From assembly GCA_023134135.1 (NCBI GenBank), contig JAGLVB010000012.1, forward strand, positions 4,072-68,071: a DNA stretch of 64,000 nucleotides, read 5' to 3'. The translations under genes and the position numbers were made by a program. This DNA comes from Candidatus Aenigmatarchaeota archaeon (GTDB lineage Archaea; Aenigmatarchaeota; Aenigmatarchaeia; QMZS01). Below are positions 1-64,000 of the stretch, one piece after another. The notes under the pieces are model-generated. The model was not told the origin of the DNA. It was given only the letters and a program-made list of their open reading frames with translations, and did no database searches. The number at the start of each line of letters is the position of its first letter. Position 1 is the first letter of the stretch.

Positions 1-446
1 CAATATATTTCTAAATAAGCACCTTTTTTAAGTTCTCCGCCTGCAATCATAGCTTCAATAGAATCAATACTTAATATTTCATTTAGATAAGGGTTTGATG
101 CGTATAAGAAAGACCTTGCGGTTCTATAAACACCTTGATTTGATAAACCAAAATCAACAAGATCTCCCACAAGTTCTTTTAAATCAAGTTCCTCTTTTGT
201 TACATAAAAATGTCCTTTATTTGAATACATTGTGTGTGGTTGTGTACTTATTATCATACCATCCTTCTTTTCATACACTCTCAAAGGTTCATCTTGATGT
301 ATCCAGGAATTATAATTATTAAGGTTTCTTTGGGTATTCGCTAAAAACGAATCTTGAACTGATTCAGAATCCATTCCTGATTGCAGATTATTCACAAAAT
401 TCTTCCTGTAATCAGCCAATATTTTCGGATCTATATCTATTTCCAT
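1..446 (-). CDS. hypothetical protein, 3' end beyond left window edge
   Basis: Minus-strand frame opens at ATG 446-444 (MEIDIDPKILADYRKNF...) and stays open to position 1. It is absent from the ORF track because no stop lies in the window. No motif recognised. Confidence 0.45.
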   Translation of the reverse strand, partial: MEIDIDPKILADYRKNFVNNLQSGMDSESVQDSFLANTQRNLNNYNSWIHQDEPLRVYEKKDGMIISTQPHTMYSNKGHFYVTKEELDLKELVGDLVDFGLSNQGVYRTARSFLYASNPYLNEILSIDSIEAMIAGGELKKGAYLEIY

Positions 447-495
447 AACCATCACCAATAAATAACAATTTTAATACTCTAAAAAATATCCAAAT

Positions 496-2049
496 TTAGT
501 ATCTCCTTCTCCTGTTTGGTTTATTTGACCTTCTTCCATCATTCGACCCTGAACCGCTTTTTCCTTTATAACCTCCTGAACTGCTTCCGCCAAAGCCGCT
601 ACTTCGACCACCAGAATTATTGCTGCTTCGACCTCCATAGCCACCTGAACGATTTCCACCATAATTTCCTGAACTGTTTCCACTGCTTTTTCCTTTATAA
701 CCTCCTGAACTGCTTCCGCCATAACTGCCGCTGCTTCTATTTCCAGAATTGCTGCTTCGACCACCATAGCTTCCTGAACTGGAGCCTCCACTTCTTCCAC
801 CGTAATTTCCAGAACGGTTTCCTCCGAATCCGCTGCTTCTTCTCTCAAAACCTCCTCGCTCACTAAATCCACCGCCAGTTCCCCGATTTCCTCCCCGGGT
901 TCCCATATTTCTTTCCTGAATGAGATTCCTATCAAATACGAGTTTAGGTATTTTTGGCACGCCCATGCTTTTTATATCCAGTTTCTTATCTGATAAAACG
1001 CACCTGAAATTATCATAATCTCTTTCACACAATATTGTTATTGCCTCTCCGTTTTTTCCTGCTCTTGCTGTTCTTCCAATCCTGTGAATATAATCTTCTG
1101 AGGTTTTTGGAACATCATAATTGTAAACCTGAGTAACATTCTTTATATCCAAACCTCTTGCTGCCACATCTGTTGCCACAAGAATCTGTATCTTTTCCTT
1201 TTTCAAAGAATCCAAAGCGTGAATTCTTTTGTTTTGGGTAAGACCTCCATGAATAGCCATTGCGTGAATCTTGTTCTGCTTCAGATTTGCTGTGAGATGA
1301 TCTACTTCCATTCTTGTGCCGCAAAAAATAAGAGATAATCCCTCTGATTTCTTTTCAAGTAAATGCATTAATAAAGAAAATTTCCTTCTCCTGTCAACAT
1401 CATAATAAACCTGATTTAATTTACTCTTATCAATCATAGTCTGACCTTTTATAATTAAAGGTGATTTTAAGTATTTTTTTATAACTGACTGAACATTATT
1501 TGGTATTGTAGCGCTAAATAAAAGAGTCTGCCTATTTTTGGGCACATTACTTATAATTTTATCAACATCATCTTTAAATCCCATATCAAACATCCTGTCA
1601 ACTTCGTCAAGCACAAGATATTTTACAGGGTTAAGATTTATTGAATTTCGGTTTAAATGGTCTAAAAGTCTGCCCGGAGTTGCTATAACTAATTCAGAGG
1701 TCTTCAGGTCATGGATCTGCTTCCTAATATCAGTCCCTCCATAGATTGCTGTTGTTCTGAGACCTTTTTCCTTCCCAAAATCATCAAATACCTCCTTAAC
1801 CTGCATGCAGAGTTCTCTTGTTGGGGTTAAAACAAGAGCTTGTATTCCTTTTTTTGAAAGGGTTTTCTCTATAATGGGTATTCCAAAAGCCACAGTCTTC
1901 CCTGAACCAGTTACAGACTGACCTACTATATCCTTTCCTTCTTTTGTTGCAGGTATGCATTTTTCCTGTATTTCAGTGGGTTTCTGAAACCCCTCTTTTT
2001 TTATTCTTTCAAGAATAATTGGGTCAATCCCCAAATCTTCAAACTTCAT
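496..2049 (-). CDS. DEAD-box ATP-dependent RNA helicase with C-terminal Gly/Ser/Arg/Tyr-rich tail
   Basis: Q motif GFQKPTEIQ, Walker A TGSGKT, DEVD box, SAT, HRIGRTARAG. The last ~130 aa are RGG/GYGG-like low complexity. Confidence 0.9.
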   Translation of the reverse strand: MKFEDLGIDPIILERIKKEGFQKPTEIQEKCIPATKEGKDIVGQSVTGSGKTVAFGIPIIEKTLSKKGIQALVLTPTRELCMQVKEVFDDFGKEKGLRTTAIYGGTDIRKQIHDLKTSELVIATPGRLLDHLNRNSINLNPVKYLVLDEVDRMFDMGFKDDVDKIISNVPKNRQTLLFSATIPNNVQSVIKKYLKSPLIIKGQTMIDKSKLNQVYYDVDRRRKFSLLMHLLEKKSEGLSLIFCGTRMEVDHLTANLKQNKIHAMAIHGGLTQNKRIHALDSLKKEKIQILVATDVAARGLDIKNVTQVYNYDVPKTSEDYIHRIGRTARAGKNGEAITILCERDYDNFRCVLSDKKLDIKSMGVPKIPKLVFDRNLIQERNMGTRGGNRGTGGGFSERGGFERRSSGFGGNRSGNYGGRSGGSSSGSYGGRSSNSGNRSSGSYGGSSSGGYKGKSSGNSSGNYGGNRSGGYGGRSSNNSGGRSSGFGGSSSGGYKGKSGSGSNDGRRSNKPNRRRRY

Positions 2050-2236
2050 TAATAGTAATGTATTTCTTTTATATTAGGACCTTTTTTTACTCCTATTTAG
2101 AAAAGAAAATTTTGGGTTTTGAAAATACGATTTGAATGGGGTTATGGGAGTTTTTGGTGAATGAAGTAAATTATTCTCTAAATCCGGCTTTAATTTGTGG
2201 ATGGGAACTTTACTTAGTAATCTTTATAAATTATAA

Positions 2237-2403
2237 ATAAAGTTCCCCGACCTGAAGGACGGGGTATTTAAAAATTAGTAAAAATATTTAACCACCCTCT
2301 TTACATATCCCTCATACGCAGTGATTCGCTTTCTTAACCATTAGTATTTTTGTTTTTAGTGGATTTCAATCCCCAACCTAAAGGATGGGGTATTTGAGAA
2401 TAA
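2237..2403. repeat. paired-hairpin element, copy A (mini-array-like / MITE-like)
   Basis: Two direct ~40-nt repeats with hairpins CCCCGACCTGAAGGACGGGG and CCCCAACCTAAAGGATGGGG. Each is followed by GTATTT, and they flank a ~77-nt insert. Homologous to 8930-9091 and 44799-44961. Confidence 0.8.
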
Positions 2404-2534
2404 AAATTGACTGGGACGATATTGATGAAGTCGCCGAGAAAACAGTGTTATTCATTAACAGGATGGAAAGATTAATGGGAGAAATTGAGAACTAAAACAC
2501 ATTCAATTTACTATTTATCAAATAACTAACAATT

Positions 2535-2972
2535 ATGGATATTGAGGTTCTAAAAGAAGGAATAATTAATAAATTAAAGAGTCTTGAGTATTTTGACAAC
2601 TTACTATTCATATATGTTTTCGGTTCCCAAATTAGTGGAAATCCAAGAAAAGATTCTGACATCGATATATGTTTGTTTTATGAAATTGAAGATAAAAAAA
2701 AGTTGCACAAACTGGAATTAAAAGTAAAAGGCAGTTTCCCTGAAAAATATGATTTGCAGTTTTTCCAATCTCTTCCTCTATATGTAAAAAAATCCATCTT
2801 CAAAGGAAAATTAATTTACTGCAAAAATGAAAATCTTGTCTTTGACCTTGCTCTCAAAACATTCCGGGATTTTGAGGATTTTGAGCCAAAATATTTACTT
2901 TATATAGAAGATAATTATGGAACTAAAAACAAGGATAGAAGAAAAATTAGTGCGGTCTCGCGAAGCCCTTGA
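2535..2972 (+). CDS. minimal nucleotidyltransferase (MNT-type antitoxin)
   Basis: FGSQISGNPRKDSDIDICLF matches the GS...DxD nucleotidyltransferase signature. Small size, and it overlaps the downstream HEPN gene. Confidence 0.8.
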   Translation: MDIEVLKEGIINKLKSLEYFDNLLFIYVFGSQISGNPRKDSDIDICLFYEIEDKKKLHKLELKVKGSFPEKYDLQFFQSLPLYVKKSIFKGKLIYCKNENLVFDLALKTFRDFEDFEPKYLLYIEDNYGTKNKDRRKISAVSRSP

Positions 2973-3339
2973 AGAAATTGATGAAAACCTGCCGGAAAAA
3001 TTTGAAGAATTTCAGGAATTGGGTTTAGTAAAAGACGGAATCTACAAAAAAACAGAATTCATAATTCAAAATATATTGGACATTTGCGCAATTCTGGTTA
3101 AAAAACTTAAACTTGGCATCCCTGAAGATGATTTTGATATTCTGCAAAAACTAAACAAAACATTTGATAAAAAAACCATAAACAAAATAATTGAACTGCG
3201 AGGTTTCAGGAATTTTTTAGTGCATCGATATGGAAATATTGATGATGAAATTGCATTTGAAGATATTGAAACAGGTATAAAAGATTTTGAAAAAATCTTT
3301 GATGAAATTGAAAAGGTAATTAAAACCCAAAAAATCTAA
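2917..3339 (+). CDS. HEPN/DUF86-type toxin
   Basis: RNFLVHRY matches the Rx4-6H HEPN motif. Helical ~140-aa protein directly downstream of the MNT gene. Confidence 0.75.
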   Translation: MELKTRIEEKLVRSREALEEIDENLPEKFEEFQELGLVKDGIYKKTEFIIQNILDICAILVKKLKLGIPEDDFDILQKLNKTFDKKTINKIIELRGFRNFLVHRYGNIDDEIAFEDIETGIKDFEKIFDEIEKVIKTQKI

Positions 3340-6300
3340 GCAGTATATTCAACTTCTTCTACTTTACTTACTAATGGCGCATGTGTCGCCTTTTCAAAGT
3401 CTTCATAACTTTTTATCAATTTTTCAGGGATTGAAGGTCTCATATCCTTCAGAATTTCATCAAAATGTTTCTTTGTGACTTTATCATTCCCTTTGTGTTT
3501 CAGGCTTTCTTTTAATGCAAGCATTGTTGCTTCTTTGCATAAAAATTCCAAATCAGCCCCAGAGAAATTCTTTGTCTTTTTCGCAATTTCCTCAAGATTC
3601 ACATTTTTATCAATAGGAACATTTTTCGTGTGAACTTTCAGGATTTCAATTCTTCCCTTTTCTTCAGGAGCGGAAATTAATATGTGTCTGTCAAATCTTC
3701 CTGGTCGCAATAAAGAACTATCAACAATATCCGGTCGGTTTGTTGCTGCCATTATCACAACGCCTTTAATCTCTTCAATGCCGCTCATTTCTGTTAATAA
3801 CTGGGAAACCAGAGTATCAACAACCTCTGTTCTGCTTGTTCCCCTTGAATGGGTCATTGCATCAATCTCATCAAAGAAAATTATTGAAGGGGCTGACTGT
3901 TTTGCTTTCCTGAAAATTTCCCTTAATTTTTTCTCGCTTTCGCCAACCCATTTGCTTAACAATTCAGGTCCTTTTACAGAAATAAAGTTTGCGCCTGATT
4001 CATTTGCTACTGCTTTTGCTATCAAGGTTTTTCCTGTTCCCGGAGGACCATAAAGCAGGATTCCTTTTGGTGGAGTTAAATTAAATTTATCAAATTGCTC
4101 AGGATATTTCAAGGGCCATTCAATGACTTCTTTTAATTTCTGCTTAACTTTTTCAAGTCCTCCAACATCCGACCATTTCACTTTTGGTATTTCAATCAAA
4201 ACTTCTCTCAGCGCGGAAGGCTCTACTTTTTGCATTGCATAATCAAAATCCACTCTTTTTATAATCAATTTTTCCATCTGTTCCTCAGATAATTCCTGCC
4301 CTTTAAGAGAAGAAATATCCGGCAACACTCTTCTTAATGTGTGCATTGCGGCCTCTTTGCACAATGCTTCAAGGTCTGCGCCAACATAACCGTAAGTTTT
4401 TTCGGCAATGTCATATATCATCTTTTTTATAGAAGAAGAAACAATTTCTTCCATGAAATTTTTATTTATTACTTGATATTTTTCAAGTTTTTTATAAATA
4501 TCATCCACTTTAGTCTCTTCTTTTTCATTAATAGTTTTAGAAGGTATTTTATTTCTTGGATCCTTTTCCCCTCTTAATCGTCTTATATACTGGGTGGAAT
4601 TTATTTTTTGAGTTATTTTTTTTAAGATTTTTAAATATTTCTCTTTCTCTGTTGATAATTTCTTATTAAATTTAGTTATTTCAACAAGACCTTCTTTAGA
4701 TTCTTTTAGTTTAGTTTGAATATCCAATATTTTTTTTTCAATACCTCCAATATTATTTTCTAAAGACCTTAATTTATTTTCAATACCTCCAATATTATTT
4801 TCTAAAGACCTTAATTTATTTTCAATACCTCCAATATTATTTTCTAAAGAATTTAATATAGGTTCCTTGGATTTTACTTTATTTTCTAACTCCTGTAATT
4901 GAACATTTTTACCTCTTAATTTGAGCATTATCTTTTGTACGAGAGACTCAGAATTATAATTTAATTGTTTTTTAAGTTCTTGAATTTCTTCAATTATTGT
5001 ATTTCGTTCTAATAACATACTTCTTTTATCTGAATTTGTCCTGTCTAATTCCAAAAGCAACTTTTTTTTATCTGAATTTATCCTGTCTAATTCCAAAAGC
5101 AACTTTTTTTTATCTGAATTTATAGTCTCCACTTCCAAAAATAATTTTTCTTTTTCTGATTTATTTTCCTTTATTTCCAACTCATATAAAATTATCTTCT
5201 TTTTACACTCCACATTATAATTTTTAAGTTTATTTATCAACAATTCTGGGATAATATTTTTATCCCAAGCATATAAAGGCATATTCCTTGAGTGAATCTG
5301 CAGTATCTCGAGTCTGCCCTCGCTGTTTGGAATGCCAATCACAATTTCCCTGTCAAATCTTCCCGGTCTTCTTAAAGCGGGGTCTAAAGAATCCGGTCGG
5401 TTTGTTGCGCCAATCACAATTACCTGACCTCTTGTTTTTAATCCATCCATCATGGTCAGTAACTGAGACACAACTCTCCTCTCAACTTCCCCTGAAACAT
5501 CTTCTCTCTTCGGAGCAATTGCATCAATTTCATCAATAAATATTATTGAAGGCGCATTTTTCTCAGCATCATCAAATATTTTTCTCAAATTTTCTTCTGA
5601 CTGCCCATACCATTTGCTCATAATTTCAGGTCCCGCAATTGAATAAAATTTTACACCGCTTTCATTTGCAACTGCTTTCGCCAATAAGGTTTTTCCTGTT
5701 CCCGGGGGACCGTGCAATAAAACGCCTTTTGGAGGTTTAACACCTAATATCTCAAAAGGTTTATTGTGCCTCAATGGCAACTCAATAACTTCCCTCACAG
5801 AATCTATTTCTCTTTTCAGACCCCCAAGGTCATCATAAGTAACCCCGGAAATACTCTCCTCTTCCTTAACTTCAACAGCCTTCGAAATAACTTCTACCTG
5901 AGTTGCTTCTCCAATAAATCCGCCTTCTTTAGGAGAAACCTCAACAACAATAAATTGTATATCTCCAAGAGGATTAAAAGAACTAACATTTTCTCCAAAA
6001 AAACTATCAATAAATTTCTCAAGAAATTCTGAGTCTCTTCTCCTCATAACTGTTGGAACAAAAAGATCCCCTTTTGATACAGGTCTCTTGTATAAATTCT
6101 GGACTATGAACCCGGGGTCAATTCTTACCATAATACCTTTTTGAGCTGGAGCAATTACTATTTTTTTTGCTTCTGTTAACTCAGCCTTTCTCACCTTAAC
6201 TCTTTCTCCAACACCAGTCTGGCAGTTCTTTCTTGAAATTCCGTCAATCCTAATAATATCCAGACCAATATCGCTGGGATAAGATCTTATTGCAATCAGA

Positions 6301-6452
6301 TAAGTTTTCCTTTTTCCTTCCACTTCAATATATTCTCCTTCCCTGATGCCAAGTTTTATCATAAAATTTGAACTTAATCTCGCAATTCCTTTTCCATAAT
6401 CCTGCCTGTTTTCAGATAAGCCTCCAACAGTTAATTTTAAATCCTCATTCAT
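3336..6452 (-). CDS. CDC48/VCP-like AAA+ ATPase with large coiled-coil insertion
   Basis: CDC48-type N domain. Two AAA modules, each with GPPGTGKT Walker A and DEID Walker B. About 330 aa of repeat-rich coiled coil lie between [14 protein letters not shown] and [11 protein letters not shown] of D1. Confidence 0.9.
4739..4850. repeat. 42-bp tandem repeat (2.7 units) inside the CDC48 insertion
   Basis: caatacctccaatattattttctaaagaccttaatttatttt is repeated head to tail. It encodes [14 protein letters not shown] repeats. Confidence 0.9.
5024..5123. repeat. ~43-bp tandem repeat inside the CDC48 insertion
   Basis: ttatctgaatttatcctgtctaattccaaaagcaactttttt is repeated. It encodes [14 protein letters not shown] repeats. 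Confidence 0.85.
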
Positions 6453-6477
6453 AATTAAGATTGTAATAAATTATAAA

Positions 6478-6897
6478 TTATTGTATTATTGGAATAAACT
6501 GGGTTTTCCCTTTGCATCCGACAACTTCTATTACAAATCCTTTTACATCTTCGTAATTATTTTCTATTGTGTCTTTATCAAAAGTTATTTTAGTTGGAGT
6601 ATTTGCCTCAAAAGGACCTTCTATTTTTTTTATAAAAGCTTTCTGGTTTGTGTCAAGAAAAACATAAAGATTATACGCATTTACGCTTGTTCCTACATTC
6701 TGCACAGTCAATGTGCCCGCATCATAATCATAATTATAATAGGTCAAATCCAATTTACTGCAGGTTTCAAGAGAAACAAGTTCTGACTGCGTGTAACCCA
6801 TAGCCCAAGTTCCTACAATTGCCGCAATAGCCGTACTGAAAGCTATTAAAAGTACACTTGCAACTATGGGGGAAATTCCCTTTAATCCCTGCAACAT
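6478..6897 (-). CDS. archaeal type IV pilin-like protein (class III signal peptide)
   Basis: N-terminus MLQGLKGISPIVASVLLIAFSTAIAAIV matches the KG-ISP-I-hydrophobic class III signal of archaeal pilins. Confidence 0.7.
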   Translation of the reverse strand: MLQGLKGISPIVASVLLIAFSTAIAAIVGTWAMGYTQSELVSLETCSKLDLTYYNYDYDAGTLTVQNVGTSVNAYNLYVFLDTNQKAFIKKIEGPFEANTPTKITFDKDTIENNYEDVKGFVIEVVGCKGKTQFIPIIQ

Positions 6898-6955
6898 AAT
6901 ATATATAAGTATTTATTCAAAAAGAAAGTATTTAATTTTATCTAAATAGTTTTAT

Positions 6956-7135
6956 GCCACGGTAGCTCAATCCGGTAGAGCACCGGTTTTGTAAACCGAA
7001 GGTTGTGGGTTCAATGCAACCCTTTTCATTGATGAAGCAAATGCTCGTCTTTCAGACGGCACCTCAATTTGCTTCGCAAATAGAGGAAAGGTCTGCACCC
7101 CAAAAAGGTGCAAAGTGAAAATCCCCCCCGTGGCT
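6956..7135 (+). tRNA. tRNA-Thr(UGU) with ~105-nt intron in the T-loop
   Basis: Acceptor GCCACGG/CCGTGGC (7/7), D arm GCTC..GAGC, anticodon loop TTTGTAA. The T-stem 5' half GTGGG-TTCAA at 7005-7014 is separated from AAATCCCCC at about 7120-7127. One mismatch each in the anticodon stem and T stem. Confidence 0.75.
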
Positions 7136-7161
7136 GTTTTTATTTATTTCAAAAAAGGAAA

Positions 7162-7425
7162 TTAATCTTTTTCCATTTCTCCAACTTTTTTTAAAACCTT
7201 TTTACCTTCCTCGGTCAAGATATATATTCTTCCTTTAACTTCTTTAGGATTCACGCATTTCACCAATCCCTCATTCGCCAAGTCCTTTAATTTCAAAGAT
7301 GTATTTGGAAGACTGGCTTTTAAAGATTTTGATAATTGTTTTGGCGTCTTCGGAGAACTTAATAGAGCGATTATCCTTTTTCTGCTTTCACTTTTTAAAA
7401 CAAAACTAATTTTATCCCATTTCAT
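7162..7425 (-). CDS. ArsR/MarR-like winged-helix transcriptional regulator
   Basis: ESRKRIIALLSSPKTPKQLSKSL...LKDLANEGLV...GRIYILTEEGKKVL has the typical wHTH layout. Confidence 0.6.
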   Translation of the reverse strand: MKWDKISFVLKSESRKRIIALLSSPKTPKQLSKSLKASLPNTSLKLKDLANEGLVKCVNPKEVKGRIYILTEEGKKVLKKVGEMEKD

Positions 7426-7552
7426 TAGTTGGTTTAATAAGCCTTGTATTATCTTTGAATATAGATTTATTAAGTATTGATTATAGTTTGATTAAGTATA
7501 AAATAATTATGAATATTGGAAATGAAATACCCACCGTTCGCTTCGCTCACTT

Positions 7553-7758
7553 CGCAGCAAGCTGCGGGGTATCTTTTAATTGAAATTCATGAAGTTTTAA
7601 TTGAGTAACATTTCCTCCCTGTTTTTTCACATACTTTTTCACTTCTTCCAAATCTCTGCCATCACCCACGTGATGCGATAGGTGCAATGACCTGCATGAC
7701 GGACTTCCATAATTCAAAAGAATTATTAATCTTTTATCGCAGCAAGCTGCGGGGTATT
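7553..7758. repeat. second paired-hairpin element (CGCAGCAAGCTGCG-GGGTAT twice)
   Basis: Identical hairpin plus GGGTAT tail at 7553-7572 and 7738-7758, in direct orientation, flanking ~165 nt. Confidence 0.7.
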
Positions 7759-7765
7759 AAACCCA

Positions 7766-7972
7766 TTGGGGAATAAAACAAAATCCTCTTATCCAGAAAA
7801 AAAGCCAATAGAAGGGATTTGTTGCAGAGACTGTAAAAGAAGATATAAAATTGAACCGGACGAAACTCCGGATGATTGCGGTAAAAGATTTGGGTTGAAA
7901 AGAATTAACAAAAACGGAGATACTTTTGATGAGAATGGAATTTATGTTTGTGGAGATTGTTTTATAAAATAA
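7766..7972 (+). CDS. small Cys-rich (zinc-ribbon-like) protein
   Basis: 68-aa ORF with CCRDC...DDCG...VCGDC cysteine pairs. No other support. Confidence 0.4.
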   Translation: MGNKTKSSYPEKKPIEGICCRDCKRRYKIEPDETPDDCGKRFGLKRINKNGDTFDENGIYVCGDCFIK

Positions 7973-8037
7973 AATAAAATCCCCCAACTAACAAAAATAA
8001 AAAATTAACAAAATAAAAAATCACTCAAAAACAAAAA

Positions 8038-8718
8038 CTAATATTTTAATTTAGCTGCTTGATTCTGTTCTTTCTGAATTGCTCCTATCTCTTTGATTCT
8101 TACATTGACTTCGTCTTCAATTTCCAATGCCTTTGCAATATCAGCGCACCTGTTTCTTACTGTTACTTCTGTCACGCCAATCGCTTCTGCAACTCCTCTT
8201 TGTGAAACTGTGTTGTTGTTCATTATTGCTGCTATGTACAATGTTGCTGCTGCCAATCCAATAGGACCTTTTCCTGAAAATCCTCTGTTTGCTCTCAATG
8301 CTTTCAAATATTTGTTTGCTCTGGTCTGCACTTTGTCATCCATTTTTAACAAAGTTGCGCACCTTGGAACATAAGCTATTGCTGTTGAAGGAATTACTCT
8401 TATGTTTAGTTTTGATGCTACATACCTATAGTTTCTCCCGAATTCTCTTTTGTCAACTCCCGCGATATCGCAGATTTCTGACATTAGTCTTGGAGAACCA
8501 TGCTCTCTGGACAAAGCATAAATTAAGGTGCCAAGTACAGTCTCAACACGCCTTCCTTTTACAAGTCCTTTCTCAACAGCTCTCTGGTACATTACACCTA
8601 TTTTCTCCTTTAGTTCCTCAGGCAAACACAATGCAGAAGACATTCTGTTCAATTCAGATAAAGCAAACTCGCCGTTTTTGTCTTTTTCGTCTTTACCAAT
8701 ATTTTCTACCTTTAACAT
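8038..8718 (-). CDS. tfb: transcription initiation factor B (TFB) core-domain protein lacking the N-terminal zinc ribbon
   Basis: Two cyclin-like repeats (ETVLGTLIYALSREHG...; IGLAAATLYIAAIM...VSQRGVAEAIGVTEVTVRNR). An in-frame stop lies 7 codons upstream of the ATG. A TATA-like TTTATATA lies upstream. Confidence 0.8.
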   Translation of the reverse strand: MLKVENIGKDEKDKNGEFALSELNRMSSALCLPEELKEKIGVMYQRAVEKGLVKGRRVETVLGTLIYALSREHGSPRLMSEICDIAGVDKREFGRNYRYVASKLNIRVIPSTAIAYVPRCATLLKMDDKVQTRANKYLKALRANRGFSGKGPIGLAAATLYIAAIMNNNTVSQRGVAEAIGVTEVTVRNRCADIAKALEIEDEVNVRIKEIGAIQKEQNQAAKLKY

Positions 8719-8929
8719 ATTTACACCACTTTTCAGTTAGAAAAGCATTTAATTATATAACTTTAAAGTATATAAAGACTTCGGTCTTCTAATATATATT
8801 TTACACTATAAAATAATTACAGTTTCAGTTATATTTATGCTACTTTCCATAACTAATACACTTTTTGAATTATATGTTAATAGTACTAAAATAATTTTAT
8901 TTTTTGGACTGAAAATCCATATTCTCAAA

Positions 8930-9091
8930 ATAAAGTTCCCCGCCACAGAGTGACGGGGTATTTAAAAATTAGTTAAAATATTTACTCCACTTCTCTATTA
9001 TATCCACAGTGATTCGCTTTCTTAACCATTAATATTTTGTTTTTAGTGAATTTCAATCCCCGCCACAGAGTGACGGGGTATTTGAGAATAA
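8930..9091. repeat. paired-hairpin element, copy B
   Basis: AAAGTTCCCCGCCACAGAGTGACGGGGTATTTAAAAATT ... ATTTCAATCCCCGCCACAGAGTGACGGGGTATTTGAGAATAA. Near-identical to copy C. Confidence 0.85.
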
Positions 9092-9140
9092 TCCGATTCT
9101 TTGAATCAAATAGTTATATAATCAAAAATAAGTCTAATAT

Positions 9141-9320
9141 ATGAGAAATATAAATCTCTCTCAGGGACTCATGATAATCCTGATGATAGGTGTAATATTT
9201 GCTCTCCTGTTAGTTTCAGGAACTTCTCTTTGCAGGTTTATTGGCGCAGACACTCCATTTGCTCCTGTTTGCGAAGTTCTTTTCTTAATCACAAAAAGCC
9301 TCTCCGGGGTTTTTTATTAA
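9141..9320 (+). CDS. possible small membrane protein (59 aa)
   Basis: ATG ORF MRNINLSQGLMIILMIGVIFALLLVSG... with one hydrophobic helix. It falls below the ORF-track cutoff and has no homology support. Confidence 0.3.
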   Translation: MRNINLSQGLMIILMIGVIFALLLVSGTSLCRFIGADTPFAPVCEVLFLITKSLSGVFY

Positions 9321-9357
9321 AACCAACATCTTAGGTTCAAAATGTTATAAATAGATT

Positions 9358-9849
9358 ATGAAAGGAATTTATAATTATTTACAGATTATATTAATAATTT
9401 TAATTTCCATATTGAGCTTAATCGTGGTTTTATATTTCTTTAATATGACCGGAATGCATATTATTAGAAACCCTGAATTTAATGTTAATTCCAATATCTC
9501 TGGATTACGTGATTACGGAACAAATGACAATATTGGTGTAATTGGAGATTCTATCAATATTTCGATTGATTGGGATTGTCAAAATCATTTATGCGATTAC
9601 CTCACAAATATTTCACTTATTCTTAAAGTAAATGGAGCGGTACTTAATGAAATTCAATCTATCCGCTTAAAAGATAACCTGACATTAACCTATATATTAG
9701 ACGAAGAAGGAATTTATATATTCTATTTTAATAAAACTAGTTTTATAGATAACAAAACTCTAATTAACCAGCAAATTATAAAAGTTTTTGAAGTAATAAC
9801 GCTCCCTAAATTCACAGAAGCCTTACAACAAACCAAATATATAAAATAA
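9358..9849 (+). CDS. membrane-anchored hypothetical protein
   Basis: N-terminal TM helix IILIILISILSLIVVLYFF, then a probably extracellular domain. Confidence 0.5.
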   Translation: MKGIYNYLQIILIILISILSLIVVLYFFNMTGMHIIRNPEFNVNSNISGLRDYGTNDNIGVIGDSINISIDWDCQNHLCDYLTNISLILKVNGAVLNEIQSIRLKDNLTLTYILDEEGIYIFYFNKTSFIDNKTLINQQIIKVFEVITLPKFTEALQQTKYIK

Positions 9850-9853
9850 TATT

Positions 9854-10057
9854 TTAATCTATCTCAACAACTTTCCTCTTACTCTTAAACCCTTTAACAA
9901 TTCTCACCTTCTTGCCAAAATATTTTGAAAGTATTCTCTCAACACCCAGATTTGCCTTATTATCCTCGGGTTTCTCTTTGATTTTGACTCTCATTGGCTC
10001 CTCATCCAGAATCTGCTCCTTTTTTGAATTCGGAACCACAATAATGTCTTTTTTCAT
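9854..10057 (-). CDS. DUF167/YggU-like small protein
   Basis: The C-terminal pattern ...KANLGVERILSKYFGKKVRIVKGFKSKRKVVEI resembles the UPF0235 family. Confidence 0.45.
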   Translation of the reverse strand: MKKDIIVVPNSKKEQILDEEPMRVKIKEKPEDNKANLGVERILSKYFGKKVRIVKGFKSKRKVVEID

Positions 10058-10104
10058 AAAAACTTATAGTAAATCTATATTTTAAGTTTTTTAGATAATA
10101 AAGA

Positions 10105-10518
10105 ATGGAGGTCATAGATGCGCAGGATAGTATCCTTGGAAGATTGGCAACAGAAGTTGCAAAAAAATCCTTAAAGGGAGAAGAATTTATAATTCTAAAT
10201 GCTGAAAAAATAGTTATTTCCGGGAACAAAGAAGTAATTTTCAAGAGATATCTTGAAAGAAGGCAGAGAGGATGCCCTATTCACGGACCTTTCTTCCCAT
10301 CAAAATCCGATATGATTGTTAAAAGAGCTATCAGAACTATGTTGCCTTACAAAAAAGCTTATGGAAAACAGGCTCTCAAAAGAATCAAAGTATTTTCCGG
10401 GGTGCCTGAAGAATACAAAGACAAAAAAATGGTGAAAATCGGAAAACAGGCAGACAAATTAAATTGCAATTTTGTTTTTATTTATGAAGTAAGCGAATAT
10501 CTCGGTGGTATAAAATGA
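10105..10518 (+). CDS. rpl13p: 50S ribosomal protein uL13
   Basis: VIDAQDSILGRLATEVAKKSLKGEEFIILNAEKIVISG is the conserved L13 N-terminus. Conserved L13-S9 gene order. Confidence 0.9.
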   Translation: MEVIDAQDSILGRLATEVAKKSLKGEEFIILNAEKIVISGNKEVIFKRYLERRQRGCPIHGPFFPSKSDMIVKRAIRTMLPYKKAYGKQALKRIKVFSGVPEEYKDKKMVKIGKQADKLNCNFVFIYEVSEYLGGIK

Positions 10519-11120
10519 ATGAAGGAAAAATAAATGCGGTTAAAACTGAAGTTAAAGAAACAGTGAATAAAATCAATAAAGAAAAAGTAAGTAAGGTCAA
10601 AAAAGAAACTAAAAAAACAGTTAATAAAATTAAAGAAAAAGTAGTTGGCGAAAAATTAGAGAGAAGACTTCTTGTTGTTGACACAGATAAAAAACCAGTC
10701 AAATCAAAATCTGTCAAAAAAAAGAAATTAGTGAACAATATCTATGTTGGGAAAAGAAAGAGAGCAATTGCAAGAGTAAGTTTAACTCAGGGAGATAAAA
10801 AAATAACAATCAACAATAAATCCATTGAAGAGTTTCCAAAAGTTGCTCAGTTAAAAATTTCAGAACCTCTCATCATTGCGGAAGAAGATAATTACAACAT
10901 CAAAGTCAATGTTAAAGGCGGCGGAGTGATGGGGCAAGCAGAAGCAATTGCCCAGGGAATTGCAAAAGCCTTGGTAAAATTAAAAGGTGAGTCTTTGAAA
11001 AAGAAATTAATTGCCTACGACAGGAATCTTTTAATTCAGGACATCAGAAGAACAGAACCTCACAAACCATCGTGCAGTAAAAGAGGTCCAAGAGCCCACA
11101 AACAGAGAAGCAAGAGGTAG
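10515..11120 (+). CDS. rps9p: 30S ribosomal protein uS9 with ~70-aa Lys-rich N-terminal extension
   Basis: GKRKRAIARVSL...VKGGGVMGQAEAI...RRTEPHKP...KQRSKR. ATGA start/stop overlap with rpl13p. Confidence 0.9.
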   Translation: MNEGKINAVKTEVKETVNKINKEKVSKVKKETKKTVNKIKEKVVGEKLERRLLVVDTDKKPVKSKSVKKKKLVNNIYVGKRKRAIARVSLTQGDKKITINNKSIEEFPKVAQLKISEPLIIAEEDNYNIKVNVKGGGVMGQAEAIAQGIAKALVKLKGESLKKKLIAYDRNLLIQDIRRTEPHKPSCSKRGPRAHKQRSKR

Positions 11121-11311
11121 TTCAATTATCTATTGTTTTTATTATGACTGAAGCAGAATCTTATTTAAAAACATTCAGACAAGAAGAAGCATTGTATGGT
11201 CTAAGAGCTATGAATAATTACCTAAACTTATTAGAATCTCAAATATATCGGAGAAGTTATTTAAAAGGATTATTCAAAAAATAAGATTAATTATAAAAAA
11301 AGAAATCGGTT

Positions 11312-11776
11312 TTATCCTTTAACACTTATAGGGATTACCTCATATCTTATATTTGATTGAAGCTCATAACTACCACTAAATTCCTGCCTTAGTCTTTCCT
11401 CCAATTCAATTTTTTTCAGAATTGCTGATTCTTTTGAACCATGACCGCTTATATATTGCACCCCTTGAAATTCATCATCCATGCATTTTCCTGTTTCTGG
11501 ATCTCGTATACAATATTTCTTTGCTAACAAATACACCTGTTCTATATAATTCGCAAGCGAATTGTCACCTTTGACTGTTAGCACCTCATATTTTAAATCA
11601 GGTGTTGAACCATTACTATTTACATGTTCAATTTCAAATCTTTTTTCTATCTCAATTTTTTCTCCGTCTGCTGATTCCTTTGAAATATAAGCCCCCAAAG
11701 GATAAATTAACTTATAGTTTTTATCCTCAGAATCCAAACAAGATCTTTTTACCAGCAAATGCACATCTCCTTCCAT
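11312..11776 (-). CDS. hypothetical protein with internal duplication
   Basis: Two ~70-aa halves share VxLLxKxxC...YEVxxxxVKG. Confidence 0.5.
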   Translation of the reverse strand: MEGDVHLLVKRSCLDSEDKNYKLIYPLGAYISKESADGEKIEIEKRFEIEHVNSNGSTPDLKYEVLTVKGDNSLANYIEQVYLLAKKYCIRDPETGKCMDDEFQGVQYISGHGSKESAILKKIELEERLRQEFSGSYELQSNIRYEVIPISVKG

Positions 11777-11885
11777 TTATCTATTTAAAAAATCTTTATA
11801 TAAGCACAGATACTATTTATAAGTAATAATACTGGCAATATAAGGTAAATTAGCAGAATAAAGGTAATAATCCTCTATTTATATT

Positions 11886-12692
11886 ATGATTTACATTGGC
11901 ACTGCGGGAATACCTTCAATTACAGAAGGGGATACTTTGCAGGGAATTCAGGATGTTAAAAAAATTGGTCTTGATGCCATGGAACTTGAATTTGTGAGAA
12001 ATGTTTATCTGAAAAAAGATAGTGCAATTGAAGTTGGGAAGATTGCAAAAAATCTCGGAATCAAACTGTCTATCCACGCTTCCTATTTCGTAAATCTTTG
12101 CAACCCGGAAAAAGTCGAAGACAGCAAAAAAAGAATTTTAAGTTCCTGCGAAATTGGTCATTATGCTAGAGCAAAATATATTGTGTTTCATCCTGGATAT
12201 TACGGAAAACTTTCAAAAGAAGAAGCTTATGAATTTGTAAAAAAAGGGTGCGAAGAATTAATGGAAGAAATAAACAAAAACAAATGGGATGTTTTTCTTG
12301 GTCTGGAAACAACAGGGAAAAAATCGCAGTTCGGAACCCTTGATGAAATCCTGAAAATTTGCGATGAAGTTAAAGGTTGCAGACCTGTAATTGACTTCGC
12401 GCATATCTTTGCGAGGCAGGGCGGGGAAATTAATTATTCTGAGGTTCTTGAAAAAGTGAAAAAATTCAAAGAAATTCACACCCATTTTTCGGGGATCGAA
12501 TTCACAGATAAAGGAGAAAAAAGACATCTTGCGATTTCTACCAACCAGCCGGATTTTAAAGAACTTGGCAAAGAACTGCTTAACAAAGATTTTGGGGGGA
12601 AAGATAAAAATATAATTATTATCTGCGAAAGTCCCTTGATTGAACAGGATAGTTTGAGGATGAAAAAAATTATTGGAGATTTGGAAAAATAA
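11886..12692 (+). CDS. endonuclease IV-like / xylose isomerase-like TIM-barrel protein
   Basis: HASYFVNL, VFHPGYYG, LGLETTG, DFAHIFAR and HTHFSG are metal-ligand blocks typical of the AP endonuclease 2 family. Confidence 0.7.
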   Translation: MIYIGTAGIPSITEGDTLQGIQDVKKIGLDAMELEFVRNVYLKKDSAIEVGKIAKNLGIKLSIHASYFVNLCNPEKVEDSKKRILSSCEIGHYARAKYIVFHPGYYGKLSKEEAYEFVKKGCEELMEEINKNKWDVFLGLETTGKKSQFGTLDEILKICDEVKGCRPVIDFAHIFARQGGEINYSEVLEKVKKFKEIHTHFSGIEFTDKGEKRHLAISTNQPDFKELGKELLNKDFGGKDKNIIIICESPLIEQDSLRMKKIIGDLEK

Positions 12693-12764
12693 TTAGACAG
12701 GTTTAAATTTTATTGAAGAACTATGGATATAAACAGAGTTTATTGAATAAGTATTGCAATCAAA

Positions 12765-14237
12765 TCAAACTGGTTCAAACCTAAAAAGAGTTTTATCCAT
12801 ATCTTTAAATTTATAAGGATAAATTCCTTCCACGCACCCATAACATTTATCACCGCAAACATTTTTCAGAGCATCAACAGACAAATAACCAACCCCATCA
12901 ATTCTTACCTCGCCTAATTTAGGGTGAACATAATTTTCTAATTCTTTTTCAAGTTCAGTATGGTCTCCTGCAATTTCCATTGGATCCAAACCAAGAACAT
13001 TTGTGATTAATTCTTCGGGATGAGTATCTATTCCTGCATGACAGGGTCCTATTATTGGGGGACACCCAATCATTGTATAAACTTTATGGGCTCCATATTC
13101 CCTGAGCAAATTTACAACAACTGGCGTATTGTTATACCTCACAATTGAATCATCAACAGTAACAATATTATTTCCTTCCACCCTATCCCTCACAACAAGA
13201 AAACTTGTTCTTGCTTTCTGCAATCTCTCTGAAGAATCCTGACTAACCATGAAAGTTCTTGCATATTTAGCAGAAGGATCTTTTATTAATATCTCCTGAA
13301 CATCTTTAGAATAGCCTCTTGCATAATTTTGTCCTGAACGCGGAACCCATGTTACTTTACTGCAGGTTTCCGGGGGGTGTTCTTCTCTTAATTGCTTTCC
13401 CAATTGATATCTGTATTCAATAACAGACCTGCCATTTACTGTTGAATCAGGTCTCATCTCATAGATAATTTCAAAAAAACAAAGGGGTTTTACTCTTTTT
13501 TTCTGCGCAGTTTCAAACTCGCCGGAATCAATATCATAAACCCCAATTATTCCTGATTCCACTTCCCGAATATCTGTTGCACTAAGTTTATAAAGAGGAG
13601 AATCTTCAGAAGCAAAAACCAAAGAATCCCTGAATTTTCCTTTGTAGAAAGGTCTCAATCCATCCCTTTCATAGAAAAAATAATTTTTGTCTTTATTATC
13701 ATCTGAAAGAAGACCCACTGCAGTGAAACCCCCATAATCAAAAACCTCGTCATAAACCGAACTTAATGATTTCAGCAAATCAGGATTTTCCAGATAATTA
13801 TCAAGAATTAAGCCCGCAAAAGTGGAAGCATCATTTGTGGATTTATCAAAATTTATTCCTTTTTCTTCCAGGTTTTCTCTCCATCTTAAATGGTCTGAAA
13901 TTTCCCCATTCATTGCAAAATCAAGGGTGCAATTATCCATCTTAACCCTGACTGGATGAGCATTATCCAGATTATCTCCACCCTCTGTGGCATATCTGAC
14001 ATGACCTATTCCAACTTCCCCTCTTAAATCATGCGAATCCCTGAACTCTTGGGTAAACACTTCATGAGGCAATCCTTTGCCCTTATGCCTGATTAATTCA
14101 CCTTCCCTATATAAAGTTCCCCCTGATGCCTGCTGTCCCCGGTTTTTTGATTCTTCCAAAATATAATTAATTGACTTAAATATATCCAAATCCGGTTCTC
14201 TATTTAAATTTATAGCTGCTGATACCCCGCATCCCAT
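12765..14237 (-). CDS. amidophosphoribosyltransferase-like (class II glutamine amidotransferase + PRT domain)
   Basis: N-terminal MGCGV (Ntn Cys), HVRYATEG, PRPP-loop-like VTVDDSIVRYNNT. Confidence 0.65.
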   Translation of the reverse strand: MGCGVSAAINLNREPDLDIFKSINYILEESKNRGQQASGGTLYREGELIRHKGKGLPHEVFTQEFRDSHDLRGEVGIGHVRYATEGGDNLDNAHPVRVKMDNCTLDFAMNGEISDHLRWRENLEEKGINFDKSTNDASTFAGLILDNYLENPDLLKSLSSVYDEVFDYGGFTAVGLLSDDNKDKNYFFYERDGLRPFYKGKFRDSLVFASEDSPLYKLSATDIREVESGIIGVYDIDSGEFETAQKKRVKPLCFFEIIYEMRPDSTVNGRSVIEYRYQLGKQLREEHPPETCSKVTWVPRSGQNYARGYSKDVQEILIKDPSAKYARTFMVSQDSSERLQKARTSFLVVRDRVEGNNIVTVDDSIVRYNNTPVVVNLLREYGAHKVYTMIGCPPIIGPCHAGIDTHPEELITNVLGLDPMEIAGDHTELEKELENYVHPKLGEVRIDGVGYLSVDALKNVCGDKCYGCVEGIYPYKFKDMDKTLFRFEPV

Positions 14238-14338
14238 AAATTGAGGTAAACATAATTTTTTATAAACCTATAAAATCACCGGGATTTTTTATAAGTGAGC
14301 ATCCAGAGGTTGTATTTTATTTGACTTCTCTATATATT

Positions 14339-14785
14339 ATGAAGAAACTGGATTCTTTAATCTTACAATACAAAAAAGGGGAATGCGAACTGATAACTTT
14401 ATTTGAAGAAATAGTAAAATCAAAAAAATATCTTCCCTTTGAAAAACTTAATTATCTAAGCAAAAAACTTGATATTCCACTTGCAAAATTATACACAACC
14501 GCAAGTTTCTATTCTCTTATTCCAACCGCAAAAAAAGGAAAATATATTATTCGCGTATGCAATAATTTGTCATGCAATCTTAATGGATCTGAAACTATTC
14601 TGGAAATGCTGAAAAAAGAATTAAAAATTAATCTTGGGGAAACAACCAAAGACGGAAAATTCAGTCTTGAACTCACATCCTGCATTGGACAATGCGATTC
14701 CGCGCCCGCAATGCTAATTAATAATAAACCTTATGTAAAACTTGATAAAACCAAAGTCCGCAAAATATTGCGGGAATTAAAGTAA
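14339..14785 (+). CDS. NuoE/HydC-like [2Fe-2S] thioredoxin-like subunit
   Basis: IRVCNNLSCNLNGS...LTSCIGQCDSAPAMLIN cysteine pattern. Start moved from the TTG at 14321 to the first ATG. Confidence 0.8.
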   Translation: MKKLDSLILQYKKGECELITLFEEIVKSKKYLPFEKLNYLSKKLDIPLAKLYTTASFYSLIPTAKKGKYIIRVCNNLSCNLNGSETILEMLKKELKINLGETTKDGKFSLELTSCIGQCDSAPAMLINNKPYVKLDKTKVRKILRELK

Positions 14786-14786
14786 T

Positions 14787-15890
14787 ATGCAAATCTTAAG
14801 AAAATCAAATTGGGAAGGGTTTGAAAAAACCAGAAAAATGAAGAGAATTGAGATTATCAACGTTGTTAAAAAATCAGGGTTGAAAGGGAGGAGCGGTTCC
14901 AATTTCTTCACAGGATTGAAGTGGGAACTTATGGGAAAAGGAACAAGATATCTTATTTGTAATGCTGATGAAAGCGAACCCGGGACCTTCAAAGATAAAT
15001 TTATAATGGAAAATAATCCTTCTCTGTTAATTGAAGGCATTGCAATTGCATCCTATGCAATGGACATTCATTCAGCGATTATTTATCTTAGGGGAGAATA
15101 TTTTCACCTTAAACCAAAACTTGAAAAATTAATAAAACAATCTGAAAAACACCTGAAGAAAATAAAACTGAAAATAAAAATTGTTCTTGGAGCAGGTTCT
15201 TATCTCTGCGGAGAAGAAACAGCCATCCTTGAATCTATTGAGGGAAACAGACCTTTAGTCAGGAAAAAACCTCCCTACCCATCCCAATCAGGATTGTATG
15301 GAAAACCAACCTGCATAAATAATGTTGAGACTCTCGCGAATATCCCGTTGATTATTCTTGGGAACTGGGACAATAATCTGCAGTTATTTTCCCTGTCAGG
15401 AGATTTAAATGAACCGGGAATTTATGAGATTGAACTTGGAATGCCATTAAAACATATTGTATCTCTGGGAAAACCAAAAAACGAACCAAAAGCAGTTTAT
15501 TTCGGTGGTTCTGGGGGATGCATCCCTTACCAAAAATTCAAAAATCTGCGGGTTGATAATGAATTAATTTCAGAAAAAGGGGGTTTCCTCGGAGCAAGAG
15601 GTCTGATAATTGTTGGGGAAAACAGAGATATTGTGGATATCTCAAGAACCTTAAGCGAATTCTTTGTGCACGAAAGTTGCGGATACTGCACCCCCTGCAG
15701 GGAAGGAAACTTCAGGGTTGTTGAACTCCTTGAAAAAATTGAAAATAACAAAGCAAAAAAAGATGATGTTAAACTTCTTGAACAACTCGCATACCACATC
15801 AGCGACACATCTTACTGCGCCCTCGGGGTTGCATCAACAACTCATTTAAAATGCGCATTAAAATATTTTAAAAAGGAATTCAAAGTATGA
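14787..15890 (+). CDS. NuoF/HydB-like NAD(P)H- and FMN-binding subunit
   Basis: GLKGRSGSNFFTGLKW, ICNADESEPGTFKD, ESCGYCTPCREG (4Fe-4S). Confidence 0.85.
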   Translation: MQILRKSNWEGFEKTRKMKRIEIINVVKKSGLKGRSGSNFFTGLKWELMGKGTRYLICNADESEPGTFKDKFIMENNPSLLIEGIAIASYAMDIHSAIIYLRGEYFHLKPKLEKLIKQSEKHLKKIKLKIKIVLGAGSYLCGEETAILESIEGNRPLVRKKPPYPSQSGLYGKPTCINNVETLANIPLIILGNWDNNLQLFSLSGDLNEPGIYEIELGMPLKHIVSLGKPKNEPKAVYFGGSGGCIPYQKFKNLRVDNELISEKGGFLGARGLIIVGENRDIVDISRTLSEFFVHESCGYCTPCREGNFRVVELLEKIENNKAKKDDVKLLEQLAYHISDTSYCALGVASTTHLKCALKYFKKEFKV

Positions 15891-17581
15891 AAATAAAACT
15901 AAATGGAAAATGGGTCTTAGCAGAAGAAGGAGAAACAATTTTAAAAGTTGCGGAGAGAAATAAAATTCACATCCCAACTTTATGTTATCACCCGGATTTG
16001 AAACCTCAGGGAAGGTGCAGGGTTTGTCTTGTTGAAGTTCATGGCAAATTAGTAACCTCATGCGATACAAAAATCAAAGATAAAATGGAAATTATTACAA
16101 ACACAAAAAGAGTTGCGGACGCAAGAAAATTAAATATAGAACTTTTATGCAGCAATTATTCAGGAGAAAAAGAACTTGAATTCTCTGTTGTCGCAAAAGA
16201 ACTTGGGATAAAAAAATCAATATTTGAAAAAACAATCAAAGAAATTAAATCTCCGATGGAAAAAGATAATATGAAATGTTTATTATGCGGGAGATGCGTG
16301 CAGGTATGCGGAGTTGTGCAGAAAATAAATAATATTGAATTTGCTGGCCGCGGAGTATCTTCCCGTATAACCATTCCTTATGATCTATCCGTAAAAGATA
16401 CTCCATGCACTTTCTGCGGACAATGCGCTTTGTATTGCCCAAGCAACGCCATAAGAGAAAAAGCATACAATAAAAAAGCTGTGAAAACTATGATGGAAGA
16501 AATGGATAAACTTATAAACAAGAAGAAATTTGTTATTGCGCAAACCGCTCCTGCGGTCAGAGCCTCCCTCGGAGAAATGTTTGGAATGAAACCAGGCACT
16601 TTAGTTACAGGAAAAATGGTGACTGCTTTGAGAAAAATTGGTTTTGATAAAGTCTTTGACACTGACTTCGGTGCGGATTTAACAATTATGGAAGAAGCGA
16701 GCGAGTTTATTGAGAGAATGAAAAGCAAAAAAAACCTTCCGTTGATTACCTCCTGCTGTCCCGCATGGATTAAATTTGCTGAACAAACTTATCCGTTTTT
16801 GCTTAAAAATATTTCAAGTTGCAAATCACCCCACCAGATGGTTGGAGCTATTGCAAAAACCTATTATGCTCAGAAAATTGGGGTGAAACCAGAAGATCTT
16901 ATGGTTGTTTCAATAATGCCCTGCATTGCAAAGAAATTCGAGGCAAATAGACCTGAACTGAAAACCGCGGGATGCAATGATGTTGATGTTGTGTTAACAA
17001 CCAGAGAAATTGGGAGGATGATTAAAACAAAAAATATTAATTTCACCAAACTAAAAGATGAAGAATTTGATGAACCTCTTGGAATTTCTTCTGGTGGGGG
17101 TGCAATATTTGGAGTGACTGGGGGGGTAATGGAAGCCGCACTCAGAGTTGCTTATGAAATTCTCACAGGAAAAATATTGCAAAAATTGGATTTCATTCAA
17201 GTAAGAGGACTTGAAGGTATAAAAGAATCTGATGTAAAAATTGGCAATCAGACAATAAAAGTTGCAGTGGTGCATGGGCTTGGAAATATAAGAGAATTTA
17301 TTGAAAGTGGAAGATGGAAAAATTATCATTTTATAGAAATGATGGCATGTCCAGGAGGATGCATTGGAGGTGGAGGACAGCCAAGACCAACCACAAATGA
17401 AATCCGCAGGAAAAGGATGGAAGCGATTTACAGGCAGGATAAAAGTATGGAACTAAGAATGTCAAACAAAAATCCGGCAGTTCAAGAACTTTACTCAGAA
17501 TTTTTGGGAAAACCTCTTGGGAAAATGTCAAAGAAATTATTGCACACTAAATACAAGAAAAGGAAAGTTAAATTTACTTAA
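15887..17581 (+). CDS. hydA: [FeFe]-hydrogenase catalytic subunit HydA
   Basis: H-cluster motifs TSCCPAW, MPCIAKKFE and MACPGGCIGGGGQP. N-terminal 2Fe-2S and 2x[4Fe-4S] ferredoxin-like Cys clusters. Confidence 0.9.
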   Translation: MKIKLNGKWVLAEEGETILKVAERNKIHIPTLCYHPDLKPQGRCRVCLVEVHGKLVTSCDTKIKDKMEIITNTKRVADARKLNIELLCSNYSGEKELEFSVVAKELGIKKSIFEKTIKEIKSPMEKDNMKCLLCGRCVQVCGVVQKINNIEFAGRGVSSRITIPYDLSVKDTPCTFCGQCALYCPSNAIREKAYNKKAVKTMMEEMDKLINKKKFVIAQTAPAVRASLGEMFGMKPGTLVTGKMVTALRKIGFDKVFDTDFGADLTIMEEASEFIERMKSKKNLPLITSCCPAWIKFAEQTYPFLLKNISSCKSPHQMVGAIAKTYYAQKIGVKPEDLMVVSIMPCIAKKFEANRPELKTAGCNDVDVVLTTREIGRMIKTKNINFTKLKDEEFDEPLGISSGGGAIFGVTGGVMEAALRVAYEILTGKILQKLDFIQVRGLEGIKESDVKIGNQTIKVAVVHGLGNIREFIESGRWKNYHFIEMMACPGGCIGGGGQPRPTTNEIRRKRMEAIYRQDKSMELRMSNKNPAVQELYSEFLGKPLGKMSKKLLHTKYKKRKVKFT

Positions 17582-17630
17582 TTATCTCGTCAGAGAATTG
17601 TGAATTTAAATAATAATTTGGTAAACAATT

Positions 17631-18203
17631 ATGACAACAATTGAAAATCTGACTAAAGCATTTATTGGGGAAAGTCAGGCAAGGAATAGATATACAATAT
17701 ACGCAAAGATTGCAAAGAAAGAGGGATTTGAACAGATTTCAGAAATTTTTTTGGTTTCAGCGGATAATGAAAGAGAACACGCAAAATGGTTGTTCAGAAT
17801 GATTGGAGAACTAAATAAAAACAATGAAGGTGAAATAAAAGTTGATGCAGGGACTCCAACAACTCTTGGAAACACAGTAGAAAACCTGAAGGCTGCGATT
17901 GCGGGGGAGAACTTTGAACACACTCAAATGTACCCTGAATTCGCAAAAACTGCTGAAGAAGAAGGACTTCTTGAAATTGCCGCAAGACTTAGAGCAATTG
18001 CAAAAGCAGAAGAACATCACGAGGAAAGATACCTCAAATTGCTGAAAGAAATTGAAGGTAATTCAGTATTCAAAAAAGAAAATAAAGTTTACTGGGTTTG
18101 CAGGAAATGCGGATATGTTCACGAAGGAGAAGAAGCTATTGAAAAATGTCCTTCATGCGACCATCCAAAGAATTATTTTGAAGTTAAATGCGAAAATTAC
18201 TGA
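17631..18203 (+). CDS. rbr: rubrerythrin
   Basis: Ferritin-like ExxH pairs ([15 protein letters not shown]) plus a C-terminal rubredoxin CRKCG...CPSC. Confidence 0.9.
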
Positions 18204-18251
18204 TTTTATTTTTTAATATATCTAAAATTGAATATTATTATTGGTAAGACT

Positions 18252-18638
18252 ATGACAAAAATAAATGAAATATATAAATGCGAAATCTGCGGCAACGTTG
18301 TTTCAGTTATTGATTCAGGAGTTGGAGAATTAATATGTTGCGGTCAGGCAATGAAACTTCTTGAAGAAAACACTATGGATGCAGAAGGCAATGAAAAACA
18401 TGTTCCTATTGTGGAAATTTATGATGGGGGTGTGAATGTAAAGGTCGGTTCTATCCCCCATCCAATGGAAGAAAACCATTACATCTGTTTAATCCAATTG
18501 GTGAAGGATGGCAAAGTATTGACTGGAAGAAGACTTAATCCCGGGGAAAAACCAGAAGTTAGTTTCTGCCTTCCGGACACAGAAGGAATCACAGCAAAAG
18601 CATTATGCAATGTTCACGGACTCTGGAAATCTGAATAA
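18252..18638 (+). CDS. dfx: desulfoferrodoxin (2Fe superoxide reductase)
   Basis: Desulforedoxin domain CEICGNVV...CCG, then EKHVP, HPMEENHYI and CNVHGLW. Start moved from the TTG at 18228 to ATG 18252. Confidence 0.85.
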   Translation: MTKINEIYKCEICGNVVSVIDSGVGELICCGQAMKLLEENTMDAEGNEKHVPIVEIYDGGVNVKVGSIPHPMEENHYICLIQLVKDGKVLTGRRLNPGEKPEVSFCLPDTEGITAKALCNVHGLWKSE

Positions 18639-18720
18639 ATTCAGTTTTGTTATTTATTTGTTCTTTAAATTATGAAATATTTAATAATCTGCGTTAATTT
18701 AATTTCAGGGTTCCCTTAAG

Positions 18721-19677
18721 ATGATCCTTTTCTGGATGGGGTTTTTTATAATAAGTTTATTGATTTTAATTAAATCCTCTGATTATTTTACTGACTCTAC
18801 CGAAAAAATAGGAATTCATTTTGGGATATCGGCTTTTATTGTTGGGGTCACAATTGTTGCAATTGGGACTTCGCTTCCTGAACTGATTTCGTCCATTATT
18901 GCTGTATGAATGAATTCTTCTGAAATAGTTATCGGGAATGTGATTGGTTCAAATATCTGCAATATATTTCTTGTTTTGGGACTTGCGGCAATATTCTCTA
19001 AAAAAACAATTAAAATCGGTTATGAACTAATTCATGTTGATTTGCCTTTTCTTGTTGGTTCCTCATTTTTACTCGCGGTAACTATCTGGGACGGAATTTT
19101 CACCTCCTCTGAAGCGCTATTATGCCTTGCCTGCTTAATTATCTTTGTGCACTACACAATCAACACCGGACAAACTCATGAAAGCCCAGAGATGAAAAAA
19201 GAAATGAAACCCAAACCCAAAAAAAGTAAACTGGATAATAAAACCGTGTTAATTCTTATTGTAAGTTCTGTTTTTATTTATCTTGGGGCAAACTATATAA
19301 TTGAATCTGTTATTAAATTGTCAGAACTTCTCGGTATAGGTAAAGAACTAATTGCAATAAGCGCTGTGGCTCTTGGAACCTCTCTTCCTGAACTCATGGT
19401 TACTGTTAGCGCGGCGAGAAAAGGAAAACCTGAGATGGCAATAGGCAATATACTTGGGTCAAATATATTCAATACCTTTGCTGTAATGGGGATTCCGGCT
19501 TTAATTGGAACTTTGATTATTCCCAAAAGCATACTGTCATTTGGTCTGCCTATGATGTTAATAGCAACAATAATGTATTTCTTCATAACACAGGATAAAG
19601 AGATTACAAAATGGGAAGGGTGGTTGCTTTTGATATTCTATGTTTTCTTTATTGGGAAATTGTTTGGGTTGTTGTAG
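18721..19677 (+). pseudogene. CaCA-family Na+/Ca2+ exchanger interrupted by one in-frame TGA (18907-18909)
   Basis: ORFs 18721-18909 and 18910-19677 share a frame. The stop falls inside the alpha-1 repeat GTSLPELISSIIAV*MNSSEIVIGNVIGSNICN. The second alpha repeat, GTSLPELMVT...GNILGSNIFN, is intact. Confidence 0.65.
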
Positions 19678-19722
19678 ATGATTTATATATAATATTGCCT
19701 TAAGATTAAAAAAGCATTTTTA

Positions 19723-20211
19723 TCATTTCTTTTGCCAAACGCCAATTTCTTCTCCTTTTAGAAGTCTATCAAGCATCTCCAATTCTTCATAAATTCCTTC
19801 AATTAAATCATAATTTTTCGCTTCTTCAATAGTTACCCAAGTATGTTCTGTGAGGGCCGGACAAAGTTTAATATTGCCTTCGTGATGGTCAGCAAAAAGG
19901 CTAACAATTATTGTTGGTATATTATCCGAACGTATATAAGAGAGACTTGTTAAATAACGAATATTTTTTAGAGTTAACCCAACCTCTTCCATAACTTCTC
20001 TTTTTAATACATCTTCAAAAATATTATACCAATGAGCAGAAGTGTCTTTTGGTCTTTTTATGTAATCATCCAGTTCTAATTTTCCTCCCGGAACAGTCCA
20101 CTGGTTTGGAAATGCTTTTTCAGTCGGCGCTCTTTTTGTAATCAAAAATTTCCCGTTTTTTACAATGATTCCGGTTACAACGAGATAATGCGCTTTTTTT
20201 GGATCATACAT
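19723..20211 (-). CDS. NUDIX hydrolase
   Basis: Nudix box GGKLE...LKREVMEEVGL. Confidence 0.85.
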   Translation of the reverse strand: MYDPKKAHYLVVTGIIVKNGKFLITKRAPTEKAFPNQWTVPGGKLELDDYIKRPKDTSAHWYNIFEDVLKREVMEEVGLTLKNIRYLTSLSYIRSDNIPTIIVSLFADHHEGNIKLCPALTEHTWVTIEEAKNYDLIEGIYEELEMLDRLLKGEEIGVWQKK

Positions 20212-20284
20212 AAAATTGTAAAATATTATAATTTAAATACTTTATTCTAACACCTGCTCGGCAGATTTATGGGATTTCTTATGA

Positions 20285-22355
20285 GTTTCAATCCTTATTT
20301 TACTGGACCTATTTCTAAAACCCAAAAGCAAAAGAAGAGAGGAAATACTCAAAGTAAGTTTCAATCCTTATTTTACTGGACCTATTTCTAAAACATTTCT
20401 TTTCTTTGCCACAAAATCAGAACCTTTAATGTTTCAATCCTTATTTTACTGGACCTATTTCTAAAACTTTTTTCCCAACCCTTTATACCTCTCATATTTT
20501 ATTGTTTCAATCCTTATTTTACTGGACCTATTTCTAAAACTTTCTTGACTTAATAGGAACCGACTTAATTCACAAGTTTCAATCCTTATTTTACTGGACC
20601 TATTTCTAAAACAAGTAATTCATTCCGGCAGAATAACCATCCTTTTAGTGTTTCAATCCTTATTTTACTGGACCTATTTCTAAAACTCTTTCTTTAGTGT
20701 TGAGATAATTCATAAAAGATAAGTTTCAATCCTTATTTTACTGGACCTATTTCTAAAACTAAACTCTTTATTTAAATGTCTTCCCACTCTGGACTGTTTC
20801 AATCCTTATTTTACTGGACCTATTTCTAAAACAGAATTGAGAGAACATATATACAAAGGAGTATTATTGTTTCAATCCTTATTTTACTGGACCTATTTCT
20901 AAAACAAGACCTCTTCCAAACTTTGCTATCTTATATTTCAGTTTCAATCCTTATTTTACTGGACCTATTTCTAAAACCCTAAAAGAATCAAAAAGAAATG
21001 TCTTAATTGTGGGTTTCAATCCTTATTTTACTGGACCTATTTCTAAAACATAACTTAATTTGTTTAGATTGTGCAAAAGAATTAAGTTTCAATCCTTATT
21101 TTACTGGACCTATTTCTAAAACTTCAGAACCTGATTGTATGGAAATAGTAGAACAAAGTTTCAATCCTTATTTTACTGGACCTATTTCTAAAACGAAGAA
21201 CCAAAAAAACCAAAAGAGGAAGAAAAGGTGTTTCAATCCTTATTTTACTGGACCTATTTCTAAAACTTTCAAGTTCAATAACCACTTTGTTAGTAATATC
21301 AAAGTTTCAATCCTTATTTTACTGGACCTATTTCTAAAACAGGATTACAATACCCGGACCAACAAGAGAAATTTAGTTTCAATCCTTATTTTACTGGACC
21401 TATTTCTAAAACTCGCTCTCTCGCTTTGTTTTTCGCTTGAATGGTCGTGTTTCAATCCTTATTTTACTGGACCTATTTCTAAAACTTTCTTTAATTGCAT
21501 TTCTAATTTCCTCTTCAGTTCTGTTTCAATCCTTATTTTACTGGACCTATTTCTAAAACTATATTTTGTCTTAGCTCTTCAAGATATTCAATAATATTTC
21601 AATCCTTATTTTACTGGACCTATTTCTAAAACATTTGGGTTTTATCCAAAACCTCTTCAGCTTTATTATTTCAATCCTTATTTTACTGGACCTATTTCTA
21701 AAACAACTCAGCGTACGAATACACTTTCGTATTATCCTATTTCAATCCTTATTTTACTGGACCTATTTCTAAAACAGATTTATATCATATGTTCCCGCTT
21801 TTTCAACCAAATTTCAATCCTTATTTTACTGGACCTATTTCTAAAACATGCACGTAAGAGCAGAGAAGCAAGCAATACACATATTTCAATCCTTATTTTA
21901 CTGGACCTATTTCTAAAACCTATTGACTATATATAAGAATAAAAATTAAACAAAATTTCAATCCTTATTTTACTGGACCTATTTCTAAAACAGGTTCTAT
22001 TGATGTAAGAACAGGTTCAATAGTAGTATTTCAATCCTTATTTTACTGGACCTATTTCTAAAACATATGGAAAGTGATGAAAGATGTTGTATTGATACAA
22101 ATTTCAATCCTTATTTTACTGGACCTATTTCTAAAACAAAAAAGTATTTCCTGTCTATAATCCCAACTTTGATATTTCAATCCTTATTTTACTGGACCTA
22201 TTTCTAAAACTTTAATTCCCTCTCCACTCCTGCTTCTCTAATACAGATTTCAATCCTTATTTTACTGGACCTATTTCTAAAACTTAAATTGTTCATTCAT
22301 AATATTCAACCCTCATATATTTCAATCCTTATTTTACTGGACCTATTTCTAAAAC
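20285..22355 (-). CRISPR. CRISPR array, 29 repeats of 37 nt, 28 spacers of 34-37 nt
   Basis: Plus-strand repeat is GTTTCAATCCTTATTTTACTGGACCTATTTCTAAAAC. Its reverse complement ends ATTGAAAC (canonical 8-nt 5' handle), so it is transcribed on the minus strand from the cas4 side. Repeats 19-29 (from 21596) begin with A instead of G. All spacers are unique. Confidence 0.97.
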
Positions 22356-22453
22356 AGCACCTGAAACTTCCTTTTCTTGCTGTTTCGGGCGATTTTAATT
22401 CGCCAATTTCCTCATATATAGTTTTTATCATTTTCTTTATAAAGACATGCAAA
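22356..22453 (-). promoter_or_regulatory. CRISPR leader
   Basis: 98-nt AT-rich segment between the cas4 stop and the first repeat. Contains a TTTATAAAG TATA-like box and hairpin GGCGATTTTAATTCGCC (22388-22404). Confidence 0.6.
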
Positions 22454-23038
22454 TTAGACGCAAATCCGCCTGTAACAACAATCAACACACCTCATCTTAT
22501 AACTTGTTTTTTTAGGATATAAACCTTTTTGAACAATATTTAAAACTTCATTTATAATTTCAATTGCTCTCTCAAAGTCTTTTTCTTTAAATTTAATCTC
22601 TTCTACCTTATTATTACTTCTAATATAACACACAAAACCTCTGTTAACTCCAATATTATAAACTTCCCTCATCATCAGACCGTACAAAATTGACTGGAAT
22701 TTGTGAGTTTTGTAAGTTGTTTTCTTAAATTCCGCAAATTTGAAATCAAATGGGGCGGCTGTGCCATCTTCAAGAAACAATGCCTGATCAACTTCTCCTT
22801 TGATATGATATTTTTCAGAAGACAAGTAAACCTCATCCTCTTTCCTTATACAGTTTAATTTTTTCCTCAGGTAATTCTTATTGAATTTCTCTTTTACTTC
22901 ATGTATTTCTCTTCCTTTCAGAACTTTATATCTTTTCTCCTCATGCTGCGGAATCCCAAGACAATAGATAAAATATACAAATCTGGGGCAGAATAAATAT
23001 TCAATAACATCCGAAACATTTATAAAGGCATCCCCCAT
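22454..23038 (-). CDS. cas4: Cas4 (RecB-like nuclease with 4-Cys cluster)
   Basis: N-terminal YLFCPRFVYF and C-terminal CVDCCYRRIC cysteines. Adjacent to cas2 and the array. Confidence 0.9.
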   Translation of the reverse strand: MGDAFINVSDVIEYLFCPRFVYFIYCLGIPQHEEKRYKVLKGREIHEVKEKFNKNYLRKKLNCIRKEDEVYLSSEKYHIKGEVDQALFLEDGTAAPFDFKFAEFKKTTYKTHKFQSILYGLMMREVYNIGVNRGFVCYIRSNNKVEEIKFKEKDFERAIEIINEVLNIVQKGLYPKKTSYKMRCVDCCYRRICV

Positions 23039-23325
23039 TAAATAAACTTGGTAAGTATCTTATCACTAACAAGTTCCCTATCAAAGGATTTCCCTATTAA
23101 TTTTGCTTTTTTGAAGTCCTCTTCGCACATCGGGAAAATATACACAGAATCTTCGTCTTCTATTAGTTCTTCGCATCTCAAACCCAATTCGTCTATCTCG
23201 TTTTTGTTTATGTCTCCAAGAAAAGCGCTCATCTGCACCCTGTATAATCCATAGTTTTTGCAGAATTTCGCAATATTATTTCTGATTCTATCCTCAGAAA
23301 TATCATAGATTACCCAGACCAGCAT
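23038..23325 (-). CDS. cas2: Cas2
   Basis: 95 aa, MLVWVIYDIS...YGLYRVQMSAFLG...SVYIFPM ferredoxin-like pattern. TAATG overlap with cas4. Confidence 0.9.
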   Translation of the reverse strand: MLVWVIYDISEDRIRNNIAKFCKNYGLYRVQMSAFLGDINKNEIDELGLRCEELIEDEDSVYIFPMCEEDFKKAKLIGKSFDRELVSDKILTKFI

Positions 23326-23326
23326 A

Positions 23327-24652
23327 TTAAAATTTAATTAACAAAAATAACCATACAGGTATGAAATACAGATTGTTTTTAAACTCAAAAATATCTCTTG
23401 TAACTATTATTCCAAAATCGCAATTATATTCTTTCATGAAAGTCCTAATATTTTCCAGTTCTTTATTTTGAATTCTGCTTTTGTATTTTACCTCAACAGG
23501 CACAATTTTTTCATTATTTACAATAACATCAATCTCCTGATCTTTTTTATTTCTCCAGTAAGACAGATTGAAATATCTGTTCAGGTGGTTGTATACAAGA
23601 GTCTCAGCTTTAAATCCAACATCAATAGGATGCAGGGCTTCGAATGAAATATCCGCAATGTATATTTTTGGATTCTTTTTAATTTGTTTGGAATCTGAAA
23701 AAGCGTAAGATTTCTTAATCAGGTAGCTGGTATTCAGATAAGAAATATAAGTTTTAAGAGTTTCATGTTTAATGCCATATAATTTTGTGAGATTATCAAA
23801 ATTAATTATATTGCTGGTGTTCTTCACAAAATAAACAAACAGGGATTCCAGCACATCAATTCTTTTTACTTCAAATAAATTCACAATATCCCTGTAAAAA
23901 GTCAGATAAGTTATTGTTTTTAGTTTTTCTTTTAGGTGTTTTTCATCTTCGTAAGTTCCCGCAAAACCCCCGAATTTGAAATATTTGTTGAAATATATTT
24001 TTAGTTTTTCAGAGTTAATTAAAACATTATTTAGTTTTTTGGAACTTTTGTTTAAATCTGAAATATTTAATTCAGGGGAATCAATATTTATCTTGTTGTA
24101 TTTCAAAAATTCATGGAATGAGAAAGGGTGGAGTTTTTTTATGGATATTCTTCCAACTAAACTTTCTCCCGCTCCTTTCAGGAGATACATACTTGAAGAA
24201 CCGGATATTACAAATTTTAGTTTTTTTGTTTTATCATAGAAATTTTTTATCTGGCTGCTCCAGTTTTCAATATGCTGGGTTTCATCAAAAAATATGTAAA
24301 CTGTGTTTTTTAGTTCTGTCAGGGATTCTTCCAGTTGGGTTTCCAGATAAATATCAATAAGATAGTTTATAATTCTTTCCTCTTTGTATACATAAGGGTC
24401 ATCAAATGAGAAATAGAAAATCCTTTTTGGATTAACGCCTTTTTTTATCAGGTTGTCTATGGATTGCATCATAATCGTTGTCTTGCCGACCTGTCTCAAA
24501 CCTGTAATTGCGCATATTTCCTGTTTTTTCAGGGTTTCCTTAATTTCTTTATAAATATCTCTTTCTATGAGGTTTTTGTCTAAATCAACTTTTCCGGTCT
24601 GCCACCAGGGATTGCTTCTTGCAATCTCCTTTATAAATTCTGTTTTGTCCAT
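23327..24652 (-). CDS. AAA+ ATPase with C-terminal PD-(D/E)XK-like domain (COG1373/DUF4143-type)
   Basis: NPWWQTG, Walker A GLRQVGKTT, Walker B IFFDETQ, C-terminal EIDVIV...VPVEVKYK. The stop lies 1 nt from the cas2 ATG. Confidence 0.8.
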   Translation of the reverse strand: MDKTEFIKEIARSNPWWQTGKVDLDKNLIERDIYKEIKETLKKQEICAITGLRQVGKTTIMMQSIDNLIKKGVNPKRIFYFSFDDPYVYKEERIINYLIDIYLETQLEESLTELKNTVYIFFDETQHIENWSSQIKNFYDKTKKLKFVISGSSSMYLLKGAGESLVGRISIKKLHPFSFHEFLKYNKINIDSPELNISDLNKSSKKLNNVLINSEKLKIYFNKYFKFGGFAGTYEDEKHLKEKLKTITYLTFYRDIVNLFEVKRIDVLESLFVYFVKNTSNIINFDNLTKLYGIKHETLKTYISYLNTSYLIKKSYAFSDSKQIKKNPKIYIADISFEALHPIDVGFKAETLVYNHLNRYFNLSYWRNKKDQEIDVIVNNEKIVPVEVKYKSRIQNKELENIRTFMKEYNCDFGIIVTRDIFEFKNNLYFIPVWLFLLIKF

Positions 24653-24681
24653 TATTTAGTTAGTATTTATATATAAAAAGG

Positions 24682-24733
24682 ATTCCGTTGCAGTGGAATT
24701 AAAACAGGGAATAAGTTCCGTTGCAGTGGAATT
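24682..24733 (-). promoter_or_regulatory. tandem dyad-symmetric repeats upstream of the ATPase-cas2-cas4 TATA box
   Basis: TTCCGTTGCAGTGGAATT occurs at 24683-24700 and 24716-24733 (33-bp period, stem TTCC/GGAA). A TATA-like TTTTTATATATAAA lies between them and the ATG at 24652. Confidence 0.5.
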
Positions 24734-24819
24734 GGCTAAATTCTTGAAATTGTTCCAAATCCTCTTGAGACTGATTTTTTAAATTTGAAAGACTTATAAC
24801 AATAATTCATCTAAGAACA

Positions 24820-25632
24820 TTATACATCCACCCATAATTCTTCCACAATATCTCTTCCTTTCAATATCTTACCTTCTTTTATTAATTTCACAAAATAAGG
24901 CTCTTTTTTAATTTTTTGGCTAAAACCTAATTTTGATAAAATATTAAGATGTAATTTTGAATAAGGGCTCTTATCTACTATTTCTTCTATTCTTTTTTTA
25001 TCTTGTGGTATATCAACCACCACAAATATATCAGTATCACTATATTTATCATATTCTGGGGTGATGCTAGAACCATATTGTATTATAATTCTAACAGACT
25101 TTTCATTTAAAAGGTATTTCATCAAATCAATTTTTTCAAAAGAAACAAGTTGTGCTGAAATTTCCTGTAATAAATTATTAATCTTGCTCTCATTTAGCTT
25201 ATATTCTACAGGTTTCTGTGAAATTCTAGCTACAATTTTTTGTTTTTCAAGCTCTTTTAATGCGTCTATTATAATAGGTTTCGAATATTTTAATTTCACA
25301 GCTATTACTTCCAAAGTTATTACTATATCTGGTTTAAAACAAGAAAGAACTTTGATAACACGTTTTTTCATAAAAATATCAATAAACTCTGTTCGATTGA
25401 TAGATAATAACAACAATTCATTAAATTTACTCACCAGAAGATTATCTAAATTATAATCAACAATATATTTTTTATTCTCCTTAACTCGTTTTATAAATCC
25501 TTTGTGCTCTAATCTTCCTAAAAGTTTAGATATGTATGATTTTGAATATTTGAATAACTCTCTAATTTCTTTTTGTGTTTTTCTACCATGCATCAAAAGA
25601 TATAACAATATCTTAATTTCCTTTAAAGACAT
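24820..25632 (-). CDS. double winged-helix protein fused to a nucleotidyltransferase domain
   Basis: N-terminal wHTH (KTQKEIRELFKYSKSYISKLLGRLEHKGFIKRV) and a second wHTH (IIIDALKELEKQKIV). C-terminal QYGSSITPEYDKYSDTDIFVVVD matches the NTase GS..DxD motif. Confidence 0.7.
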   Translation of the reverse strand: MSLKEIKILLYLLMHGRKTQKEIRELFKYSKSYISKLLGRLEHKGFIKRVKENKKYIVDYNLDNLLVSKFNELLLLSINRTEFIDIFMKKRVIKVLSCFKPDIVITLEVIAVKLKYSKPIIIDALKELEKQKIVARISQKPVEYKLNESKINNLLQEISAQLVSFEKIDLMKYLLNEKSVRIIIQYGSSITPEYDKYSDTDIFVVVDIPQDKKRIEEIVDKSPYSKLHLNILSKLGFSQKIKKEPYFVKLIKEGKILKGRDIVEELWVDV

Positions 25633-25643
25633 AATTAACTTTT

Positions 25644-25671
25644 AGGAAACTTATATATATAAAGGTTTCCT
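25644..25671 (-). promoter_or_regulatory. inverted repeat bracketing a TATA-like box upstream of the wHTH-NTase gene
   Basis: AGGAAAC-ttatatatataaag-GTTTCCT lies 12 nt upstream of the ATG at 25632. Confidence 0.45.
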
Positions 25672-25677
25672 TTTTCT

Positions 25678-26130
25678 TTACTTTTGTTCTAATAAAACTA
25701 ACATTTTCTTGCCTTCTGAAGTTAAACAAAACATATTATCATTTATAAAGAGATATTTACAAAATTTTATACAATCCAGTATCTCTTTTATCCGAGCTTC
25801 ATTTTCATTATTAAAATGATGTAAGATCTGTTTATAATTCTTTGATTCGTTCAAGAATCTCATCAATTTATAAAATAATAGATCTTGACGATTACTTAAT
25901 TTCTTTTTTCCTTTTATAATATTTTCTATTCTCTTACAAAACTTTTTCTTTGTACCAATTTCAGATTCTTTCCTAACATATTCTTCATTTAAATTTGCTT
26001 TTTTTATTATACTCGTGGCTTCTTCGTGATATAATTCTGCTTCAGGATTATCTTCAGAATATATAAGTTTGTGCATCTCTGCATTTTCTAATAGACTTTT
26101 TGCTTTCTTCACCGATTTCTTCTTTGACAT
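25678..26130 (-). CDS. small Lys-rich protein with probable C-terminal winged helix
   Basis: 150 aa with a C-terminal ...YKQILHHF...IKEILDCIKFCKYLFINDNMFCLTSEGKKML wHTH-like pattern. Overlaps the cas5 3' end by 77 nt in another frame. Confidence 0.5.
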   Translation of the reverse strand: MSKKKSVKKAKSLLENAEMHKLIYSEDNPEAELYHEEATSIIKKANLNEEYVRKESEIGTKKKFCKRIENIIKGKKKLSNRQDLLFYKLMRFLNESKNYKQILHHFNNENEARIKEILDCIKFCKYLFINDNMFCLTSEGKKMLVLLEQK

Positions 26131-27115
26131 TTATTAACACCTTTTTTATTTTTAAAATAACTGATGAAATTGCTGTTTCAGTCAAATCTTTTTTAACACC
26201 TTTACTAACTAAACGCAAGCAATCATAATATTTTACCTTTTTTAGATTTTTAGTTAGCTCTATTTGAGTGAGACTTTGATGTAAATATAGATTAATTGAA
26301 ATAATTGTCCTCAACATATATAATATAAGTTTTGCTTTTTCTTGATTAGTAATATTTTTTGATTTACTAGCAATAATACCTTCTTCTATTTCGGATAATC
26401 TTTTTGAAATAGACAATTTATCAATTTGAACATCTTTCCAAGGCAAGGCAACATATTTTTTTAATCCTCTAGCTCTAATCATTACACAATTTTTACAAAT
26501 AGCATTTTCTATCACCGGATATGGAAACATATTTATCATTACACCCCTCATTACATTGGAAACTAAGGGATCAACTGGATGATTAACTAAACATATATCC
26601 ACAGTTTTTTTTGGTTCGTATCCTTTTTCATTTATTCTTAATTTTGCTTTTCCTCTAAAACTCCCCAATCTAATAATTAATTGTTTTTCTATTTTCTTTT
26701 CTTCATTGTCTACAATTATATATCCTTCAAATTCTGTTTCTGGTGCAATAGAAAATAGTTGCGATGATTTTAATACCTCTGCTTTTCCAGTTGAACTGCC
26801 ATAACCTCTAACTAAAAAACCATCTGAATCTCCTTTAACAGTTTCAGAAATATAATTTACATTTCCTTTGATTCTTGCTGGAGTGAGATAAAATCCCAAA
26901 TCTTTTATAAAAGAATTTTTATATCTTGGTGTATTTCTACCACCATTTTCTTCAGAAATTATATATGGTTGGTTTATTTCTTTTCCTAAAGCATAAACAA
27001 CAGCATGATTTATTGCGGTAGCATGTAAATATTTTGGTGTTATTGCTCCAGCCAACCCTTCACGAGAGTAAAACAAAGGGTCTAAAAGTTTTATTGTATA
27101 TTTAAATATTATCAT
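26054..27115 (-). CDS. cas5: Cas5 (Csc1-like, type I-D) with ~110-aa C-terminal extension
   Basis: N-terminus LLDPLFYSREGLAGAITPKYLHATAINHAVVYALG is Csc1/RAMP-like. Sits directly downstream of csc2 with a TAATG overlap. Confidence 0.7.
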   Translation of the reverse strand: MIIFKYTIKLLDPLFYSREGLAGAITPKYLHATAINHAVVYALGKEINQPYIISEENGGRNTPRYKNSFIKDLGFYLTPARIKGNVNYISETVKGDSDGFLVRGYGSSTGKAEVLKSSQLFSIAPETEFEGYIIVDNEEKKIEKQLIIRLGSFRGKAKLRINEKGYEPKKTVDICLVNHPVDPLVSNVMRGVMINMFPYPVIENAICKNCVMIRARGLKKYVALPWKDVQIDKLSISKRLSEIEEGIIASKSKNITNQEKAKLILYMLRTIISINLYLHQSLTQIELTKNLKKVKYYDCLRLVSKGVKKDLTETAISSVILKIKKVLINVKEEIGEESKKSIRKCRDAQTYIF

Positions 27116-27909
27116 TATATTAATTTTTCTTTTTTCAATTCTTTCTTAAATTTATTATCTAAATCCTTATAGGCCTTATCAACTTTTGGTAATTTAGAAT
27201 CCAAAGTATTCAATTCCCCTTTTATTTTATCAAGACCTTTACTTACTAAATCAATTGTATTCAAATCTTCTCTATCTGACAAATTACAACCCAATATCTC
27301 AGTTCTCACTTTTCCCCACTCAACAGTTCTTGCACCAAGTCTTGACAATCTGTTTATATTATCCACAACTATGGAAACAATTTCTGGGGTTGGGTCTCTT
27401 ATAGTAATAACTCCTAAAAATTCTGTTTCTGCTGGAACTTTAATAATATTCATTAATGCTTGTCCAGTCGTTAAATTTTTTTCATCCACAGCATTTGCAG
27501 TATAAGGTTCTATTTCTTTTGTTTCTTCAATCGAAATAAAAGTTTCTCCTAAAATTCTTGCTAGAATATTATAATGAGCTTTTGTATTGCTTGTTTCGCC
27601 AGTACCTCCAAATATGAAGCAACTTGGACACCTCATACAAAGATTGTCTTTTAAATGGCAATTGGATTCTATGTTAAAACCTCTCTGTTTTTCCATTACA
27701 AGTCTTCTTAATTTTGCTTTTACTTTCCTCCAAGGAATTATGAATCTATTACCTAATTCTTTGTATTTATATGTTAAAACTTCTTCATTATCATTGCTAC
27801 GAATAATTGCATCATCTAAGAATTTCAATTTTATAACTAATTGCAAATATCTACCTTTTGATAAAATTGTTGTTTCCTCCAACAAATCACTAGTTTTTAT
27901 TTCAGTCAT
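27115..27909 (-). CDS. cas7: Cas7 (Csc2-like, type I-D backbone subunit)
   Basis: RAMP-like protein with CMRCPSCFIFGGTGE (Cys pair plus glycine loop). Sits between the large subunit and cas5. ATGA overlap with cas10d. Confidence 0.7.
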   Translation of the reverse strand: MTEIKTSDLLEETTILSKGRYLQLVIKLKFLDDAIIRSNDNEEVLTYKYKELGNRFIIPWRKVKAKLRRLVMEKQRGFNIESNCHLKDNLCMRCPSCFIFGGTGETSNTKAHYNILARILGETFISIEETKEIEPYTANAVDEKNLTTGQALMNIIKVPAETEFLGVITIRDPTPEIVSIVVDNINRLSRLGARTVEWGKVRTEILGCNLSDREDLNTIDLVSKGLDKIKGELNTLDSKLPKVDKAYKDLDNKFKKELKKEKLI

Positions 27910-30551
27910 TTTTTATCACCTTCATTATTATTTTCTTTTAAATCATTTATAAGATTAGGATAACGATTAAAAACAAAAATTGCAGACAACAATGCGTTTT
28001 TTATCCTTATAAATTGTGTTATATTGGCTTGTTTCAAGTCATAGTATCTTTTTATCTTTAATTTAGCTTCCTTTACAAACTCTTTCAATTCTACAATATC
28101 TGTATTTGCACCAGCCTTAACCTCTGATTTTTCTTTAGCAATATTTTCTCTTATTTGTGCCAAAAATTTAGCAAAAGATACTTCAAAATCATTCCCTTGT
28201 AAAATTTCATTCATTGTTTGACTTATGGGTTTGGTTATTAAATGTTTAGTACGTGGTTTACTCCATTCAGTAGTCCAACAAAATTTTGGTATTCCTTCTG
28301 CAAAAAATATTGCATCATTTAATAAATCTTTCATAATATAAACACAGTTATTTATTTTAAATAGTATTTGATTAGAAGAATATACAAAACCAAAAAATGA
28401 GTTTATAAGTTTTTTATTGAATTTTAAACAAGGATTTCCCGATTTATCTTTGTCTTCCTGACCGGCATACCTAAAAGCAACACTTGGTGATTTTTCCAAT
28501 AGATTTTTAGCAAAAATAAATCTTTTCTGTTTCCATTTTTTCTTATTTTGTTGTTTATAAAATAAAGTAGAGGCAAGTAGAATAACTGCAAGAGACTCAT
28601 TGTATTTTTCTTCAGTAGTAATTACATTTTCTCCAAACAAACCAATTTGTTCCTCTGTACCTATACTTACTTTAAAACCTAATAGATTTAAAACATGGTA
28701 TAAAGGTTCATATTTTACTTTATAATCTTTTGGACTAAAATCTTTCAAATCAACTCTCGATTCAATTTTGATTATAAGTCCTCTTTCTGTTTCTATTATC
28801 TCTCTATCTTTTAATTCGCCTTCTTTTTCTATGAAAGGAATTGGTATCAAAATTGGATTGATTCCTCTCTTAGGAAGCAACAACGCTCTAAGTTCTTCCT
28901 TTTCCTCAAATTTTATTATAGAACTTGGATTTGTAATCCCCGCACAAAGATTTTTTATAAATCTATATATTTTTTCATCTGTTTGTTTTATTTCATTTGG
29001 AATTTTTGATTCAATTTTGACATAAATCGCAGAAGAATCTGCACTCATATTTTTTCTTAAAATCATGTTATCATAAGCGCAAAAAATGCATGTCGCATTG
29101 GCTCCTTGTGGCTTTGCTTTTATTTGTGAAAACCCATAACCCCCACCTTTTTTAAACATTAAACTAGGTTTTGCATCCATAGCCAATATACAACCACATC
29201 TTTCGCACAAACCTTTACTTGAGTTTGTAGTTCTTTTATAAGCTTTATATCTTTCAAAAATCTCTTGTGCAACTTCTCTAAAATCTTTCTCTTCTTCAGC
29301 AGTAATTAAATTATCAATAGTACCCTTCAATTGTTCAATTTTTGCTTTATCTTCACTATCTTCAGCTATTTTACTTAGTACACTAAGCAGTTCATCTTTC
29401 CTTATTTCTGATAAAAATTTGTTGGAGATATTTGTATTATAATATCTGATGGGCGATATATCAGAAAGCCGTATTTTTTCAAGTAATTCATTTATTTTTT
29501 CTGTATTTATTGATGATGGTTTTTCATTAAAATATTCATTCCATTGTTCTTTTGCTCGTTTATGTCCTGAAGTATATAAACAACTTGATAGAAAATTCAA
29601 TAGTTTATATTGTTTTTTCAAATTTTGAATTTCTTTATTTTGACTTAGATTAACTAAATCATATAATAATCTAAAAAACTGATTACCTTTTTTATCAACA
29701 TTAGATAAATTCTCTTTTATTTCCTCCTTTTTTCTTTCTAACTTTAAAAATTGAAATGGAAATATTTGAGAAAGACCCCCTAATATGTTTTTTGTTGGAT
29801 GATAAACCGGATAAAGTTGCATGGTTTCTTCAAAAAATCTATTTAAAATCTGGTTGGTAATCTTTTCTTTTTCTGGCATTTTTGCATTCTTACCAATAAA
29901 CACACAACTATTATCCAATACTATCAAAGGAGTCCATCCATTTTGTTTATAAACTTTTATTCCTTCTTCAACAAAAAGCATTGTTGTTGGTGATGGAAAT
30001 CTTGATATCTCGAAATAAGTCAAATCCGCCAATTTTAATTCACCTAAATATTCTCTAATCTCTTGGATTAAATTATAATTAACATTTTCCATAGATGCGA
30101 GATGGTCGCACCATTTCAAAATCTTCGTTTTGACTCCTACAGAGTTTGTTGTTATTTCATTAACATTTTTATCAGATATGCTGTGATGTGTTAAAATAAT
30201 ATCATAAATTTCCTTTATTTCTTCTTTAGAAAAAGAATAATTGGTATAAGCCTCAACATATTTTTTAATCTCGGTTAATATGGGTTTGTGCCCTTCTTTA
30301 ATTGGTTTACCACCACCACTCTTAAACAGCTCCTGATATTTTGGATTTCTTTTTTCAAGGTCATGAATCAAACATGCCATTTCAAGTAATTTTTTATCGT
30401 TTTTGTTTTTCTTCAAATAAGGTATATATTCAGAGATTTCTTTAAATATATTCCAAACCGTAAAATGATGCATCCATAATTGCTCTCCATTTGATTTTGC
30501 CAGATAGCCTACCTGTGGTTCCAAGATTTTAATTACTTCTTCTTTTTCCAT
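27906..30551 (-). CDS. cas10d: Cas10d-like large subunit (Csc3) with N-terminal HD nuclease domain
   Basis: HD residues WMHH, LIHDLEK, GHK, LTHHS, WCDH in the first ~160 aa. Zinc-finger-like CERCGC...CIFCAY. 881 aa, between the cas3' helicase and cas7. Confidence 0.75.
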   Translation of the reverse strand: MEKEEVIKILEPQVGYLAKSNGEQLWMHHFTVWNIFKEISEYIPYLKKNKNDKKLLEMACLIHDLEKRNPKYQELFKSGGGKPIKEGHKPILTEIKKYVEAYTNYSFSKEEIKEIYDIILTHHSISDKNVNEITTNSVGVKTKILKWCDHLASMENVNYNLIQEIREYLGELKLADLTYFEISRFPSPTTMLFVEEGIKVYKQNGWTPLIVLDNSCVFIGKNAKMPEKEKITNQILNRFFEETMQLYPVYHPTKNILGGLSQIFPFQFLKLERKKEEIKENLSNVDKKGNQFFRLLYDLVNLSQNKEIQNLKKQYKLLNFLSSCLYTSGHKRAKEQWNEYFNEKPSSINTEKINELLEKIRLSDISPIRYYNTNISNKFLSEIRKDELLSVLSKIAEDSEDKAKIEQLKGTIDNLITAEEEKDFREVAQEIFERYKAYKRTTNSSKGLCERCGCILAMDAKPSLMFKKGGGYGFSQIKAKPQGANATCIFCAYDNMILRKNMSADSSAIYVKIESKIPNEIKQTDEKIYRFIKNLCAGITNPSSIIKFEEKEELRALLLPKRGINPILIPIPFIEKEGELKDREIIETERGLIIKIESRVDLKDFSPKDYKVKYEPLYHVLNLLGFKVSIGTEEQIGLFGENVITTEEKYNESLAVILLASTLFYKQQNKKKWKQKRFIFAKNLLEKSPSVAFRYAGQEDKDKSGNPCLKFNKKLINSFFGFVYSSNQILFKINNCVYIMKDLLNDAIFFAEGIPKFCWTTEWSKPRTKHLITKPISQTMNEILQGNDFEVSFAKFLAQIRENIAKEKSEVKAGANTDIVELKEFVKEAKLKIKRYYDLKQANITQFIRIKNALLSAIFVFNRYPNLINDLKENNNEGDKK

Positions 30552-30555
30552 TCAA

Positions 30556-32169
30556 TCACCCATAAAAAGTATAATCTTTATTTGAACTAATATGCAATTC
30601 TTCTTCATCAGACTCTTTATAATATTTAATCTTTACTTCATCATATTTTTTTTTCAATGTACCTTGAACTGCACCCCAAAATGGAAATATTTTATCTTGA
30701 AGTAACAATTCTTCTATTTTATCATTGTTTATATTCATCCTTCTTAATTCTTCTTTCTTTTCTGAACAATCTAAAGTTTTCCATTCATCATTATAACCCT
30801 TGATATCAATATCATACATAGCAAATAGATTGTGCGAATAAGTATAAACTTTTTTTGTTTTAACATCTTTCAATATAAAATTATAACTATCACCTCTAAA
30901 CATCAAACCACCTATTTCTTGCCCAGTCGGATTTTTTAATGCTTTTTTTAAAATCTCTTCAAATTCTGTTCTTGAGTAAGAATTTAAATTTATTAATGGT
31001 TCAAACTCAGCACTATTTGAAAACAAAATTACATTTCCATTGCTTTTTCTCCCAACTCGACCAATTCTCTGAATAGCTGATGTCCACATAGACGCTTCTG
31101 TAATAAGTGTCTTAAAATTCATATCAATTCCAACTTCAATAGATGAAGTACCTAAAACAATAGTTTTGTTAGTTAAATCTAAATTTTGCGATTTCTCTAA
31201 ACCATGCCACTCTTTAATTTCAAATTCTTTATTAAATTCTTGTTTTATCTCTGTTTTTAAATGTTGTAGTCTAAAAATAGAATCAAAAATAATCGCAGCA
31301 GGTTTTTCAATTTTTGGTATTAATTCTCTTATTCTTCGTAGAGTTTGTTTTCTATCGGTATATCTAAAAATATCAATACTCATTTCAAGAGGATAATTAA
31401 ATTCTTTTCCATTTTCTTTTGTTTTTGTTATAGAATTTGAAAAACTTATATTTTTATATTTATAAATATTTTTAATCTGTTTTAATTCTTCGCTTTCATA
31501 AGGAGTTGCAGAGAGAAGAATTATTTTTGTTGCTATGGTCTTTAACAGATTTTCAATTAATTCAGGAAAATGTTTCAAATTAGTGTATGTATGAAACTCA
31601 TCAAAAAATACATAACAACCTTGCAATTTATTTGCTATTTCTCTTGATTTGGATTTTGATTTATATCTTTTTAGATTTATTAAGATATGTAAAACATCTG
31701 GAGAGGTCACAATTATTCTTTTTTCACTCATCATCCAAGATTGTTCAAATAATTTATCCAATAACGCTGGTTTATTTAATTCAAAATTCTCTTCTTTCTT
31801 TTTAAGATATTCAATAATGGATTTTGATGAATAATTGATAATATTATTACCATCTTCTATAAAATTATCATCTGGCCAGACAGCAACTTTTTCTAATTCT
31901 TTTTTCATTGCTCCTACTTGAGCATCCATCAAAATCTTGGTTGGATATGTCAAAATAATCGGTTTATTTTTGAAAAAATCATCCTGAATTAAATTTCTAA
32001 TTATAAAACTTTTACCGCTCCCTACGGGAGCTTCTACAGTTATAATTTTAGCATCAGATTTTTTTATTGCTTCTATAGTTTCTCTTTGAAAAGGTCTTAT
32101 TCTTTGTCCATCTATAATTTCTTCTTTTACAAATCTTGGTCCAATTTGTAGATTTATTTGATTATTCAT
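30556..32169 (-). CDS. cas3: Cas3' SF2 helicase (no HD domain)
   Basis: Walker A APVGSGKS, DExH-like FFDEFH, SATP, motif VI QRIGRVGR. 537 aa with no HD motif. Confidence 0.8.
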   Translation of the reverse strand: MNNQINLQIGPRFVKEEIIDGQRIRPFQRETIEAIKKSDAKIITVEAPVGSGKSFIIRNLIQDDFFKNKPIILTYPTKILMDAQVGAMKKELEKVAVWPDDNFIEDGNNIINYSSKSIIEYLKKKEENFELNKPALLDKLFEQSWMMSEKRIIVTSPDVLHILINLKRYKSKSKSREIANKLQGCYVFFDEFHTYTNLKHFPELIENLLKTIATKIILLSATPYESEELKQIKNIYKYKNISFSNSITKTKENGKEFNYPLEMSIDIFRYTDRKQTLRRIRELIPKIEKPAAIIFDSIFRLQHLKTEIKQEFNKEFEIKEWHGLEKSQNLDLTNKTIVLGTSSIEVGIDMNFKTLITEASMWTSAIQRIGRVGRKSNGNVILFSNSAEFEPLINLNSYSRTEFEEILKKALKNPTGQEIGGLMFRGDSYNFILKDVKTKKVYTYSHNLFAMYDIDIKGYNDEWKTLDCSEKKEELRRMNINNDKIEELLLQDKIFPFWGAVQGTLKKKYDEVKIKYYKESDEEELHISSNKDYTFYG

Positions 32170-32217
32170 AACTTACAACTACTTAATTTTTATAACTTCT
32201 TTAAATACCCCAACACT

Positions 32218-32859
32218 CTAAGAAACATCCTCATAATCCACTTCCATGCCATCTTCCTTATTCAACCTGAAAAAGGAAACAAATCGCTTTATTGAATCCC
32301 TGTCTGATTCAACCTTTTTACCAATTTTCTTATATCTCCTGCGAAGATATTCTTCCATATAGCTCTGAAAAACAAAAGAGAAACCGGAAGTCATATTAAA
32401 ATCCTTAAACGGAACAATACGGGTAAAAAACAGCAATCCCGGAGTAACAGTTTTACTAAGATTAATATCTATTAATTTTATATTATCTTTTTTATTTAGA
32501 ACATCGTAAAGGAGTACTATATTTTCTGATTCTAAACTGGAAATAACCCTGAACAAAGAAGTGTAAGAGAGTAGCATAGCATCCAGAATAGTTTTCTCTA
32601 TCCTGTTTTGTTCCCTATATTTATCTCTATAAATTTCTATTGCATTTTTGTTATTTTTCATTTGTTCATGCATGGTAAATTCCATTAAAACACCCATTTC
32701 ATCTTCAGTTTCATATAACATAATATCGTTTTTCCGGGGAATGCCAAGCAACTTTGCTGATTTCATTAAAATCTCAGTATTAACACAGGAATCCAGAATC
32801 TTATGATTTAACTTCATGCCAATCTCTCTATAGGCTTGGTATTTTTCCAGAAGATTCAT
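32218..32859 (-). CDS. hypothetical protein embedded in the cas locus
   Basis: 213-aa ORF, no recognised motif. Same strand as, and 48 nt upstream of, cas3'. Confidence 0.55.
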   Translation of the reverse strand: MNLLEKYQAYREIGMKLNHKILDSCVNTEILMKSAKLLGIPRKNDIMLYETEDEMGVLMEFTMHEQMKNNKNAIEIYRDKYREQNRIEKTILDAMLLSYTSLFRVISSLESENIVLLYDVLNKKDNIKLIDINLSKTVTPGLLFFTRIVPFKDFNMTSGFSFVFQSYMEEYLRRRYKKIGKKVESDRDSIKRFVSFFRLNKEDGMEVDYEDVS

Positions 32860-32874
32860 AACTTAATTTAAATA

Positions 32875-33198
32875 TTAATTTACCCTCTTTGCCAAAAAAG
32901 TAGAATCATCTCCAAGATGAAATCTGAATTCGCCCTTTAATTTATCTTTCTCTTTTAATTCAAGCCAACCGCTACCGCATACAGGGTCATTTTCATCATT
33001 CCCTTCAAATGTAAATTCAAATCTTTTTTTAGTCTCATAATCAACAACTTTTCCGTCTATTCCCCCAGAAACCAAACCAAACTGGAATTTTCCAAGATTA
33101 TCCTGCTTTATTTCAATGTAAGCCTGAACTTCCATATTAAAGTAATCTTCGTCCCATACTTCCATCTCATAAATATGCCAGATTCCTGTAAAGTCCAT
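32875..33198 (-). CDS. hypothetical small beta-rich protein embedded in the cas locus
   Basis: MDFTGIWHIYEMEVWDEDYF...FEFTFEGNDENDPVCGSGWLEL...FHLGDDSTFLAKR. Start moved from the TTG at 33234 to ATG 33198. Confidence 0.5.
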   Translation of the reverse strand: MDFTGIWHIYEMEVWDEDYFNMEVQAYIEIKQDNLGKFQFGLVSGGIDGKVVDYETKKRFEFTFEGNDENDPVCGSGWLELKEKDKLKGEFRFHLGDDSTFLAKRVN

Positions 33199-33281
33199 AA
33201 TTTTATTTCCAGTTATAAAAGTAATACAACTCAATATATTGATTTTCTTTCAGAAACTCATCAAATAATCAACTTTAAATT

Positions 33282-33422
33282 TCATAACTCCTCAAACAAT
33301 CTCTTAACATCTCCGGAATGTTCGCATCTTTTAAACCTACCCTCTTTCAAATCTTTTAAACCTCTATTGATACTGTCTCTAAACTCTTTATCATTATACA
33401 AAATTTCATCTTTAAGTTCCAT
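33282..33422 (-). CDS. possible RelB/Phd-like antitoxin (46 aa), followed by a truncated toxin remnant
   Basis: MELKDEILYNDKEFRDSINRGLKDLKEGRFKRC...DVKRLFEEL resembles archaeal antitoxin C-termini. Its TGA overlaps (ATGA) a 10-codon ORF MKFKVDYLMSF* that resembles a RelE N-terminus. Confidence 0.35.
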   Translation of the reverse strand: MELKDEILYNDKEFRDSINRGLKDLKEGRFKRCEHSGDVKRLFEEL

Positions 33423-33604
33423 AATAAAAAGATATTGAATAAAATAATCTTCACCGTTTGGCTTTTTATTTGCAAATCATAGTTCTGCAAAACAGTTACA
33501 TTCTACTGATTATAATCTTTTTTTCCGCCTCAAATCCAAAAAACTGCAATTATTGACATTCAACTGTCAATAATTGCTTAAATATTGATATTTAACTATC
33601 AATT

Positions 33605-34921
33605 ATGGTGGATGAAGTAACAATAAGGGAACAAAACCCCTGGTGGCTATCAAAAGAGAAAATCAAAGAAGATGAAAAGGTAAAAGAAGCCTTATCAAAG
33701 AAAAACAAGCTAATTTACTATTTTGAGGATAAATCAAACAAGTTAATATTTGGTCCGAGACAGATAGGAAAAACAACTTATTTCAAACTTCTGATTTATG
33801 ATTTGATTTTAAAAAAGAAAATCAATCCGAGAAAAGTTGTCTATTTCAGTTGCGAGCCTCTAAGACATTTCGAAGAAATCATAGAATTAATCAGAAAAAT
33901 TGATATGTTGATTGAAGGGGAAAAATATATTTTTCTGGATGAGATAAGTTTTGTTGAAGACTGGCAGAAAGCAATAAAATATATATTGGATTCGCCTTTA
34001 TCAAAGAACAAGACAATTTACCTCACAGGTTCAAGTTCAATAAATCTCAAAAAAGAAAACTTTCCAGGAAGAAAAATAAAAATCGAGGAATTTCTGCCTT
34101 TAACATTCAGGGAATTTGTTAATCTTTTCGGAACCAAAGAACTTAAAAAGAGTTTAACAAAACTAAATTTTATAAATTCAGAAGAAATATTAACCAAAGC
34201 AAAATCTCTATTTTTCTATCAGGAAGAAATAGACAAACTTTTTTACAAATATTTGCAAGGGGGTGGTTTCCCAAAAGCTTTTTATGAATTGATGGAAGAA
34301 GATATAATAAAAGAAGACACCTACGAAATTTACTGGAAATGGCTGATAAATGATATCGCAAAAATAGGTCGCAGCGAAAAGATTACAACAGGCGTTTTGC
34401 TTGGTGTCCTGAAAAATTATTCTTCAAAATGTTCTTTGAGTTCTATTGCAAAAGAAGTTGAAATTGGTTCTCATGTCACTGTAAGAGAATATCTGGAAAT
34501 TCTGGAAGACTTATTTGTAATCAACAATTTTTATACCTTTGACCTTAACAAAAAAATGATTGTTTACAGGAAAATGAGAAAAAATTATATCATTGATCCA
34601 TTCCTTTTTCAGGTGATACAGAGAAAATTAACAGGTAGAAAAGATATTGGTGATTGCAGTAAACTTGTTGAAGGGGTCGTCGTTGAAAGCCTGTTAAGAA
34701 AAGTAAAAAACAAGCTTGAAGTTGGGTTTTACCACAACAAAAAGGAAATAGATGTTTGTTACAAGGATTTCGGGATTGAAGTTAAATGGCAGGAAAAAGT
34801 TGATGAAAAGGATTTTTCAAAAGCTGAAATTAAAAACAAGATAATTTTATCCAAAAATAAATTTGATGCAACAAAAGAGATATTAATAATTCCTGTCAGT
34901 TTATTTTTAACTATGGTATAA
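33605..34921 (+). CDS. AAA+ ATPase with C-terminal PD-(D/E)XK-like domain (paralog of 23327-24652)
   Basis: NPWWLSKE, Walker A GPRQIGKTT, Walker B IFLDEISF, C-terminal KEIDVCYKDFGIEVKWQ. Convergent with cas1, 3 nt apart. Confidence 0.8.
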   Translation: MVDEVTIREQNPWWLSKEKIKEDEKVKEALSKKNKLIYYFEDKSNKLIFGPRQIGKTTYFKLLIYDLILKKKINPRKVVYFSCEPLRHFEEIIELIRKIDMLIEGEKYIFLDEISFVEDWQKAIKYILDSPLSKNKTIYLTGSSSINLKKENFPGRKIKIEEFLPLTFREFVNLFGTKELKKSLTKLNFINSEEILTKAKSLFFYQEEIDKLFYKYLQGGGFPKAFYELMEEDIIKEDTYEIYWKWLINDIAKIGRSEKITTGVLLGVLKNYSSKCSLSSIAKEVEIGSHVTVREYLEILEDLFVINNFYTFDLNKKMIVYRKMRKNYIIDPFLFQVIQRKLTGRKDIGDCSKLVEGVVVESLLRKVKNKLEVGFYHNKKEIDVCYKDFGIEVKWQEKVDEKDFSKAEIKNKIILSKNKFDATKEILIIPVSLFLTMV

Positions 34922-34924
34922 ATC

Positions 34925-35905
34925 CTATTTTATCAGTTTATTGGCAATCTCGTGGCATTCAAAAGGAATTGTGTTTTTAACCCGAATATTCCTCCCTTTA
35001 TATTTAACCGTTTTTTCAAATGTTTTATTCAGGTATTCCATCAAAACCACTTTGCCATCTTTATTCAGACTCAACCCCTCAGGAATCTTATCAAAATATT
35101 TCTCCTTAACCAGTTTCCTGCTGAACAGATACAAAACAGTTTCATCAACATAAACCCTGAACATCTCGATTAAATCAAAAACAAGGGATTTCTTGTTGTA
35201 ATTATCAGTATGAACAAATCCAATATAAGGGTCAAGCCCTGAAATTATGCAGGCTTTCTCAACCATTGAATACAAGACCCCATACCCGTAATTTAACAAA
35301 CAATTAAACTCATCCTTTGCGGGCATCCTGCTCCTCCCCTCAAACCTGAATTTCTCGGGCAATACAAAATTAATTGCCTCAAAATAATATCTGGATGCAA
35401 TCCCCTCAAAACCAAGAAGACTCTGCCTGTTTTCTTCGACCTTTCCTTTGAGATTGCCTATTTTTAAAGAAATAGTTTCAATCTTTTTAATATAATTTCC
35501 CAATTCTTCTTTTTTCTCATTTCTTGTCTTCTTCAGTTTTTTAAGTAAACTAACCTGATTATCCAGTTTCTTCAGGTTCCATTTCTTGGCCATTTCAAAC
35601 CCTTTTGAAGTATTGTAAATTTCCAGTTGTTTTCTCCTGATTAAAACAGTGCTGCCGAGTTTGCTGTGCCACACTCTCCCATAGGGATCCCCAAAGTGAT
35701 CAAGAAACACAATATCAATATTATTTTCAACCGCAAATTTAATTGCATCAGTGGATATATAAGCGGAAGTTGTAACCAATATAGAATCCACTTTGTTGAC
35801 AGAGACCTCAAAAACTTTTTCCTTTCCATCTTCTTCTATCTTGACAAGAAAACAATTGTTTTTCTTCCTGAGATAAGAACCATATGTATTAATTACAAGT
35901 TGCAT
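34925..35905 (-). CDS. cas1: Cas1 integrase
   Basis: 326 aa with N-terminal beta domain LVINTYGSYLRKKNNCFLV and a C-terminal helical domain with NCLLNYGYGVL, GFVHTDNYNKKSLVFDLIEMFR. Confidence 0.9.
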   Translation of the reverse strand: MQLVINTYGSYLRKKNNCFLVKIEEDGKEKVFEVSVNKVDSILVTTSAYISTDAIKFAVENNIDIVFLDHFGDPYGRVWHSKLGSTVLIRRKQLEIYNTSKGFEMAKKWNLKKLDNQVSLLKKLKKTRNEKKEELGNYIKKIETISLKIGNLKGKVEENRQSLLGFEGIASRYYFEAINFVLPEKFRFEGRSRMPAKDEFNCLLNYGYGVLYSMVEKACIISGLDPYIGFVHTDNYNKKSLVFDLIEMFRVYVDETVLYLFSRKLVKEKYFDKIPEGLSLNKDGKVVLMEYLNKTFEKTVKYKGRNIRVKNTIPFECHEIANKLIK

Positions 35906-35907
35906 AA

Positions 35908-36558
35908 TTATATTTTTTTAATAGTTCCAAAACCCTGTGAAACTCCTTTTCCAAGACCAATAAATTCAGGCAACTCAAAATTAATTTTAAAATCGCCGGT
36001 AAAACCAATCATTGGTATCCCTTTATATTTTACCGGAACTGGTTTTACCTTTGTCTTAACTTTAAGTTCAGATAAAACAACATACTCGAATGCTTTTGCA
36101 ACAGAAAGAATATTTCCAATCAAAATTTTATGCAATAATAATATCTGCTTTTTCTTGGGAATACTTTTATATTCCTTAAAATTCTTCTCATTCAAAGCAA
36201 TCCATGGCGAAATAAACCTATATTTTCTCTCCTTCTCACTGAAACAAAAATTCTGATGGTTCTCAATTACCCTCTTTTCTGTAATTTTGTAAATATTTGT
36301 CCCAAGTTTCAACTCGTCAAGTTGATTATAAATATCCGACAAAGCAACAGCGCCTTCATTTAAACCAAAAATAACTGAGTTTCCTTCTATTACTTTGTAT
36401 TGGACCAAAGGATATTTATACAAACAACTTTTCTCCAGATGATGATGCAAAATTGTTTTATCTTTAAATTTATTCCCAATAAAACCTCTAAGAAAAGTTC
36501 CTGATTCTTCAACAGTCTTGTCTGTTTTTAATACAAGGGTATAGGTTAAAAGTTCCAT
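35908..36558 (-). CDS. cas6: Cas6 crRNA endoribonuclease
   Basis: 216-aa RAMP with C-terminal glycine-rich loop GLGKGVSQGFGTI. Directly upstream of cas1. Confidence 0.8.
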   Translation of the reverse strand: MELLTYTLVLKTDKTVEESGTFLRGFIGNKFKDKTILHHHLEKSCLYKYPLVQYKVIEGNSVIFGLNEGAVALSDIYNQLDELKLGTNIYKITEKRVIENHQNFCFSEKERKYRFISPWIALNEKNFKEYKSIPKKKQILLLHKILIGNILSVAKAFEYVVLSELKVKTKVKPVPVKYKGIPMIGFTGDFKINFELPEFIGLGKGVSQGFGTIKKI

Positions 36559-36605
36559 AATTTACAATATAAGACAATAGAATGTAAATAATTCATTAAA
36601 ATAAA

Positions 36606-36675
36606 TGAATATATATTCACTAACCTATAGATTAAAGAACCGATAACTATAAATACTATTTTGAATATATATTCA
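36606..36675. promoter_or_regulatory. two copies of the perfect 14-bp palindrome TGAATATATATTCA in the divergent cas6 / DUF5320 promoter region
   Basis: Copies at 36606-36619 and 36662-36675 (56-bp spacing). The second abuts the ATG at 36677. Confidence 0.45.
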
Positions 36676-36676
36676 T

Positions 36677-36952
36677 ATGCCAAGAGGAGATAGAACCGGA
36701 CCGGAAGGAAAAGGATCTAAGACTGGAAGAGGAGCAGGTTTCTGCACAGGAAATAAAACCCCTGGATATATGAACACTGGATTTGGGGGTGGACGCGGAT
36801 TTGGAAGAGGTCTCGGAAGAGGATTTAGAACAGGTAATTCAAACACCGAAACTCAAACCAAAGAAGAGCAAAAAACCGCTTTAGAAACCAATTTAAAAGA
36901 CATTGAAGCGGAAAAACAGGAACTTAAGAGAAGATTGAAGGAACTGGAATAA
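36677..36952 (+). CDS. DUF5320-like Gly/Arg-rich small protein
   Basis: N-terminus MPRGDRTGPEGKGSKTGRGAGFCTG followed by a coiled-coil tail. Confidence 0.6.
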   Translation: MPRGDRTGPEGKGSKTGRGAGFCTGNKTPGYMNTGFGGGRGFGRGLGRGFRTGNSNTETQTKEEQKTALETNLKDIEAEKQELKRRLKELE

Positions 36953-36977
36953 AAGTTTTTTCTTTTTTAATATTAAT

Positions 36978-37397
36978 ATGAATCAGAAATTAAAAGAATC
37001 GGTCGCAAATGCGGCAAAGGCTCTTGGAAACAGCCTGCCTGTATTAACAGGTGTTATTCTGCTTATTGGTTTAGTTAACACACTTGTACCAAAATCTATT
37101 TATTCAACATTATTCAGCAATAACTTCCTTCTTGACCCTATTATCGGGAGCGGGTTGGGAAGTATTCTCACAGGCAATCCTGTAACAAGTTATGTGCTTG
37201 GAGGAGAACTTCTTTTGCAGGGAGTAAGTCTTATCGCAGTCACTGCATTTATTGTTTCATGGGTCACTGTTGGAATAATACAACTGCCTGCGGAAGCAAC
37301 ACTGCTCGGAAAGAAATTCGCGGTGGCAAGAAACATTATCAGTTTTATATTTTCAATCATAGTTGCAATAACAACTGTGTTTACAATGGGTTTGTAA
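36978..37397 (+). CDS. predicted permease, N-terminal half
   Basis: Four hydrophobic helices, immediately followed by the second half gene. Confidence 0.5.
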   Translation: MNQKLKESVANAAKALGNSLPVLTGVILLIGLVNTLVPKSIYSTLFSNNFLLDPIIGSGLGSILTGNPVTSYVLGGELLLQGVSLIAVTAFIVSWVTVGIIQLPAEATLLGKKFAVARNIISFIFSIIVAITTVFTMGL

Positions 37398-37398
37398 C

Positions 37399-37896
37399 AT
37401 GGGAGAACAAAGTTATTCAGGGGTTTATTTTTTATTAAGTGTCCTCGCTTTATACACCTTAATTGGAATATTCAGAATTGAATCAATCCTCCCCTCATTG
37501 ATATTTTCCCTTTCAATTTTCAAAAATGTAATTCCTGTTCTTGTTCTTATTTTTGGTATAATGACCGCAATGGACTATTATGTGTCTCCTGAATCAATTA
37601 GCAGACACCTTGGAAAATCTTCCGGATACAAAAAATGGGTTTTTGCAATTATAGGGGGAATTATTTCCACAGGTCCGATTTATATGTGGTACCCAATGCT
37701 CAAAGAATTAAAAAAACAGGGTGTTGGTTACGGATTCATTGCAACATTTATCTACAACCGGGCAATTAAACTTCCTTTGCTTCCTATAATGTTACTATAT
37801 TTCAGCGTACAGTACATTGTTATATTAACTCTGGTAATGATTATTGCCTCCTTGATTATCGGCCTTATATTTGAAAAAATAGAAGATAGATTATGA
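37399..37896 (+). CDS. predicted permease, C-terminal half
   Basis: Multi-helix membrane protein, operonic with 36978-37397. Confidence 0.5.
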   Translation: MGEQSYSGVYFLLSVLALYTLIGIFRIESILPSLIFSLSIFKNVIPVLVLIFGIMTAMDYYVSPESISRHLGKSSGYKKWVFAIIGGIISTGPIYMWYPMLKELKKQGVGYGFIATFIYNRAIKLPLLPIMLLYFSVQYIVILTLVMIIASLIIGLIFEKIEDRL

Positions 37897-38198
37897 AAAT
37901 AGCAATCTCTTCAGAAGGCAAAGACGAAAACTCTCAGGTAAGCCAGATGAGCGGCAGAGCTCCTTATTATCTAATCTTCGAAAACAAAAAACTCATAAAA
38001 ACAATTAAAAATCCTTTTAGGATGGGGGGCGGAGGCGCAGGATTTAGCGTTGCGGAAATGCTTTCAGAAGAAAAAGTAAACCTTGTAATAAGCGGTAAAT
38101 TCGGCGGAAACATGGTCTCAACCCTTGAAACCAAAGGAATAAAATCTAAAGAAATGTCAGGAATAACAGTAAAAGAAGCCCTGGAAAAAGCAGAATAA
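37893..38198 (+). CDS. NifB/NifX-like (dinitrogenase FeMo-cofactor-binding fold) protein
   Basis: MKIAISSEG...APYYLIF...GGGAGFSVAEML...VNLVISGKFGGNM is the typical family pattern. Confidence 0.7.
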   Translation: MKIAISSEGKDENSQVSQMSGRAPYYLIFENKKLIKTIKNPFRMGGGGAGFSVAEMLSEEKVNLVISGKFGGNMVSTLETKGIKSKEMSGITVKEALEKAE

Positions 38199-38199
38199 A

Positions 38200-38487
38200 A
38201 TGCCAAGACCAAGAAATCGCAGGAGAATTGGTTCCAAACCAAATATCACTTATTTTAAACCCGCGGGTGTAAGGATGATGGACCTTGAAGAAATTACTCT
38301 GAATATTGATGAATGGGAGGCTGTAAGACTAACTGACTTTCTTGAAATGGAACAGATAGAATCCTCAAAAAAGATGGGAATTTCCCAACCAACATTTCAC
38401 AGATTATTGAAATCAGCAAGAAAAAAATTAACTGAAGCAATTATTAAAGGGAAAGCCATTCGCGTTGAAGGTGGGAATTTTGAGTGA
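38200..38487 (+). CDS. DUF134 (UPF0251) HTH protein
   Basis: MPRPRNRRRIG..P....FKPAG...L..DEWEAVRL.D...Q.E.A..MGISQPTFHRLL. Confidence 0.75.
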   Translation: MPRPRNRRRIGSKPNITYFKPAGVRMMDLEEITLNIDEWEAVRLTDFLEMEQIESSKKMGISQPTFHRLLKSARKKLTEAIIKGKAIRVEGGNFE

Positions 38488-38489
38488 TT

Positions 38490-39059
38490 TTATTTCTTAT
38501 TCCTCAATCTCCATCTATTAATCGGATAAATTATCAACCCCGCCGAGAATGCGGTTATGAATTGCATCACTCCGAAAGCCGCAAGGAATGCAACTGGCAC
38601 AAAACCCAAACTGTACAACACAGATGCAGATGCTGCTAAGAAAATTGCTTTAAAAATACTTCCATAAACGGCTCCAACCAGATAATGTTTTTTATCTTTC
38701 AAATAAAATTTCTTCACGCTAAAAATTAATATTGCATTTCCAATCCAGATGAATGGTAGCATTAACAATAAATAAACTGTTAATGAACCAAATAAAAGAC
38801 CTGTGGTTAATGCCCCAAGACTTGGAAGAAATATCAAAGGTAACAGGTTCTTCCCTTTTGTATATAATGCCCCGGTAATCAACATTGAGTTTACAACCGC
38901 CCCAAGTAAAAATTGGGACTGAAATAAGAAGAAGGGTGTTAGAAAAGCAATCATTGAATAAGAACCAATCTCAAGCAGGTCTTTTGTTCTTGACTGGTGG
39001 ATTCCCGCTCTTAAATTAACCAGACTTGTCAGGTTTTTGCAAATTCCTGTGAATTCCAT
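38490..39059 (-). CDS. integral membrane protein
   Basis: 5-6 predicted hydrophobic helices. Family not recognised. Confidence 0.5.
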   Translation of the reverse strand: MEFTGICKNLTSLVNLRAGIHQSRTKDLLEIGSYSMIAFLTPFFLFQSQFLLGAVVNSMLITGALYTKGKNLLPLIFLPSLGALTTGLLFGSLTVYLLLMLPFIWIGNAILIFSVKKFYLKDKKHYLVGAVYGSIFKAIFLAASASVLYSLGFVPVAFLAAFGVMQFITAFSAGLIIYPINRWRLRNKK

Positions 39060-39111
39060 AATTAATAGATTAATTGATATTATTTAAGTTTAATCAAAAA
39101 TTAACTGAATT

Positions 39112-40497
39112 TTATTTAACTGTTAAAAATCCCCACCAAGGCAATCTCTCATTAAGAACATTTACTTCTTCGCTTTCCGCATCAACAGTTAAATAATTTT
39201 CAACATCCACAGGAATCAAACCAAATAATCTTCTGTTTTCCATAGTCTTAATCTTATAAACTAATCGGTTGTTTTCTTTTTTTAATTCCATTTCTTTGGC
39301 TCTAAGTTTAAGTTTTAACGCAACATCGCTTGCAAGAAGTTTTATCTCAGAATTATTCATCATAAGAGTATTGTTCCTTATTTCCAATCCTGAGGATTTA
39401 ATTTTAATATCCCCATCATGAATCATCACCTTCAGTTTTTCAGGCGCTATTGTCAGGTTCTTATTTTTTATCATTATAGATATTTTCTTATTGACTGAAT
39501 TAACAACTACATCGCCAACTTTTATTTCATTTGGTTTTATTTCAATTTCATCTGCAAGTTCCTCCATCTCGTCTGCATTAAGTTCATCTTTGCTTCTTAT
39601 CAATTCTTCTATAAGTCGGTCTATCTCATTCCTAAGTTCTTTTAAATCACTTATCCTATCATCTGAATCAATTTCCTCTGACATTATTTTGCTGATTTTT
39701 ACCTTGTAATAACTGGAAATCTCTGCCCCTGAAGAAATTACAATTGGCTTTGCTTCAACAAAATCCTCTGTGGTTGCAGAACCTCCGCTTCCTCCGCCTG
39801 AACTTCCTGATTCAGAACCGCCGGTGTTTGAGTTCATCAATTTGCATTTTGTCCGAATCCTGTTAATCTCTTCATTAATTTCAGCAATTGTTCTTTTGAT
39901 TCTCTCTCTTCCATCTTCTGAATATCCTTTATCCTCAAGTTCAGCGTCTGACAATTTATATAATAATTCATAATGTTTTCTCTTCTCAACATATTTTTCA
40001 ATTTGAGAACATATATCAATATAAACAGGTCTTGATTCAACCGCCTCTGCGGTTACAGTCTGTTGGTTCCTGCATCTTTCCATTTCAACATCTGTTTCTC
40101 TTTTTACTGCTTTTATCTTTTCATATAATTTATTTACCAAATCTTCTTCCCCGCTTTCTTCAGCCTCTTTAAGTAAAACCATTAGTTTCTCTAATTCCTT
40201 CATCAATTCAGAATTAATAACGCATACTCTTCGCGTATTTGTCAAAGAAACCGAACCATCTGAATTAATAATTGTTGATATCACGCTGAGACCTGAGCCC
40301 CCTGAACCGCTACTGCCTGAAACAGTTAACCTTGGTGAGATTATCTGGGCTGTGACATTTTCAGGGTCATAAGAAATCGCAGTAGGGTCTTCATCTCCTC
40401 CATCAGAAGAAGTATCATTATCATCTAAAGCGACTACTGCGGACATTCCAAATATTAAAAATATTAATGTTAAAATAATTAATAGTTTGTTTGCCAT
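39112..40497 (-). CDS. secreted/anchored coiled-coil protein with Gly/Ser linkers
   Basis: N-terminal signal or anchor LLIILTLIFLIFGMSAVVA, SGSSGSGGSG linkers and long acidic helices. Confidence 0.5.
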   Translation of the reverse strand: MANKLLIILTLIFLIFGMSAVVALDDNDTSSDGGDEDPTAISYDPENVTAQIISPRLTVSGSSGSGGSGLSVISTIINSDGSVSLTNTRRVCVINSELMKELEKLMVLLKEAEESGEEDLVNKLYEKIKAVKRETDVEMERCRNQQTVTAEAVESRPVYIDICSQIEKYVEKRKHYELLYKLSDAELEDKGYSEDGRERIKRTIAEINEEINRIRTKCKLMNSNTGGSESGSSGGGSGGSATTEDFVEAKPIVISSGAEISSYYKVKISKIMSEEIDSDDRISDLKELRNEIDRLIEELIRSKDELNADEMEELADEIEIKPNEIKVGDVVVNSVNKKISIMIKNKNLTIAPEKLKVMIHDGDIKIKSSGLEIRNNTLMMNNSEIKLLASDVALKLKLRAKEMELKKENNRLVYKIKTMENRRLFGLIPVDVENYLTVDAESEEVNVLNERLPWWGFLTVK

Positions 40498-40566
40498 AAT
40501 TAAAACAACAAATATTATACTTAAGAACTAAGATTTTCCAATTTCTGAAAATGATTAATTGTATTG

Positions 40567-41178
40567 TTAATTTCCTTCCTCCTCTTCTCTGCCATCACCA
40601 GTTTCCCAGTCAACAACTTCTATGTTATTCCAGTTACCATCTATTAGTGTTTCAGTTGGTTTTTTCTCTCTGCAATTTATTAGATTATATAAACTAGTTA
40701 AGTCGCCTACAATTCTTGATTTATTAACACCTTCCACCATTTTATTAAATTTAAGTTCATAATTTATTGAACTTGAATCTGGTTTCAGAGTAAGGTCATA
40801 TAGTCCATCAACAGAATATTTTAAATTACCATTGTCGCTCCCCATTTCTCTTAAAACATATCCGCTTGATTCCATCATCTCAAGTATATCCTCAATTTCA
40901 TGTTTAACTAATTCTTCATAGGTCTGGTCTGAAGTATCTATAGAAAGTGGGAATTGTTCCAACAATTTTATTGGTTCGCCTTCCTCTTCCTTATCATTGA
41001 GTTCTCCCGCTCTTTTCAAACCATTTAAAAATCCGTCTAAATCAGAACCATACTTCTTCTCTAACCCATATACATCTAAATCAGTTGGTGTATAAACTAA
41101 ATTACCTTTTATACAAATTCCTACAGGATTATAATTCTGAAGAAATGCTCTGGGAACCAAACCGGCGTTACTAACCAT
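40567..41178 (-). CDS. hypothetical acidic protein
   Basis: 203-aa ORF, no motif recognised. Confidence 0.45.
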   Translation of the reverse strand: MVSNAGLVPRAFLQNYNPVGICIKGNLVYTPTDLDVYGLEKKYGSDLDGFLNGLKRAGELNDKEEEGEPIKLLEQFPLSIDTSDQTYEELVKHEIEDILEMMESSGYVLREMGSDNGNLKYSVDGLYDLTLKPDSSSINYELKFNKMVEGVNKSRIVGDLTSLYNLINCREKKPTETLIDGNWNNIEVVDWETGDGREEEEGN

Positions 41179-41210
41179 ATTTTTATTTACTTTAAAGTAT
41201 TTAAATAAAA

Positions 41211-42146
41211 TTATTTTTTCAGACTTGCCAAAAATGCCTCAACCTGAATCAAAGGATTTGAACCTTCCACAATCCTGAATTCATAGTCAGCGAGAAGTTT
41301 AATAACCCTGACCTTTTCATCGTCCCCAATTTCCAGTTTAAATATCTGGGAATAAATTTGTTTTAAAAGAGCATCCGGACTTACTCCCTGCTCAATCATC
41401 AAATTATAAAGTTTCTTTCTTGATTCAAGAAATTTTCCTTCCAGAGCAAATTTTAATAATTCCTCAATATCTCCGCTCTTTGCTTTTCCAATTACTTCAA
41501 GAACTGTTTCTTCTGAAATTTCCTTGTCTATTGAAGCGCATGCCTGCAGAATATTTGTTGCTCTTCTTAAATCACCCCCGCACTCGCCAAAGATTTGTTC
41601 TATGGCACCTTCATCAACTTTTAAATCTTCCTTTTCAGCGATTTTCTTTACACATTCTTCAACATCATTTTTTGCAACTGGTTTAAACCTGAAAATCACG
41701 CACCTTGACTGGATTGGCTCAATCAACTTTGAAGAATAATTGCAGTCCAAAATAAATCTGCAGGTTTTTGAATAATTCTCCATTGTTCTCCTTAAAGCCT
41801 GTTGGGCATCTTTCGTGAGCGCATCTGCTTCGTCCAAAAGAATAATCTTAAACTCAGCTTTTCCTATTGGTTGTGTTCTTGCAAAATCCTTAATTTTCAC
41901 TCTGACAGTCTCAATTCCCCTTTCATCAGATGCATTTAATTCAACAAAGTTGTATCTATCTCCGAAAAGCTCATTAACAAGGCATAATGCGGTTGTTGTC
42001 TTCCCTGTTCCCTGCATACCCGCAAACATTAAATTAGGAATAGAACCTTTTGAAACAAACGCTTTAAGTCTTTTAATAGTATTCTGCTGACCAAAAACCT
42101 CCTCAAGTTTCTTTGGTCTGTATTTTTCTGTCCAAAGTTCAAACAT
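41211..42146 (-). CDS. rfcS: replication factor C small subunit
   Basis: WTEKYRPKKL, GMQGTGKTT, ILLDEADALT, SRC motif QSRCVIFRF. Confidence 0.9.
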   Translation of the reverse strand: MFELWTEKYRPKKLEEVFGQQNTIKRLKAFVSKGSIPNLMFAGMQGTGKTTTALCLVNELFGDRYNFVELNASDERGIETVRVKIKDFARTQPIGKAEFKIILLDEADALTKDAQQALRRTMENYSKTCRFILDCNYSSKLIEPIQSRCVIFRFKPVAKNDVEECVKKIAEKEDLKVDEGAIEQIFGECGGDLRRATNILQACASIDKEISEETVLEVIGKAKSGDIEELLKFALEGKFLESRKKLYNLMIEQGVSPDALLKQIYSQIFKLEIGDDEKVRVIKLLADYEFRIVEGSNPLIQVEAFLASLKK

Positions 42147-42414
42147 TATTATAATTGTTTAAAAATATAGGAACGATTTGATTATATTAATTTTCTAATA
42201 AAACTATGGAAAAAGAAATATATCCTGTTGTAAGATATACTACTCTAAAAAAAGGGAGATTGGAATACCACTCTGCTTATGACTGTACACCCCTACAAGT
42301 AACTGATTTAAGGAGTGGACCTTTTACAAAAGATATAATATATCCCAAATCTCTCCGATAAACCAGTCTAAAAATCAGGCAATCTCTATAGATTAATTAT
42401 TCCAGTTCATAATT

Positions 42415-43620
42415 ATGATTTACTCGCATTCCAGACTTTCGTCTTTTGAGCAGTGTCCCCTGAAATTTAAATACAGATATCTTGATAAAATTGAACCAAA
42501 AGTCCAGCAAAGTGTAGAGGCTTTCATGGGGAGTATGGTTCACAATACTCTTGAAAAACTTTACAAAGATGTGAAATTTAAGAAAGAAAATTCAGTTGAA
42601 GAAGTGATTGAATATTATAACAAACTCTGGAAAGAAGGGTGGAGCGATTCAATCAGAATAGTGAGGAAAGAATACAAAGAAGAGAATTTTCGGAAAATGG
42701 GGGAACAGTACCTCAGAGATTACTATAAAAGATATTACCCTTTCACAGACGGAAAAATTATCGGTATTGAGAAAAAAATAATGATTTCCCTTGACAAAAA
42801 AGGGGGGTATCAATTGCAGGGATTTATTGACAGGCTTATGTCAACCGGTGACGGGGAATATGAAATCCACGATTACAAAACAAATATTGAAGTTCCGCAG
42901 GTGGAATATCTGAAAAAAGACAGGCAACTTGCTCTTTATGCAATAGCAATTATTGAAAAATATCAGGACGCAAAAAATGTAAAACTAATCTGGCACTTCC
43001 TGTCAGGGAACAAAGAAATTGTAATTGAAAAAACAGATGAAGAACTGGAAAAATTGAGAAAAGACATGATTGAATTAATTGATAAAGTTGAAAGCGAGAA
43101 AGAATTTAAACAAAAAGTATCCGCGTTATGCAACTGGTGCGAGTTCAGGGACATCTGCCCTGAATGGAAACATATGGTAAAAACCGAGAACCTTGAGCCA
43201 AATAAATTTCTTGAAGACTCTGGGGTGGAATTGGTGAATAAATACGCAAAACTAAATGATGAAAAAAAAGAAATTGTTGAAAAAATTGACAAAGAACTTG
43301 AACAGATAAAAGAAGCCATTGTAAAATTCTGCGAGAGGGAAAAAGTAAACTCTCTTAATGGCTCGGATTATATAGCAAGATTGTGGGCGAAATATGTTGC
43401 AAAGTTCCCAGGAAAGAATGATGAGAAAAGGAAGATTATTAATAATATCCTGAAAGACAATAACCTTTGGGATGAATTATCGGAACTGGATGCATTTAAA
43501 TTATCAAGAATATATGACACATTACCTCCAGAAGTAATCAAAAAACTGGATGAATTTAAGAAAATGGAGATGATTGAGAGGGTTTATCTTAGGAAAAAGA
43601 ACAGTTGGCAGACTCCTTAA
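42415..43620 (+). CDS. PD-(D/E)XK (RecB/Cas4-like) nuclease family protein
   Basis: N-terminus YSHSRLSSFEQCPLKFKYRYL, IHDYKT, and C-terminal cysteines CNWCEFRDIC, then a coiled-coil tail. Confidence 0.7.
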   Translation: MIYSHSRLSSFEQCPLKFKYRYLDKIEPKVQQSVEAFMGSMVHNTLEKLYKDVKFKKENSVEEVIEYYNKLWKEGWSDSIRIVRKEYKEENFRKMGEQYLRDYYKRYYPFTDGKIIGIEKKIMISLDKKGGYQLQGFIDRLMSTGDGEYEIHDYKTNIEVPQVEYLKKDRQLALYAIAIIEKYQDAKNVKLIWHFLSGNKEIVIEKTDEELEKLRKDMIELIDKVESEKEFKQKVSALCNWCEFRDICPEWKHMVKTENLEPNKFLEDSGVELVNKYAKLNDEKKEIVEKIDKELEQIKEAIVKFCEREKVNSLNGSDYIARLWAKYVAKFPGKNDEKRKIINNILKDNNLWDELSELDAFKLSRIYDTLPPEVIKKLDEFKKMEMIERVYLRKKNSWQTP

Positions 43621-43640
43621 AAATTATTATTATTATTTAT

Positions 43641-44001
43641 GCCGAGATGGCGGAGCGGCCAAAGCAATAAATAAATCCAACCTAACTATTGCGGTCATAC
43701 GCGGCTGGCTTGAGGTCATTCCTTCTTTTAGAAAAAGAAGGTCTAACAACCCCAAGAAAACAAAATTCGCATATCACGTTTGCTCACTTGTTTTCCTTCG
43801 GAAAACGGTGCACCATTTTTCTTTCAGAAAAATGATTGTTGCAAACGAGCGATTATTATCGGGGTAAACTCAACAAGATACCAGTTTCCCGAAAGGGAAC
43901 GCAGGTTCGAAGCAACCTTTCCTACTTTTGTGAAGCAAAAGAAGGAGGTCTGCACCCAAAAACATGAATTAAGGTGTATATCGGAAATCCTGCTCTCGGC
44001 G
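43641..44001 (+). tRNA. tRNA-Ser(UGA) with three inferred introns (D-loop ~35 nt, anticodon loop 165 nt, T-loop ~75 nt)
   Basis: Acceptor GCCGAGA/TCTCGGC. Anticodon stem GCTGG (43704-08)/CCAGT (43881-85), loop CTTGAG+A. Long variable arm TTCCC-GAAA-GGGAA. T stem GCAGG/CCTGC split by an insert. Confidence 0.75.
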
Positions 44002-44071
44002 TATTATTTTAAACAATTAATTCTTAAGAATTTATAGCCAATTCTACTTTAATTTCTTCCAAAAATATTAT

Positions 44072-44662
44072 ATGAGACTATTGATTGTGAGGCACGGGGA
44101 AACCGAATATAATACCAAGAAAATATTCCAAGGGATTATTAACGAAAAACTGAATCAAAATGGAATAGATCAGGCAAACAAACTAAGCGTCAGGCTAAAG
44201 GATGAAAAGATAGATTTAATTTTCTCAAGCACTTTGGATCGGGCAAAGAAAACCGCTGAGATTATTAATAAATATCACAATCTGGAAATTCAATTTAAAG
44301 ATGAATTAAAAGAGAAAAATTTTGGGGATTTGCAGGGAAAACCTTGGAAAAAATTGATTGAAATTGTGAAAAAAAGTGGGGTGGAATTTCACAAATATAA
44401 ACCTCGGAATGGAGAAAGCGGGGTGGAAGCTCAAAAAAGAATCATTAATTTTCTGAACAAAATTCTTGAAAAATATCCTGAGAAAACAGTTTTATTTGTA
44501 ACTCACGGCGCAGTGATTATGGAGCTATTGTTTCACTTGACTAAACTGCCAAGAAGTGAATCTAAAAAAATTGAACAAAACAACACAGCATTAAATATAA
44601 TTGAAATTGACACCAACAAACATAAAATCCACCTTATAAACTGCACAAATCATTTAGATTAA
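44072..44662 (+). CDS. histidine phosphatase (phosphoglycerate mutase-like) family protein
   Basis: LLIVRHGETEYN RHG motif, and a second catalytic His in VTHGAV. Confidence 0.8.
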   Translation: MRLLIVRHGETEYNTKKIFQGIINEKLNQNGIDQANKLSVRLKDEKIDLIFSSTLDRAKKTAEIINKYHNLEIQFKDELKEKNFGDLQGKPWKKLIEIVKKSGVEFHKYKPRNGESGVEAQKRIINFLNKILEKYPEKTVLFVTHGAVIMELLFHLTKLPRSESKKIEQNNTALNIIEIDTNKHKIHLINCTNHLD

Positions 44663-44798
44663 ATTATAATTGATTTAGATTAAACTACAATTGATTTGGC
44701 TTTAAAAAAGGACCGTCAACGCAACTCCTGTGTCCTTTAGAACTTGCGCAGGATCCGCACAAACCAATCCCGCATTTTGTTATGAAATCAACTGAAGA

Positions 44799-44961
44799 AT
44801 AAAGTTCCCCGCCACAGAGTGACGGGGTATTTAAAAATTAGTTAAAATATTTACTCCACCTCTCTATTATATCCATAGTGATTCACTTTCTTAACCATTA
44901 ATATTTTTGTTTTTAGTGGATTTCAATCCCCGCCACAGAGTGACTGGGTATTTGAGAATAA
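44799..44961. repeat. paired-hairpin element, copy C
   Basis: Near-identical to copy B. The second hairpin carries a stem mismatch (CGGGG to CTGGG). Confidence 0.85.
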
Positions 44962-44972
44962 ATATAATGAGT

Positions 44973-45632
44973 TTAAAAAATTGGTTTATACTCTTGATTT
45001 TTTGGTTCTCCAAACATATCATCTCCTAAATCCCTTGGTTCACCATAGGGATTTATTATATATCCGCGATTATCCAGACCTGGACCTATTCCTCCAGAAA
45101 CATAATCAGTTATCATAGTTCCTGTGACTATATTTACTTTATTGCCATATTTCTCTAAAATTTTTTCAATGCCATATTTAGAGGAAATTGCAAACATTAA
45201 TGTTAAGGTATTCGGAGTGCCACAACAATCTTTTTGGGCTTCAAGTATTTCCAAACTTCCAATAACACTCCCTCCAGTTGCGCACATTGAATCTGCAAGT
45301 ATAAAATCAGTACCATTAATGTCAGGGATGCGTAAATATTCCACACATGGTTTCAAAGTCTTTTCGTCACGCCTCGCCGACATATAAGCAATCTTATCGC
45401 ACTGGTAAACTTCATCCACACCATTTCCTAAAGGTTCACCAGCACGCAAAAGAGACATAAGTGATGGACTAGTTATATCATAGCCATCATCATTAATTAT
45501 TTCGCCCATGGCACTTCCAAGTTTATAGACTTTTTTCCTTAAGCGAGAGTTTACATTATTGTTATCTCTTATTTCTAATACCAATTTTTCTATCTCCGGA
45601 TATTTTCTATCTAAGATTTTTACATCATTCAT
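44973..45632 (-). CDS. upp: uracil phosphoribosyltransferase
   Basis: ILADSMCATGGSVIGSLEIL PRPP loop and GYIINPYGEPRDLGDDMFG C-terminal motif. Start set at the ATG at 45632 to avoid overlap with the upstream remnant. Confidence 0.7.
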   Translation of the reverse strand: MNDVKILDRKYPEIEKLVLEIRDNNNVNSRLRKKVYKLGSAMGEIINDDGYDITSPSLMSLLRAGEPLGNGVDEVYQCDKIAYMSARRDEKTLKPCVEYLRIPDINGTDFILADSMCATGGSVIGSLEILEAQKDCCGTPNTLTLMFAISSKYGIEKILEKYGNKVNIVTGTMITDYVSGGIGPGLDNRGYIINPYGEPRDLGDDMFGEPKNQEYKPIF

Positions 45633-46544
45633 ACTATCACCTATTTTTCCTGCCCTGTAAAACAGGATCACCAACACCATACTGTTTATTTTTTTCTGCG
45701 CGATATTGCGCACTCCAGGGTCCGCATCCGGGACAATTTTTTCTCCATGAATTAAGTTCCCAGGACTGGTCTAAATCATTGTAATCTTTTTGAGTCAATT
45801 GCATTACATTGTACTTTTTTGCAGTTTCGGTGTTGTTATCTATATAATGCAAGAACCCGCCATCAGGGCAGACTTTGATATCACCGTTTGCGTCTATCCT
45901 TAATTGTGAAAATTCATTGCATTTCCAGTCAAGAGGTATCGCGTGTGATTTTATTGCTTCAAGATATGAAGAAGGTGTTGCAAGAAAATATCCCTCATCT
46001 TTCATATCAAAAAGTGTATCAATTAGCTTATCAAATAAAAGTCTGTGTTTTTCAGTTATATTTCCAGAACTGTTTTTCGCTCTATATTCAAAAGAATGAT
46101 TTCCTCCCCATGAACTGAACATATATTCATAACTATTTCATTTTCAGTAAGGTACTCAAGTAAATCGGGTATTGTTTCCATATTCTGCGGCATAATAACT
46201 GTATTTGCTCCAAGAGTTTCAACTCCAGAATCTTTTAGTTCAAAAAGCATTTTTAACCCGGGAGATGATTTTCCGGTTAAATCTTCTGTTTTTAATTTAT
46301 CGGAATAGTAATCAACACTTGCAAAATATCCTTCAAGACCCGCTTCAACCAATTGCTTCTGAGTCTTTTTATCAAATGAAGAATTTGAAAGCAAGGTAAA
46401 TTTGATATCTGTCTCATCAGTTATAAAATCCACAAGATTAGCAAGATATTTTTTAACAGTCCATTCACCACCCAAACCTTTCACAGTTTTTATTCCAAAT
46501 TCATCCAGCTTTTTGAAAGCTATCTTCCAATCCTCAAGACTAAG

Positions 46545-47816
46545 GGATTACCTCAAAATAAAATGCCAAACTATATAAAGTAAAACTTTCTATATTTTTA
46601 TGAAAAAAGAGGATACAGACGGACTTTGGGTTGTTGCTTTATCTGAATGCAATGAGGTTCAAAGAAGAAGATTATCTGGAGTAAAAGCTCTTGAGATTGG
46701 GTGGGGAGGCGTTTCCAGAGTTTGTGAATTAACGGGCATGTCCTATCATACTGTGAGAAAAGGAATAACCGAGATTAAAGAAAAAAAAGAACCTTCTGCA
46801 AGATTGAGAAAAGAAGGCGGTGGGAGAAAAAAACTCAGGGATAAAAATCCCAAACTCAAAGAAGATATAGATAAAATAATGGAGGGGAATACTGCGGGGG
46901 ATCCTATGAAAACCCTGAAATGGACCCATAAATCCACTTATTCAATTGCAGAAATTTTAAAAAGAAAGGGTCACTTTATTTCTGAAGATACGGTTGGAAG
47001 AATACTAAAAGAAGAGAGGTATTCTCTTCAAACAAATAAGAAAATGCATGAAGGAAAATCACATCCAGATAGAGATGAACAATTTCGTTATATCAATAGC
47101 AAGGTAGAGGAATTTTTCAATAAAAATCAACCCGTCATTTCAGTTGATACAAAAAAGAAAGAACTTGTGGGTAATTTTAAGAATACAGGACAAGTATGGA
47201 CTAAAAAAGGACAAGCTGAACATGTCAATGCGTATGACTTTCCAAGTTTTGCTGAAGGAAAAGCAGTTCCTTATGGAGCATATGATATTACCTTAAATAA
47301 AGGGTTTGTTAATGTTGGAATCAGTTATGACACTGCTGAATTTGCTGTCGAAAGTATTCGGCAGTGGTGGAAGCAACTCGGTAAAAAACATTATCCCAAA
47401 GCAAAAGAACTGCTCATCACAGCAGATTGCGGCGGAAGCAATGGATACAGGAATCGCGGATGGAAATATTTTCTCAATGAATTCTCTAAAGAAACAAATC
47501 TCAAAATAACAGTCTTGCATTTCCCGCCAGCAACAAGCAAATGGAACAAAATTGAACATAAGCTATTTTCATTCATAAGCAAAAATTGGAGAGGAAAACC
47601 ACTTATAGATTATCAAGTGATAATCAACTTCATAAAAAATACAACAACAAAAAATGGGCTTGAAGTTTTTGCTCGTCTTGATAAAGGAAAATACAAAAAA
47701 GGAAGAAAATTTTCAGATAAAGAAATGGAAAAAATAAACATCGACCATCATTTATTTCATCCTGAATGGAATTATGCAATCAAACCAAAATAGGCAAGTT
47801 ATTTTGCGGTGATGCC
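46545..47816 (+). mobile_element. ISAzo13-like insertion sequence (1272 bp) with imperfect ~24-bp terminal inverted repeats and a TAAG target duplication
   Basis: Left end GGATTACCTCAAAATAAAATGCC versus reverse complement of the right end GGCATCACCGCAAAATAACTTGCC. TAAG occurs at 46541-44 and 47817-20. Confidence 0.8.
46600..47793 (+). CDS. DDE transposase (ISAzo13-like family)
   Basis: 397 aa. N-terminal HTH region, GGGRKK motif, and a DDE-type core (VDTKKKE..., ITADCGGSNG..., NKIEHKLFS). Confidence 0.75.
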   Translation: MKKEDTDGLWVVALSECNEVQRRRLSGVKALEIGWGGVSRVCELTGMSYHTVRKGITEIKEKKEPSARLRKEGGGRKKLRDKNPKLKEDIDKIMEGNTAGDPMKTLKWTHKSTYSIAEILKRKGHFISEDTVGRILKEERYSLQTNKKMHEGKSHPDRDEQFRYINSKVEEFFNKNQPVISVDTKKKELVGNFKNTGQVWTKKGQAEHVNAYDFPSFAEGKAVPYGAYDITLNKGFVNVGISYDTAEFAVESIRQWWKQLGKKHYPKAKELLITADCGGSNGYRNRGWKYFLNEFSKETNLKITVLHFPPATSKWNKIEHKLFSFISKNWRGKPLIDYQVIINFIKNTTTKNGLEVFARLDKGKYKKGRKFSDKEMEKINIDHHLFHPEWNYAIKPK

Positions 47817-48020
47817 TAAGCTCTTCGCTGAGATCAAAAGGTACGTCCTTAACAAGTTCGCAATATCCGCATCTTAAATTACAATCACGTGTTCCAAAAA
47901 CCTGCGCTTCTGTTACTTTTTTATTTGACATATTCTCCTTAATTAATATCTATTTAAATATAATAAACTTTAATATGATATAAAAATCGATGAATTACTT
48001 ATTTAAATCCTTAACTATTT

Positions 48021-48779
48021 TTACCTTGCGTCGTAGGCTTCTAATATTCCTCCATAAAGTTCTTTAGTAATTTGTTCCGGATTATCAGAATTAAAAATTC
48101 CTCTTCCAATCACAAGATGGTCTGCTCCAGATGATATTGCAGATTCTGCATCTTTAAAAACATTTCCTGTTTTCTGAGGTCCTGCTCCCGGAGAAACTAT
48201 TTCACCATCATCAATAATTTTTCTGTAAACTTCCAGTCTTTCTGGTTTATTTGCCGGCGCCACAAAATACCTGACACCTAAATCTATTGCATCTCTTGCC
48301 AATTCTTCGCATTGCTCATGGCTGGAATACCTTATTGCCCCTGGTTGCGTCATCTCAAGAACAATTATAGGAACAATATTTTGTTCATAACAAGTATTAA
48401 CAAACGCCTCTAATGAACCTTGTTTATAACCCTCATTTAAATCTAAATTAATAACATTAGAGCCAGCACCAAGAGGACTTCCTATATATGAATCAAATTT
48501 CCCATCTTTTGCCACTCTTTCAACTTGACCTACTATAAAATCAGGCACATCACACCCATCTTTCTGTCCATCAAAAATAGTTGGCATTCTTATATCCGCC
48601 TCATCAAGAACCCTTCGCATAGTTGAATATCCATATCCATCCCTTATCTCACTTCCTATTTTAAACCCAGTTATCTCATTTGTAAGATTGTTAAGTTGAT
48701 ACATTTCCATTAATGCTTTTCCTAGAGGCATATCCATTGCAGGAACAATCCCTGGAGGATTTTTTAATCTTTTATCCAT
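48021..48779 (-). CDS. pyrF: orotidine 5'-phosphate decarboxylase-like protein
   Basis: TIM-barrel-like protein with a DGQKDGCDVPDF (D-x-K-x-x-D-like) block and a C-terminal ADHLVIGRGI phosphate-binding motif. Adjacent to pyrE. Confidence 0.55.
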   Translation of the reverse strand: MDKRLKNPPGIVPAMDMPLGKALMEMYQLNNLTNEITGFKIGSEIRDGYGYSTMRRVLDEADIRMPTIFDGQKDGCDVPDFIVGQVERVAKDGKFDSYIGSPLGAGSNVINLDLNEGYKQGSLEAFVNTCYEQNIVPIIVLEMTQPGAIRYSSHEQCEELARDAIDLGVRYFVAPANKPERLEVYRKIIDDGEIVSPGAGPQKTGNVFKDAESAISSGADHLVIGRGIFNSDNPEQITKELYGGILEAYDAR

Positions 48780-48809
48780 ACTAAATTACCTCAGAAAACT
48801 TTAAAAAGA

Positions 48810-49496
48810 TCATATTTTAACTCCATACTCGCACAGATAATCTTCAATTCTTCCCGCATCAACATCTGAAATTTTTTCTGTTCTGGATAAATAAGTTCTT
48901 ATCTCATTTATATTCACTATTGAACTTACAGGTATTCCGGTTTTTTCTTCAAATTGTTCTATTGCGTTTGTTCCGTCCACCCCGGTTTCCTGCCTGTCCA
49001 CAGCAATAACTAAACCAGTATATTTAAGATTATCAGCAAGACTATTCAAAAGATTAACAGAATCATACTTTGTATGTCCTGTTGTAAATACATCGTCCAC
49101 CATAATAATTTCATCACTATTGTGTATGCTCCCAATAACCCGGTTTTTTTTCATTTCCTGTTTTGTGGCTTCACCATGACCTTTAGATTCTTTCCTGTCA
49201 AATAAATATCTTTTATTTAAATGAAAATCTTTATCCAGAGCAATTACAGTTGCCACTGATAAAGGAATTCCTTTATAAGAAGGTCCAAATATTAAATCAT
49301 ATTCCTGCGGCTCAAATGAGTCCGTGATTTTACTGGCGTAAAAATAACCCAAATTCGAAATACTTCTTCCATCATCAAATACTCCGGTATTAACAAAATA
49401 AGGGGACTTCCTTCCGCTTTTCAACACAAAATCCCCAACTTTAAATGCATCCTTTTCCACTAAAAAATCAATAAACTCTTGTTTATAAAGTTCCAT
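48810..49496 (-). CDS. pyrE: orotate phosphoribosyltransferase
   Basis: FVLKSGRKSPYFVNTG and PRPP loop IIMVDDVFTTGHTK. Confidence 0.85.
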   Translation of the reverse strand: MELYKQEFIDFLVEKDAFKVGDFVLKSGRKSPYFVNTGVFDDGRSISNLGYFYASKITDSFEPQEYDLIFGPSYKGIPLSVATVIALDKDFHLNKRYLFDRKESKGHGEATKQEMKKNRVIGSIHNSDEIIMVDDVFTTGHTKYDSVNLLNSLADNLKYTGLVIAVDRQETGVDGTNAIEQFEEKTGIPVSSIVNINEIRTYLSRTEKISDVDAGRIEDYLCEYGVKI

Positions 49497-49533
49497 TATA
49501 TTAATTACTATTAAAATATACTGACAAAATAGT

Positions 49534-50442
49534 TCAATACCAGCAAAGTCCTATTATCTCAAACTGCCTGATTTCCTTGCAGTATTCGCGGTCATCATTC
49601 ACAACATTTATTTTCACTCCGTTCTTTTCATATTCTTCCAGAGCATTTTCGTATTTAGGAACAAGACTGTTAAGAACCAAGATTTCATTTATTTTATCTT
49701 TGTTTTTTTCAACCTCAGAACCGTAACAAACTTTATCCGAATGTTTTTTTATTTCAATGAGGAATTTTTTCACGGTCTCCGCTTCTTTTCTGTCTTTGAA
49801 TTTTCCTATAACCTGTTTGATGCAACCTCTTGTTAACAATTCTTTGAACCCTCTTTCTCCGCCGTTGGATAAATTATCAACTATCATATCTTTATCAATC
49901 AACTTTGCAACCAGATTTTTTGGTTTTCCCGGACCAGCAAGCACAATTTCTGCGTTTTCTTTTTTCAGGGATGAAGCAATTTCTTTGTAGTATTCTGTCT
50001 CCCTTCCTTTTGAAAGAATTTTTTTTATCTCTTTTAAATTAACAAAATCATACATCCTGAAATCAGCTTCTCCTTTATCAACAACGCAGGTTAAAATTTT
50101 ATAATTTTCAGGTTTTGGCAAATTATTAAATCCCCTATAGATTTTTATTTTTGAATATATTTTCAAATCAAGGGAATGGTATTTGTTTTTTTCTGTGCCT
50201 TCAGTAATTTTTCCGGTTAGTCTGACTCTGTTTGTTTCCCATTTCTTTTTTTCAACTTTTATTGAAAGCAGTTGGGGTATTTTTTTGCCTTTTAATATTT
50301 CCCCGGCTTTCTTAATAACTTTTGTCCTTAAGGTTCTCTGCTCAACAACCATATTTCCAAGACGGGTGAATAAAAACCAGAGATCGTTTAGACTCTCGGG
50401 AATTACGGATAAACTGTCTTTTTCTTTTTTTAGAAGTCTCAT
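49534..50442 (-). CDS. Pelota/Dom34-like mRNA surveillance protein
   Basis: N-terminus VIPESLNDLWFLFTRLGNMVVEQRT resembles the Pelota Sm-like domain. The C-terminal eRF1-like region is shorter than typical. Confidence 0.6.
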   Translation of the reverse strand: MRLLKKEKDSLSVIPESLNDLWFLFTRLGNMVVEQRTLRTKVIKKAGEILKGKKIPQLLSIKVEKKKWETNRVRLTGKITEGTEKNKYHSLDLKIYSKIKIYRGFNNLPKPENYKILTCVVDKGEADFRMYDFVNLKEIKKILSKGRETEYYKEIASSLKKENAEIVLAGPGKPKNLVAKLIDKDMIVDNLSNGGERGFKELLTRGCIKQVIGKFKDRKEAETVKKFLIEIKKHSDKVCYGSEVEKNKDKINEILVLNSLVPKYENALEEYEKNGVKINVVNDDREYCKEIRQFEIIGLCWY

Positions 50443-50483
50443 AATTAGATTAATTTAATTTTTCTATGTTCTTCGGGAATTAT

Positions 50484-51494
50484 CTATAAAAGCATTCCTG
50501 TTGCGTGTTCAGCATTGCCTATATTACTGCCAAGACCTTTAACTAACAGGTCTTTCCCAGATTTCAGGTCTGTGAGGGATAAATCAGAAATAGTTGAGGG
50601 ATACTCATTATAAATCATCTTGCTTGGGAGGAAACCAAGAGCTTTCCTTTTGAATGTCCATGAAGAATTAGAATAAGGATTCACTTTGAAACTTATCTTT
50701 TCCTTATTGCTTTCCCCGGATACTTCAAAAACAGGCAATTTTCCTTCAATTCTTTTTACTTTCATCTTTTTGAATTTATGCAATTTTTTGCTGTCAAAGA
50801 AATATAATTGTTTTTTTATTGACTTCCCCGCAATCCTTGGGTTGAAATAAAGAATAACGCCCCCATTATCAAAATGGAATGAACCCCAGTACCATGGAAC
50901 TGTGGGAGAATTCACATAGACTCTCTGGAAATAAGCAGTCCCAGTAATTTTTTCGTTTTTTATTGTGCCTGTTAAATCCATTCGATTCACTCGGATAATT
51001 GAATAACCTTTTCCGAAATATTCAATATTGCTTCTGATTGGTTTTATAAAACTGTGGTCTCCTTCCCTCTTTGCAATAAATTTAAAATCATCCCCGATTT
51101 TAACTACACTGTTTGTTTTGTTTACCTGATAAGAAGTTGGAATTTTTGTGTCCGAAATAATTTTTTCATCTGAAACTTTTAAGTTGCATTGCTCCATAAT
51201 TAAATTGTGGTTCATCTTTTTTCCGTCAAAATACCACGCAGCAACAGTGCCGTCAAACTTTGATTTATCTATTGGCTGCCTGCAGGTAACCGTCACCCCA
51301 TTGCACTCAATAATTGGGTTATTTTTGGAAGACCACAAAATCATCAACTGTCTGGGCTTTTTGCTCTTCGGAGTTTTTATGTAAAACAACCAGAACCACC
51401 AAAGCCACGCTCCTTTGCGCAATGGTTTATTTAGAACATTAAATATTTCACTCTCAAAATCCTGAACTTCCGAAGATTTGGGCTTGGATTTCAT
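50484..51494 (-). CDS. hypothetical protein
   Basis: 336-aa beta-rich ORF with an N-terminal WLWWFWLFYIK segment. Family not recognised. Confidence 0.45.
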   Translation of the reverse strand: MKSKPKSSEVQDFESEIFNVLNKPLRKGAWLWWFWLFYIKTPKSKKPRQLMILWSSKNNPIIECNGVTVTCRQPIDKSKFDGTVAAWYFDGKKMNHNLIMEQCNLKVSDEKIISDTKIPTSYQVNKTNSVVKIGDDFKFIAKREGDHSFIKPIRSNIEYFGKGYSIIRVNRMDLTGTIKNEKITGTAYFQRVYVNSPTVPWYWGSFHFDNGGVILYFNPRIAGKSIKKQLYFFDSKKLHKFKKMKVKRIEGKLPVFEVSGESNKEKISFKVNPYSNSSWTFKRKALGFLPSKMIYNEYPSTISDLSLTDLKSGKDLLVKGLGSNIGNAEHATGMLL

Positions 51495-51570
51495 TTGTTC
51501 CCACCCGGATTTTTAGATTCCATTATAATAATCGGTTAGATTTAAAATTAAGGGATTGTTGGTTTTTAGG

Positions 51571-51945
51571 TTAACAATCAATATAATTCTCTGGATGTCT
51601 TTCTCTTGATTCTTGAACAGAATCGGCCATTCTTTGTTTATAATTGACTCCAAAATCTTTAACAAATTTTTTATATTTCTCATTTGAATCTCTCATTTCA
51701 GAAATTCTTAAATCCAGCTCTCCACCCGTAAGTATTTTTAGTTCGATATTATTAACGATATAATCTCTTGCTTTATAATATAATTCATCTGAATCCTTTG
51801 CTATATCTGAATCAACATCAAAACCGCAAGTAGGGCAATTATACCACCGTTCATTATGATATTGTGTGTGATATTCCATTTTGGTTCCATCAATCGGACA
51901 TATTACTTCTCTACGAAGTTCCTCTGGGATAATTCCTGTTACCAT
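51571..51945 (-). CDS. zinc-ribbon hypothetical protein
   Basis: CPIDG...NCPTCG pair followed by a helical region. Confidence 0.45.
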   Translation of the reverse strand: MVTGIIPEELRREVICPIDGTKMEYHTQYHNERWYNCPTCGFDVDSDIAKDSDELYYKARDYIVNNIELKILTGGELDLRISEMRDSNEKYKKFVKDFGVNYKQRMADSVQESRERHPENYIDC

Positions 51946-51979
51946 AATATAATAGAAAATTTTAAATAAAAACCTAATA

Positions 51980-52240
51980 TGGACGGACTGGGATTTTCAT
52001 CACCTTTTCCAATAATACATTAAGGATCATTTTCACCCGATATGTTTTTGGGGTGCAGACCTTTTTAATTTACACATAGAAAAGGGTTGCTTTGAACCCA
52101 GGGCCTCCCGATTGCCAACCGGACATTCTACCAAGTGTCCAAAACTGCAGTTTTGAAAGCCTACCAAGCCATTCCAAGGGACTTAAGCGAAGGTAGGGTA
52201 AATGATAAAACTGTTTGCAGTTTTACTGAACTATCCGCCC
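51980..52240 (-). tRNA. tRNA-Ala(GGC) with two inferred introns (D-loop 91 nt, T-loop ~95 nt)
   Basis: Acceptor GGGCGGA/TCCGTCC includes the G3:U70 Ala identity pair. The D arm GTTC-AG|TTGGTA-GAAT is rejoined across 52225-52135. Anticodon loop TTGGCAA. T stem CTGGG/CCCAG split by an insert. Confidence 0.8.
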
Positions 52241-52278
52241 ATAATTTAATAAAATTTAAATTTATCCTGACCTTATTT

Positions 52279-52902
52279 ATGAACAAAGACCTTATTGCCC
52301 AAATCTCCAGTTTAAACCCAAAAATAGGAAATGAAATAACCGTGAAACTGAATGAATTTAAGAAAACCCGAACAAAAGAACAAAAATTCACTGAACTAAG
52401 TTTCTGCATCCTTGTGGCAAATACATCTCTCGCAAATACCCAAAAAGTTTGCAGGGAAATTAAAGGAAAAGAATTATCCGCCACAGAACAGGAATTGAGA
52501 GATGAATTAAAAAAAGCCGGATATAGATTCTACAACAAAAGAGCAAACTATATTATTCTGGCAAGGGAATTTATTGAAGAACTAAATTCCAAATCAAATA
52601 CAAAAGATGAATTTGAAACAAGAAAATGGCTGGTGAAAAATATAAAAGGAATTGGGTGTAAAGAAGCGTCTCATTTTCTCAGGAATATGAGGTTCACGGA
52701 CTTTGCCATCCTTGACCGGCATATAATGAAAATCCTAAAAGAATATAAAATAATCAATGAAATTCCCTCAACAATCTCAAAGAAAAAATATCTGGAAATT
52801 GAAAAGAAATTAAGGATTATTTCTGAACAATTAAATATAACTCTTGCTGAACTGGATTTATATCTTTTCTACCTTGATGCCGGAGTAATCTGCGAGAGAT
52901 AA
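52279..52902 (+). CDS. ogg: archaeal-type 8-oxoguanine DNA glycosylase/lyase (Ogg2-like, HhH-GPD)
   Basis: ELSFCILVANTS, RFYNKRANYI, IKGIGCKEASHFLRNMRF.DFAILDRHI. Start set at ATG 52279 because the upstream extension overlaps tRNA-Ala. Confidence 0.75.
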   Translation: MNKDLIAQISSLNPKIGNEITVKLNEFKKTRTKEQKFTELSFCILVANTSLANTQKVCREIKGKELSATEQELRDELKKAGYRFYNKRANYIILAREFIEELNSKSNTKDEFETRKWLVKNIKGIGCKEASHFLRNMRFTDFAILDRHIMKILKEYKIINEIPSTISKKKYLEIEKKLRIISEQLNITLAELDLYLFYLDAGVICER

Positions 52903-53900
52903 AAATAATGTGACTGAAACCACGTTTTTTTAAATAAACTAAAAAATATCCTAAATAAAGGTTCTTGTAAAAAAGGAAGTCGGTCAAATAAATATAATAC
53001 ATTTTCCTGTAGCTTTTTAATTTTTAAAAGTCTATTTAATTCGACTATCTTATAATCAGGATTAATTATTTTTCTGGCAACTTCTTCTCCGCTCGTTAGA
53101 GCATAAGAAATACCTTCTCCGAGATTCGCAGAAGTCAACCCCGCAGCATCACCGACTAAAAAAATATTATCAAATTGGATTCCTTTAAACAAACAATTGA
53201 CAGGACCCCCTTCATATCTAGCATTGCTATAATCTAAACCATAATCATCCAGAAAATTATTGAGTTGTATTCTAGCATCCGCAACGGATACAAGTTTTGG
53301 ATTAAAAAATATACCCGCAGAAGTAAATTTCTTATGCGGAAATATCCAACCATATCCTGAAGAAATTAGTTTGGGATTTATAAATCCTATAAATTCATCG
53401 CACATCTCTGGAATGATATATTGAATACCCATATAAATTTTATTTTCAAGACCTATATATTTCCTAACTACGGAACTGGCCCCATCCGCACCCACAAGAT
53501 ATTTAAAATGGAATATCCCTTTGGAAGTTTTTATCCTGTTTTTCTCTATGGATTTGACTAGAGTTTCTTTCAGGATTGTTATATTTTTGGAATCTTTTAG
53601 TTTATTCAACATGTATTGCCCTAAATCATACCTGTCAATAATCTTGATTGGAGTGGATAATTTTATATCATATTTCCTTTTTACCACATACATTTTTGCT
53701 TTTTCAAAAACTCTTGTTTTATTACTGGGTATATCAAAATGAGCATCTAAATTTGTTAATCCCCCAGCGCAGACTTTAGGTCCTATAATTTTGTTTTTCT
53801 CAATCAACAAAACCGACAAACCGGAATTTTTTAGTCCCTCAGCGCATTTTAAACCCGCTGGTCCAGCGCCAATTATAATTACATTATATTCATTTTTCAT
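52869..53900 (-). CDS. geranylgeranyl reductase family FAD-dependent oxidoreductase
   Basis: VIIIGAGPAGL dinucleotide fold, CAGGLT, LVGDAAGL. Start set at ATG 53900 to clear tRNA-Ile. Confidence 0.8.
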   Translation of the reverse strand: MKNEYNVIIIGAGPAGLKCAEGLKNSGLSVLLIEKNKIIGPKVCAGGLTNLDAHFDIPSNKTRVFEKAKMYVVKRKYDIKLSTPIKIIDRYDLGQYMLNKLKDSKNITILKETLVKSIEKNRIKTSKGIFHFKYLVGADGASSVVRKYIGLENKIYMGIQYIIPEMCDEFIGFINPKLISSGYGWIFPHKKFTSAGIFFNPKLVSVADARIQLNNFLDDYGLDYSNARYEGGPVNCLFKGIQFDNIFLVGDAAGLTSANLGEGISYALTSGEEVARKIINPDYKIVELNRLLKIKKLQENVLYLFDRLPFLQEPLFRIFFSLFKKTWFQSHYFYLSQITPASR

Positions 53901-53914
53901 ACTTTTTGGATTTA

Positions 53915-54117
53915 TGGACCTGAAGAGATTTTCAACCGGCAAACTGACTGATTCACCAAGCTTTGAATTCGAAGAGCCAAATTAATTTTTCCTAAAAAGG
54001 CTCACTCTCGACCTCCGGCTTCTACGCCTTATAAGAACATTGTTCTTACTCAAACCTCCTTTTACAAAAGTCTGGCCTTATAAGACCGGCGCTCTAACCA
54101 AGCTGAGCTACAGGTCC
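53915..54117 (-). tRNA. tRNA-Ile(UAU) with two inferred introns (anticodon loop 58 nt, T-loop ~70 nt)
   Basis: Acceptor GGACCTG/CAGGTCC (7/7), D arm GCTC-AGCTTGGTTA-GAGC. Anticodon stem CCGGT (54089-85)/GCCGG (54019-15), loop CTTATA+A. T stem GAGAG/CTCTT. The T-loop reconstruction is uncertain. Confidence 0.6.
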
Positions 54118-54145
54118 ATTATTAATGATTTATTAAAATTACTTT

Positions 54146-54700
54146 ATGAAAGAATTGCTTAAATTAGCCGATAAAATCAAAGATAAAGATCTTAAGGAAA
54201 AAACCATTGAGATACTTAAAAACCTGCATTTAAGCAATAAATCCCTTAAATACAAACCTTTAAAAATTGAGGAAAGTCCTGCGGGATATAAAGGATTTGA
54301 GCACCACATGGAAGAAGGCGGACTTGTCAGGCACACAAAAAATGTCACAGAAATTGCCCTGAAAATCGCCGAATCTGTTGAGGAAAAATATGGGGTTATT
54401 AATTTGGATTATGTGATTGCCGGAGCATTGCTCCATGATTTAATGAGGGTATTTGATTTCAAAAAGAAAACTGATTCTTATGAACTGGTTGGAAAATTAC
54501 TGGGACACGAAGAAATGATTGGTTGCGAATTATACGCAAGAAGTTTCCCCGAAGAAGTTGTTCACATTGTATTAAACCATCTGAAACCCGAAGGATTAAT
54601 TATCGAAGCTTTAATCGTGCATTATGCGGATTCAATTGATGCTTACACAGATGTTTATCTTAAAGAATCTATGAAATCAGTTCTCGAATCAAAATTATGA
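54146..54700 (+). CDS. HD-domain phosphohydrolase
   Basis: GGLVRHT, LLHDL, LGHEE, HYADSIDA. Confidence 0.7.
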   Translation: MKELLKLADKIKDKDLKEKTIEILKNLHLSNKSLKYKPLKIEESPAGYKGFEHHMEEGGLVRHTKNVTEIALKIAESVEEKYGVINLDYVIAGALLHDLMRVFDFKKKTDSYELVGKLLGHEEMIGCELYARSFPEEVVHIVLNHLKPEGLIIEALIVHYADSIDAYTDVYLKESMKSVLESKL

Positions 54701-55662
54701 AAGCCGAAGCAGTGCAGTTCCTCAGAAATTTAAAAGAAAATGTTAAAATAATTTCTCACAATGACGCGGATGGAATCTGCTCGCTCGCAGTCCTGTTAAA
54801 CTTTCTCAACAAAAGAGGAATAAACGCAGAATATGAATTAACTGAAGTGCCGATAAAACATGTTGAAAAAGGAGAGACTATGATTTTTCTTGACATCAGT
54901 CTTGACAATGCATTAAGATTTGCATCAGAAAAAACACTTGTAATTGACCACCACCTTTTTGACAAAAGACCTGACCTGCCTTTTTACAATCCAAGGGAAA
55001 CAGATGAAAAAAGTTACATCCCGGCTTCTTATCTAATACACGAAGTATGCTCAGAACTTGAAAATATGGAAGAAGTAAAATGGATTGCATGCGCGGGAAT
55101 AATCGGGGACAAAGGAGATAAAAATTCAGAGGTCTGCAAAAAATTTGTTGACAGTCTTGATAATTATAAAAATCTCAGCCTTGTTTCAGATTATATTTTC
55201 TCCGCAGATCTTGTGGACAATATTGACGGGGACAACAAAGCTCTTGAGATTCTTAGAAATGTTAAATCTCCAGAAGATTTATTACACGACCCTTACCTGA
55301 GCGAATGTTACGATGATGTGCAAAAAGAATTATCTAATTACAAAAATAAACTGGAACATGAAGATAAAATTATTTTTGTTGAAGTGGAATCCAGATACAA
55401 TATAAAATCAATAATTGCAAGCCGTCTTCTTGAAAAAAACAAAAATATAATTGTTGTTGCTTATTCCACCTACAATGACGCTTACAATATAAGTCTCAGA
55501 ACAAACACAGATATAAACCTCGGGGCAATCTCAAAAAAAGTTGCTGAACTTTGCGGAGGTGATGGGGGAGGTCACGAAAAAGCCGCGGGGGCAAAAGTAA
55601 GCAAAAATAAGTTTCCGGTTTTCAGGGAAGAATTTGTTTCTGAGGTTGAGAAGTGCGTATAA
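54697..55662 (+). CDS. DHH-family phosphoesterase (RecJ-like)
   Basis: Motifs ISHNDADGICS, FLDIS, VIDHH, GGGHEKAAGA. Confidence 0.8.
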   Translation: MKAEAVQFLRNLKENVKIISHNDADGICSLAVLLNFLNKRGINAEYELTEVPIKHVEKGETMIFLDISLDNALRFASEKTLVIDHHLFDKRPDLPFYNPRETDEKSYIPASYLIHEVCSELENMEEVKWIACAGIIGDKGDKNSEVCKKFVDSLDNYKNLSLVSDYIFSADLVDNIDGDNKALEILRNVKSPEDLLHDPYLSECYDDVQKELSNYKNKLEHEDKIIFVEVESRYNIKSIIASRLLEKNKNIIVVAYSTYNDAYNISLRTNTDINLGAISKKVAELCGGDGGGHEKAAGAKVSKNKFPVFREEFVSEVEKCV

Positions 55663-55663
55663 T

Positions 55664-56191
55664 TTATTCATTAGGTTCTATAACCAATTCTGGAAATTCT
55701 TCCAACCACTCAGAATTCGCCTTTATCAGCTCATGTATCCTCAGAGAATATATTTCTTTCTTTTTAGAATCCTCTTTCTTTAAATAAGAAACCATTTTTT
55801 CGTCCAATTCATAACCATGACCCTCGCCGAATTTGTTTCTTCTCATCTCGTTAATAAATTCATTGTCTCCAAGATTAGTAAAAATATCATAAAAAGGTTT
55901 TTCAAATTTCAAGTCGCCATTAAAATATATTATTTCTTTATCCCTAGTTTCAACGGATTTTATTCCAGCAACAGCCCCAATAAATGGTTGCAGTTGTCCT
56001 AAATAACCTTCAAAAACACCATCGTCATATTGACCAGTAACCAATCCAAGACAATCATAGGGATACACTGAATCGAGTTTTGCATAAAATCCCTTTTCGC
56101 CCATTGAGTCAACAGTAATAACATAAATCACCTTGCCAGTCTCCTCCCCCATTCTCCTAAATTCTTCTTCCACTGAGGTTTCATTTACCAT
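55664..56191 (-). CDS. hypothetical protein
   Basis: 175-aa ORF, no motif recognised. Confidence 0.45.
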   Translation of the reverse strand: MVNETSVEEEFRRMGEETGKVIYVITVDSMGEKGFYAKLDSVYPYDCLGLVTGQYDDGVFEGYLGQLQPFIGAVAGIKSVETRDKEIIYFNGDLKFEKPFYDIFTNLGDNEFINEMRRNKFGEGHGYELDEKMVSYLKKEDSKKKEIYSLRIHELIKANSEWLEEFPELVIEPNE

Positions 56192-56239
56192 ACTCTATAG
56201 TAATATAAAATTTTAAATATTTCACAAAATTAAAAAAAA

Positions 56240-56908
56240 TTATTCCTTCTTGATAATCTGAAATTCAATTGCCTTTTTGTCAAATTTTCCGAATTTCTTT
56301 TCTCCCGCTTCCATTGCAGCAACCGCAAGTTTCCTTGCGTTTTCTTCATTCATTCCATCTTTGTAATTTTTCTTAAGATACTCCTGCGCTTCTTTTTCTC
56401 CCCTTCCTGCCGCCTTGGCTTTCCACCTATTAAGGTCGCCTGAAGGTTTGATTATATACAATGTTGGTTCATTGTTTACTCCGCCCAATAAAATAGACAC
56501 CCCATAAGGTCTTGCTCCCGCAAACTGCGTAAGCAACTGCATCCTGTCAGCGGCTTTTTTTGCAAGAACAAATATATCTATCGGTTCTCCATAAGTCAGT
56601 TTGTTTATCTGCGCCTGCACTCTCAGGAAATCAATTAAAAGTCTTGCGTCTCCTGTGAAACCGCATGCCGCAGCGATAATATGTCCGTCTATCTTTGAAA
56701 CTTTTGTTGATTTAGAGGGTAATTGCAACTTGCCTGAAGTGGAATATGCGGCAAGGACAACTCCGTCCTTAAACGCAACACCAACATTTGTTTTCCCGAG
56801 TTTAACTGCCTGCAAAGCGTATTCAACCTGATAAATTCTGCCTTCAGGAGAAAATACTACTGTAGCGCGGTCATAACCCATTTGCGCGGGAACTTCTGCT
56901 TCTGTCAT
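56240..56908 (-). CDS. psmA: proteasome subunit alpha
   Basis: YDRATVVFSPEGRIYQVEYALQAV alpha-subunit signature. Confidence 0.9.
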   Translation of the reverse strand: MTEAEVPAQMGYDRATVVFSPEGRIYQVEYALQAVKLGKTNVGVAFKDGVVLAAYSTSGKLQLPSKSTKVSKIDGHIIAAACGFTGDARLLIDFLRVQAQINKLTYGEPIDIFVLAKKAADRMQLLTQFAGARPYGVSILLGGVNNEPTLYIIKPSGDLNRWKAKAAGRGEKEAQEYLKKNYKDGMNEENARKLAVAAMEAGEKKFGKFDKKAIEFQIIKKE

Positions 56909-56933
56909 AATATTGATTAAATATAATAAATAA

Positions 56934-57470
56934 TTAAACTAATCCTTTAGTTAATAATTCTCTATAAACAGGTCCGGAAGGACTTAATTTACTTTCCATT
57001 AATTCAAAATTGGAAACACTAAAATTATCTTCAAATTTAATTTCTTTCATTTTATCCAAAAATTCTTTTTTGTCTTTTATAGATTTCACTCTTGCGATTG
57101 TGAAATGGGGTTCATAATTTTTCTCAGGTTTGAACCCATATTTTTCAAGTTTCTGGTCAATCTGTTTTTGCAATTCTATTAGCTCATTTCTTCCATTTTC
57201 AATCCCTAACCATACAACTTTAATGAAACTTTCATTTGGGAAAAATCCCATATTTTTGAGGGAAACCTCAAATTTCACGCAATCAACTGTTTTTAAAATC
57301 TGCATGATTTCCTCAACCTTTTTCTCATTCACATCCCCTAAAAATTTCAGAGTTAAATGCAGATTTTGTTTCCCCACTTTTCTTATGCCTTTTTCCTGAA
57401 ATTCTTTTGTCATCTCTAAAATTTTATCTTTGATTCTGTCAGGCAGGTTTATTGCAATAAAGGCTCTCAT
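56934..57470 (-). CDS. thpR: RNA 2',3'-cyclic phosphodiesterase (2H family, ThpR/LigT)
   Basis: Two HxT motifs: HLTLKFLG and HFTIAR. Confidence 0.85.
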   Translation of the reverse strand: MRAFIAINLPDRIKDKILEMTKEFQEKGIRKVGKQNLHLTLKFLGDVNEKKVEEIMQILKTVDCVKFEVSLKNMGFFPNESFIKVVWLGIENGRNELIELQKQIDQKLEKYGFKPEKNYEPHFTIARVKSIKDKKEFLDKMKEIKFEDNFSVSNFELMESKLSPSGPVYRELLTKGLV

Positions 57471-57479
57471 AATTAGTAC

Positions 57480-57821
57480 TTAAGAAAAATCAAGATGAGA
57501 TATCCGTGAAGCTAAAATTCCGAGCTTACTTGGTCTTAATCCATCATAATTATTTCCATAGAAGTCAAACCAAGCATTATAATCAGACTGAGAATGTGTT
57601 GCAATTTCCATGGTTTTATCATTCATTGACTTAATTTCTGCATCAAAGTGATTTGATTGCCCTTGATTGTATCCCTTAATACTTTTTTTAACAATATCTG
57701 ATTCTACACAAATTGGGTATCTCCCATCAAATCTTAATCTATATACCTTCATAGTATAGTTAATTTTTATAATATTTAATTGTTTTTGGTTGAGTATTTT
57801 AGATAAATTATCTTTTTTCAA
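57480..57821 (-). CDS. hypothetical protein
   Basis: 113-aa ORF. The start is uncertain, with an alternative Met at 57752. Confidence 0.4.
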   Translation of the reverse strand: MKKDNLSKILNQKQLNIIKINYTMKVYRLRFDGRYPICVESDIVKKSIKGYNQGQSNHFDAEIKSMNDKTMEIATHSQSDYNAWFDFYGNNYDGLRPSKLGILASRISHLDFS

Positions 57822-58386
57822 GAATGTATAAATATTTCAGATAAAGTTTATTTTTGATTCCTTTCTGATAAGGTAAAATAATCCGCTTCCTAATTCTAAA
57901 ATATTTCTCCGCAACTTTCTTAACTTCTTCTTCGGTTCTGTAATGATGCTGAAAAAAATCTTTTCTTCCGGTCTTCAGGAATAAATATAAATCATACAAA
58001 TTGCTCAATAATAGATTTCCTGTTAAAAATTTGTCAACAATTATAAATTTGCCCCCAGTCTTCAAAATTCTGCTGGATTCATAAAGCACTGAATTTATGT
58101 CTTTTACGTGGTGCAAACCCATCTTGATAATTACCAAATCATATTCTCCGGATTTTAAGGGAATCTTTGAAATATTTTCACTCATTATTTTTACCTTTTT
58201 GTCCTTCCTGAATTTTTCTTTACAAAGAGCAATCCTTTCTTCTGAAAGCTCAATACCAATTATCTCTTTTACTTCTGATTTAAGTTTTTGGATTATATCG
58301 CCTCGTCCACAGCACAATTCCACAACTTTTTTATTCTTGGCTAAACTGTGAATTCTATTGTCCATATCAAATCTATTGCTATCCAT
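57808..58386 (-). CDS. class I SAM-dependent methyltransferase
   Basis: Motif I VVELCCGRGD and post-I IGIELS, then LVIIKMGLHHV. Confidence 0.8.
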   Translation of the reverse strand: MDSNRFDMDNRIHSLAKNKKVVELCCGRGDIIQKLKSEVKEIIGIELSEERIALCKEKFRKDKKVKIMSENISKIPLKSGEYDLVIIKMGLHHVKDINSVLYESSRILKTGGKFIIVDKFLTGNLLLSNLYDLYLFLKTGRKDFFQHHYRTEEEVKKVAEKYFRIRKRIILPYQKGIKNKLYLKYLYILEKR

Positions 58387-58391
58387 AATTT

Positions 58392-59033
58392 ATGGAACCC
58401 AAAGAAAGAATTAAGGAAATAATCAGAATCCTGCAGAAAAAGTATAACACAGAAGTTAAAAGAGGAGAGCCCTTTAAGATACTTGTAAGTGTTGTATTAT
58501 CGCAGAGAACTCGGGATGAAGTAACTGAATTGGCTTCGGAAAAATTATTCAAAGTAGCGGATACTCCGGAAAAGATTCTTAAATTAAGTGACAAAGAAAT
58601 AGAGGATTTAATTTATCCTGTGGGATTCTACAAGCAAAAAGCCCGGGGAATAAAGAAACTTTCAAAAGAACTGCTGGATAATTACAATGGAAAAGTTCCA
58701 GACAATCTTGAAGAACTGGTAAAACTCCACGGTGTTGGGGATAAAACCGCTTCCTGTGTCCTGCTCTTTGGGTTTAACAAAAATACAATCCCTGTGGATA
58801 CTCATGTTAATAGGATTTCAAAGAGACTTGAATGGGTTGATGAAACCCTAACTCCGGAAAAAGTAAGAATGGAACTTGAAAAAATCCTGAAAGGAGATGA
58901 ACGGGATATTGTTAATCAATTATTCATTCAGTTCGGGAGAGATATTTGCAAGCCAATAGGTCCGAAATGCGCGAACTGTCCTATTGAGAAATATTGCAAC
59001 CATCCTGAAATAATATCAAAAAATATTGATTGA
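58392..59033 (+). CDS. nth: endonuclease III
   Basis: LVSVVLSQRTRDE, HhH LHGVGDKTASCVL, VDTHV, and Fe-S cluster CKPIGPKCANCPIEKYC. Confidence 0.9.
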   Translation: MEPKERIKEIIRILQKKYNTEVKRGEPFKILVSVVLSQRTRDEVTELASEKLFKVADTPEKILKLSDKEIEDLIYPVGFYKQKARGIKKLSKELLDNYNGKVPDNLEELVKLHGVGDKTASCVLLFGFNKNTIPVDTHVNRISKRLEWVDETLTPEKVRMELEKILKGDERDIVNQLFIQFGRDICKPIGPKCANCPIEKYCNHPEIISKNID

Positions 59034-59115
59034 AATTTGTACTTACTGCGGAATGATACTTTAAATACAATATTTATATGGAACTAAAAATGAGGTTGGT
59101 CTAGAACAAACACAT

Positions 59116-59817
59116 TTATTTTACCAAAATTTCATTTTTACTTTTTTCAAAAAAATTTAAAAGAATTGGTTCAATGAATTCATTAAGGTAAGAAATATTT
59201 TTGAATATGTCTTGTTCTTCATATTCTTGTTCACCTTTTCTTACATTAAATGCCTTTTCAACAAGCTTTTGATATTCACCAATATTCAACTTCCTGGAAC
59301 TATTTAATACATTCTCAAAACCGATTGGAAAAACTCTGAGTTGCAATATCTCTAAATCTCTCGTAGCAAATAAACACGATTTGTAAAATTCATAAGAAGC
59401 AGTTTTTTTATCCCCATTTCTATTGGAATGCATAGATGCAAAAGCATAGCCTAAATTAAATCTCAAATCCTGAATCAAGTCGATTATGTTTATTTGCGGA
59501 GCTTTCATTTTTTCTATAACTTTTTCACCAGAAAGAGTTTTTCCTGCTAAAATCAATTCACGCAAATAGATTTTCTTTTGAAAAGGAGTATCTATTTTTC
59601 CATATAAAAATTCTTCATATTCAAAAGGGTAAATATTGAATCCCTCTTTACTAATAACCTTTTTAATCTCACTTCTTCTAACACAATTATCTTTTGAAAA
59701 AAGAACACCAATTTCAAAATCGCTTTTTTCTGTAAAATCATTTCTTGCTCTTGAGCCATATAAAAATATTGAAATTGGGTTAAATTGTTTATTAAGCAAA
59801 TTGATAACTTCTTCCAT
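59116..59817 (-). CDS. nucleotidyltransferase-domain protein with helical C-terminal domain
   Basis: LYGSRARNDFTEKSDFEIGVLF NTase signature. The C-terminal ~130 aa are helical and possibly HEPN-like, unverified. Confidence 0.65.
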   Translation of the reverse strand: MEEVINLLNKQFNPISIFLYGSRARNDFTEKSDFEIGVLFSKDNCVRRSEIKKVISKEGFNIYPFEYEEFLYGKIDTPFQKKIYLRELILAGKTLSGEKVIEKMKAPQINIIDLIQDLRFNLGYAFASMHSNRNGDKKTASYEFYKSCLFATRDLEILQLRVFPIGFENVLNSSRKLNIGEYQKLVEKAFNVRKGEQEYEEQDIFKNISYLNEFIEPILLNFFEKSKNEILVK

Positions 59818-59875
59818 AAATTATGTAAAATTTAATTTGTTTAAATACCGCAAAAGTCAAGTTAAGATTTCAAAC

Positions 59876-60733
59876 TCAATCACCAAGAAGTCTCTTCTTC
59901 GAAACCTCCCTTGAAAGTTCATCAAGCAAATCCGAAGCAAGCATACTGTCCCCAAAATTCCTTCCCGCCAGTTCTCCTGCTTTTCCATTAAGATGTGCTG
60001 CGCAACAGGCTGCTTCAAAACAACCAACCCCTTTTGCAAGAAGAGCTCCTGTAACACCCGCAAGAACATCTCCGGTACCTCCTTTTGTCATATAAGGAGA
60101 GCCGGTTTTATTTAAATAAACCTGAGTTCCATCTGAAATTATATCCACATAACCTTTCAACAAAATTGTTGTTCCTAAGTTCTCAGCGAATTTCTTCACT
60201 TGCTTTTCTCTTTCTTTTAACATTCCTGAAACTTCTTCCCCAGTTAGAATAAAAAATTCATAAGCGTGCGGAGTGATGATAAATTTCTTTTCTCTCAACA
60301 AATTTTCTCCCTCAGTAATCGCATGAATTGCATCAGCATCAATCACGCAAGGCAATTTTGTTTCAGATAAAAACTGACGGATTGCTTTTAAAGTATCTTT
60401 CTCCCTTCCAAGACCGCCCCCAATAACAACTGCAGTTTTGTTTTTAGAAATTTCGTGGATTTGTTTCAGGTGTTCTTTCTTCAAAAATTTTCCTTTCAGT
60501 TGATGTGTAATCAAATCAGGAGAAAAACCCGCAACAATATTTGCAGATCTTTCAGGCGCAGCAATTTCAGCCAAATCCGTGCCGCTTCTAATTGCCGCCA
60601 ATGCATTAAACGCAGGGGAACCTGAATAAATTTCAGAACCTCCAATTACCAGCACAGAACCAAAATCATATTTATGAACATCATTCTCTCTTTTCCTGTA
60701 AATTTCCTTCAGAATTTTTTTTATTTCAACCAT
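59876..60733 (-). CDS. nnrD: ADP-dependent NAD(P)H-hydrate dehydratase (YjeF C-terminal type)
   Basis: KYDFGSVLVIGGS, GGLGRE, TKGGTGDVLAG. Confidence 0.85.
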   Translation of the reverse strand: MVEIKKILKEIYRKRENDVHKYDFGSVLVIGGSEIYSGSPAFNALAAIRSGTDLAEIAAPERSANIVAGFSPDLITHQLKGKFLKKEHLKQIHEISKNKTAVVIGGGLGREKDTLKAIRQFLSETKLPCVIDADAIHAITEGENLLREKKFIITPHAYEFFILTGEEVSGMLKEREKQVKKFAENLGTTILLKGYVDIISDGTQVYLNKTGSPYMTKGGTGDVLAGVTGALLAKGVGCFEAACCAAHLNGKAGELAGRNFGDSMLASDLLDELSREVSKKRLLGD

Positions 60734-61122
60734 TTTTTAGTTAAAAGATCTAACACCAAAATAAACAACACCAATAAAGTTGCCACAATGCCCGCAAAAT
60801 ATTCGCCCATTCCAATCATCAAACCAACAGCTGAAGTTGTCCATAGAGAAGCGGCGGTGGTTATCCCTTTTATATTTCCCTTTGAACCTATTATAGTTCC
60901 AGCTCCGATAAAACCGATCCCTGTAACAATCCCTGCTGCAATTCTTCCTGTATCCACGCCAAAAACTATTGAAGAAGCTGTGAATAAACACGCCCCTAAT
61001 GCAACCAGCATATGAGTTCTGATTCCCGCAGGTTTATGGGATTTTTCTCTTTCAATCCCGATAGTACCTCCGAGAATAATTGCAAGTAGAAATTGAACTA
61101 CAAGTTCGAGACTCATCAACAT
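60721..61122 (-). CDS. MgtC/SapB family membrane protein
   Basis: GGTIGIEREKSHKPAGIRTHMLVALGACLF. Confidence 0.8.
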   Translation of the reverse strand: MLMSLELVVQFLLAIILGGTIGIEREKSHKPAGIRTHMLVALGACLFTASSIVFGVDTGRIAAGIVTGIGFIGAGTIIGSKGNIKGITTAASLWTTSAVGLMIGMGEYFAGIVATLLVLFILVLDLLTKKWLK

Positions 61123-61146
61123 AATATTACCTAATTAATAGAATAA

Positions 61147-62169
<1,023 letters not shown>

Positions 62170-62197
62170 TTTTATTTTCTTTTGAGGGTTGGTTTAA

Positions 62198-62650
62198 TTA
62201 ATCCTTTCTATAAACTATTGAAAGATCTTTTGTGTCTGCTATCCAATCTATATTAATCCCAATATCTTCAGTTTTATAAGTATTTGGTTTATCCATAATC
62301 TTGGCTCTAACATCTTTTAAAGTATCCTCTCTTGTTATGGGCACTTCTGGTGGTTTCTGGGTTTTTATGTGATAATGCCCCTCCACAGAACCCAGCAATA
62401 TTGAAACTTCTTGAGAAGGCACTTTATAACTAATCCTAGGCCTCATTCCTCCCAGATAATCTTCGGGTTTTCCATCTTCCAGAGTAAGATGAACTAAATA
62501 ATTTTTAACAGACTCCTCGCATTTGTCGCCTATTTTAGGCATATCTAAATCTAAGTTCTTTAAGTTCTTTAATTCCTTCTCAAGAACATTCTCAAACAAT
62601 TCATGAGGTTCATACCCGCACTTATCTGCTTCCATTATATTAATCACCAC
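62198..62650 (-). CDS. hypothetical protein
   Basis: 150-aa ORF, no motif recognised. Confidence 0.45.
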   Translation of the reverse strand: MVINIMEADKCGYEPHELFENVLEKELKNLKNLDLDMPKIGDKCEESVKNYLVHLTLEDGKPEDYLGGMRPRISYKVPSQEVSILLGSVEGHYHIKTQKPPEVPITREDTLKDVRAKIMDKPNTYKTEDIGINIDWIADTKDLSIVYRKD

Positions 62651-62746
62651 TAATATATAATTATTTAAACTATTTATAACTCATTCCATTCTAATATCCA
62701 GAATTAACTCTAATAAAATTAAATAAATAATAAATCAAAAAAAAGT

Positions 62747-63064
62747 TCAACTGTATTCTCTCCATGTATTCCCGCATTTAGTACATTTATAAAATCTGGT
62801 TGGCGGCTCATCAATACTCCTTGTCTGCTGCATCCACCAGAATGCTTCTTTGTTTCCGCATTCAGGGCATAAGTTTTCTGTTGTTGGTAATTCGTCTTCT
62901 TTTCCATCTATAATTTTTATTTTATTCTCTTTGACGATTTTTTCAGTAATCTTTATTTCATTGCCTTTCTCAGATTTTTTCCCGCAACTCCTGCACACAA
63001 ATACTGTTCCTGTCTTCGTTTTCTTTGGCATCAAGATGCCCCCGCATTTATCACAAAACTCCAT
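62747..63064 (-). CDS. tfs: transcription factor S (TFIIS/RpoM-like)
   Basis: N-terminal zinc ribbon CDKCG...CRSCG and C-terminal CPECG...QTRSIDEPPTRFYKCTKCGNTW. Confidence 0.9.
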   Translation of the reverse strand: MEFCDKCGGILMPKKTKTGTVFVCRSCGKKSEKGNEIKITEKIVKENKIKIIDGKEDELPTTENLCPECGNKEAFWWMQQTRSIDEPPTRFYKCTKCGNTWREYS

Positions 63065-63066
63065 TT

Positions 63067-63522
63067 TTATATATTCAAAATTTTAAATATTAGGTACCTT
63101 GGGTAACCCAAATAAGGTATTTTCGCGTTTACCACACATAATAGCTGTTCTTCTGAAACCGGGGGGTCTATAGCATCATTATTATCCCCTTTTAGAGTAT
63201 AACAGGTCTTATCTTCAATAGGTATATGGTAAGGATTTTCTCCCCTGCAATAACTGTCATTAATTCCAATTACTCGGTGAATAATCGGATACTGCCTCAT
63301 TCCTGAGTAAATAATAACATCATTTAGTTCGGGCACTCCTCTGCTGCAGATAATCAAATCTCCCGGGTACATATAAGGCACCATTGATTCAGACACAACA
63401 ACATCTATCGGGTGCGAAGTGCCCAAAGCAACACCCACCAACTGATAAAAAATGAATACTGCAAGAACAGTAAATATAACATCCCAATACTCAAATTTTT
63501 TAAGCGTTTCCATTACATCCAT
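63067..63522 (-). CDS. signal peptidase I (archaeal/eukaryal S26B type)
   Basis: N-terminal TM helix, SESMVPYMYPGDLI catalytic Ser block, IIHRVI His block. Confidence 0.7.
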   Translation of the reverse strand: MDVMETLKKFEYWDVIFTVLAVFIFYQLVGVALGTSHPIDVVVSESMVPYMYPGDLIICSRGVPELNDVIIYSGMRQYPIIHRVIGINDSYCRGENPYHIPIEDKTCYTLKGDNNDAIDPPVSEEQLLCVVNAKIPYLGYPRYLIFKILNI

Positions 63523-63756
63523 TTTATAATTAGTGTAAATGCATATATAAGAATTAAAAAGTCTGCAGTACTTGGCAAAGTAAACATTCTATTGCTATTT
63601 TCCAGTGAAAACATTAACTAATTAAAAAACAATCCATAAGAATTAACTTAAAAAAAACATAAAATCCAATAAAAATAATATTTTCTGAAGAAAACCCCAA
63701 AAAAGAGTATTCTTAACTCTAAACATTCAAAGAATACCAAATAAAATCTATAATTT

Positions 63757-64000
63757 TCAAAAAACCGAAACCTTCTCAAAAATCACACCAAACAGTTTTG
63801 CAGTAATCACGTGCTTCCCAAAAGGCACACTTGAAAACACAGATAAACACACAAAAATATCTGCCAATAACCACAAATTATAAGTCAGTACGGCAAACAA
63901 AAAGTAAAACACCCGAATGGCATAATTCTTCGATGTTGTCTTAGCCATAAAACCCTTCTCAACCCTATATCCTGTTTCTATACTCCATCTCTTAGAATAC
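63757..64000 (-). CDS. DDE transposase (IS4/IS5-like), C-terminal part only; gene continues beyond the right edge
   Basis: Minus-strand translation from the window edge reads YSKRWSIETGYRVEKGFMAKTTSKNYAIR..., containing the YxxRxxxE signature of the third catalytic region. Confidence 0.6.
   Translation of the reverse strand, partial: YSKRWSIETGYRVEKGFMAKTTSKNYAIRVFYFLFAVLTYNLWLLADIFVCLSVFSSVPFGKHVITAKLFGVIFEKVSVF

Follow-up and report, generated by a model that had tools for sequence, protein, structure and literature searches.

Three copies of a short repeat with paired hairpins lie dispersed over the window, a stretch of 64,000 nucleotides that forms part of the 248-kb ENA scaffold ZHAN22-2_SAMN18200499_METAG-scaffold_10, and in each copy one hairpin is followed by bases that also end the leader-proximal repeats of the resident CRISPR array. 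Are these repeats an offshoot of the CRISPR system, or do they belong to something else? A first-pass annotation had likened them to one-spacer CRISPR mini-arrays, proposing a crRNA-like RNA (CreA-like) or, alternatively, a small non-autonomous mobile element that captured a repeat end. The window has a GC content of 33% and carries archaeal housekeeping genes (TFIIB, CDC48, RFC, ribosomal proteins). The nearest homologues of its CDC48 (93-94% identity) and of its histidine-phosphatase (86-87% identity) are both from Candidatus Aenigmatarchaeota, indicating that the host is a DPANN Aenigmarchaeote. The CRISPR-Cas locus is of type I-D, with genes for Cas4, Cas2, Csc2/Cas7d, an HD-domain Cas10d-like protein, Cas3′, Cas1 and Cas6b; the last corresponds to the ORF at 35908-36558, already recognized as a Cas6 gene. 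The array, at 20284-22368, comprises 29 repeats of 37 nt (minus strand, GTTTTAGAAATAGGTCCAGTAAAATAAGGATTGAAAT/C) and spacers of 35-37 nt. The 11 leader-proximal repeats end in ATTGAAAT, with a final T, and the 18 older ones in ATTGAAAC, with a final C. The identity noted previously between the hairpin-adjacent sequence GGATTGAAAT and the last 10 nt of the leader-proximal repeats was confirmed, the match extending to 11 of the 29 repeats in the array.

All three copies were found where first reported (2237-2403, 8930-9091 and 44799-44961), with exact spans that begin one base earlier. Counting a flanking AATAA, these are 2236-2403 for copy A, 8929-9091 for copy B and 44798-44961 for copy C. The element proper occupies positions 2236-2398 in A (nhmmer E=2e-55), 8929-9086 in B and 44798-44956 in C, always on the minus strand, with its left end (LE) at the high coordinate and its right end (RE) at the low one. 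The AATAA pentamer (TTATT on the minus strand), identified by reading of the sequence, adjoins the LE at 2399-2403, 9087-9091 and 44957-44961, respectively. The boundaries are sharp and common to A, B and C (plus strand: AATAAAGTT on the left and TATTTGAGAATAA on the right), and the orientation is the same for all three throughout the 64 kb. Copies B and C are 96% identical and define one subfamily (B-type); copy A represents a second (A-type), being about 83% identical to B or C. This bears out the earlier remark that the insert between the hairpins is conserved among copies and most divergent in A. A 24-nt core segment is matched 3 times in the window and the hairpin pattern 5 times, against 0 and 0.16 matches, respectively, expected from shuffled sequence. 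Element length ranges from 158 to 163 nt (typically about 159 nt), and the longest internal ORF spans 9 to 17 codons and varies among copies. A transposase gene would not fit into this length.

On the minus strand, the element reads from TTATT, immediately outside its left boundary, through CTCAAATA, the first hairpin, ATTGAAAT, a core of about 70 nt, TTTTTAAATA and the second hairpin to AACTTTATT, its right terminus. The hairpins are two imperfect palindromes of 20-21 nt, in direct orientation, placed 8 and 9 nt from the element ends. In copy B, the RE palindrome (8938-8958) is preceded by AAATA and followed by the terminus AACTTTATT, and the LE palindrome (9058-9078) stands between CTCAAATA and ATTGAAAT, all read on the minus strand. 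Both palindromes have the sequence CCCCGCCACAGAGTGACGGGG in B and likewise in C, where they map at 44807-44827 (RE) and 44928-44948 (LE), the latter, hairpin 2, with one stem mismatch (CCCCG...CTGGG). Copy A carries CCCCGACCTGAAGGACGGGG (plus strand) at its RE (2245-2264) and CCCCAACCTAAAGGATGGGG at its LE (2371-2390). Hence the CCCCG-CCACAGAGTGA-CGGGG hairpin initially described for all copies holds for B and C and fails for A, which has a different loop. The stem, put at 5 bp, is in fact longer: on the minus strand of B and C it consists of 9 bp including one G.T pair, with a stability of -8.6 kcal/mol as DNA. For the RE palindrome of copy B, folded as minus-strand single-stranded DNA, the same value, -8.6 kcal/mol, corresponds to a z-score of -5.0. 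Loop and upper stem of A differ from those of B/C in both hairpins. In addition, one base pair in A is altered on both sides (G-C to A-T, LE relative to RE hairpin) with the structure retained. These matched changes, together with the compensatory pair, show that the two hairpins of a copy evolve together, as expected if one protein reads both.

Apart from the hairpin stems, the ends of the element (AATAAAGTTCCCCG... and ...CGGGGTATTTGAGAATAA) are not reverse complements of each other, and no terminal inverted repeats were found. The feet of the two hairpins are alike on one strand only: on the minus strand AATA lies 5′ of both, complementary to the TATT/TTAT within TTATT, and on the plus strand the corresponding tetranucleotides differ (AGTT and CAAT). 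This complementarity involves AT-only tetranucleotides in a genome of 33% GC and so carries little information. Within the 436 kb made up by the window and related loci, no solo hairpins were found, the sequence always occurring as the whole 159-nt unit.

A search for further copies and for empty sites, suggested with the first description, yielded both. One additional copy, A2, lies at a different locus on the short scaffold L041 from the same metagenome and is 100% identical to A. It is flanked by GCAAATCTTATTTATT on one side and on the other by AAGATGG, where an MmeI-like methyltransferase gene begins. The occurrence of an identical pair at separate loci was counted as a sign of recent activity. 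An exact-pattern scan of the genome contig collection returned a single further copy, on contig L001 of a MAG labelled Methanophagales, 94% identical to A. Other matches to the element patterns in metagenomes and viral sequences were set aside as chance matches of 19-34 nt. The LE and RE hairpin patterns had no match in viral contigs, and blastn of plasmid and phage collections gave none either. Each of the five independent insertions (A, A2, B, C and L001) has TTATT directly 5′ of the minus-strand LE, and the RE of the element itself also ends in TTATT.

Loci syntenic to the window were reached through CDC48 orthologues in related Aenigmarchaeota (L020-L022, from ERZ27248307, GCA_964562245.1 and JGI 3300021512; L023 and L024, from GCA_030600555.1 and Logan SRR18936875). 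None of L020-L024 contains a copy of the element. At site B, which is intergenic, both flanks align with L023 and L024 at 80-89% identity, the element is precisely missing and a single AATAA is left: L023 reads TCAAAAATAA followed at once by TTTGATT, and the window reads CTCAAAATAA, then the element (AGTT...GAGAATAA), then TCCGATT. Copy A is missing from L020-L024 as well; in L020 and L022 the homology of the left flank, on the helicase side, runs through TTATAAATTATAAATAAA and stops at the element boundary. No copy was found at the copy C locus of two relatives (L042 and L043), where the region is rearranged and yields no clean filled/empty pair. A further comparison was afforded by the alpha/beta-hydrolase gene downstream of the L001 copy, which recurs in many samples, on over 24 short contigs. 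Its upstream region lacks the element in six of them (L032, L033, L035, L038, L039 and L040) and contains it in L001, L031 and L034. The empty form reads ...TTTTTTCTAAAATAAAAGAGGGGG and the filled form ...TATTTGAGAATAAAAGAGGGGG; presence of AATAA in the former indicates that the right-hand AATAA pre-exists in the target. The element is thus precisely present or absent between related genomes, that is, a mobile insertion. Empty sites have one AATAA and filled sites two, a pattern that fits equally well insertion next to TTATT without duplication or a 5-bp AATAA target-site duplication; since target and RE terminus share one pentamer, the data do not tell the two apart.

The empty sites, the TTATT target and the anatomy of the ends together point to the repeats probably being a non-autonomous element of about 159 nt of the IS200/IS605 type, i.e., a palindrome-associated transposable element (PATE). 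They lend support to the PATE/MITE alternative listed in the first-pass annotation, and none to its corollary that the element had captured a repeat end. A Y1 (HUH) transposase supplied in trans would recognize the hairpins on single-stranded DNA, guided by the AATA that precedes the foot of each hairpin and would pair with the TTATT of the target as well as with that of the element's right end. Excision would produce a single-stranded circle, and insertion would take place 3′ of TTATT without target duplication. What we infer here is which transposase family acts, on which strand, and that it does so through single-stranded DNA. Much of this anatomy has a counterpart in IS608, whose ends carry subterminal imperfect palindromes on the active strand; there the target oligonucleotide lies 5′ of the LE, outside the element, and cleavage at the RE takes place inside the element, some 10 nt beyond the 3′ side of the hairpin. 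The sites to be cleaved are base-paired by guides of 4 nt that precede the foot of each hairpin on its 5′ side, and target bases are neither gained nor lost (PMC3201880, PMC5934647). The present element resembles IS608/ISDra2 in having its palindromes subterminal and on one strand, its target external and 5′ of the LE, and guides of 4 nt. The RE cleavage site would be 9 nt from the hairpin, compared to about 10 nt in IS608/ISDra2, and the LE site 8 nt from its hairpin, compared to 19 nt in IS608. The target is TTATT instead of TTAC or TTGAT, and tnpA and tnpB are absent. Unlike in IS608/ISDra2, target and RE cleavage sequences are identical and so, consequently, are both guides. In IS608 the bases 3′ of the left hairpin join the recognition network (PMC5934647), which provides a reason unrelated to CRISPR for the conservation of ATTGAAAT. 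Most simply, then, ATTGAAAT next to the left-end hairpin is part of a conserved left end and need not be a CRISPR handle. The shared orientation of the three window copies is compatible, weakly, with the lagging-strand bias of the IS200/IS605 family.

Searches of the 436 kb (window and related loci), Pfam scans among them, revealed neither a Y1 transposase or TnpB gene nor any full-length element bounded by these ends, and a regular expression for the Y1 motif had no match over 372 kb. None of the three turned up in exact-match scans of genomes, metagenomes and viral contigs or in the plasmid and phage collections. A minus-strand ORF (MVKKANHC...) starts 58 nt from the left end of the element, its length not being conserved; that it is a relic of the start of tnpA is speculation.

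How does the proposal of a CRISPR-derived RNA fare against these data? According to this proposal, a minus-strand transcript would be cut by Cas6b after the first hairpin, leaving a crRNA-like RNA with ATTGAAAT as its 5′ handle, as in a mini-array or a CreA-like RNA. The window does encode Cas6b, GGATTGAAAT, placed directly 3′ of a stable hairpin, is identical to the last bases of the 11 newest repeats, and Rfam returned a weak, sub-threshold match to CRISPR-DR10 (14 bits, E=2.3). The likeness to the 37-nt repeat is, on the other hand, limited to its last 10 nt, the global alignment being no better than that of shuffled sequences for three of the four units. A 10-mer in common with the repeat occurs in 7 of 387 random 165-nt windows (1.8%), and ATTGAAAT recurs 16 more times elsewhere in the AT-rich window. 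The insert, about 70-77 nt long, is 2-3 times the length of the array spacers (35-37 nt) and 83-100% conserved between copies, the second repeat unit is without the handle, and the copies sit 11-22 kb from the CRISPR-cas locus, beside unrelated genes. Moreover, a 94%-identical copy occurs in an ANME-1 context (see below), and precise presence/absence at a TTATT target is foreign to CRISPR arrays. CreTA modules lie within or beside a cas operon, and the promoter of their adjacent toxin gene is partly complementary to the pseudo-spacer. With CreTA/CreA and with virus-borne mini-CRISPR arrays our element shares the arrangement of two repeat-like units flanking a short insert, one unit ending in the resident 8-nt handle. 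It differs from both in that it has only 10 nt in common with the CRISPR repeat, its insert is long and conserved, and its dispersed copies behave as fixed-motif insertions with no adjacent toxin and no target complementarity found. A search of the window for targets of the insert, initially suggested for promoters and cas genes, turned up only AT-rich low-complexity 12-13-mers, with no notable complementarity to cas promoters. The short repeat match, the long conserved insert, the location of the copies away from the cas genes and the copy beside ANME-1 DNA speak against a one-spacer mini-array and a CreA-like RNA alike. We regard a Cas6b-processed RNA as very improbable and the 10-base match to the CRISPR repeat as probably coincidental. 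A further possibility, less likely than the spread across phyla considered below, is that the left-end hairpin of the mobile element, with ATTGAAAT, is also cut by the resident Cas6b.

Two other explanations accept the repeat as something that moves, or once moved. In one, the repeat would be a non-autonomous member of another transposition system with a strict AATAA target and a 5-bp duplication; the element would then run from AGTT to TTTGAG (154 nt), and the hairpins would serve for protein binding or regulation. The change from one AATAA in empty sites to two in filled ones is exactly what such a duplication gives, and this reading also accommodates the failure to find an IS200/IS605 transposase in the 436 kb. 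Transposons that make duplications normally have terminal inverted repeats, however, and here there are none; furthermore, an invariant 5-bp duplication in five insertions out of five would demand an unusually strict choice of target. Subterminal hairpins in direct repeat with identical 5′ feet are, instead, a hallmark of single-strand (Y1) transposition (PMC3201880). We consider a duplicating transposon unlikely. In the other explanation, the repeat would be a structured ncRNA or a cis-regulatory cassette, such as a promoter, disseminated by a mobile element or exapted from one, and acting on neighbouring genes. Consistent with it, four of the five copies precede a gene on the minus strand (DEAD helicase, TFIIB, a small gene beside hicA in L001, and the MmeI-like methyltransferase, with its ATG 3 nt beyond the terminus of the element), TTTTTAAATA, 5′ of the RE hairpin, has what we take to be a resemblance to an archaeal TATA box, and the minus strand folds well (z = -4.2). 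This z-score, though, comes mostly from the two self-complementary hairpins, and the fifth copy, C, lies between the 3′ ends of the convergent His_Phos_1 and UPRTase genes. Searches of Rfam at gathering and permissive thresholds gave no family for the element, the four distinct sequences available are too few to assess covariation outside the hairpins, and sister species have the same genes without the element. A regulatory cassette is, in our estimate, less probable still than a duplicating transposon.

Returning to the PATE interpretation, its closest precedents were compared one by one. As defined in Haloquadratum, PATEs have no inverted repeats, similar near-terminal palindromes, a size that leaves no room for a transposase and a targeting oligonucleotide of 4-6 nt; one of them, HqIRS46, has an exactly duplicated palindrome of 22 bp (PMC3119063). 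Like the haloarchaeal PATEs (e.g., HqIRS46 of Haloquadratum walsbyi; PMC3119063), our element is short, lacks a transposase and has no terminal inverted repeats, and the similarity to the HqIRS46 type extends to near-identical palindromes in direct orientation, a terminal or targeting oligonucleotide, presence/absence between strains, and copies more than 90% identical. There is no sequence similarity between the two; the host is a DPANN Aenigmarchaeote, with one more copy beside ANME-1 DNA, and no related IS605-type transposon was found, whereas the haloarchaeal PATEs are tied to ISNph/ISHwa elements. The PATE-like omega-RNA elements of Geobacillus stearothermophilus (PMC10055086) are comparable in being reduced to LE and RE, in their predicted mobilization in trans and in the conserved TAM/TEM. 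In contrast to them, our element shows no TnpB and, by Rfam, no recognizable omega-RNA scaffold, for which 159 nt would be barely enough. REP and REPIN sequences associated with RAYT (TnpA-REP; PMC3333891, PMC8266576) are also short, intergenic, IS200/IS605-related palindromes served by a Y1 enzyme in trans. They consist of single palindromes of 20-40 nt or inverted pairs, with a conserved 5′ tetranucleotide, unlike the two direct hairpins that bound a 159-nt unit here; identity with them was rejected on account of the direct hairpins, the occurrence as a whole unit and the lack of a RAYT/Y1 gene in the 436 kb. Integron attC-like sites and Helitron/IS91-type ends were set aside as well, since they do not account for a fixed unit that has its two hairpins in direct orientation and targets TTATT. 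The element is new, hairpin-ended and transposase-less, and of a kind already known. Its ends, target motif and subfamilies are now precisely described, a false CRISPR-like lead is removed, and a hairpin-ended transposase-less member is added to the known set of small mobile elements of DPANN archaea.

Additional interest rests on a possible distribution across phyla. The left 5 kb of L001 carry a fused MFS/spermidine synthase gene; its product shares 95% identity with the ANME-1 GoMg2 protein, relatives are numerous in Methanophagales, and the left-flank DNA is 94-96% identical to ANME-1 contigs L025-L030. Judged from its sequence, this segment is genuine ANME-1 DNA. Homology to one of these contigs, L026, ends exactly at the element end, position 4972 of L001; beyond the breakpoint L026 continues into unrelated sequence and has no AATAA, so that the two do not form a simple filled/empty pair. 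The hydrolase cassette on the far side of the L001 element has a GC content of 34.5%, against 41.6% on the left. Logan contig L034 (SRR18936875) spans the same junction of flank, element and hydrolase as L001. Since the overlap between ANME-1 flank and element appears too short for a false k-mer join, the copy most probably abuts ANME-1 DNA. The join to the hydrolase side could be an assembly artefact. We propose, tentatively, that the same element family may be active in the Aenigmarchaeote (four copies) and in ANME-1 (one copy), which share a habitat, reflecting recent DNA traffic; we think this less likely than not. A genuine ANME-1 copy would be an easily tested marker of recent DNA exchange between the two groups. 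In that event, it could mark a physical association of Aenigmarchaeote and ANME-1, or a common pool of mobile elements or viruses. Little is known about which hosts and partners Aenigmarchaeota have (PMC8407114).

Finally, the repeats leave a trace in the assemblies themselves. In two further assemblies of this population, every copy has contigs that begin or break off within it (L013, L014, L016, L018 and L019), which was counted as another sign of recent activity; for instance, L013 and L014 stop inside copy B, and L018 and L019 start inside copy C. For a time L013 was considered a natural rearrangement at copy A, an idea dropped since L041 shows A2 to be a separate, identical copy. In the public contig DAOVKR010000032, the MNT side of A is fused to the methyltransferase side of A2, a junction most readily accounted for by the assembler having bridged identical repeats. 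The element thus breaks metagenome assemblies and has, at least once, given rise to a chimeric contig in a public MAG.

Copy A of the hairpin-ended, transposase-less element lies at the margin of a lineage-specific MNT/HepT insertion. The MNT/HepT toxin-antitoxin pair (2535-3339, plus strand) is located between the genes for CDC48 and a DEAD helicase. It is missing from one syntenic locus of sister Aenigmarchaeota (L023), in which CDC48 and the DEAD helicase are 85 nt apart, and its sole remnant in another (L022) is a 54-aa HepT fragment. The adjacent CDC48 gene (3336-6452, minus strand) specifies a protein of 1038 aa, as compared to about 810 aa in orthologues that are 93-94% identical. Part of the roughly 228 extra aa is encoded by tandem repeats of 42 nt (14 codons), which form two arrays (4731-4857 and 5024-5164) within the coding sequence.

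The surroundings of copy A appear in a different arrangement in L013, a contig from another assembly of the same population (GCA_030631635.1 DAOVKR010000032). Positions 6665-6840 of this contig were compared with window positions 2236-2404 and with positions 65-240 of L041, a short scaffold from the same metagenome carrying A2, a copy 100% identical to A. The MNT/HepT side of copy A is fused to the MmeI-like methyltransferase side of A2. Probably, L013 is a chimeric join across the identical repeat. Elsewhere, contigs of the GCA_030631635.1 MAG and of the Logan assembly terminate within every copy of the element.

A 94% identical copy is found on three hydrolase-locus contigs (L001 4970-5141, corresponding to L031 5740-5907 and L034 118-285). 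In L001, an ANME-1 contig, the match to ANME-1 relatives breaks off exactly at the element, as seen by comparison with positions 8140-8300 of a second ANME-1 contig, L026; a low-GC hydrolase/YdeI cassette follows. The L026 segment does not constitute a simple empty site for the L001 copy. The junction reflects either sharing of the element across phyla or a repeat-mediated assembly join. A HicA/HicB pair adjoins the L001 copy, much as the MNT/HepT pair adjoins copy A. Where the hydrolase locus lacks the element (L033 1-330; also the upstream regions of L035, L039 and L040), the DNA upstream of the hydrolase carries the 3′-terminal part of a gene for a tyrosine recombinase (...TTEIYTHV...), with three copies of GAAGTTCGTATATA after it. 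Because of these two features, the hydrolase/YdeI cassette may be part of an integrative element.

Copy C is 1.6 kb from an ISAzo13-family DDE transposase gene (46600-47793, plus strand), which has no sequence in common with the hairpin element and is present in only one copy in each of the assemblies looked up. Two relatives at the copy C region (L042 and L043) lack both this gene and the surrounding UPRTase-to-OMP-decarboxylase block. A GC-richer stretch (44700-44790), located between copy C and the stop codon of His_Phos_1, contains local hairpins (GGACCGTCAACGCAACTCCTGTGTCC...) and yielded no Rfam match at E<=1.

The resident type I-D CRISPR array (20284-22368, minus strand) comprises 29 repeats, whose final base changes within the array: the 11 leader-proximal repeats end in ATTGAAAT, the 18 older ones in ATTGAAAC. 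This switch suggests that a repeat variant became fixed while the array grew. The cas locus (22454-36558) is interrupted and split into parts. Next to the array are Cas4 and Cas2, followed by an AAA_14/DUF4143 ATPase, a fusion of MarR with a nucleotidyltransferase, and the effector genes; a second AAA_14/DUF4143 ATPase, on the opposite strand, comes next, and after it Cas1 and Cas6b. Several ORFs in the locus have no Pfam match (25678-26130, 26054-27115 and 32875-33234), and ORF 32218-32859 has only a weak, sub-threshold one.

Elsewhere in the window, Rfam called a tRNA at 6956-7028 (plus strand; 35 bits, above the gathering score); ARAGORN found no tRNA across the whole window. Adjacent genes for a NuoF-like flavoprotein and an [FeFe]-hydrogenase large subunit (14787-17581, plus strand) are also kept as a pair in the sister Aenigmarchaeote loci L023 and L024.

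Follow-up and report, generated by a model that had tools for sequence, protein, structure and literature searches.

[quoted passage not shown] PCC 6803 (CRISPR1; 7sba/7sbb) and of Sulfolobus islandicus LAL14/1 (Cas10d; 6thh/6yes). In these systems, the HD nuclease resides on the Cas10-like large subunit and the helicase Cas3' is a separate protein. Moreover, they contain Csc2 (Cas7d) and Csc1 (Cas5d), the effector genes follow the order cas3'-cas10d-csc2-csc1, the large subunit lacks the GGDD cyclase motif and a conserved internal methionine about 140 codons before the end of cas10d fits the start of Cas11d. It has also been reported that I-D loci frequently carry a regulator gene and that adaptation and effector modules are shuffled in CRISPR-Cas evolution (PMC10212523). 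Two further systems are relevant. Type I-B systems possess Cas8b, Cas7b, Cas5b and a Cas3 with a fused HD domain. MNT-type nucleotidyltransferases are paired with a HEPN partner, and a type III subunit that bears a fused MntA domain (9z7q) may provide a precedent for nucleotidyltransferases riding on CRISPR effectors.

A type I-D locus in an uncultivated archaeon

The window, which is the whole stretch of 64,000 nucleotides that was analysed, contains a real and intact-looking type I-D CRISPR-Cas locus at positions 20285-36558. The host is an uncultivated archaeon, and its presumed archaeal nature was borne out by a replication factor C small subunit (445 bits). Taken as a whole, the locus is very probably a member of a divergent, mostly metagenomic branch of type I-D; it was rearranged in this genome and carries a co-inherited accessory trio. 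The 15 genes listed below are intact open reading frames (ORFs) and no cas gene is broken.

20285..22355, minus strand: CRISPR array with 29 37-nt repeats, separated by 28 spacers (34-37 nt each)
22356..22453, minus strand: leader of 97 nt that separates the stop codon of cas4 from the first repeat
22454..23038, minus strand: cas4, 194 aa, I-B type (TIGR00372, 155 bits; PADLOC Cas4b 6.5e-77 vs Cas4d 1.8e-22)
23038..23325, minus strand: cas2, 95 aa, I-B type (PF09827, 1.5e-22; PADLOC Cas2b 3e-40 vs Cas2d 5e-14)
23327..24652, minus strand: AAA_14/DUF4143 ATPase, 441 aa (PF13173, 4e-35; PF13635, 1.5e-22; PADLOC PDC-S01, 2e-64)
24820..25632, minus strand: wHTH-wHTH-nucleotidyltransferase, 270 aa, MarR/TrmB and Polbeta/NTP_transf_2 domains
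25678..26130, minus strand: 150-aa gene, 77-nt overlap with the 3' end of csc1, weak C-terminal wHTH signal
26054..27115, minus strand: csc1/cas5d, 353 aa, long form (TIGR03159, 52.7 bits, cut-off 41.4)
26096..26440, minus strand: five-helix insertion of Csc1, about 115 aa, residues ~226-340
27115..27909, minus strand: csc2/cas7d, 264 aa (PF18320, 6e-29; TIGR03157, 95.8 bits, cut-off 38)
27906..30551, minus strand: cas10d, 881 aa, divergent large subunit with N-terminal HD domain and 4-Cys finger
27906..28334, minus strand: putative cas11d, 142 aa, internal in-frame ORF of cas10d starting at M740
30556..32169, minus strand: cas3' helicase, 537 aa, without HD (TIGR03158, 98.8 bits, cut-off 69.1; DEAD and Cas3-like_C_2 domains)
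32218..32859, minus strand: 213-aa ORF, locus-specific, DUF7986 in precomputed annotation
32875..33234, minus strand: 119-aa ORF, locus-specific, no assigned family
33282..33422, minus strand: 46-aa ORF, no family match
33605..34921, plus strand: another AAA_14/DUF4143 ATPase, 438 aa, sharing 28% identity with the 441-aa ATPase
34925..35905, minus strand: cas1, 326 aa, I-B type (TIGR00287, 319 bits; PADLOC Cas1b 1.2e-140 vs Cas1d 2.2e-53)
35908..36558, minus strand: cas6, 216 aa, Cas6b family (PF17262, 1.6e-38; PF17955, 9e-28; PADLOC Cas6b, 8.5e-67)

[quoted passage not shown] The type I-D assignment made in the original prediction holds: Csc2, Csc1 and Cas3' exceed the I-D equivalog cut-offs curated at NCBI, and the large subunit combines a Cas10d fold with an intact Cas3''-type HD domain. 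As had been proposed, a domain search located the HD motifs on the 881-aa large subunit and not on the helicase. For Csc1, Foldseek recovered Cas5d (7sbb_H, 1.7e-10).

To judge from its predicted structure, the 881-aa large subunit is a genuine Cas10d, although a highly divergent one. Only Cas10d structures were significantly matched when its AF2 model (pLDDT 84) was searched with Foldseek (7sba_I, 1e-12; 6thh_C, 1e-8). Its sequence identity to the solved Cas10d structures amounts to only 12-13%, with a TM of about 0.5, and no Cas10d HMM, including the curated Csc3/Cas10d models and that of PADLOC, matched the window's own Cas10d. The PADLOC model was matched by 17 of 21 clade relatives, and transitive homology leads from the clade profile to P0090 (2e-18) and from P0090 to the 7sba Cas10d (5.5e-9). 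In databases, the Cas10d proteins of the clade are labelled 'hypothetical' or 'HD domain-containing'. Residues H28, H63, D64, K67, H88, H122, H123, D149, C449, C452, C488 and C491 are invariant in the 21 relatives, and the four cysteines make up the CxxC...CxxC finger that had been noticed before. The protein had been regarded as short, but profile matches of Cas10d size span 762 to 1119 aa.

The putative Cas11d agrees in size and position with its counterpart from Synechocystis, and the methionine at its start (M740) is kept in 20 of 21 relatives. In most relatives, GGAGGTGA lies upstream of the internal start codon, while AT-rich sequence is found here. The supply of Cas11d is therefore uncertain in this genome, as the Shine-Dalgarno motif has been lost. 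However, such motifs precede only 6 of 41 genes of this genome. Moreover, a TATA-like element is located 18-34 nt ahead of M740, as in 13 of 41 genes compared with a background of 5%, and a leaderless cas11d transcript is thus possible.

The clade, in which the block cas3'-cas10d-csc2-csc1(-cas6) is shared by 90 or more loci from metagenomes and MAGs, is a widespread but little-annotated branch of type I-D. Its hosts are Altiarchaeales, anammox Planctomycetes, Nitrospirota, Thermodesulfobacteriota and Acidobacteriota. The usual order is cas3'-cas10d-csc2-csc1-cas6-cas1-cas2-cas4-array; cas6 follows csc1 in 52 of 55 loci and cas1-cas2-cas4 lies downstream in 20 of 25. What sets the clade apart is the divergence of Cas10d, the I-B-type cas1, cas2, cas4 and cas6 genes and the accessory trio. 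The locus had been suggested to be an undescribed I-D variant. The type stands, but most features offered as marks of a variant are uninformative. The compact effector proteins are typical of the clade, in which Cas3' (516-571 aa) and Csc2 (about 260-290 aa) fall slightly below the lengths of the I-D profiles. An existing clade with the same gene order, which had been named as evidence against novelty, was found in part: the effector genes are collinear in the canonical order in 75 of 75 loci, but the relocation of cas6-cas1 and five insertions occur only here.

The accessory genes adjoining csc1

The original prediction ascribed an extra C-terminal region of about 110 aa to Csc1. The region is indeed extra; however, it is not terminal but inserted ahead of the conserved C-terminal tail. 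Profile comparisons with the insertion yielded neither detectable relatives nor a fold or family. The small protein encoded next to it had been described as a wHTH protein; the gene is present, but the wHTH signal is weak (HTH_45 at 1e-3 in 3 of 12 family members). A GGTG Shine-Dalgarno motif lies upstream of the 150-aa gene within csc1, which together with the overlap of the two genes suggests coupled translation. The wHTH-nucleotidyltransferase was correctly predicted, and both kinds of domain were present in 11 of 11 homologues with an invariant GS...DxD catalytic motif (G187, S188, D199, D201). Its gene has a TATA-like element of its own and, in 13 further loci, is flanked by the 150-aa gene and cas6.

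Although the counts are not phylogenetically independent, homologues of the 150-aa gene follow csc1 in 18 of 18 loci with a long Csc1, the nucleotidyltransferase gene is present in all 14 of these loci whose contig continues, and neither gene adjoins csc1 in any of 38 loci with a short Csc1. The long forms fall into two separate clades, and the short forms of L006 and L018 are nested among the closest relatives of the window. The insertion and the two genes were acquired or lost jointly on at least two occasions, and the trio, which also occurs in Ca. Jettenia, Kuenenia, Nitrospirota and others, is a single accessory module that is inherited as a unit within a sub-branch, and not a set of randomly inserted genes. 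We favour the idea that the Csc1 insertion works in concert with the 150-aa protein and the wHTH-nucleotidyltransferase, the two proteins being either Cascade-sensing regulators or a Cascade-docked nucleotidyltransferase.

It is quite conceivable, if somewhat less probable, that the two proteins are ordinary regulators of the cas operon, or that the nucleotidyltransferase is an orphan MNT-type antitoxin-like gene, with no physical link to the effector and with the insertion co-occurring through shared ancestry. In favour of this view, winged-helix domains for DNA binding (of the MarR, TrmB, Lrs14 and Csa3 kind) occur in both proteins, regulators are frequent in I-D loci (PMC10212523), the nucleotidyltransferase gene has its separate TATA-like element, and MNT-HEPN, AbiE and PIN modules have been inserted repeatedly in loci of the clade. 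However, the strict co-presence and co-absence of the trio across nested short forms and two long clades would be unexpected if the insertion were unrelated to the two genes, and the suggested coupled translation with csc1 also speaks for a connection. As to the orphan antitoxin, the 270-aa protein resembles MNT-type enzymes in its C-terminal Polbeta/MNT-type domain and gives weak profile matches to MntA entries. Unlike in these enzymes, the domain is joined to two winged-helix domains in one protein, the gene is fixed between csc1 and cas6 of a type I locus, and a HEPN partner could be detected neither in the 150-aa protein nor in the Csc1 insertion.

Adaptation genes of the I-B kind

A Cas6d had been expected at this locus, but cas6 encodes a member of the Cas6b family. 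Cas1, Cas2 and Cas4 likewise match I-B profiles far better than I-D profiles, and the 37-nt repeat resembles the I-B repeat family in ending in ATTGAAAC. In contrast to type I-B, no Cas8b, Cas7b, Cas5b or HD-fused Cas3 is encoded, and the effector genes are those of type I-D. Together with the low similarity of Cas10d to solved structures, its omission by curated models and the adaptation order cas1-cas2-cas4 in place of the canonical cas4-cas1-cas2, the I-B-like genes could indicate that the clade is a separate subtype, such as an I-D/I-B hybrid deserving its own letter. This is unlikely because assignment to a subtype follows the effector module, which has the canonical gene order, the I-D signature of HD on the large subunit with a separate Cas3', and three proteins passing the I-D cut-offs. 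Moreover, the clade's Csc1 proteins are already named 'type I-D Cas5/Csc1' at NCBI, and module shuffling is a known phenomenon (PMC10212523).

By homology with the I-D systems from Synechocystis and Sulfolobus, the type I-D locus would work as follows. The array would be transcribed from the leader adjoining cas4 and the repeats would be cut by Cas6, leaving an 8-nt AUUGAAAC/U handle. Csc2 would form the backbone, Csc1 would cap the handle, and Cas10d and Cas11d translated from M740 would complete Cascade. Recognition of DNA would then recruit the Cas3' helicase, and the HD domain of Cas10d would cut the DNA. New spacers would be taken up by the I-B-type Cas1-Cas2-Cas4 set.

Local rearrangement and integrity of the locus

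The previously noted separation of cas1 from cas2-cas4 was confirmed (11.6 kb between cas1 and cas2); as a local rearrangement confined to this genome, it says little about a new variant. Compared with the usual order of the clade, cas6 and cas1 have moved together to a position upstream of cas3', and the separation of cas1 from cas2-cas4 could impair balanced expression. The 441-aa ATPase gene is inserted where relatives have cas6-cas1, and no relative carries an ATPase gene at that position. Of the seven embedded non-cas genes that had been counted, five are local insertions found in this genome only, while the other two are the conserved accessory genes. The five, namely the two AAA_14/DUF4143 ATPases and three small ORFs, are unique to this window when set against the relatives' loci; the 213-aa ORF has no counterpart in any of them. 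The label 'antitoxin remnant' for the 46-aa ORF could not be substantiated; comparison with Pfam, NCBIfam and PADLOC gave no family match.

The array contains 29 repeats, as had been counted, with the minus-strand sequence GTTTTAGAAATAGGTCCAGTAAAATAAGGATTGAAA[C/T]. All are intact, and the sole variation is one propagated end base: 11 leader-proximal repeats end in ...GAAAT and 18 distal ones in ...GAAAC. The orientation of leader and array was deduced from ATTGAAAC at the repeat 3' end and from the propagated variant, whose presence throughout the 11 newest units indicates acquisitions later than the mutation. No protospacers were found, as no spacer matched any virus collection searched.

The rearrangement, the five unrelated inserted genes, the lost ribosome-binding site before M740 and the lack of spacer matches might suggest a decaying, non-functional remnant, but this is improbable given that all cas ORFs are full length with their catalytic residues retained, that the repeats are so uniform, that the rarity of Shine-Dalgarno motifs and the TATA-like element weaken the argument from M740, and that the locus recurs in a second assembly, where it differs by a single amino acid.

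Subtype of the locus

The locus at 20285-36558 of the window had been read as a type I-D-like CRISPR-Cas system. This typing is right because Csc2, Csc1 and Cas3' score above their curated cut-offs, the large subunit folds as a Cas10d and also carries the HD domain. Moreover, all fifteen genes named in the original prediction are intact and correctly placed open reading frames.

Array, large-subunit gene and profile matches of the Cas proteins
20285-22355, minus strand: CRISPR array
27906-30551, minus strand: large subunit of 881 aa, Cas10d-like
Cas4: TIGR00372, 155 bits
Cas2: PF09827
Cas1: TIGR00287, 319 bits
Cas6: Cas6b_N and Cas6b_C
Csc2/Cas7d: TIGR03157, 95.8 bits (cut-off 38)
Csc1/Cas5d: TIGR03159, 52.7 bits (cut-off 41.4), limited to the first 205 residues
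Cas3': TIGR03158 'type I-D', 98.8 bits (cut-off 69.1)

The Cas3' protein contains the DEAD, Helicase_C and Cas3_C domains only and is devoid of an HD domain. Thus, the Cas10d fold with an N-terminal HD domain, a separate HD-less Cas3', Csc2 and Csc1, which together characterise type I-D, are all present. By contrast, the subtype-specific Cas6d, Cas1d and Cas4d proteins, which are typical but not defining, were not found, and the I-B profiles win widely. Using the PADLOC subtype profiles, Cas1 matches Cas1b at 1.2e-140 and Cas1d at 2.2e-53, Cas2 matches Cas2b at 3e-40 and Cas2d at 5e-14, Cas4 matches Cas4b at 6.5e-77 and Cas4d at 1.8e-22, and Cas6 matches Cas6b at 8.5e-67. By profile comparison, Cas1, Cas2, Cas4 and Cas6 are clearly I-B-type proteins. 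The effector module itself differs from type I-B, which has Cas8b and an HD-fused Cas3, because here the large subunit shows the Cas10d fold with an HD domain and the helicase is HD-less. It also differs from type III, in which a Cas10 with a permuted HD domain and a GGDD motif acts without Cas3, whereas the locus has a Cas3-type HD domain, no GGDD motif and a Cas3' protein.

By homology, the locus is expected to act in the manner of type I-D. In this scheme, crRNAs would be processed by the Cas6b-type Cas6, and Csc2, Csc1 and Cas10d, possibly together with Cas11d, would form the Cascade. Cas3' would be recruited to this complex, DNA would be cut by the HD domain of Cas10d, and new spacers would be taken up by the I-B-type adaptation module. 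Type I-D systems recognise a GTN PAM and target DNA, in addition to RNA, and they are under development as genome-editing tools. The short Cas3', Csc2 and Cas10d proteins described here may interest engineers of I-D editors.

A Cas10d that escapes routine annotation

The 881-aa protein matches no Cas10d/Csc3 model in NCBIfam, Pfam or PADLOC and is recognised by HD models only, namely by PF01966 and by TIGR01596 (cas3_HD), which is collinear over residues 28-149. A database search yielded 34 clusters of relatives of 845-918 aa, all of them from metagenomes or MAGs and named at best 'HD domain-containing protein' or 'hypothetical protein'. Across 21 of these relatives, once aligned, the HD residues H28, H63, D64, K67, H88, H122, H123 and D149 are invariant. 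The HD domain is N-terminal, of the Cas3'' type and in unpermuted order, and its catalytic residues are intact. The cysteines C449, C452, C488 and C491 are invariant as well. No GGDD-like motif (G[GSA][DE][DE]) is conserved among the 21 family members, as judged by motif reading only, and by this criterion the cyclase palm is predicted to be inactive.

The structural evidence agrees with the original reading of the large subunit as Cas10d-like. An AlphaFold2 model of the 881-aa protein, built from the alignment of 21 relatives (pLDDT 84, pTM 0.84), was compared with solved structures by Foldseek. Cas10d chains were the only matches at E values of 1e-3 or below (7sba_I, 1.1e-12 with a TM score of 0.52; 6thh_C, 1e-8; also 7sbb_I and 6yes). 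The next match had an E value of 0.12, and the Cas10 chains matched at 0.1 or above. At the sequence level, the identity to solved Cas10d proteins is 12-13%, and the top match of the family profile among PDB sequences, the Synechocystis Cas10d, reached just E 0.014. The PADLOC Cas10d profile PDLC01192 is matched by 17 of the 21 relatives (best 7e-12), the window protein not being among them, and the Csc3 model by 8 of the 21. An exhaustive search with the family profile across 1.84 billion representatives recovered about 30 full-length family members at 50% clustering. Beyond these, it found proteins of Cas10d size at 1e-18 to 1e-4, mainly over the N-terminal third. Two proteins from this search, P0090 (5.5e-9) and P0100 (1e-4), match the 7sba Cas10d directly. 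By these profile matches the family is linked to Cas10d, with the window member lying below sequence detection. Given the Foldseek matches, the PADLOC matches of the relatives and the link of P0090 and P0100 to 7sba, the 881-aa protein is a genuine Cas10d that is unseen by routine annotation. It follows that current pipelines miss the large subunit in a sizeable share of the I-D diversity.

A putative internal start for Cas11d

The Synechocystis small subunit is produced by translation from M830 of cas10d, an internal start about 146 aa before the end (bioRxiv 10.1101/2020.04.18.045682). In the family described here, M740, located 142 codons before the end of cas10d, is kept in 20 of the 21 relatives. 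In most relatives, the codons G-G-E-Y-x-M encode GGAGGTGA 7-9 nt ahead of the internal ATG. The conservation of both M740 and, in most relatives, the upstream GGAGGTGA makes it likely that the clade uses internal-start translation of Cas11d as in Synechocystis. The window is an exception because AATAACTGTGTTTATATT stands in place of GGAGGTGA, and M740 is not preceded by a Shine-Dalgarno motif. Such motifs are rare in this genome (6 of 41 genes versus 11% background, three of them within the cas operon), and a TATA-like element lies 18-34 nt before the ATG of 13 of 41 genes versus 5% background. M740 is also preceded by a TATA-like element at -18 to -34. A leaderless internal cas11d transcript is possible in the window. 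The C-terminal 142 aa match Cas11d (7sba_J) weakly in Foldseek (probability 0.47).

Several database proteins of 128-143 aa begin exactly at the internal Met of cas10d. They are not proof of separate cas11d genes; the one inspected, P0070, sits behind an in-frame stop in a cas10d fragment on a 1.4-kb contig.

Gene order and distribution of the clade

Contigs of relatives were gathered by exact look-up, by a genome scan and by a metagenome scan with the Csc1 alignment, and their genes were mapped by tblastn. The effector order cas3'-cas10d-csc2-csc1 is collinear in all 75 loci with at least three effector genes, and csc1 is followed by cas6 in 52 of 55 loci. Among the 25 loci with all three adaptation genes, cas1-cas2-cas4 are located downstream in 20, upstream in three and split in two. 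The named archaeal sources include Altiarchaeales MAGs, which are among the nearest cas relatives of the window, and Methanoperedens. The bacterial ones include Thermodesulfobacteriota/Desulfobacteraceae, Acidobacteriota, an actinobacterium, Desantisbacteria, Ca. Jettenia (complete genome CP129468.1), Ca. Kuenenia, Nitrospira/Nitrospirota and Thermodesulfovibrionales. The clade spans archaea and at least five bacterial phyla, complete anammox genomes included.

The original prediction had suggested an undescribed I-D variant with compact proteins and a deviating gene order, a view that survives only in part. The relatives form a populated clade with the canonical effector order, which is in part the outcome that the original prediction had named as speaking against it. 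Furthermore, Cas3' (516-571 aa), Cas10d (845-918 aa) and Csc2 (about 258-291 aa) of the clade match the window's proteins in size, so that the 'compact' proteins are typical of the clade; the allegedly short 881-aa subunit also lies within the general size range of Cas10d. The relocation of cas6-cas1 and the insertions are real and represent a one-off rearrangement. What is noteworthy is found at the level of the clade, namely a divergent, unannotated Cas10d, the combination of I-D effectors with adaptation genes and a Cas6 of the I-B type, and an accessory trio. The combination illustrates modularity, with I-D effector modules combining freely with adaptation and processing modules of the I-B type. 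No description of the clade, of the Csc1 insertion or of the nucleotidyltransferase association was found in the searchable literature, the coverage of which is incomplete.

Only in the window do cas6-cas1 lie upstream of cas3' while cas2-cas4 are still beside the array. An AAA_14/DUF4143 ATPase gene fills the former cas6-cas1 position. A second such gene, on the opposite strand, lies beside the relocated cas1, followed by ORFs of 46, 119 and 213 aa. None of these five genes was found in any relative's locus, and the proposed antitoxin remnant found no support in three HMM libraries. A second assembly of the locus (GCA_030631635.1) shows the same arrangement with one amino-acid change. A recent recombination between the AAA_14 ATPase genes was considered as the cause of the rearrangement and rejected: the two proteins are just 28% identical, and flanking direct or inverted repeats are not above chance. 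The relocated cas6-cas1 genes and the inserted ATPases have no more than local interest.

Other insertions were observed in the relatives. Toxin-antitoxin-like modules lie between cas6 and cas1 in four loci (L001, 16467-18021; L002, 14999-15707; L015, 13329-14021; L017, 9206-10024); they are of the AbiEii, MNT-HEPN (two loci) and RHH-PIN types. The cas6/cas1 junction, which is also disrupted in the window, appears to be an insertion hot spot. In loci L004, L005 and L008, a gene for a 560-aa ATPase_2/AAA_16 (STAND-like) protein lies between cas3' and cas10d (8315-9997 in L004), and L009, L011 and L013 have gaps of similar size at this site. This gene belongs to a bacterial sub-branch (Thermodesulfobacteriota/Desulfobacteraceae). 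It constitutes a second recurrent ATPase association of the clade and differs from the AAA_14/DUF4143 genes found in the window.

A co-inherited accessory trio around Csc1

The Csc1 homologues (224 clusters) occur in a short form of about 237-247 aa and a long form of about 347-363 aa. The difference is due to an insertion of about 115 aa ahead of a conserved hydrophobic C-terminal tail, so that the window's Csc1, contrary to what had been assumed, does not carry a C-terminal extension. The AlphaFold2 model of Csc1 consists of a Cas5d RAMP core, matching Cas5d 7sbb_H at 1.7e-10 and also 7sba_H in Foldseek, and a bundle of five helices (residues 233-335; pLDDT mostly 75-94). For the insertion, neither a profile search of PDB sequences nor Pfam scans of individual members produced a match with an E value below 0.009.

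In 18 of 18 insertion-bearing loci, csc1 is followed by a homologue of the window's 150-aa gene, which overlaps the csc1 3' end. A gene for a wHTH-wHTH-nucleotidyltransferase (270 aa in the window) and then cas6 come next in all 14 of these loci in which the contig continues. Neither accessory gene lies beside csc1 in any of the 38 short-Csc1 loci with enough downstream sequence. Of the seven embedded non-cas genes counted in the original prediction, two thus form one conserved module together with the Csc1 insertion; the other five are specific to the locus. Neighbour-joining analysis of the Csc1 core places the long forms in two separate clades, a bacterial 359-aa group and the window's group, and nests the short-form loci L006 (Altiarchaeales) and L018 inside the latter. 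Therefore, on at least two occasions the three features have been jointly gained or lost.

The nucleotidyltransferase family was gathered from locus DNA by tblastn; a database search with the window's protein returned the query alone. The residues G187, S188, D199 and D201 of the Polbeta motif (GS...DxD) are invariant, the family also has winged helices of the MarR/TrmB type, and the solved structures nearest to it are those of minimal MNT-type enzymes. The motif is shared with the HepT-MntA (type VII) toxin-antitoxin system, but the HEPN RNase with its Rx4-6H motif has no counterpart here: neither the 150-aa family nor the Csc1 insertion gave a HEPN match or has a conserved Rx4-6H motif. The 150-aa family shows weak winged-helix signals. 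It was also considered that the insertion or the 150-aa protein is Cas11-like, or that the two share an origin; the probabilities returned by hhalign for the three profiles were below 1%, and the idea was rejected at the sequence level.

We infer that the trio is linked functionally to the effector complex and favour this reading over mere co-regulation because the two genes are strictly co-inherited with a Cas5 insertion and because the 150-aa gene appears to be translationally coupled. It is conceivable, though rather unlikely, that the Csc1 insertion is a docking platform bringing the 150-aa winged-helix protein and an active minimal nucleotidyltransferase onto the I-D Cascade. If so, nucleotidyl transfer would be added to a type I effector as an output or as a means of control, for instance the tagging of a protein or nucleic acid or the production of a signal on target binding. 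A type I system would then possess a type III-like feature, and this feature would be conserved across archaea and anammox bacteria. The trio is a concrete and testable candidate for a new accessory function on a type I effector.

The CRISPR array

Tandem-repeat and repeat-family searches show an array of 29 repeats, each 37 nt long, separated by spacers of 34-37 nt. In the minus-strand orientation, the repeat sequence is GTTTTAGAAATAGGTCCAGTAAAATAAGGATTGAAA followed by C or T. The end ATTGAAAC is the usual 8-nt handle in the I-A, I-B, I-D and III repeat families, which places transcription of the array on the minus strand and a 97-nt leader next to cas4. The half-repeat CCAnTAAAAnAAGGATTGAAAC is common to the arrays of the clade loci. 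The 11 leader-proximal repeats end with ATTGAAAT and thus with T, and the 18 distal, older ones end with ATTGAAAC and thus with C. This pattern indicates that a mutation in the first repeat was copied into later acquisitions, and the T-variant repeats are a sign of spacer acquisition after the mutation arose. The polymorphism, spread by later spacer acquisitions, alters the last base of the crRNA 5' handle. The spacers have no matches of at least 17 nt within the window, the whole array has none in 50,697 GenBank phage records, and five scans of IMG/VR with 20-24-nt cores of five spacers also returned none.

Neighbourhood of the locus

Two perfect copies of the palindrome TGAATATATATTCA (36606-36619 and 36662-36675), 56 nt apart and each followed by AGAACCG about 20 nt later, lie between two divergently oriented genes, cas6 on the minus strand and a DUF5320 gene on the plus strand. 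Allowing up to two mismatches, the palindrome has six matches in the window versus 1.1 expected. The copies look like putative operator sites for a dimeric regulator. An intact ISAzo13-family transposase gene (46600-47793; 556 bits) lies about 10 kb from the cas locus. A tRNA at 6956-7028 matches Rfam with 35 bits, above the gathering score, and is absent from the ARAGORN output. The region 14787-17581 contains a NuoF-like gene and a gene for a group A6 NADH-dependent [FeFe] hydrogenase (754 bits). Archaea do not commonly have hydrogenases of the [FeFe] type. A gene for the small subunit of an archaeal replication factor C (41211-42146) lies on the same contig and identifies the host as archaeal. 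Finally, a 1038-aa ORF on the minus strand (3336-6452 and 4731-5164) contains 42-nt tandem repeats in 3.0 and 3.4 copies.
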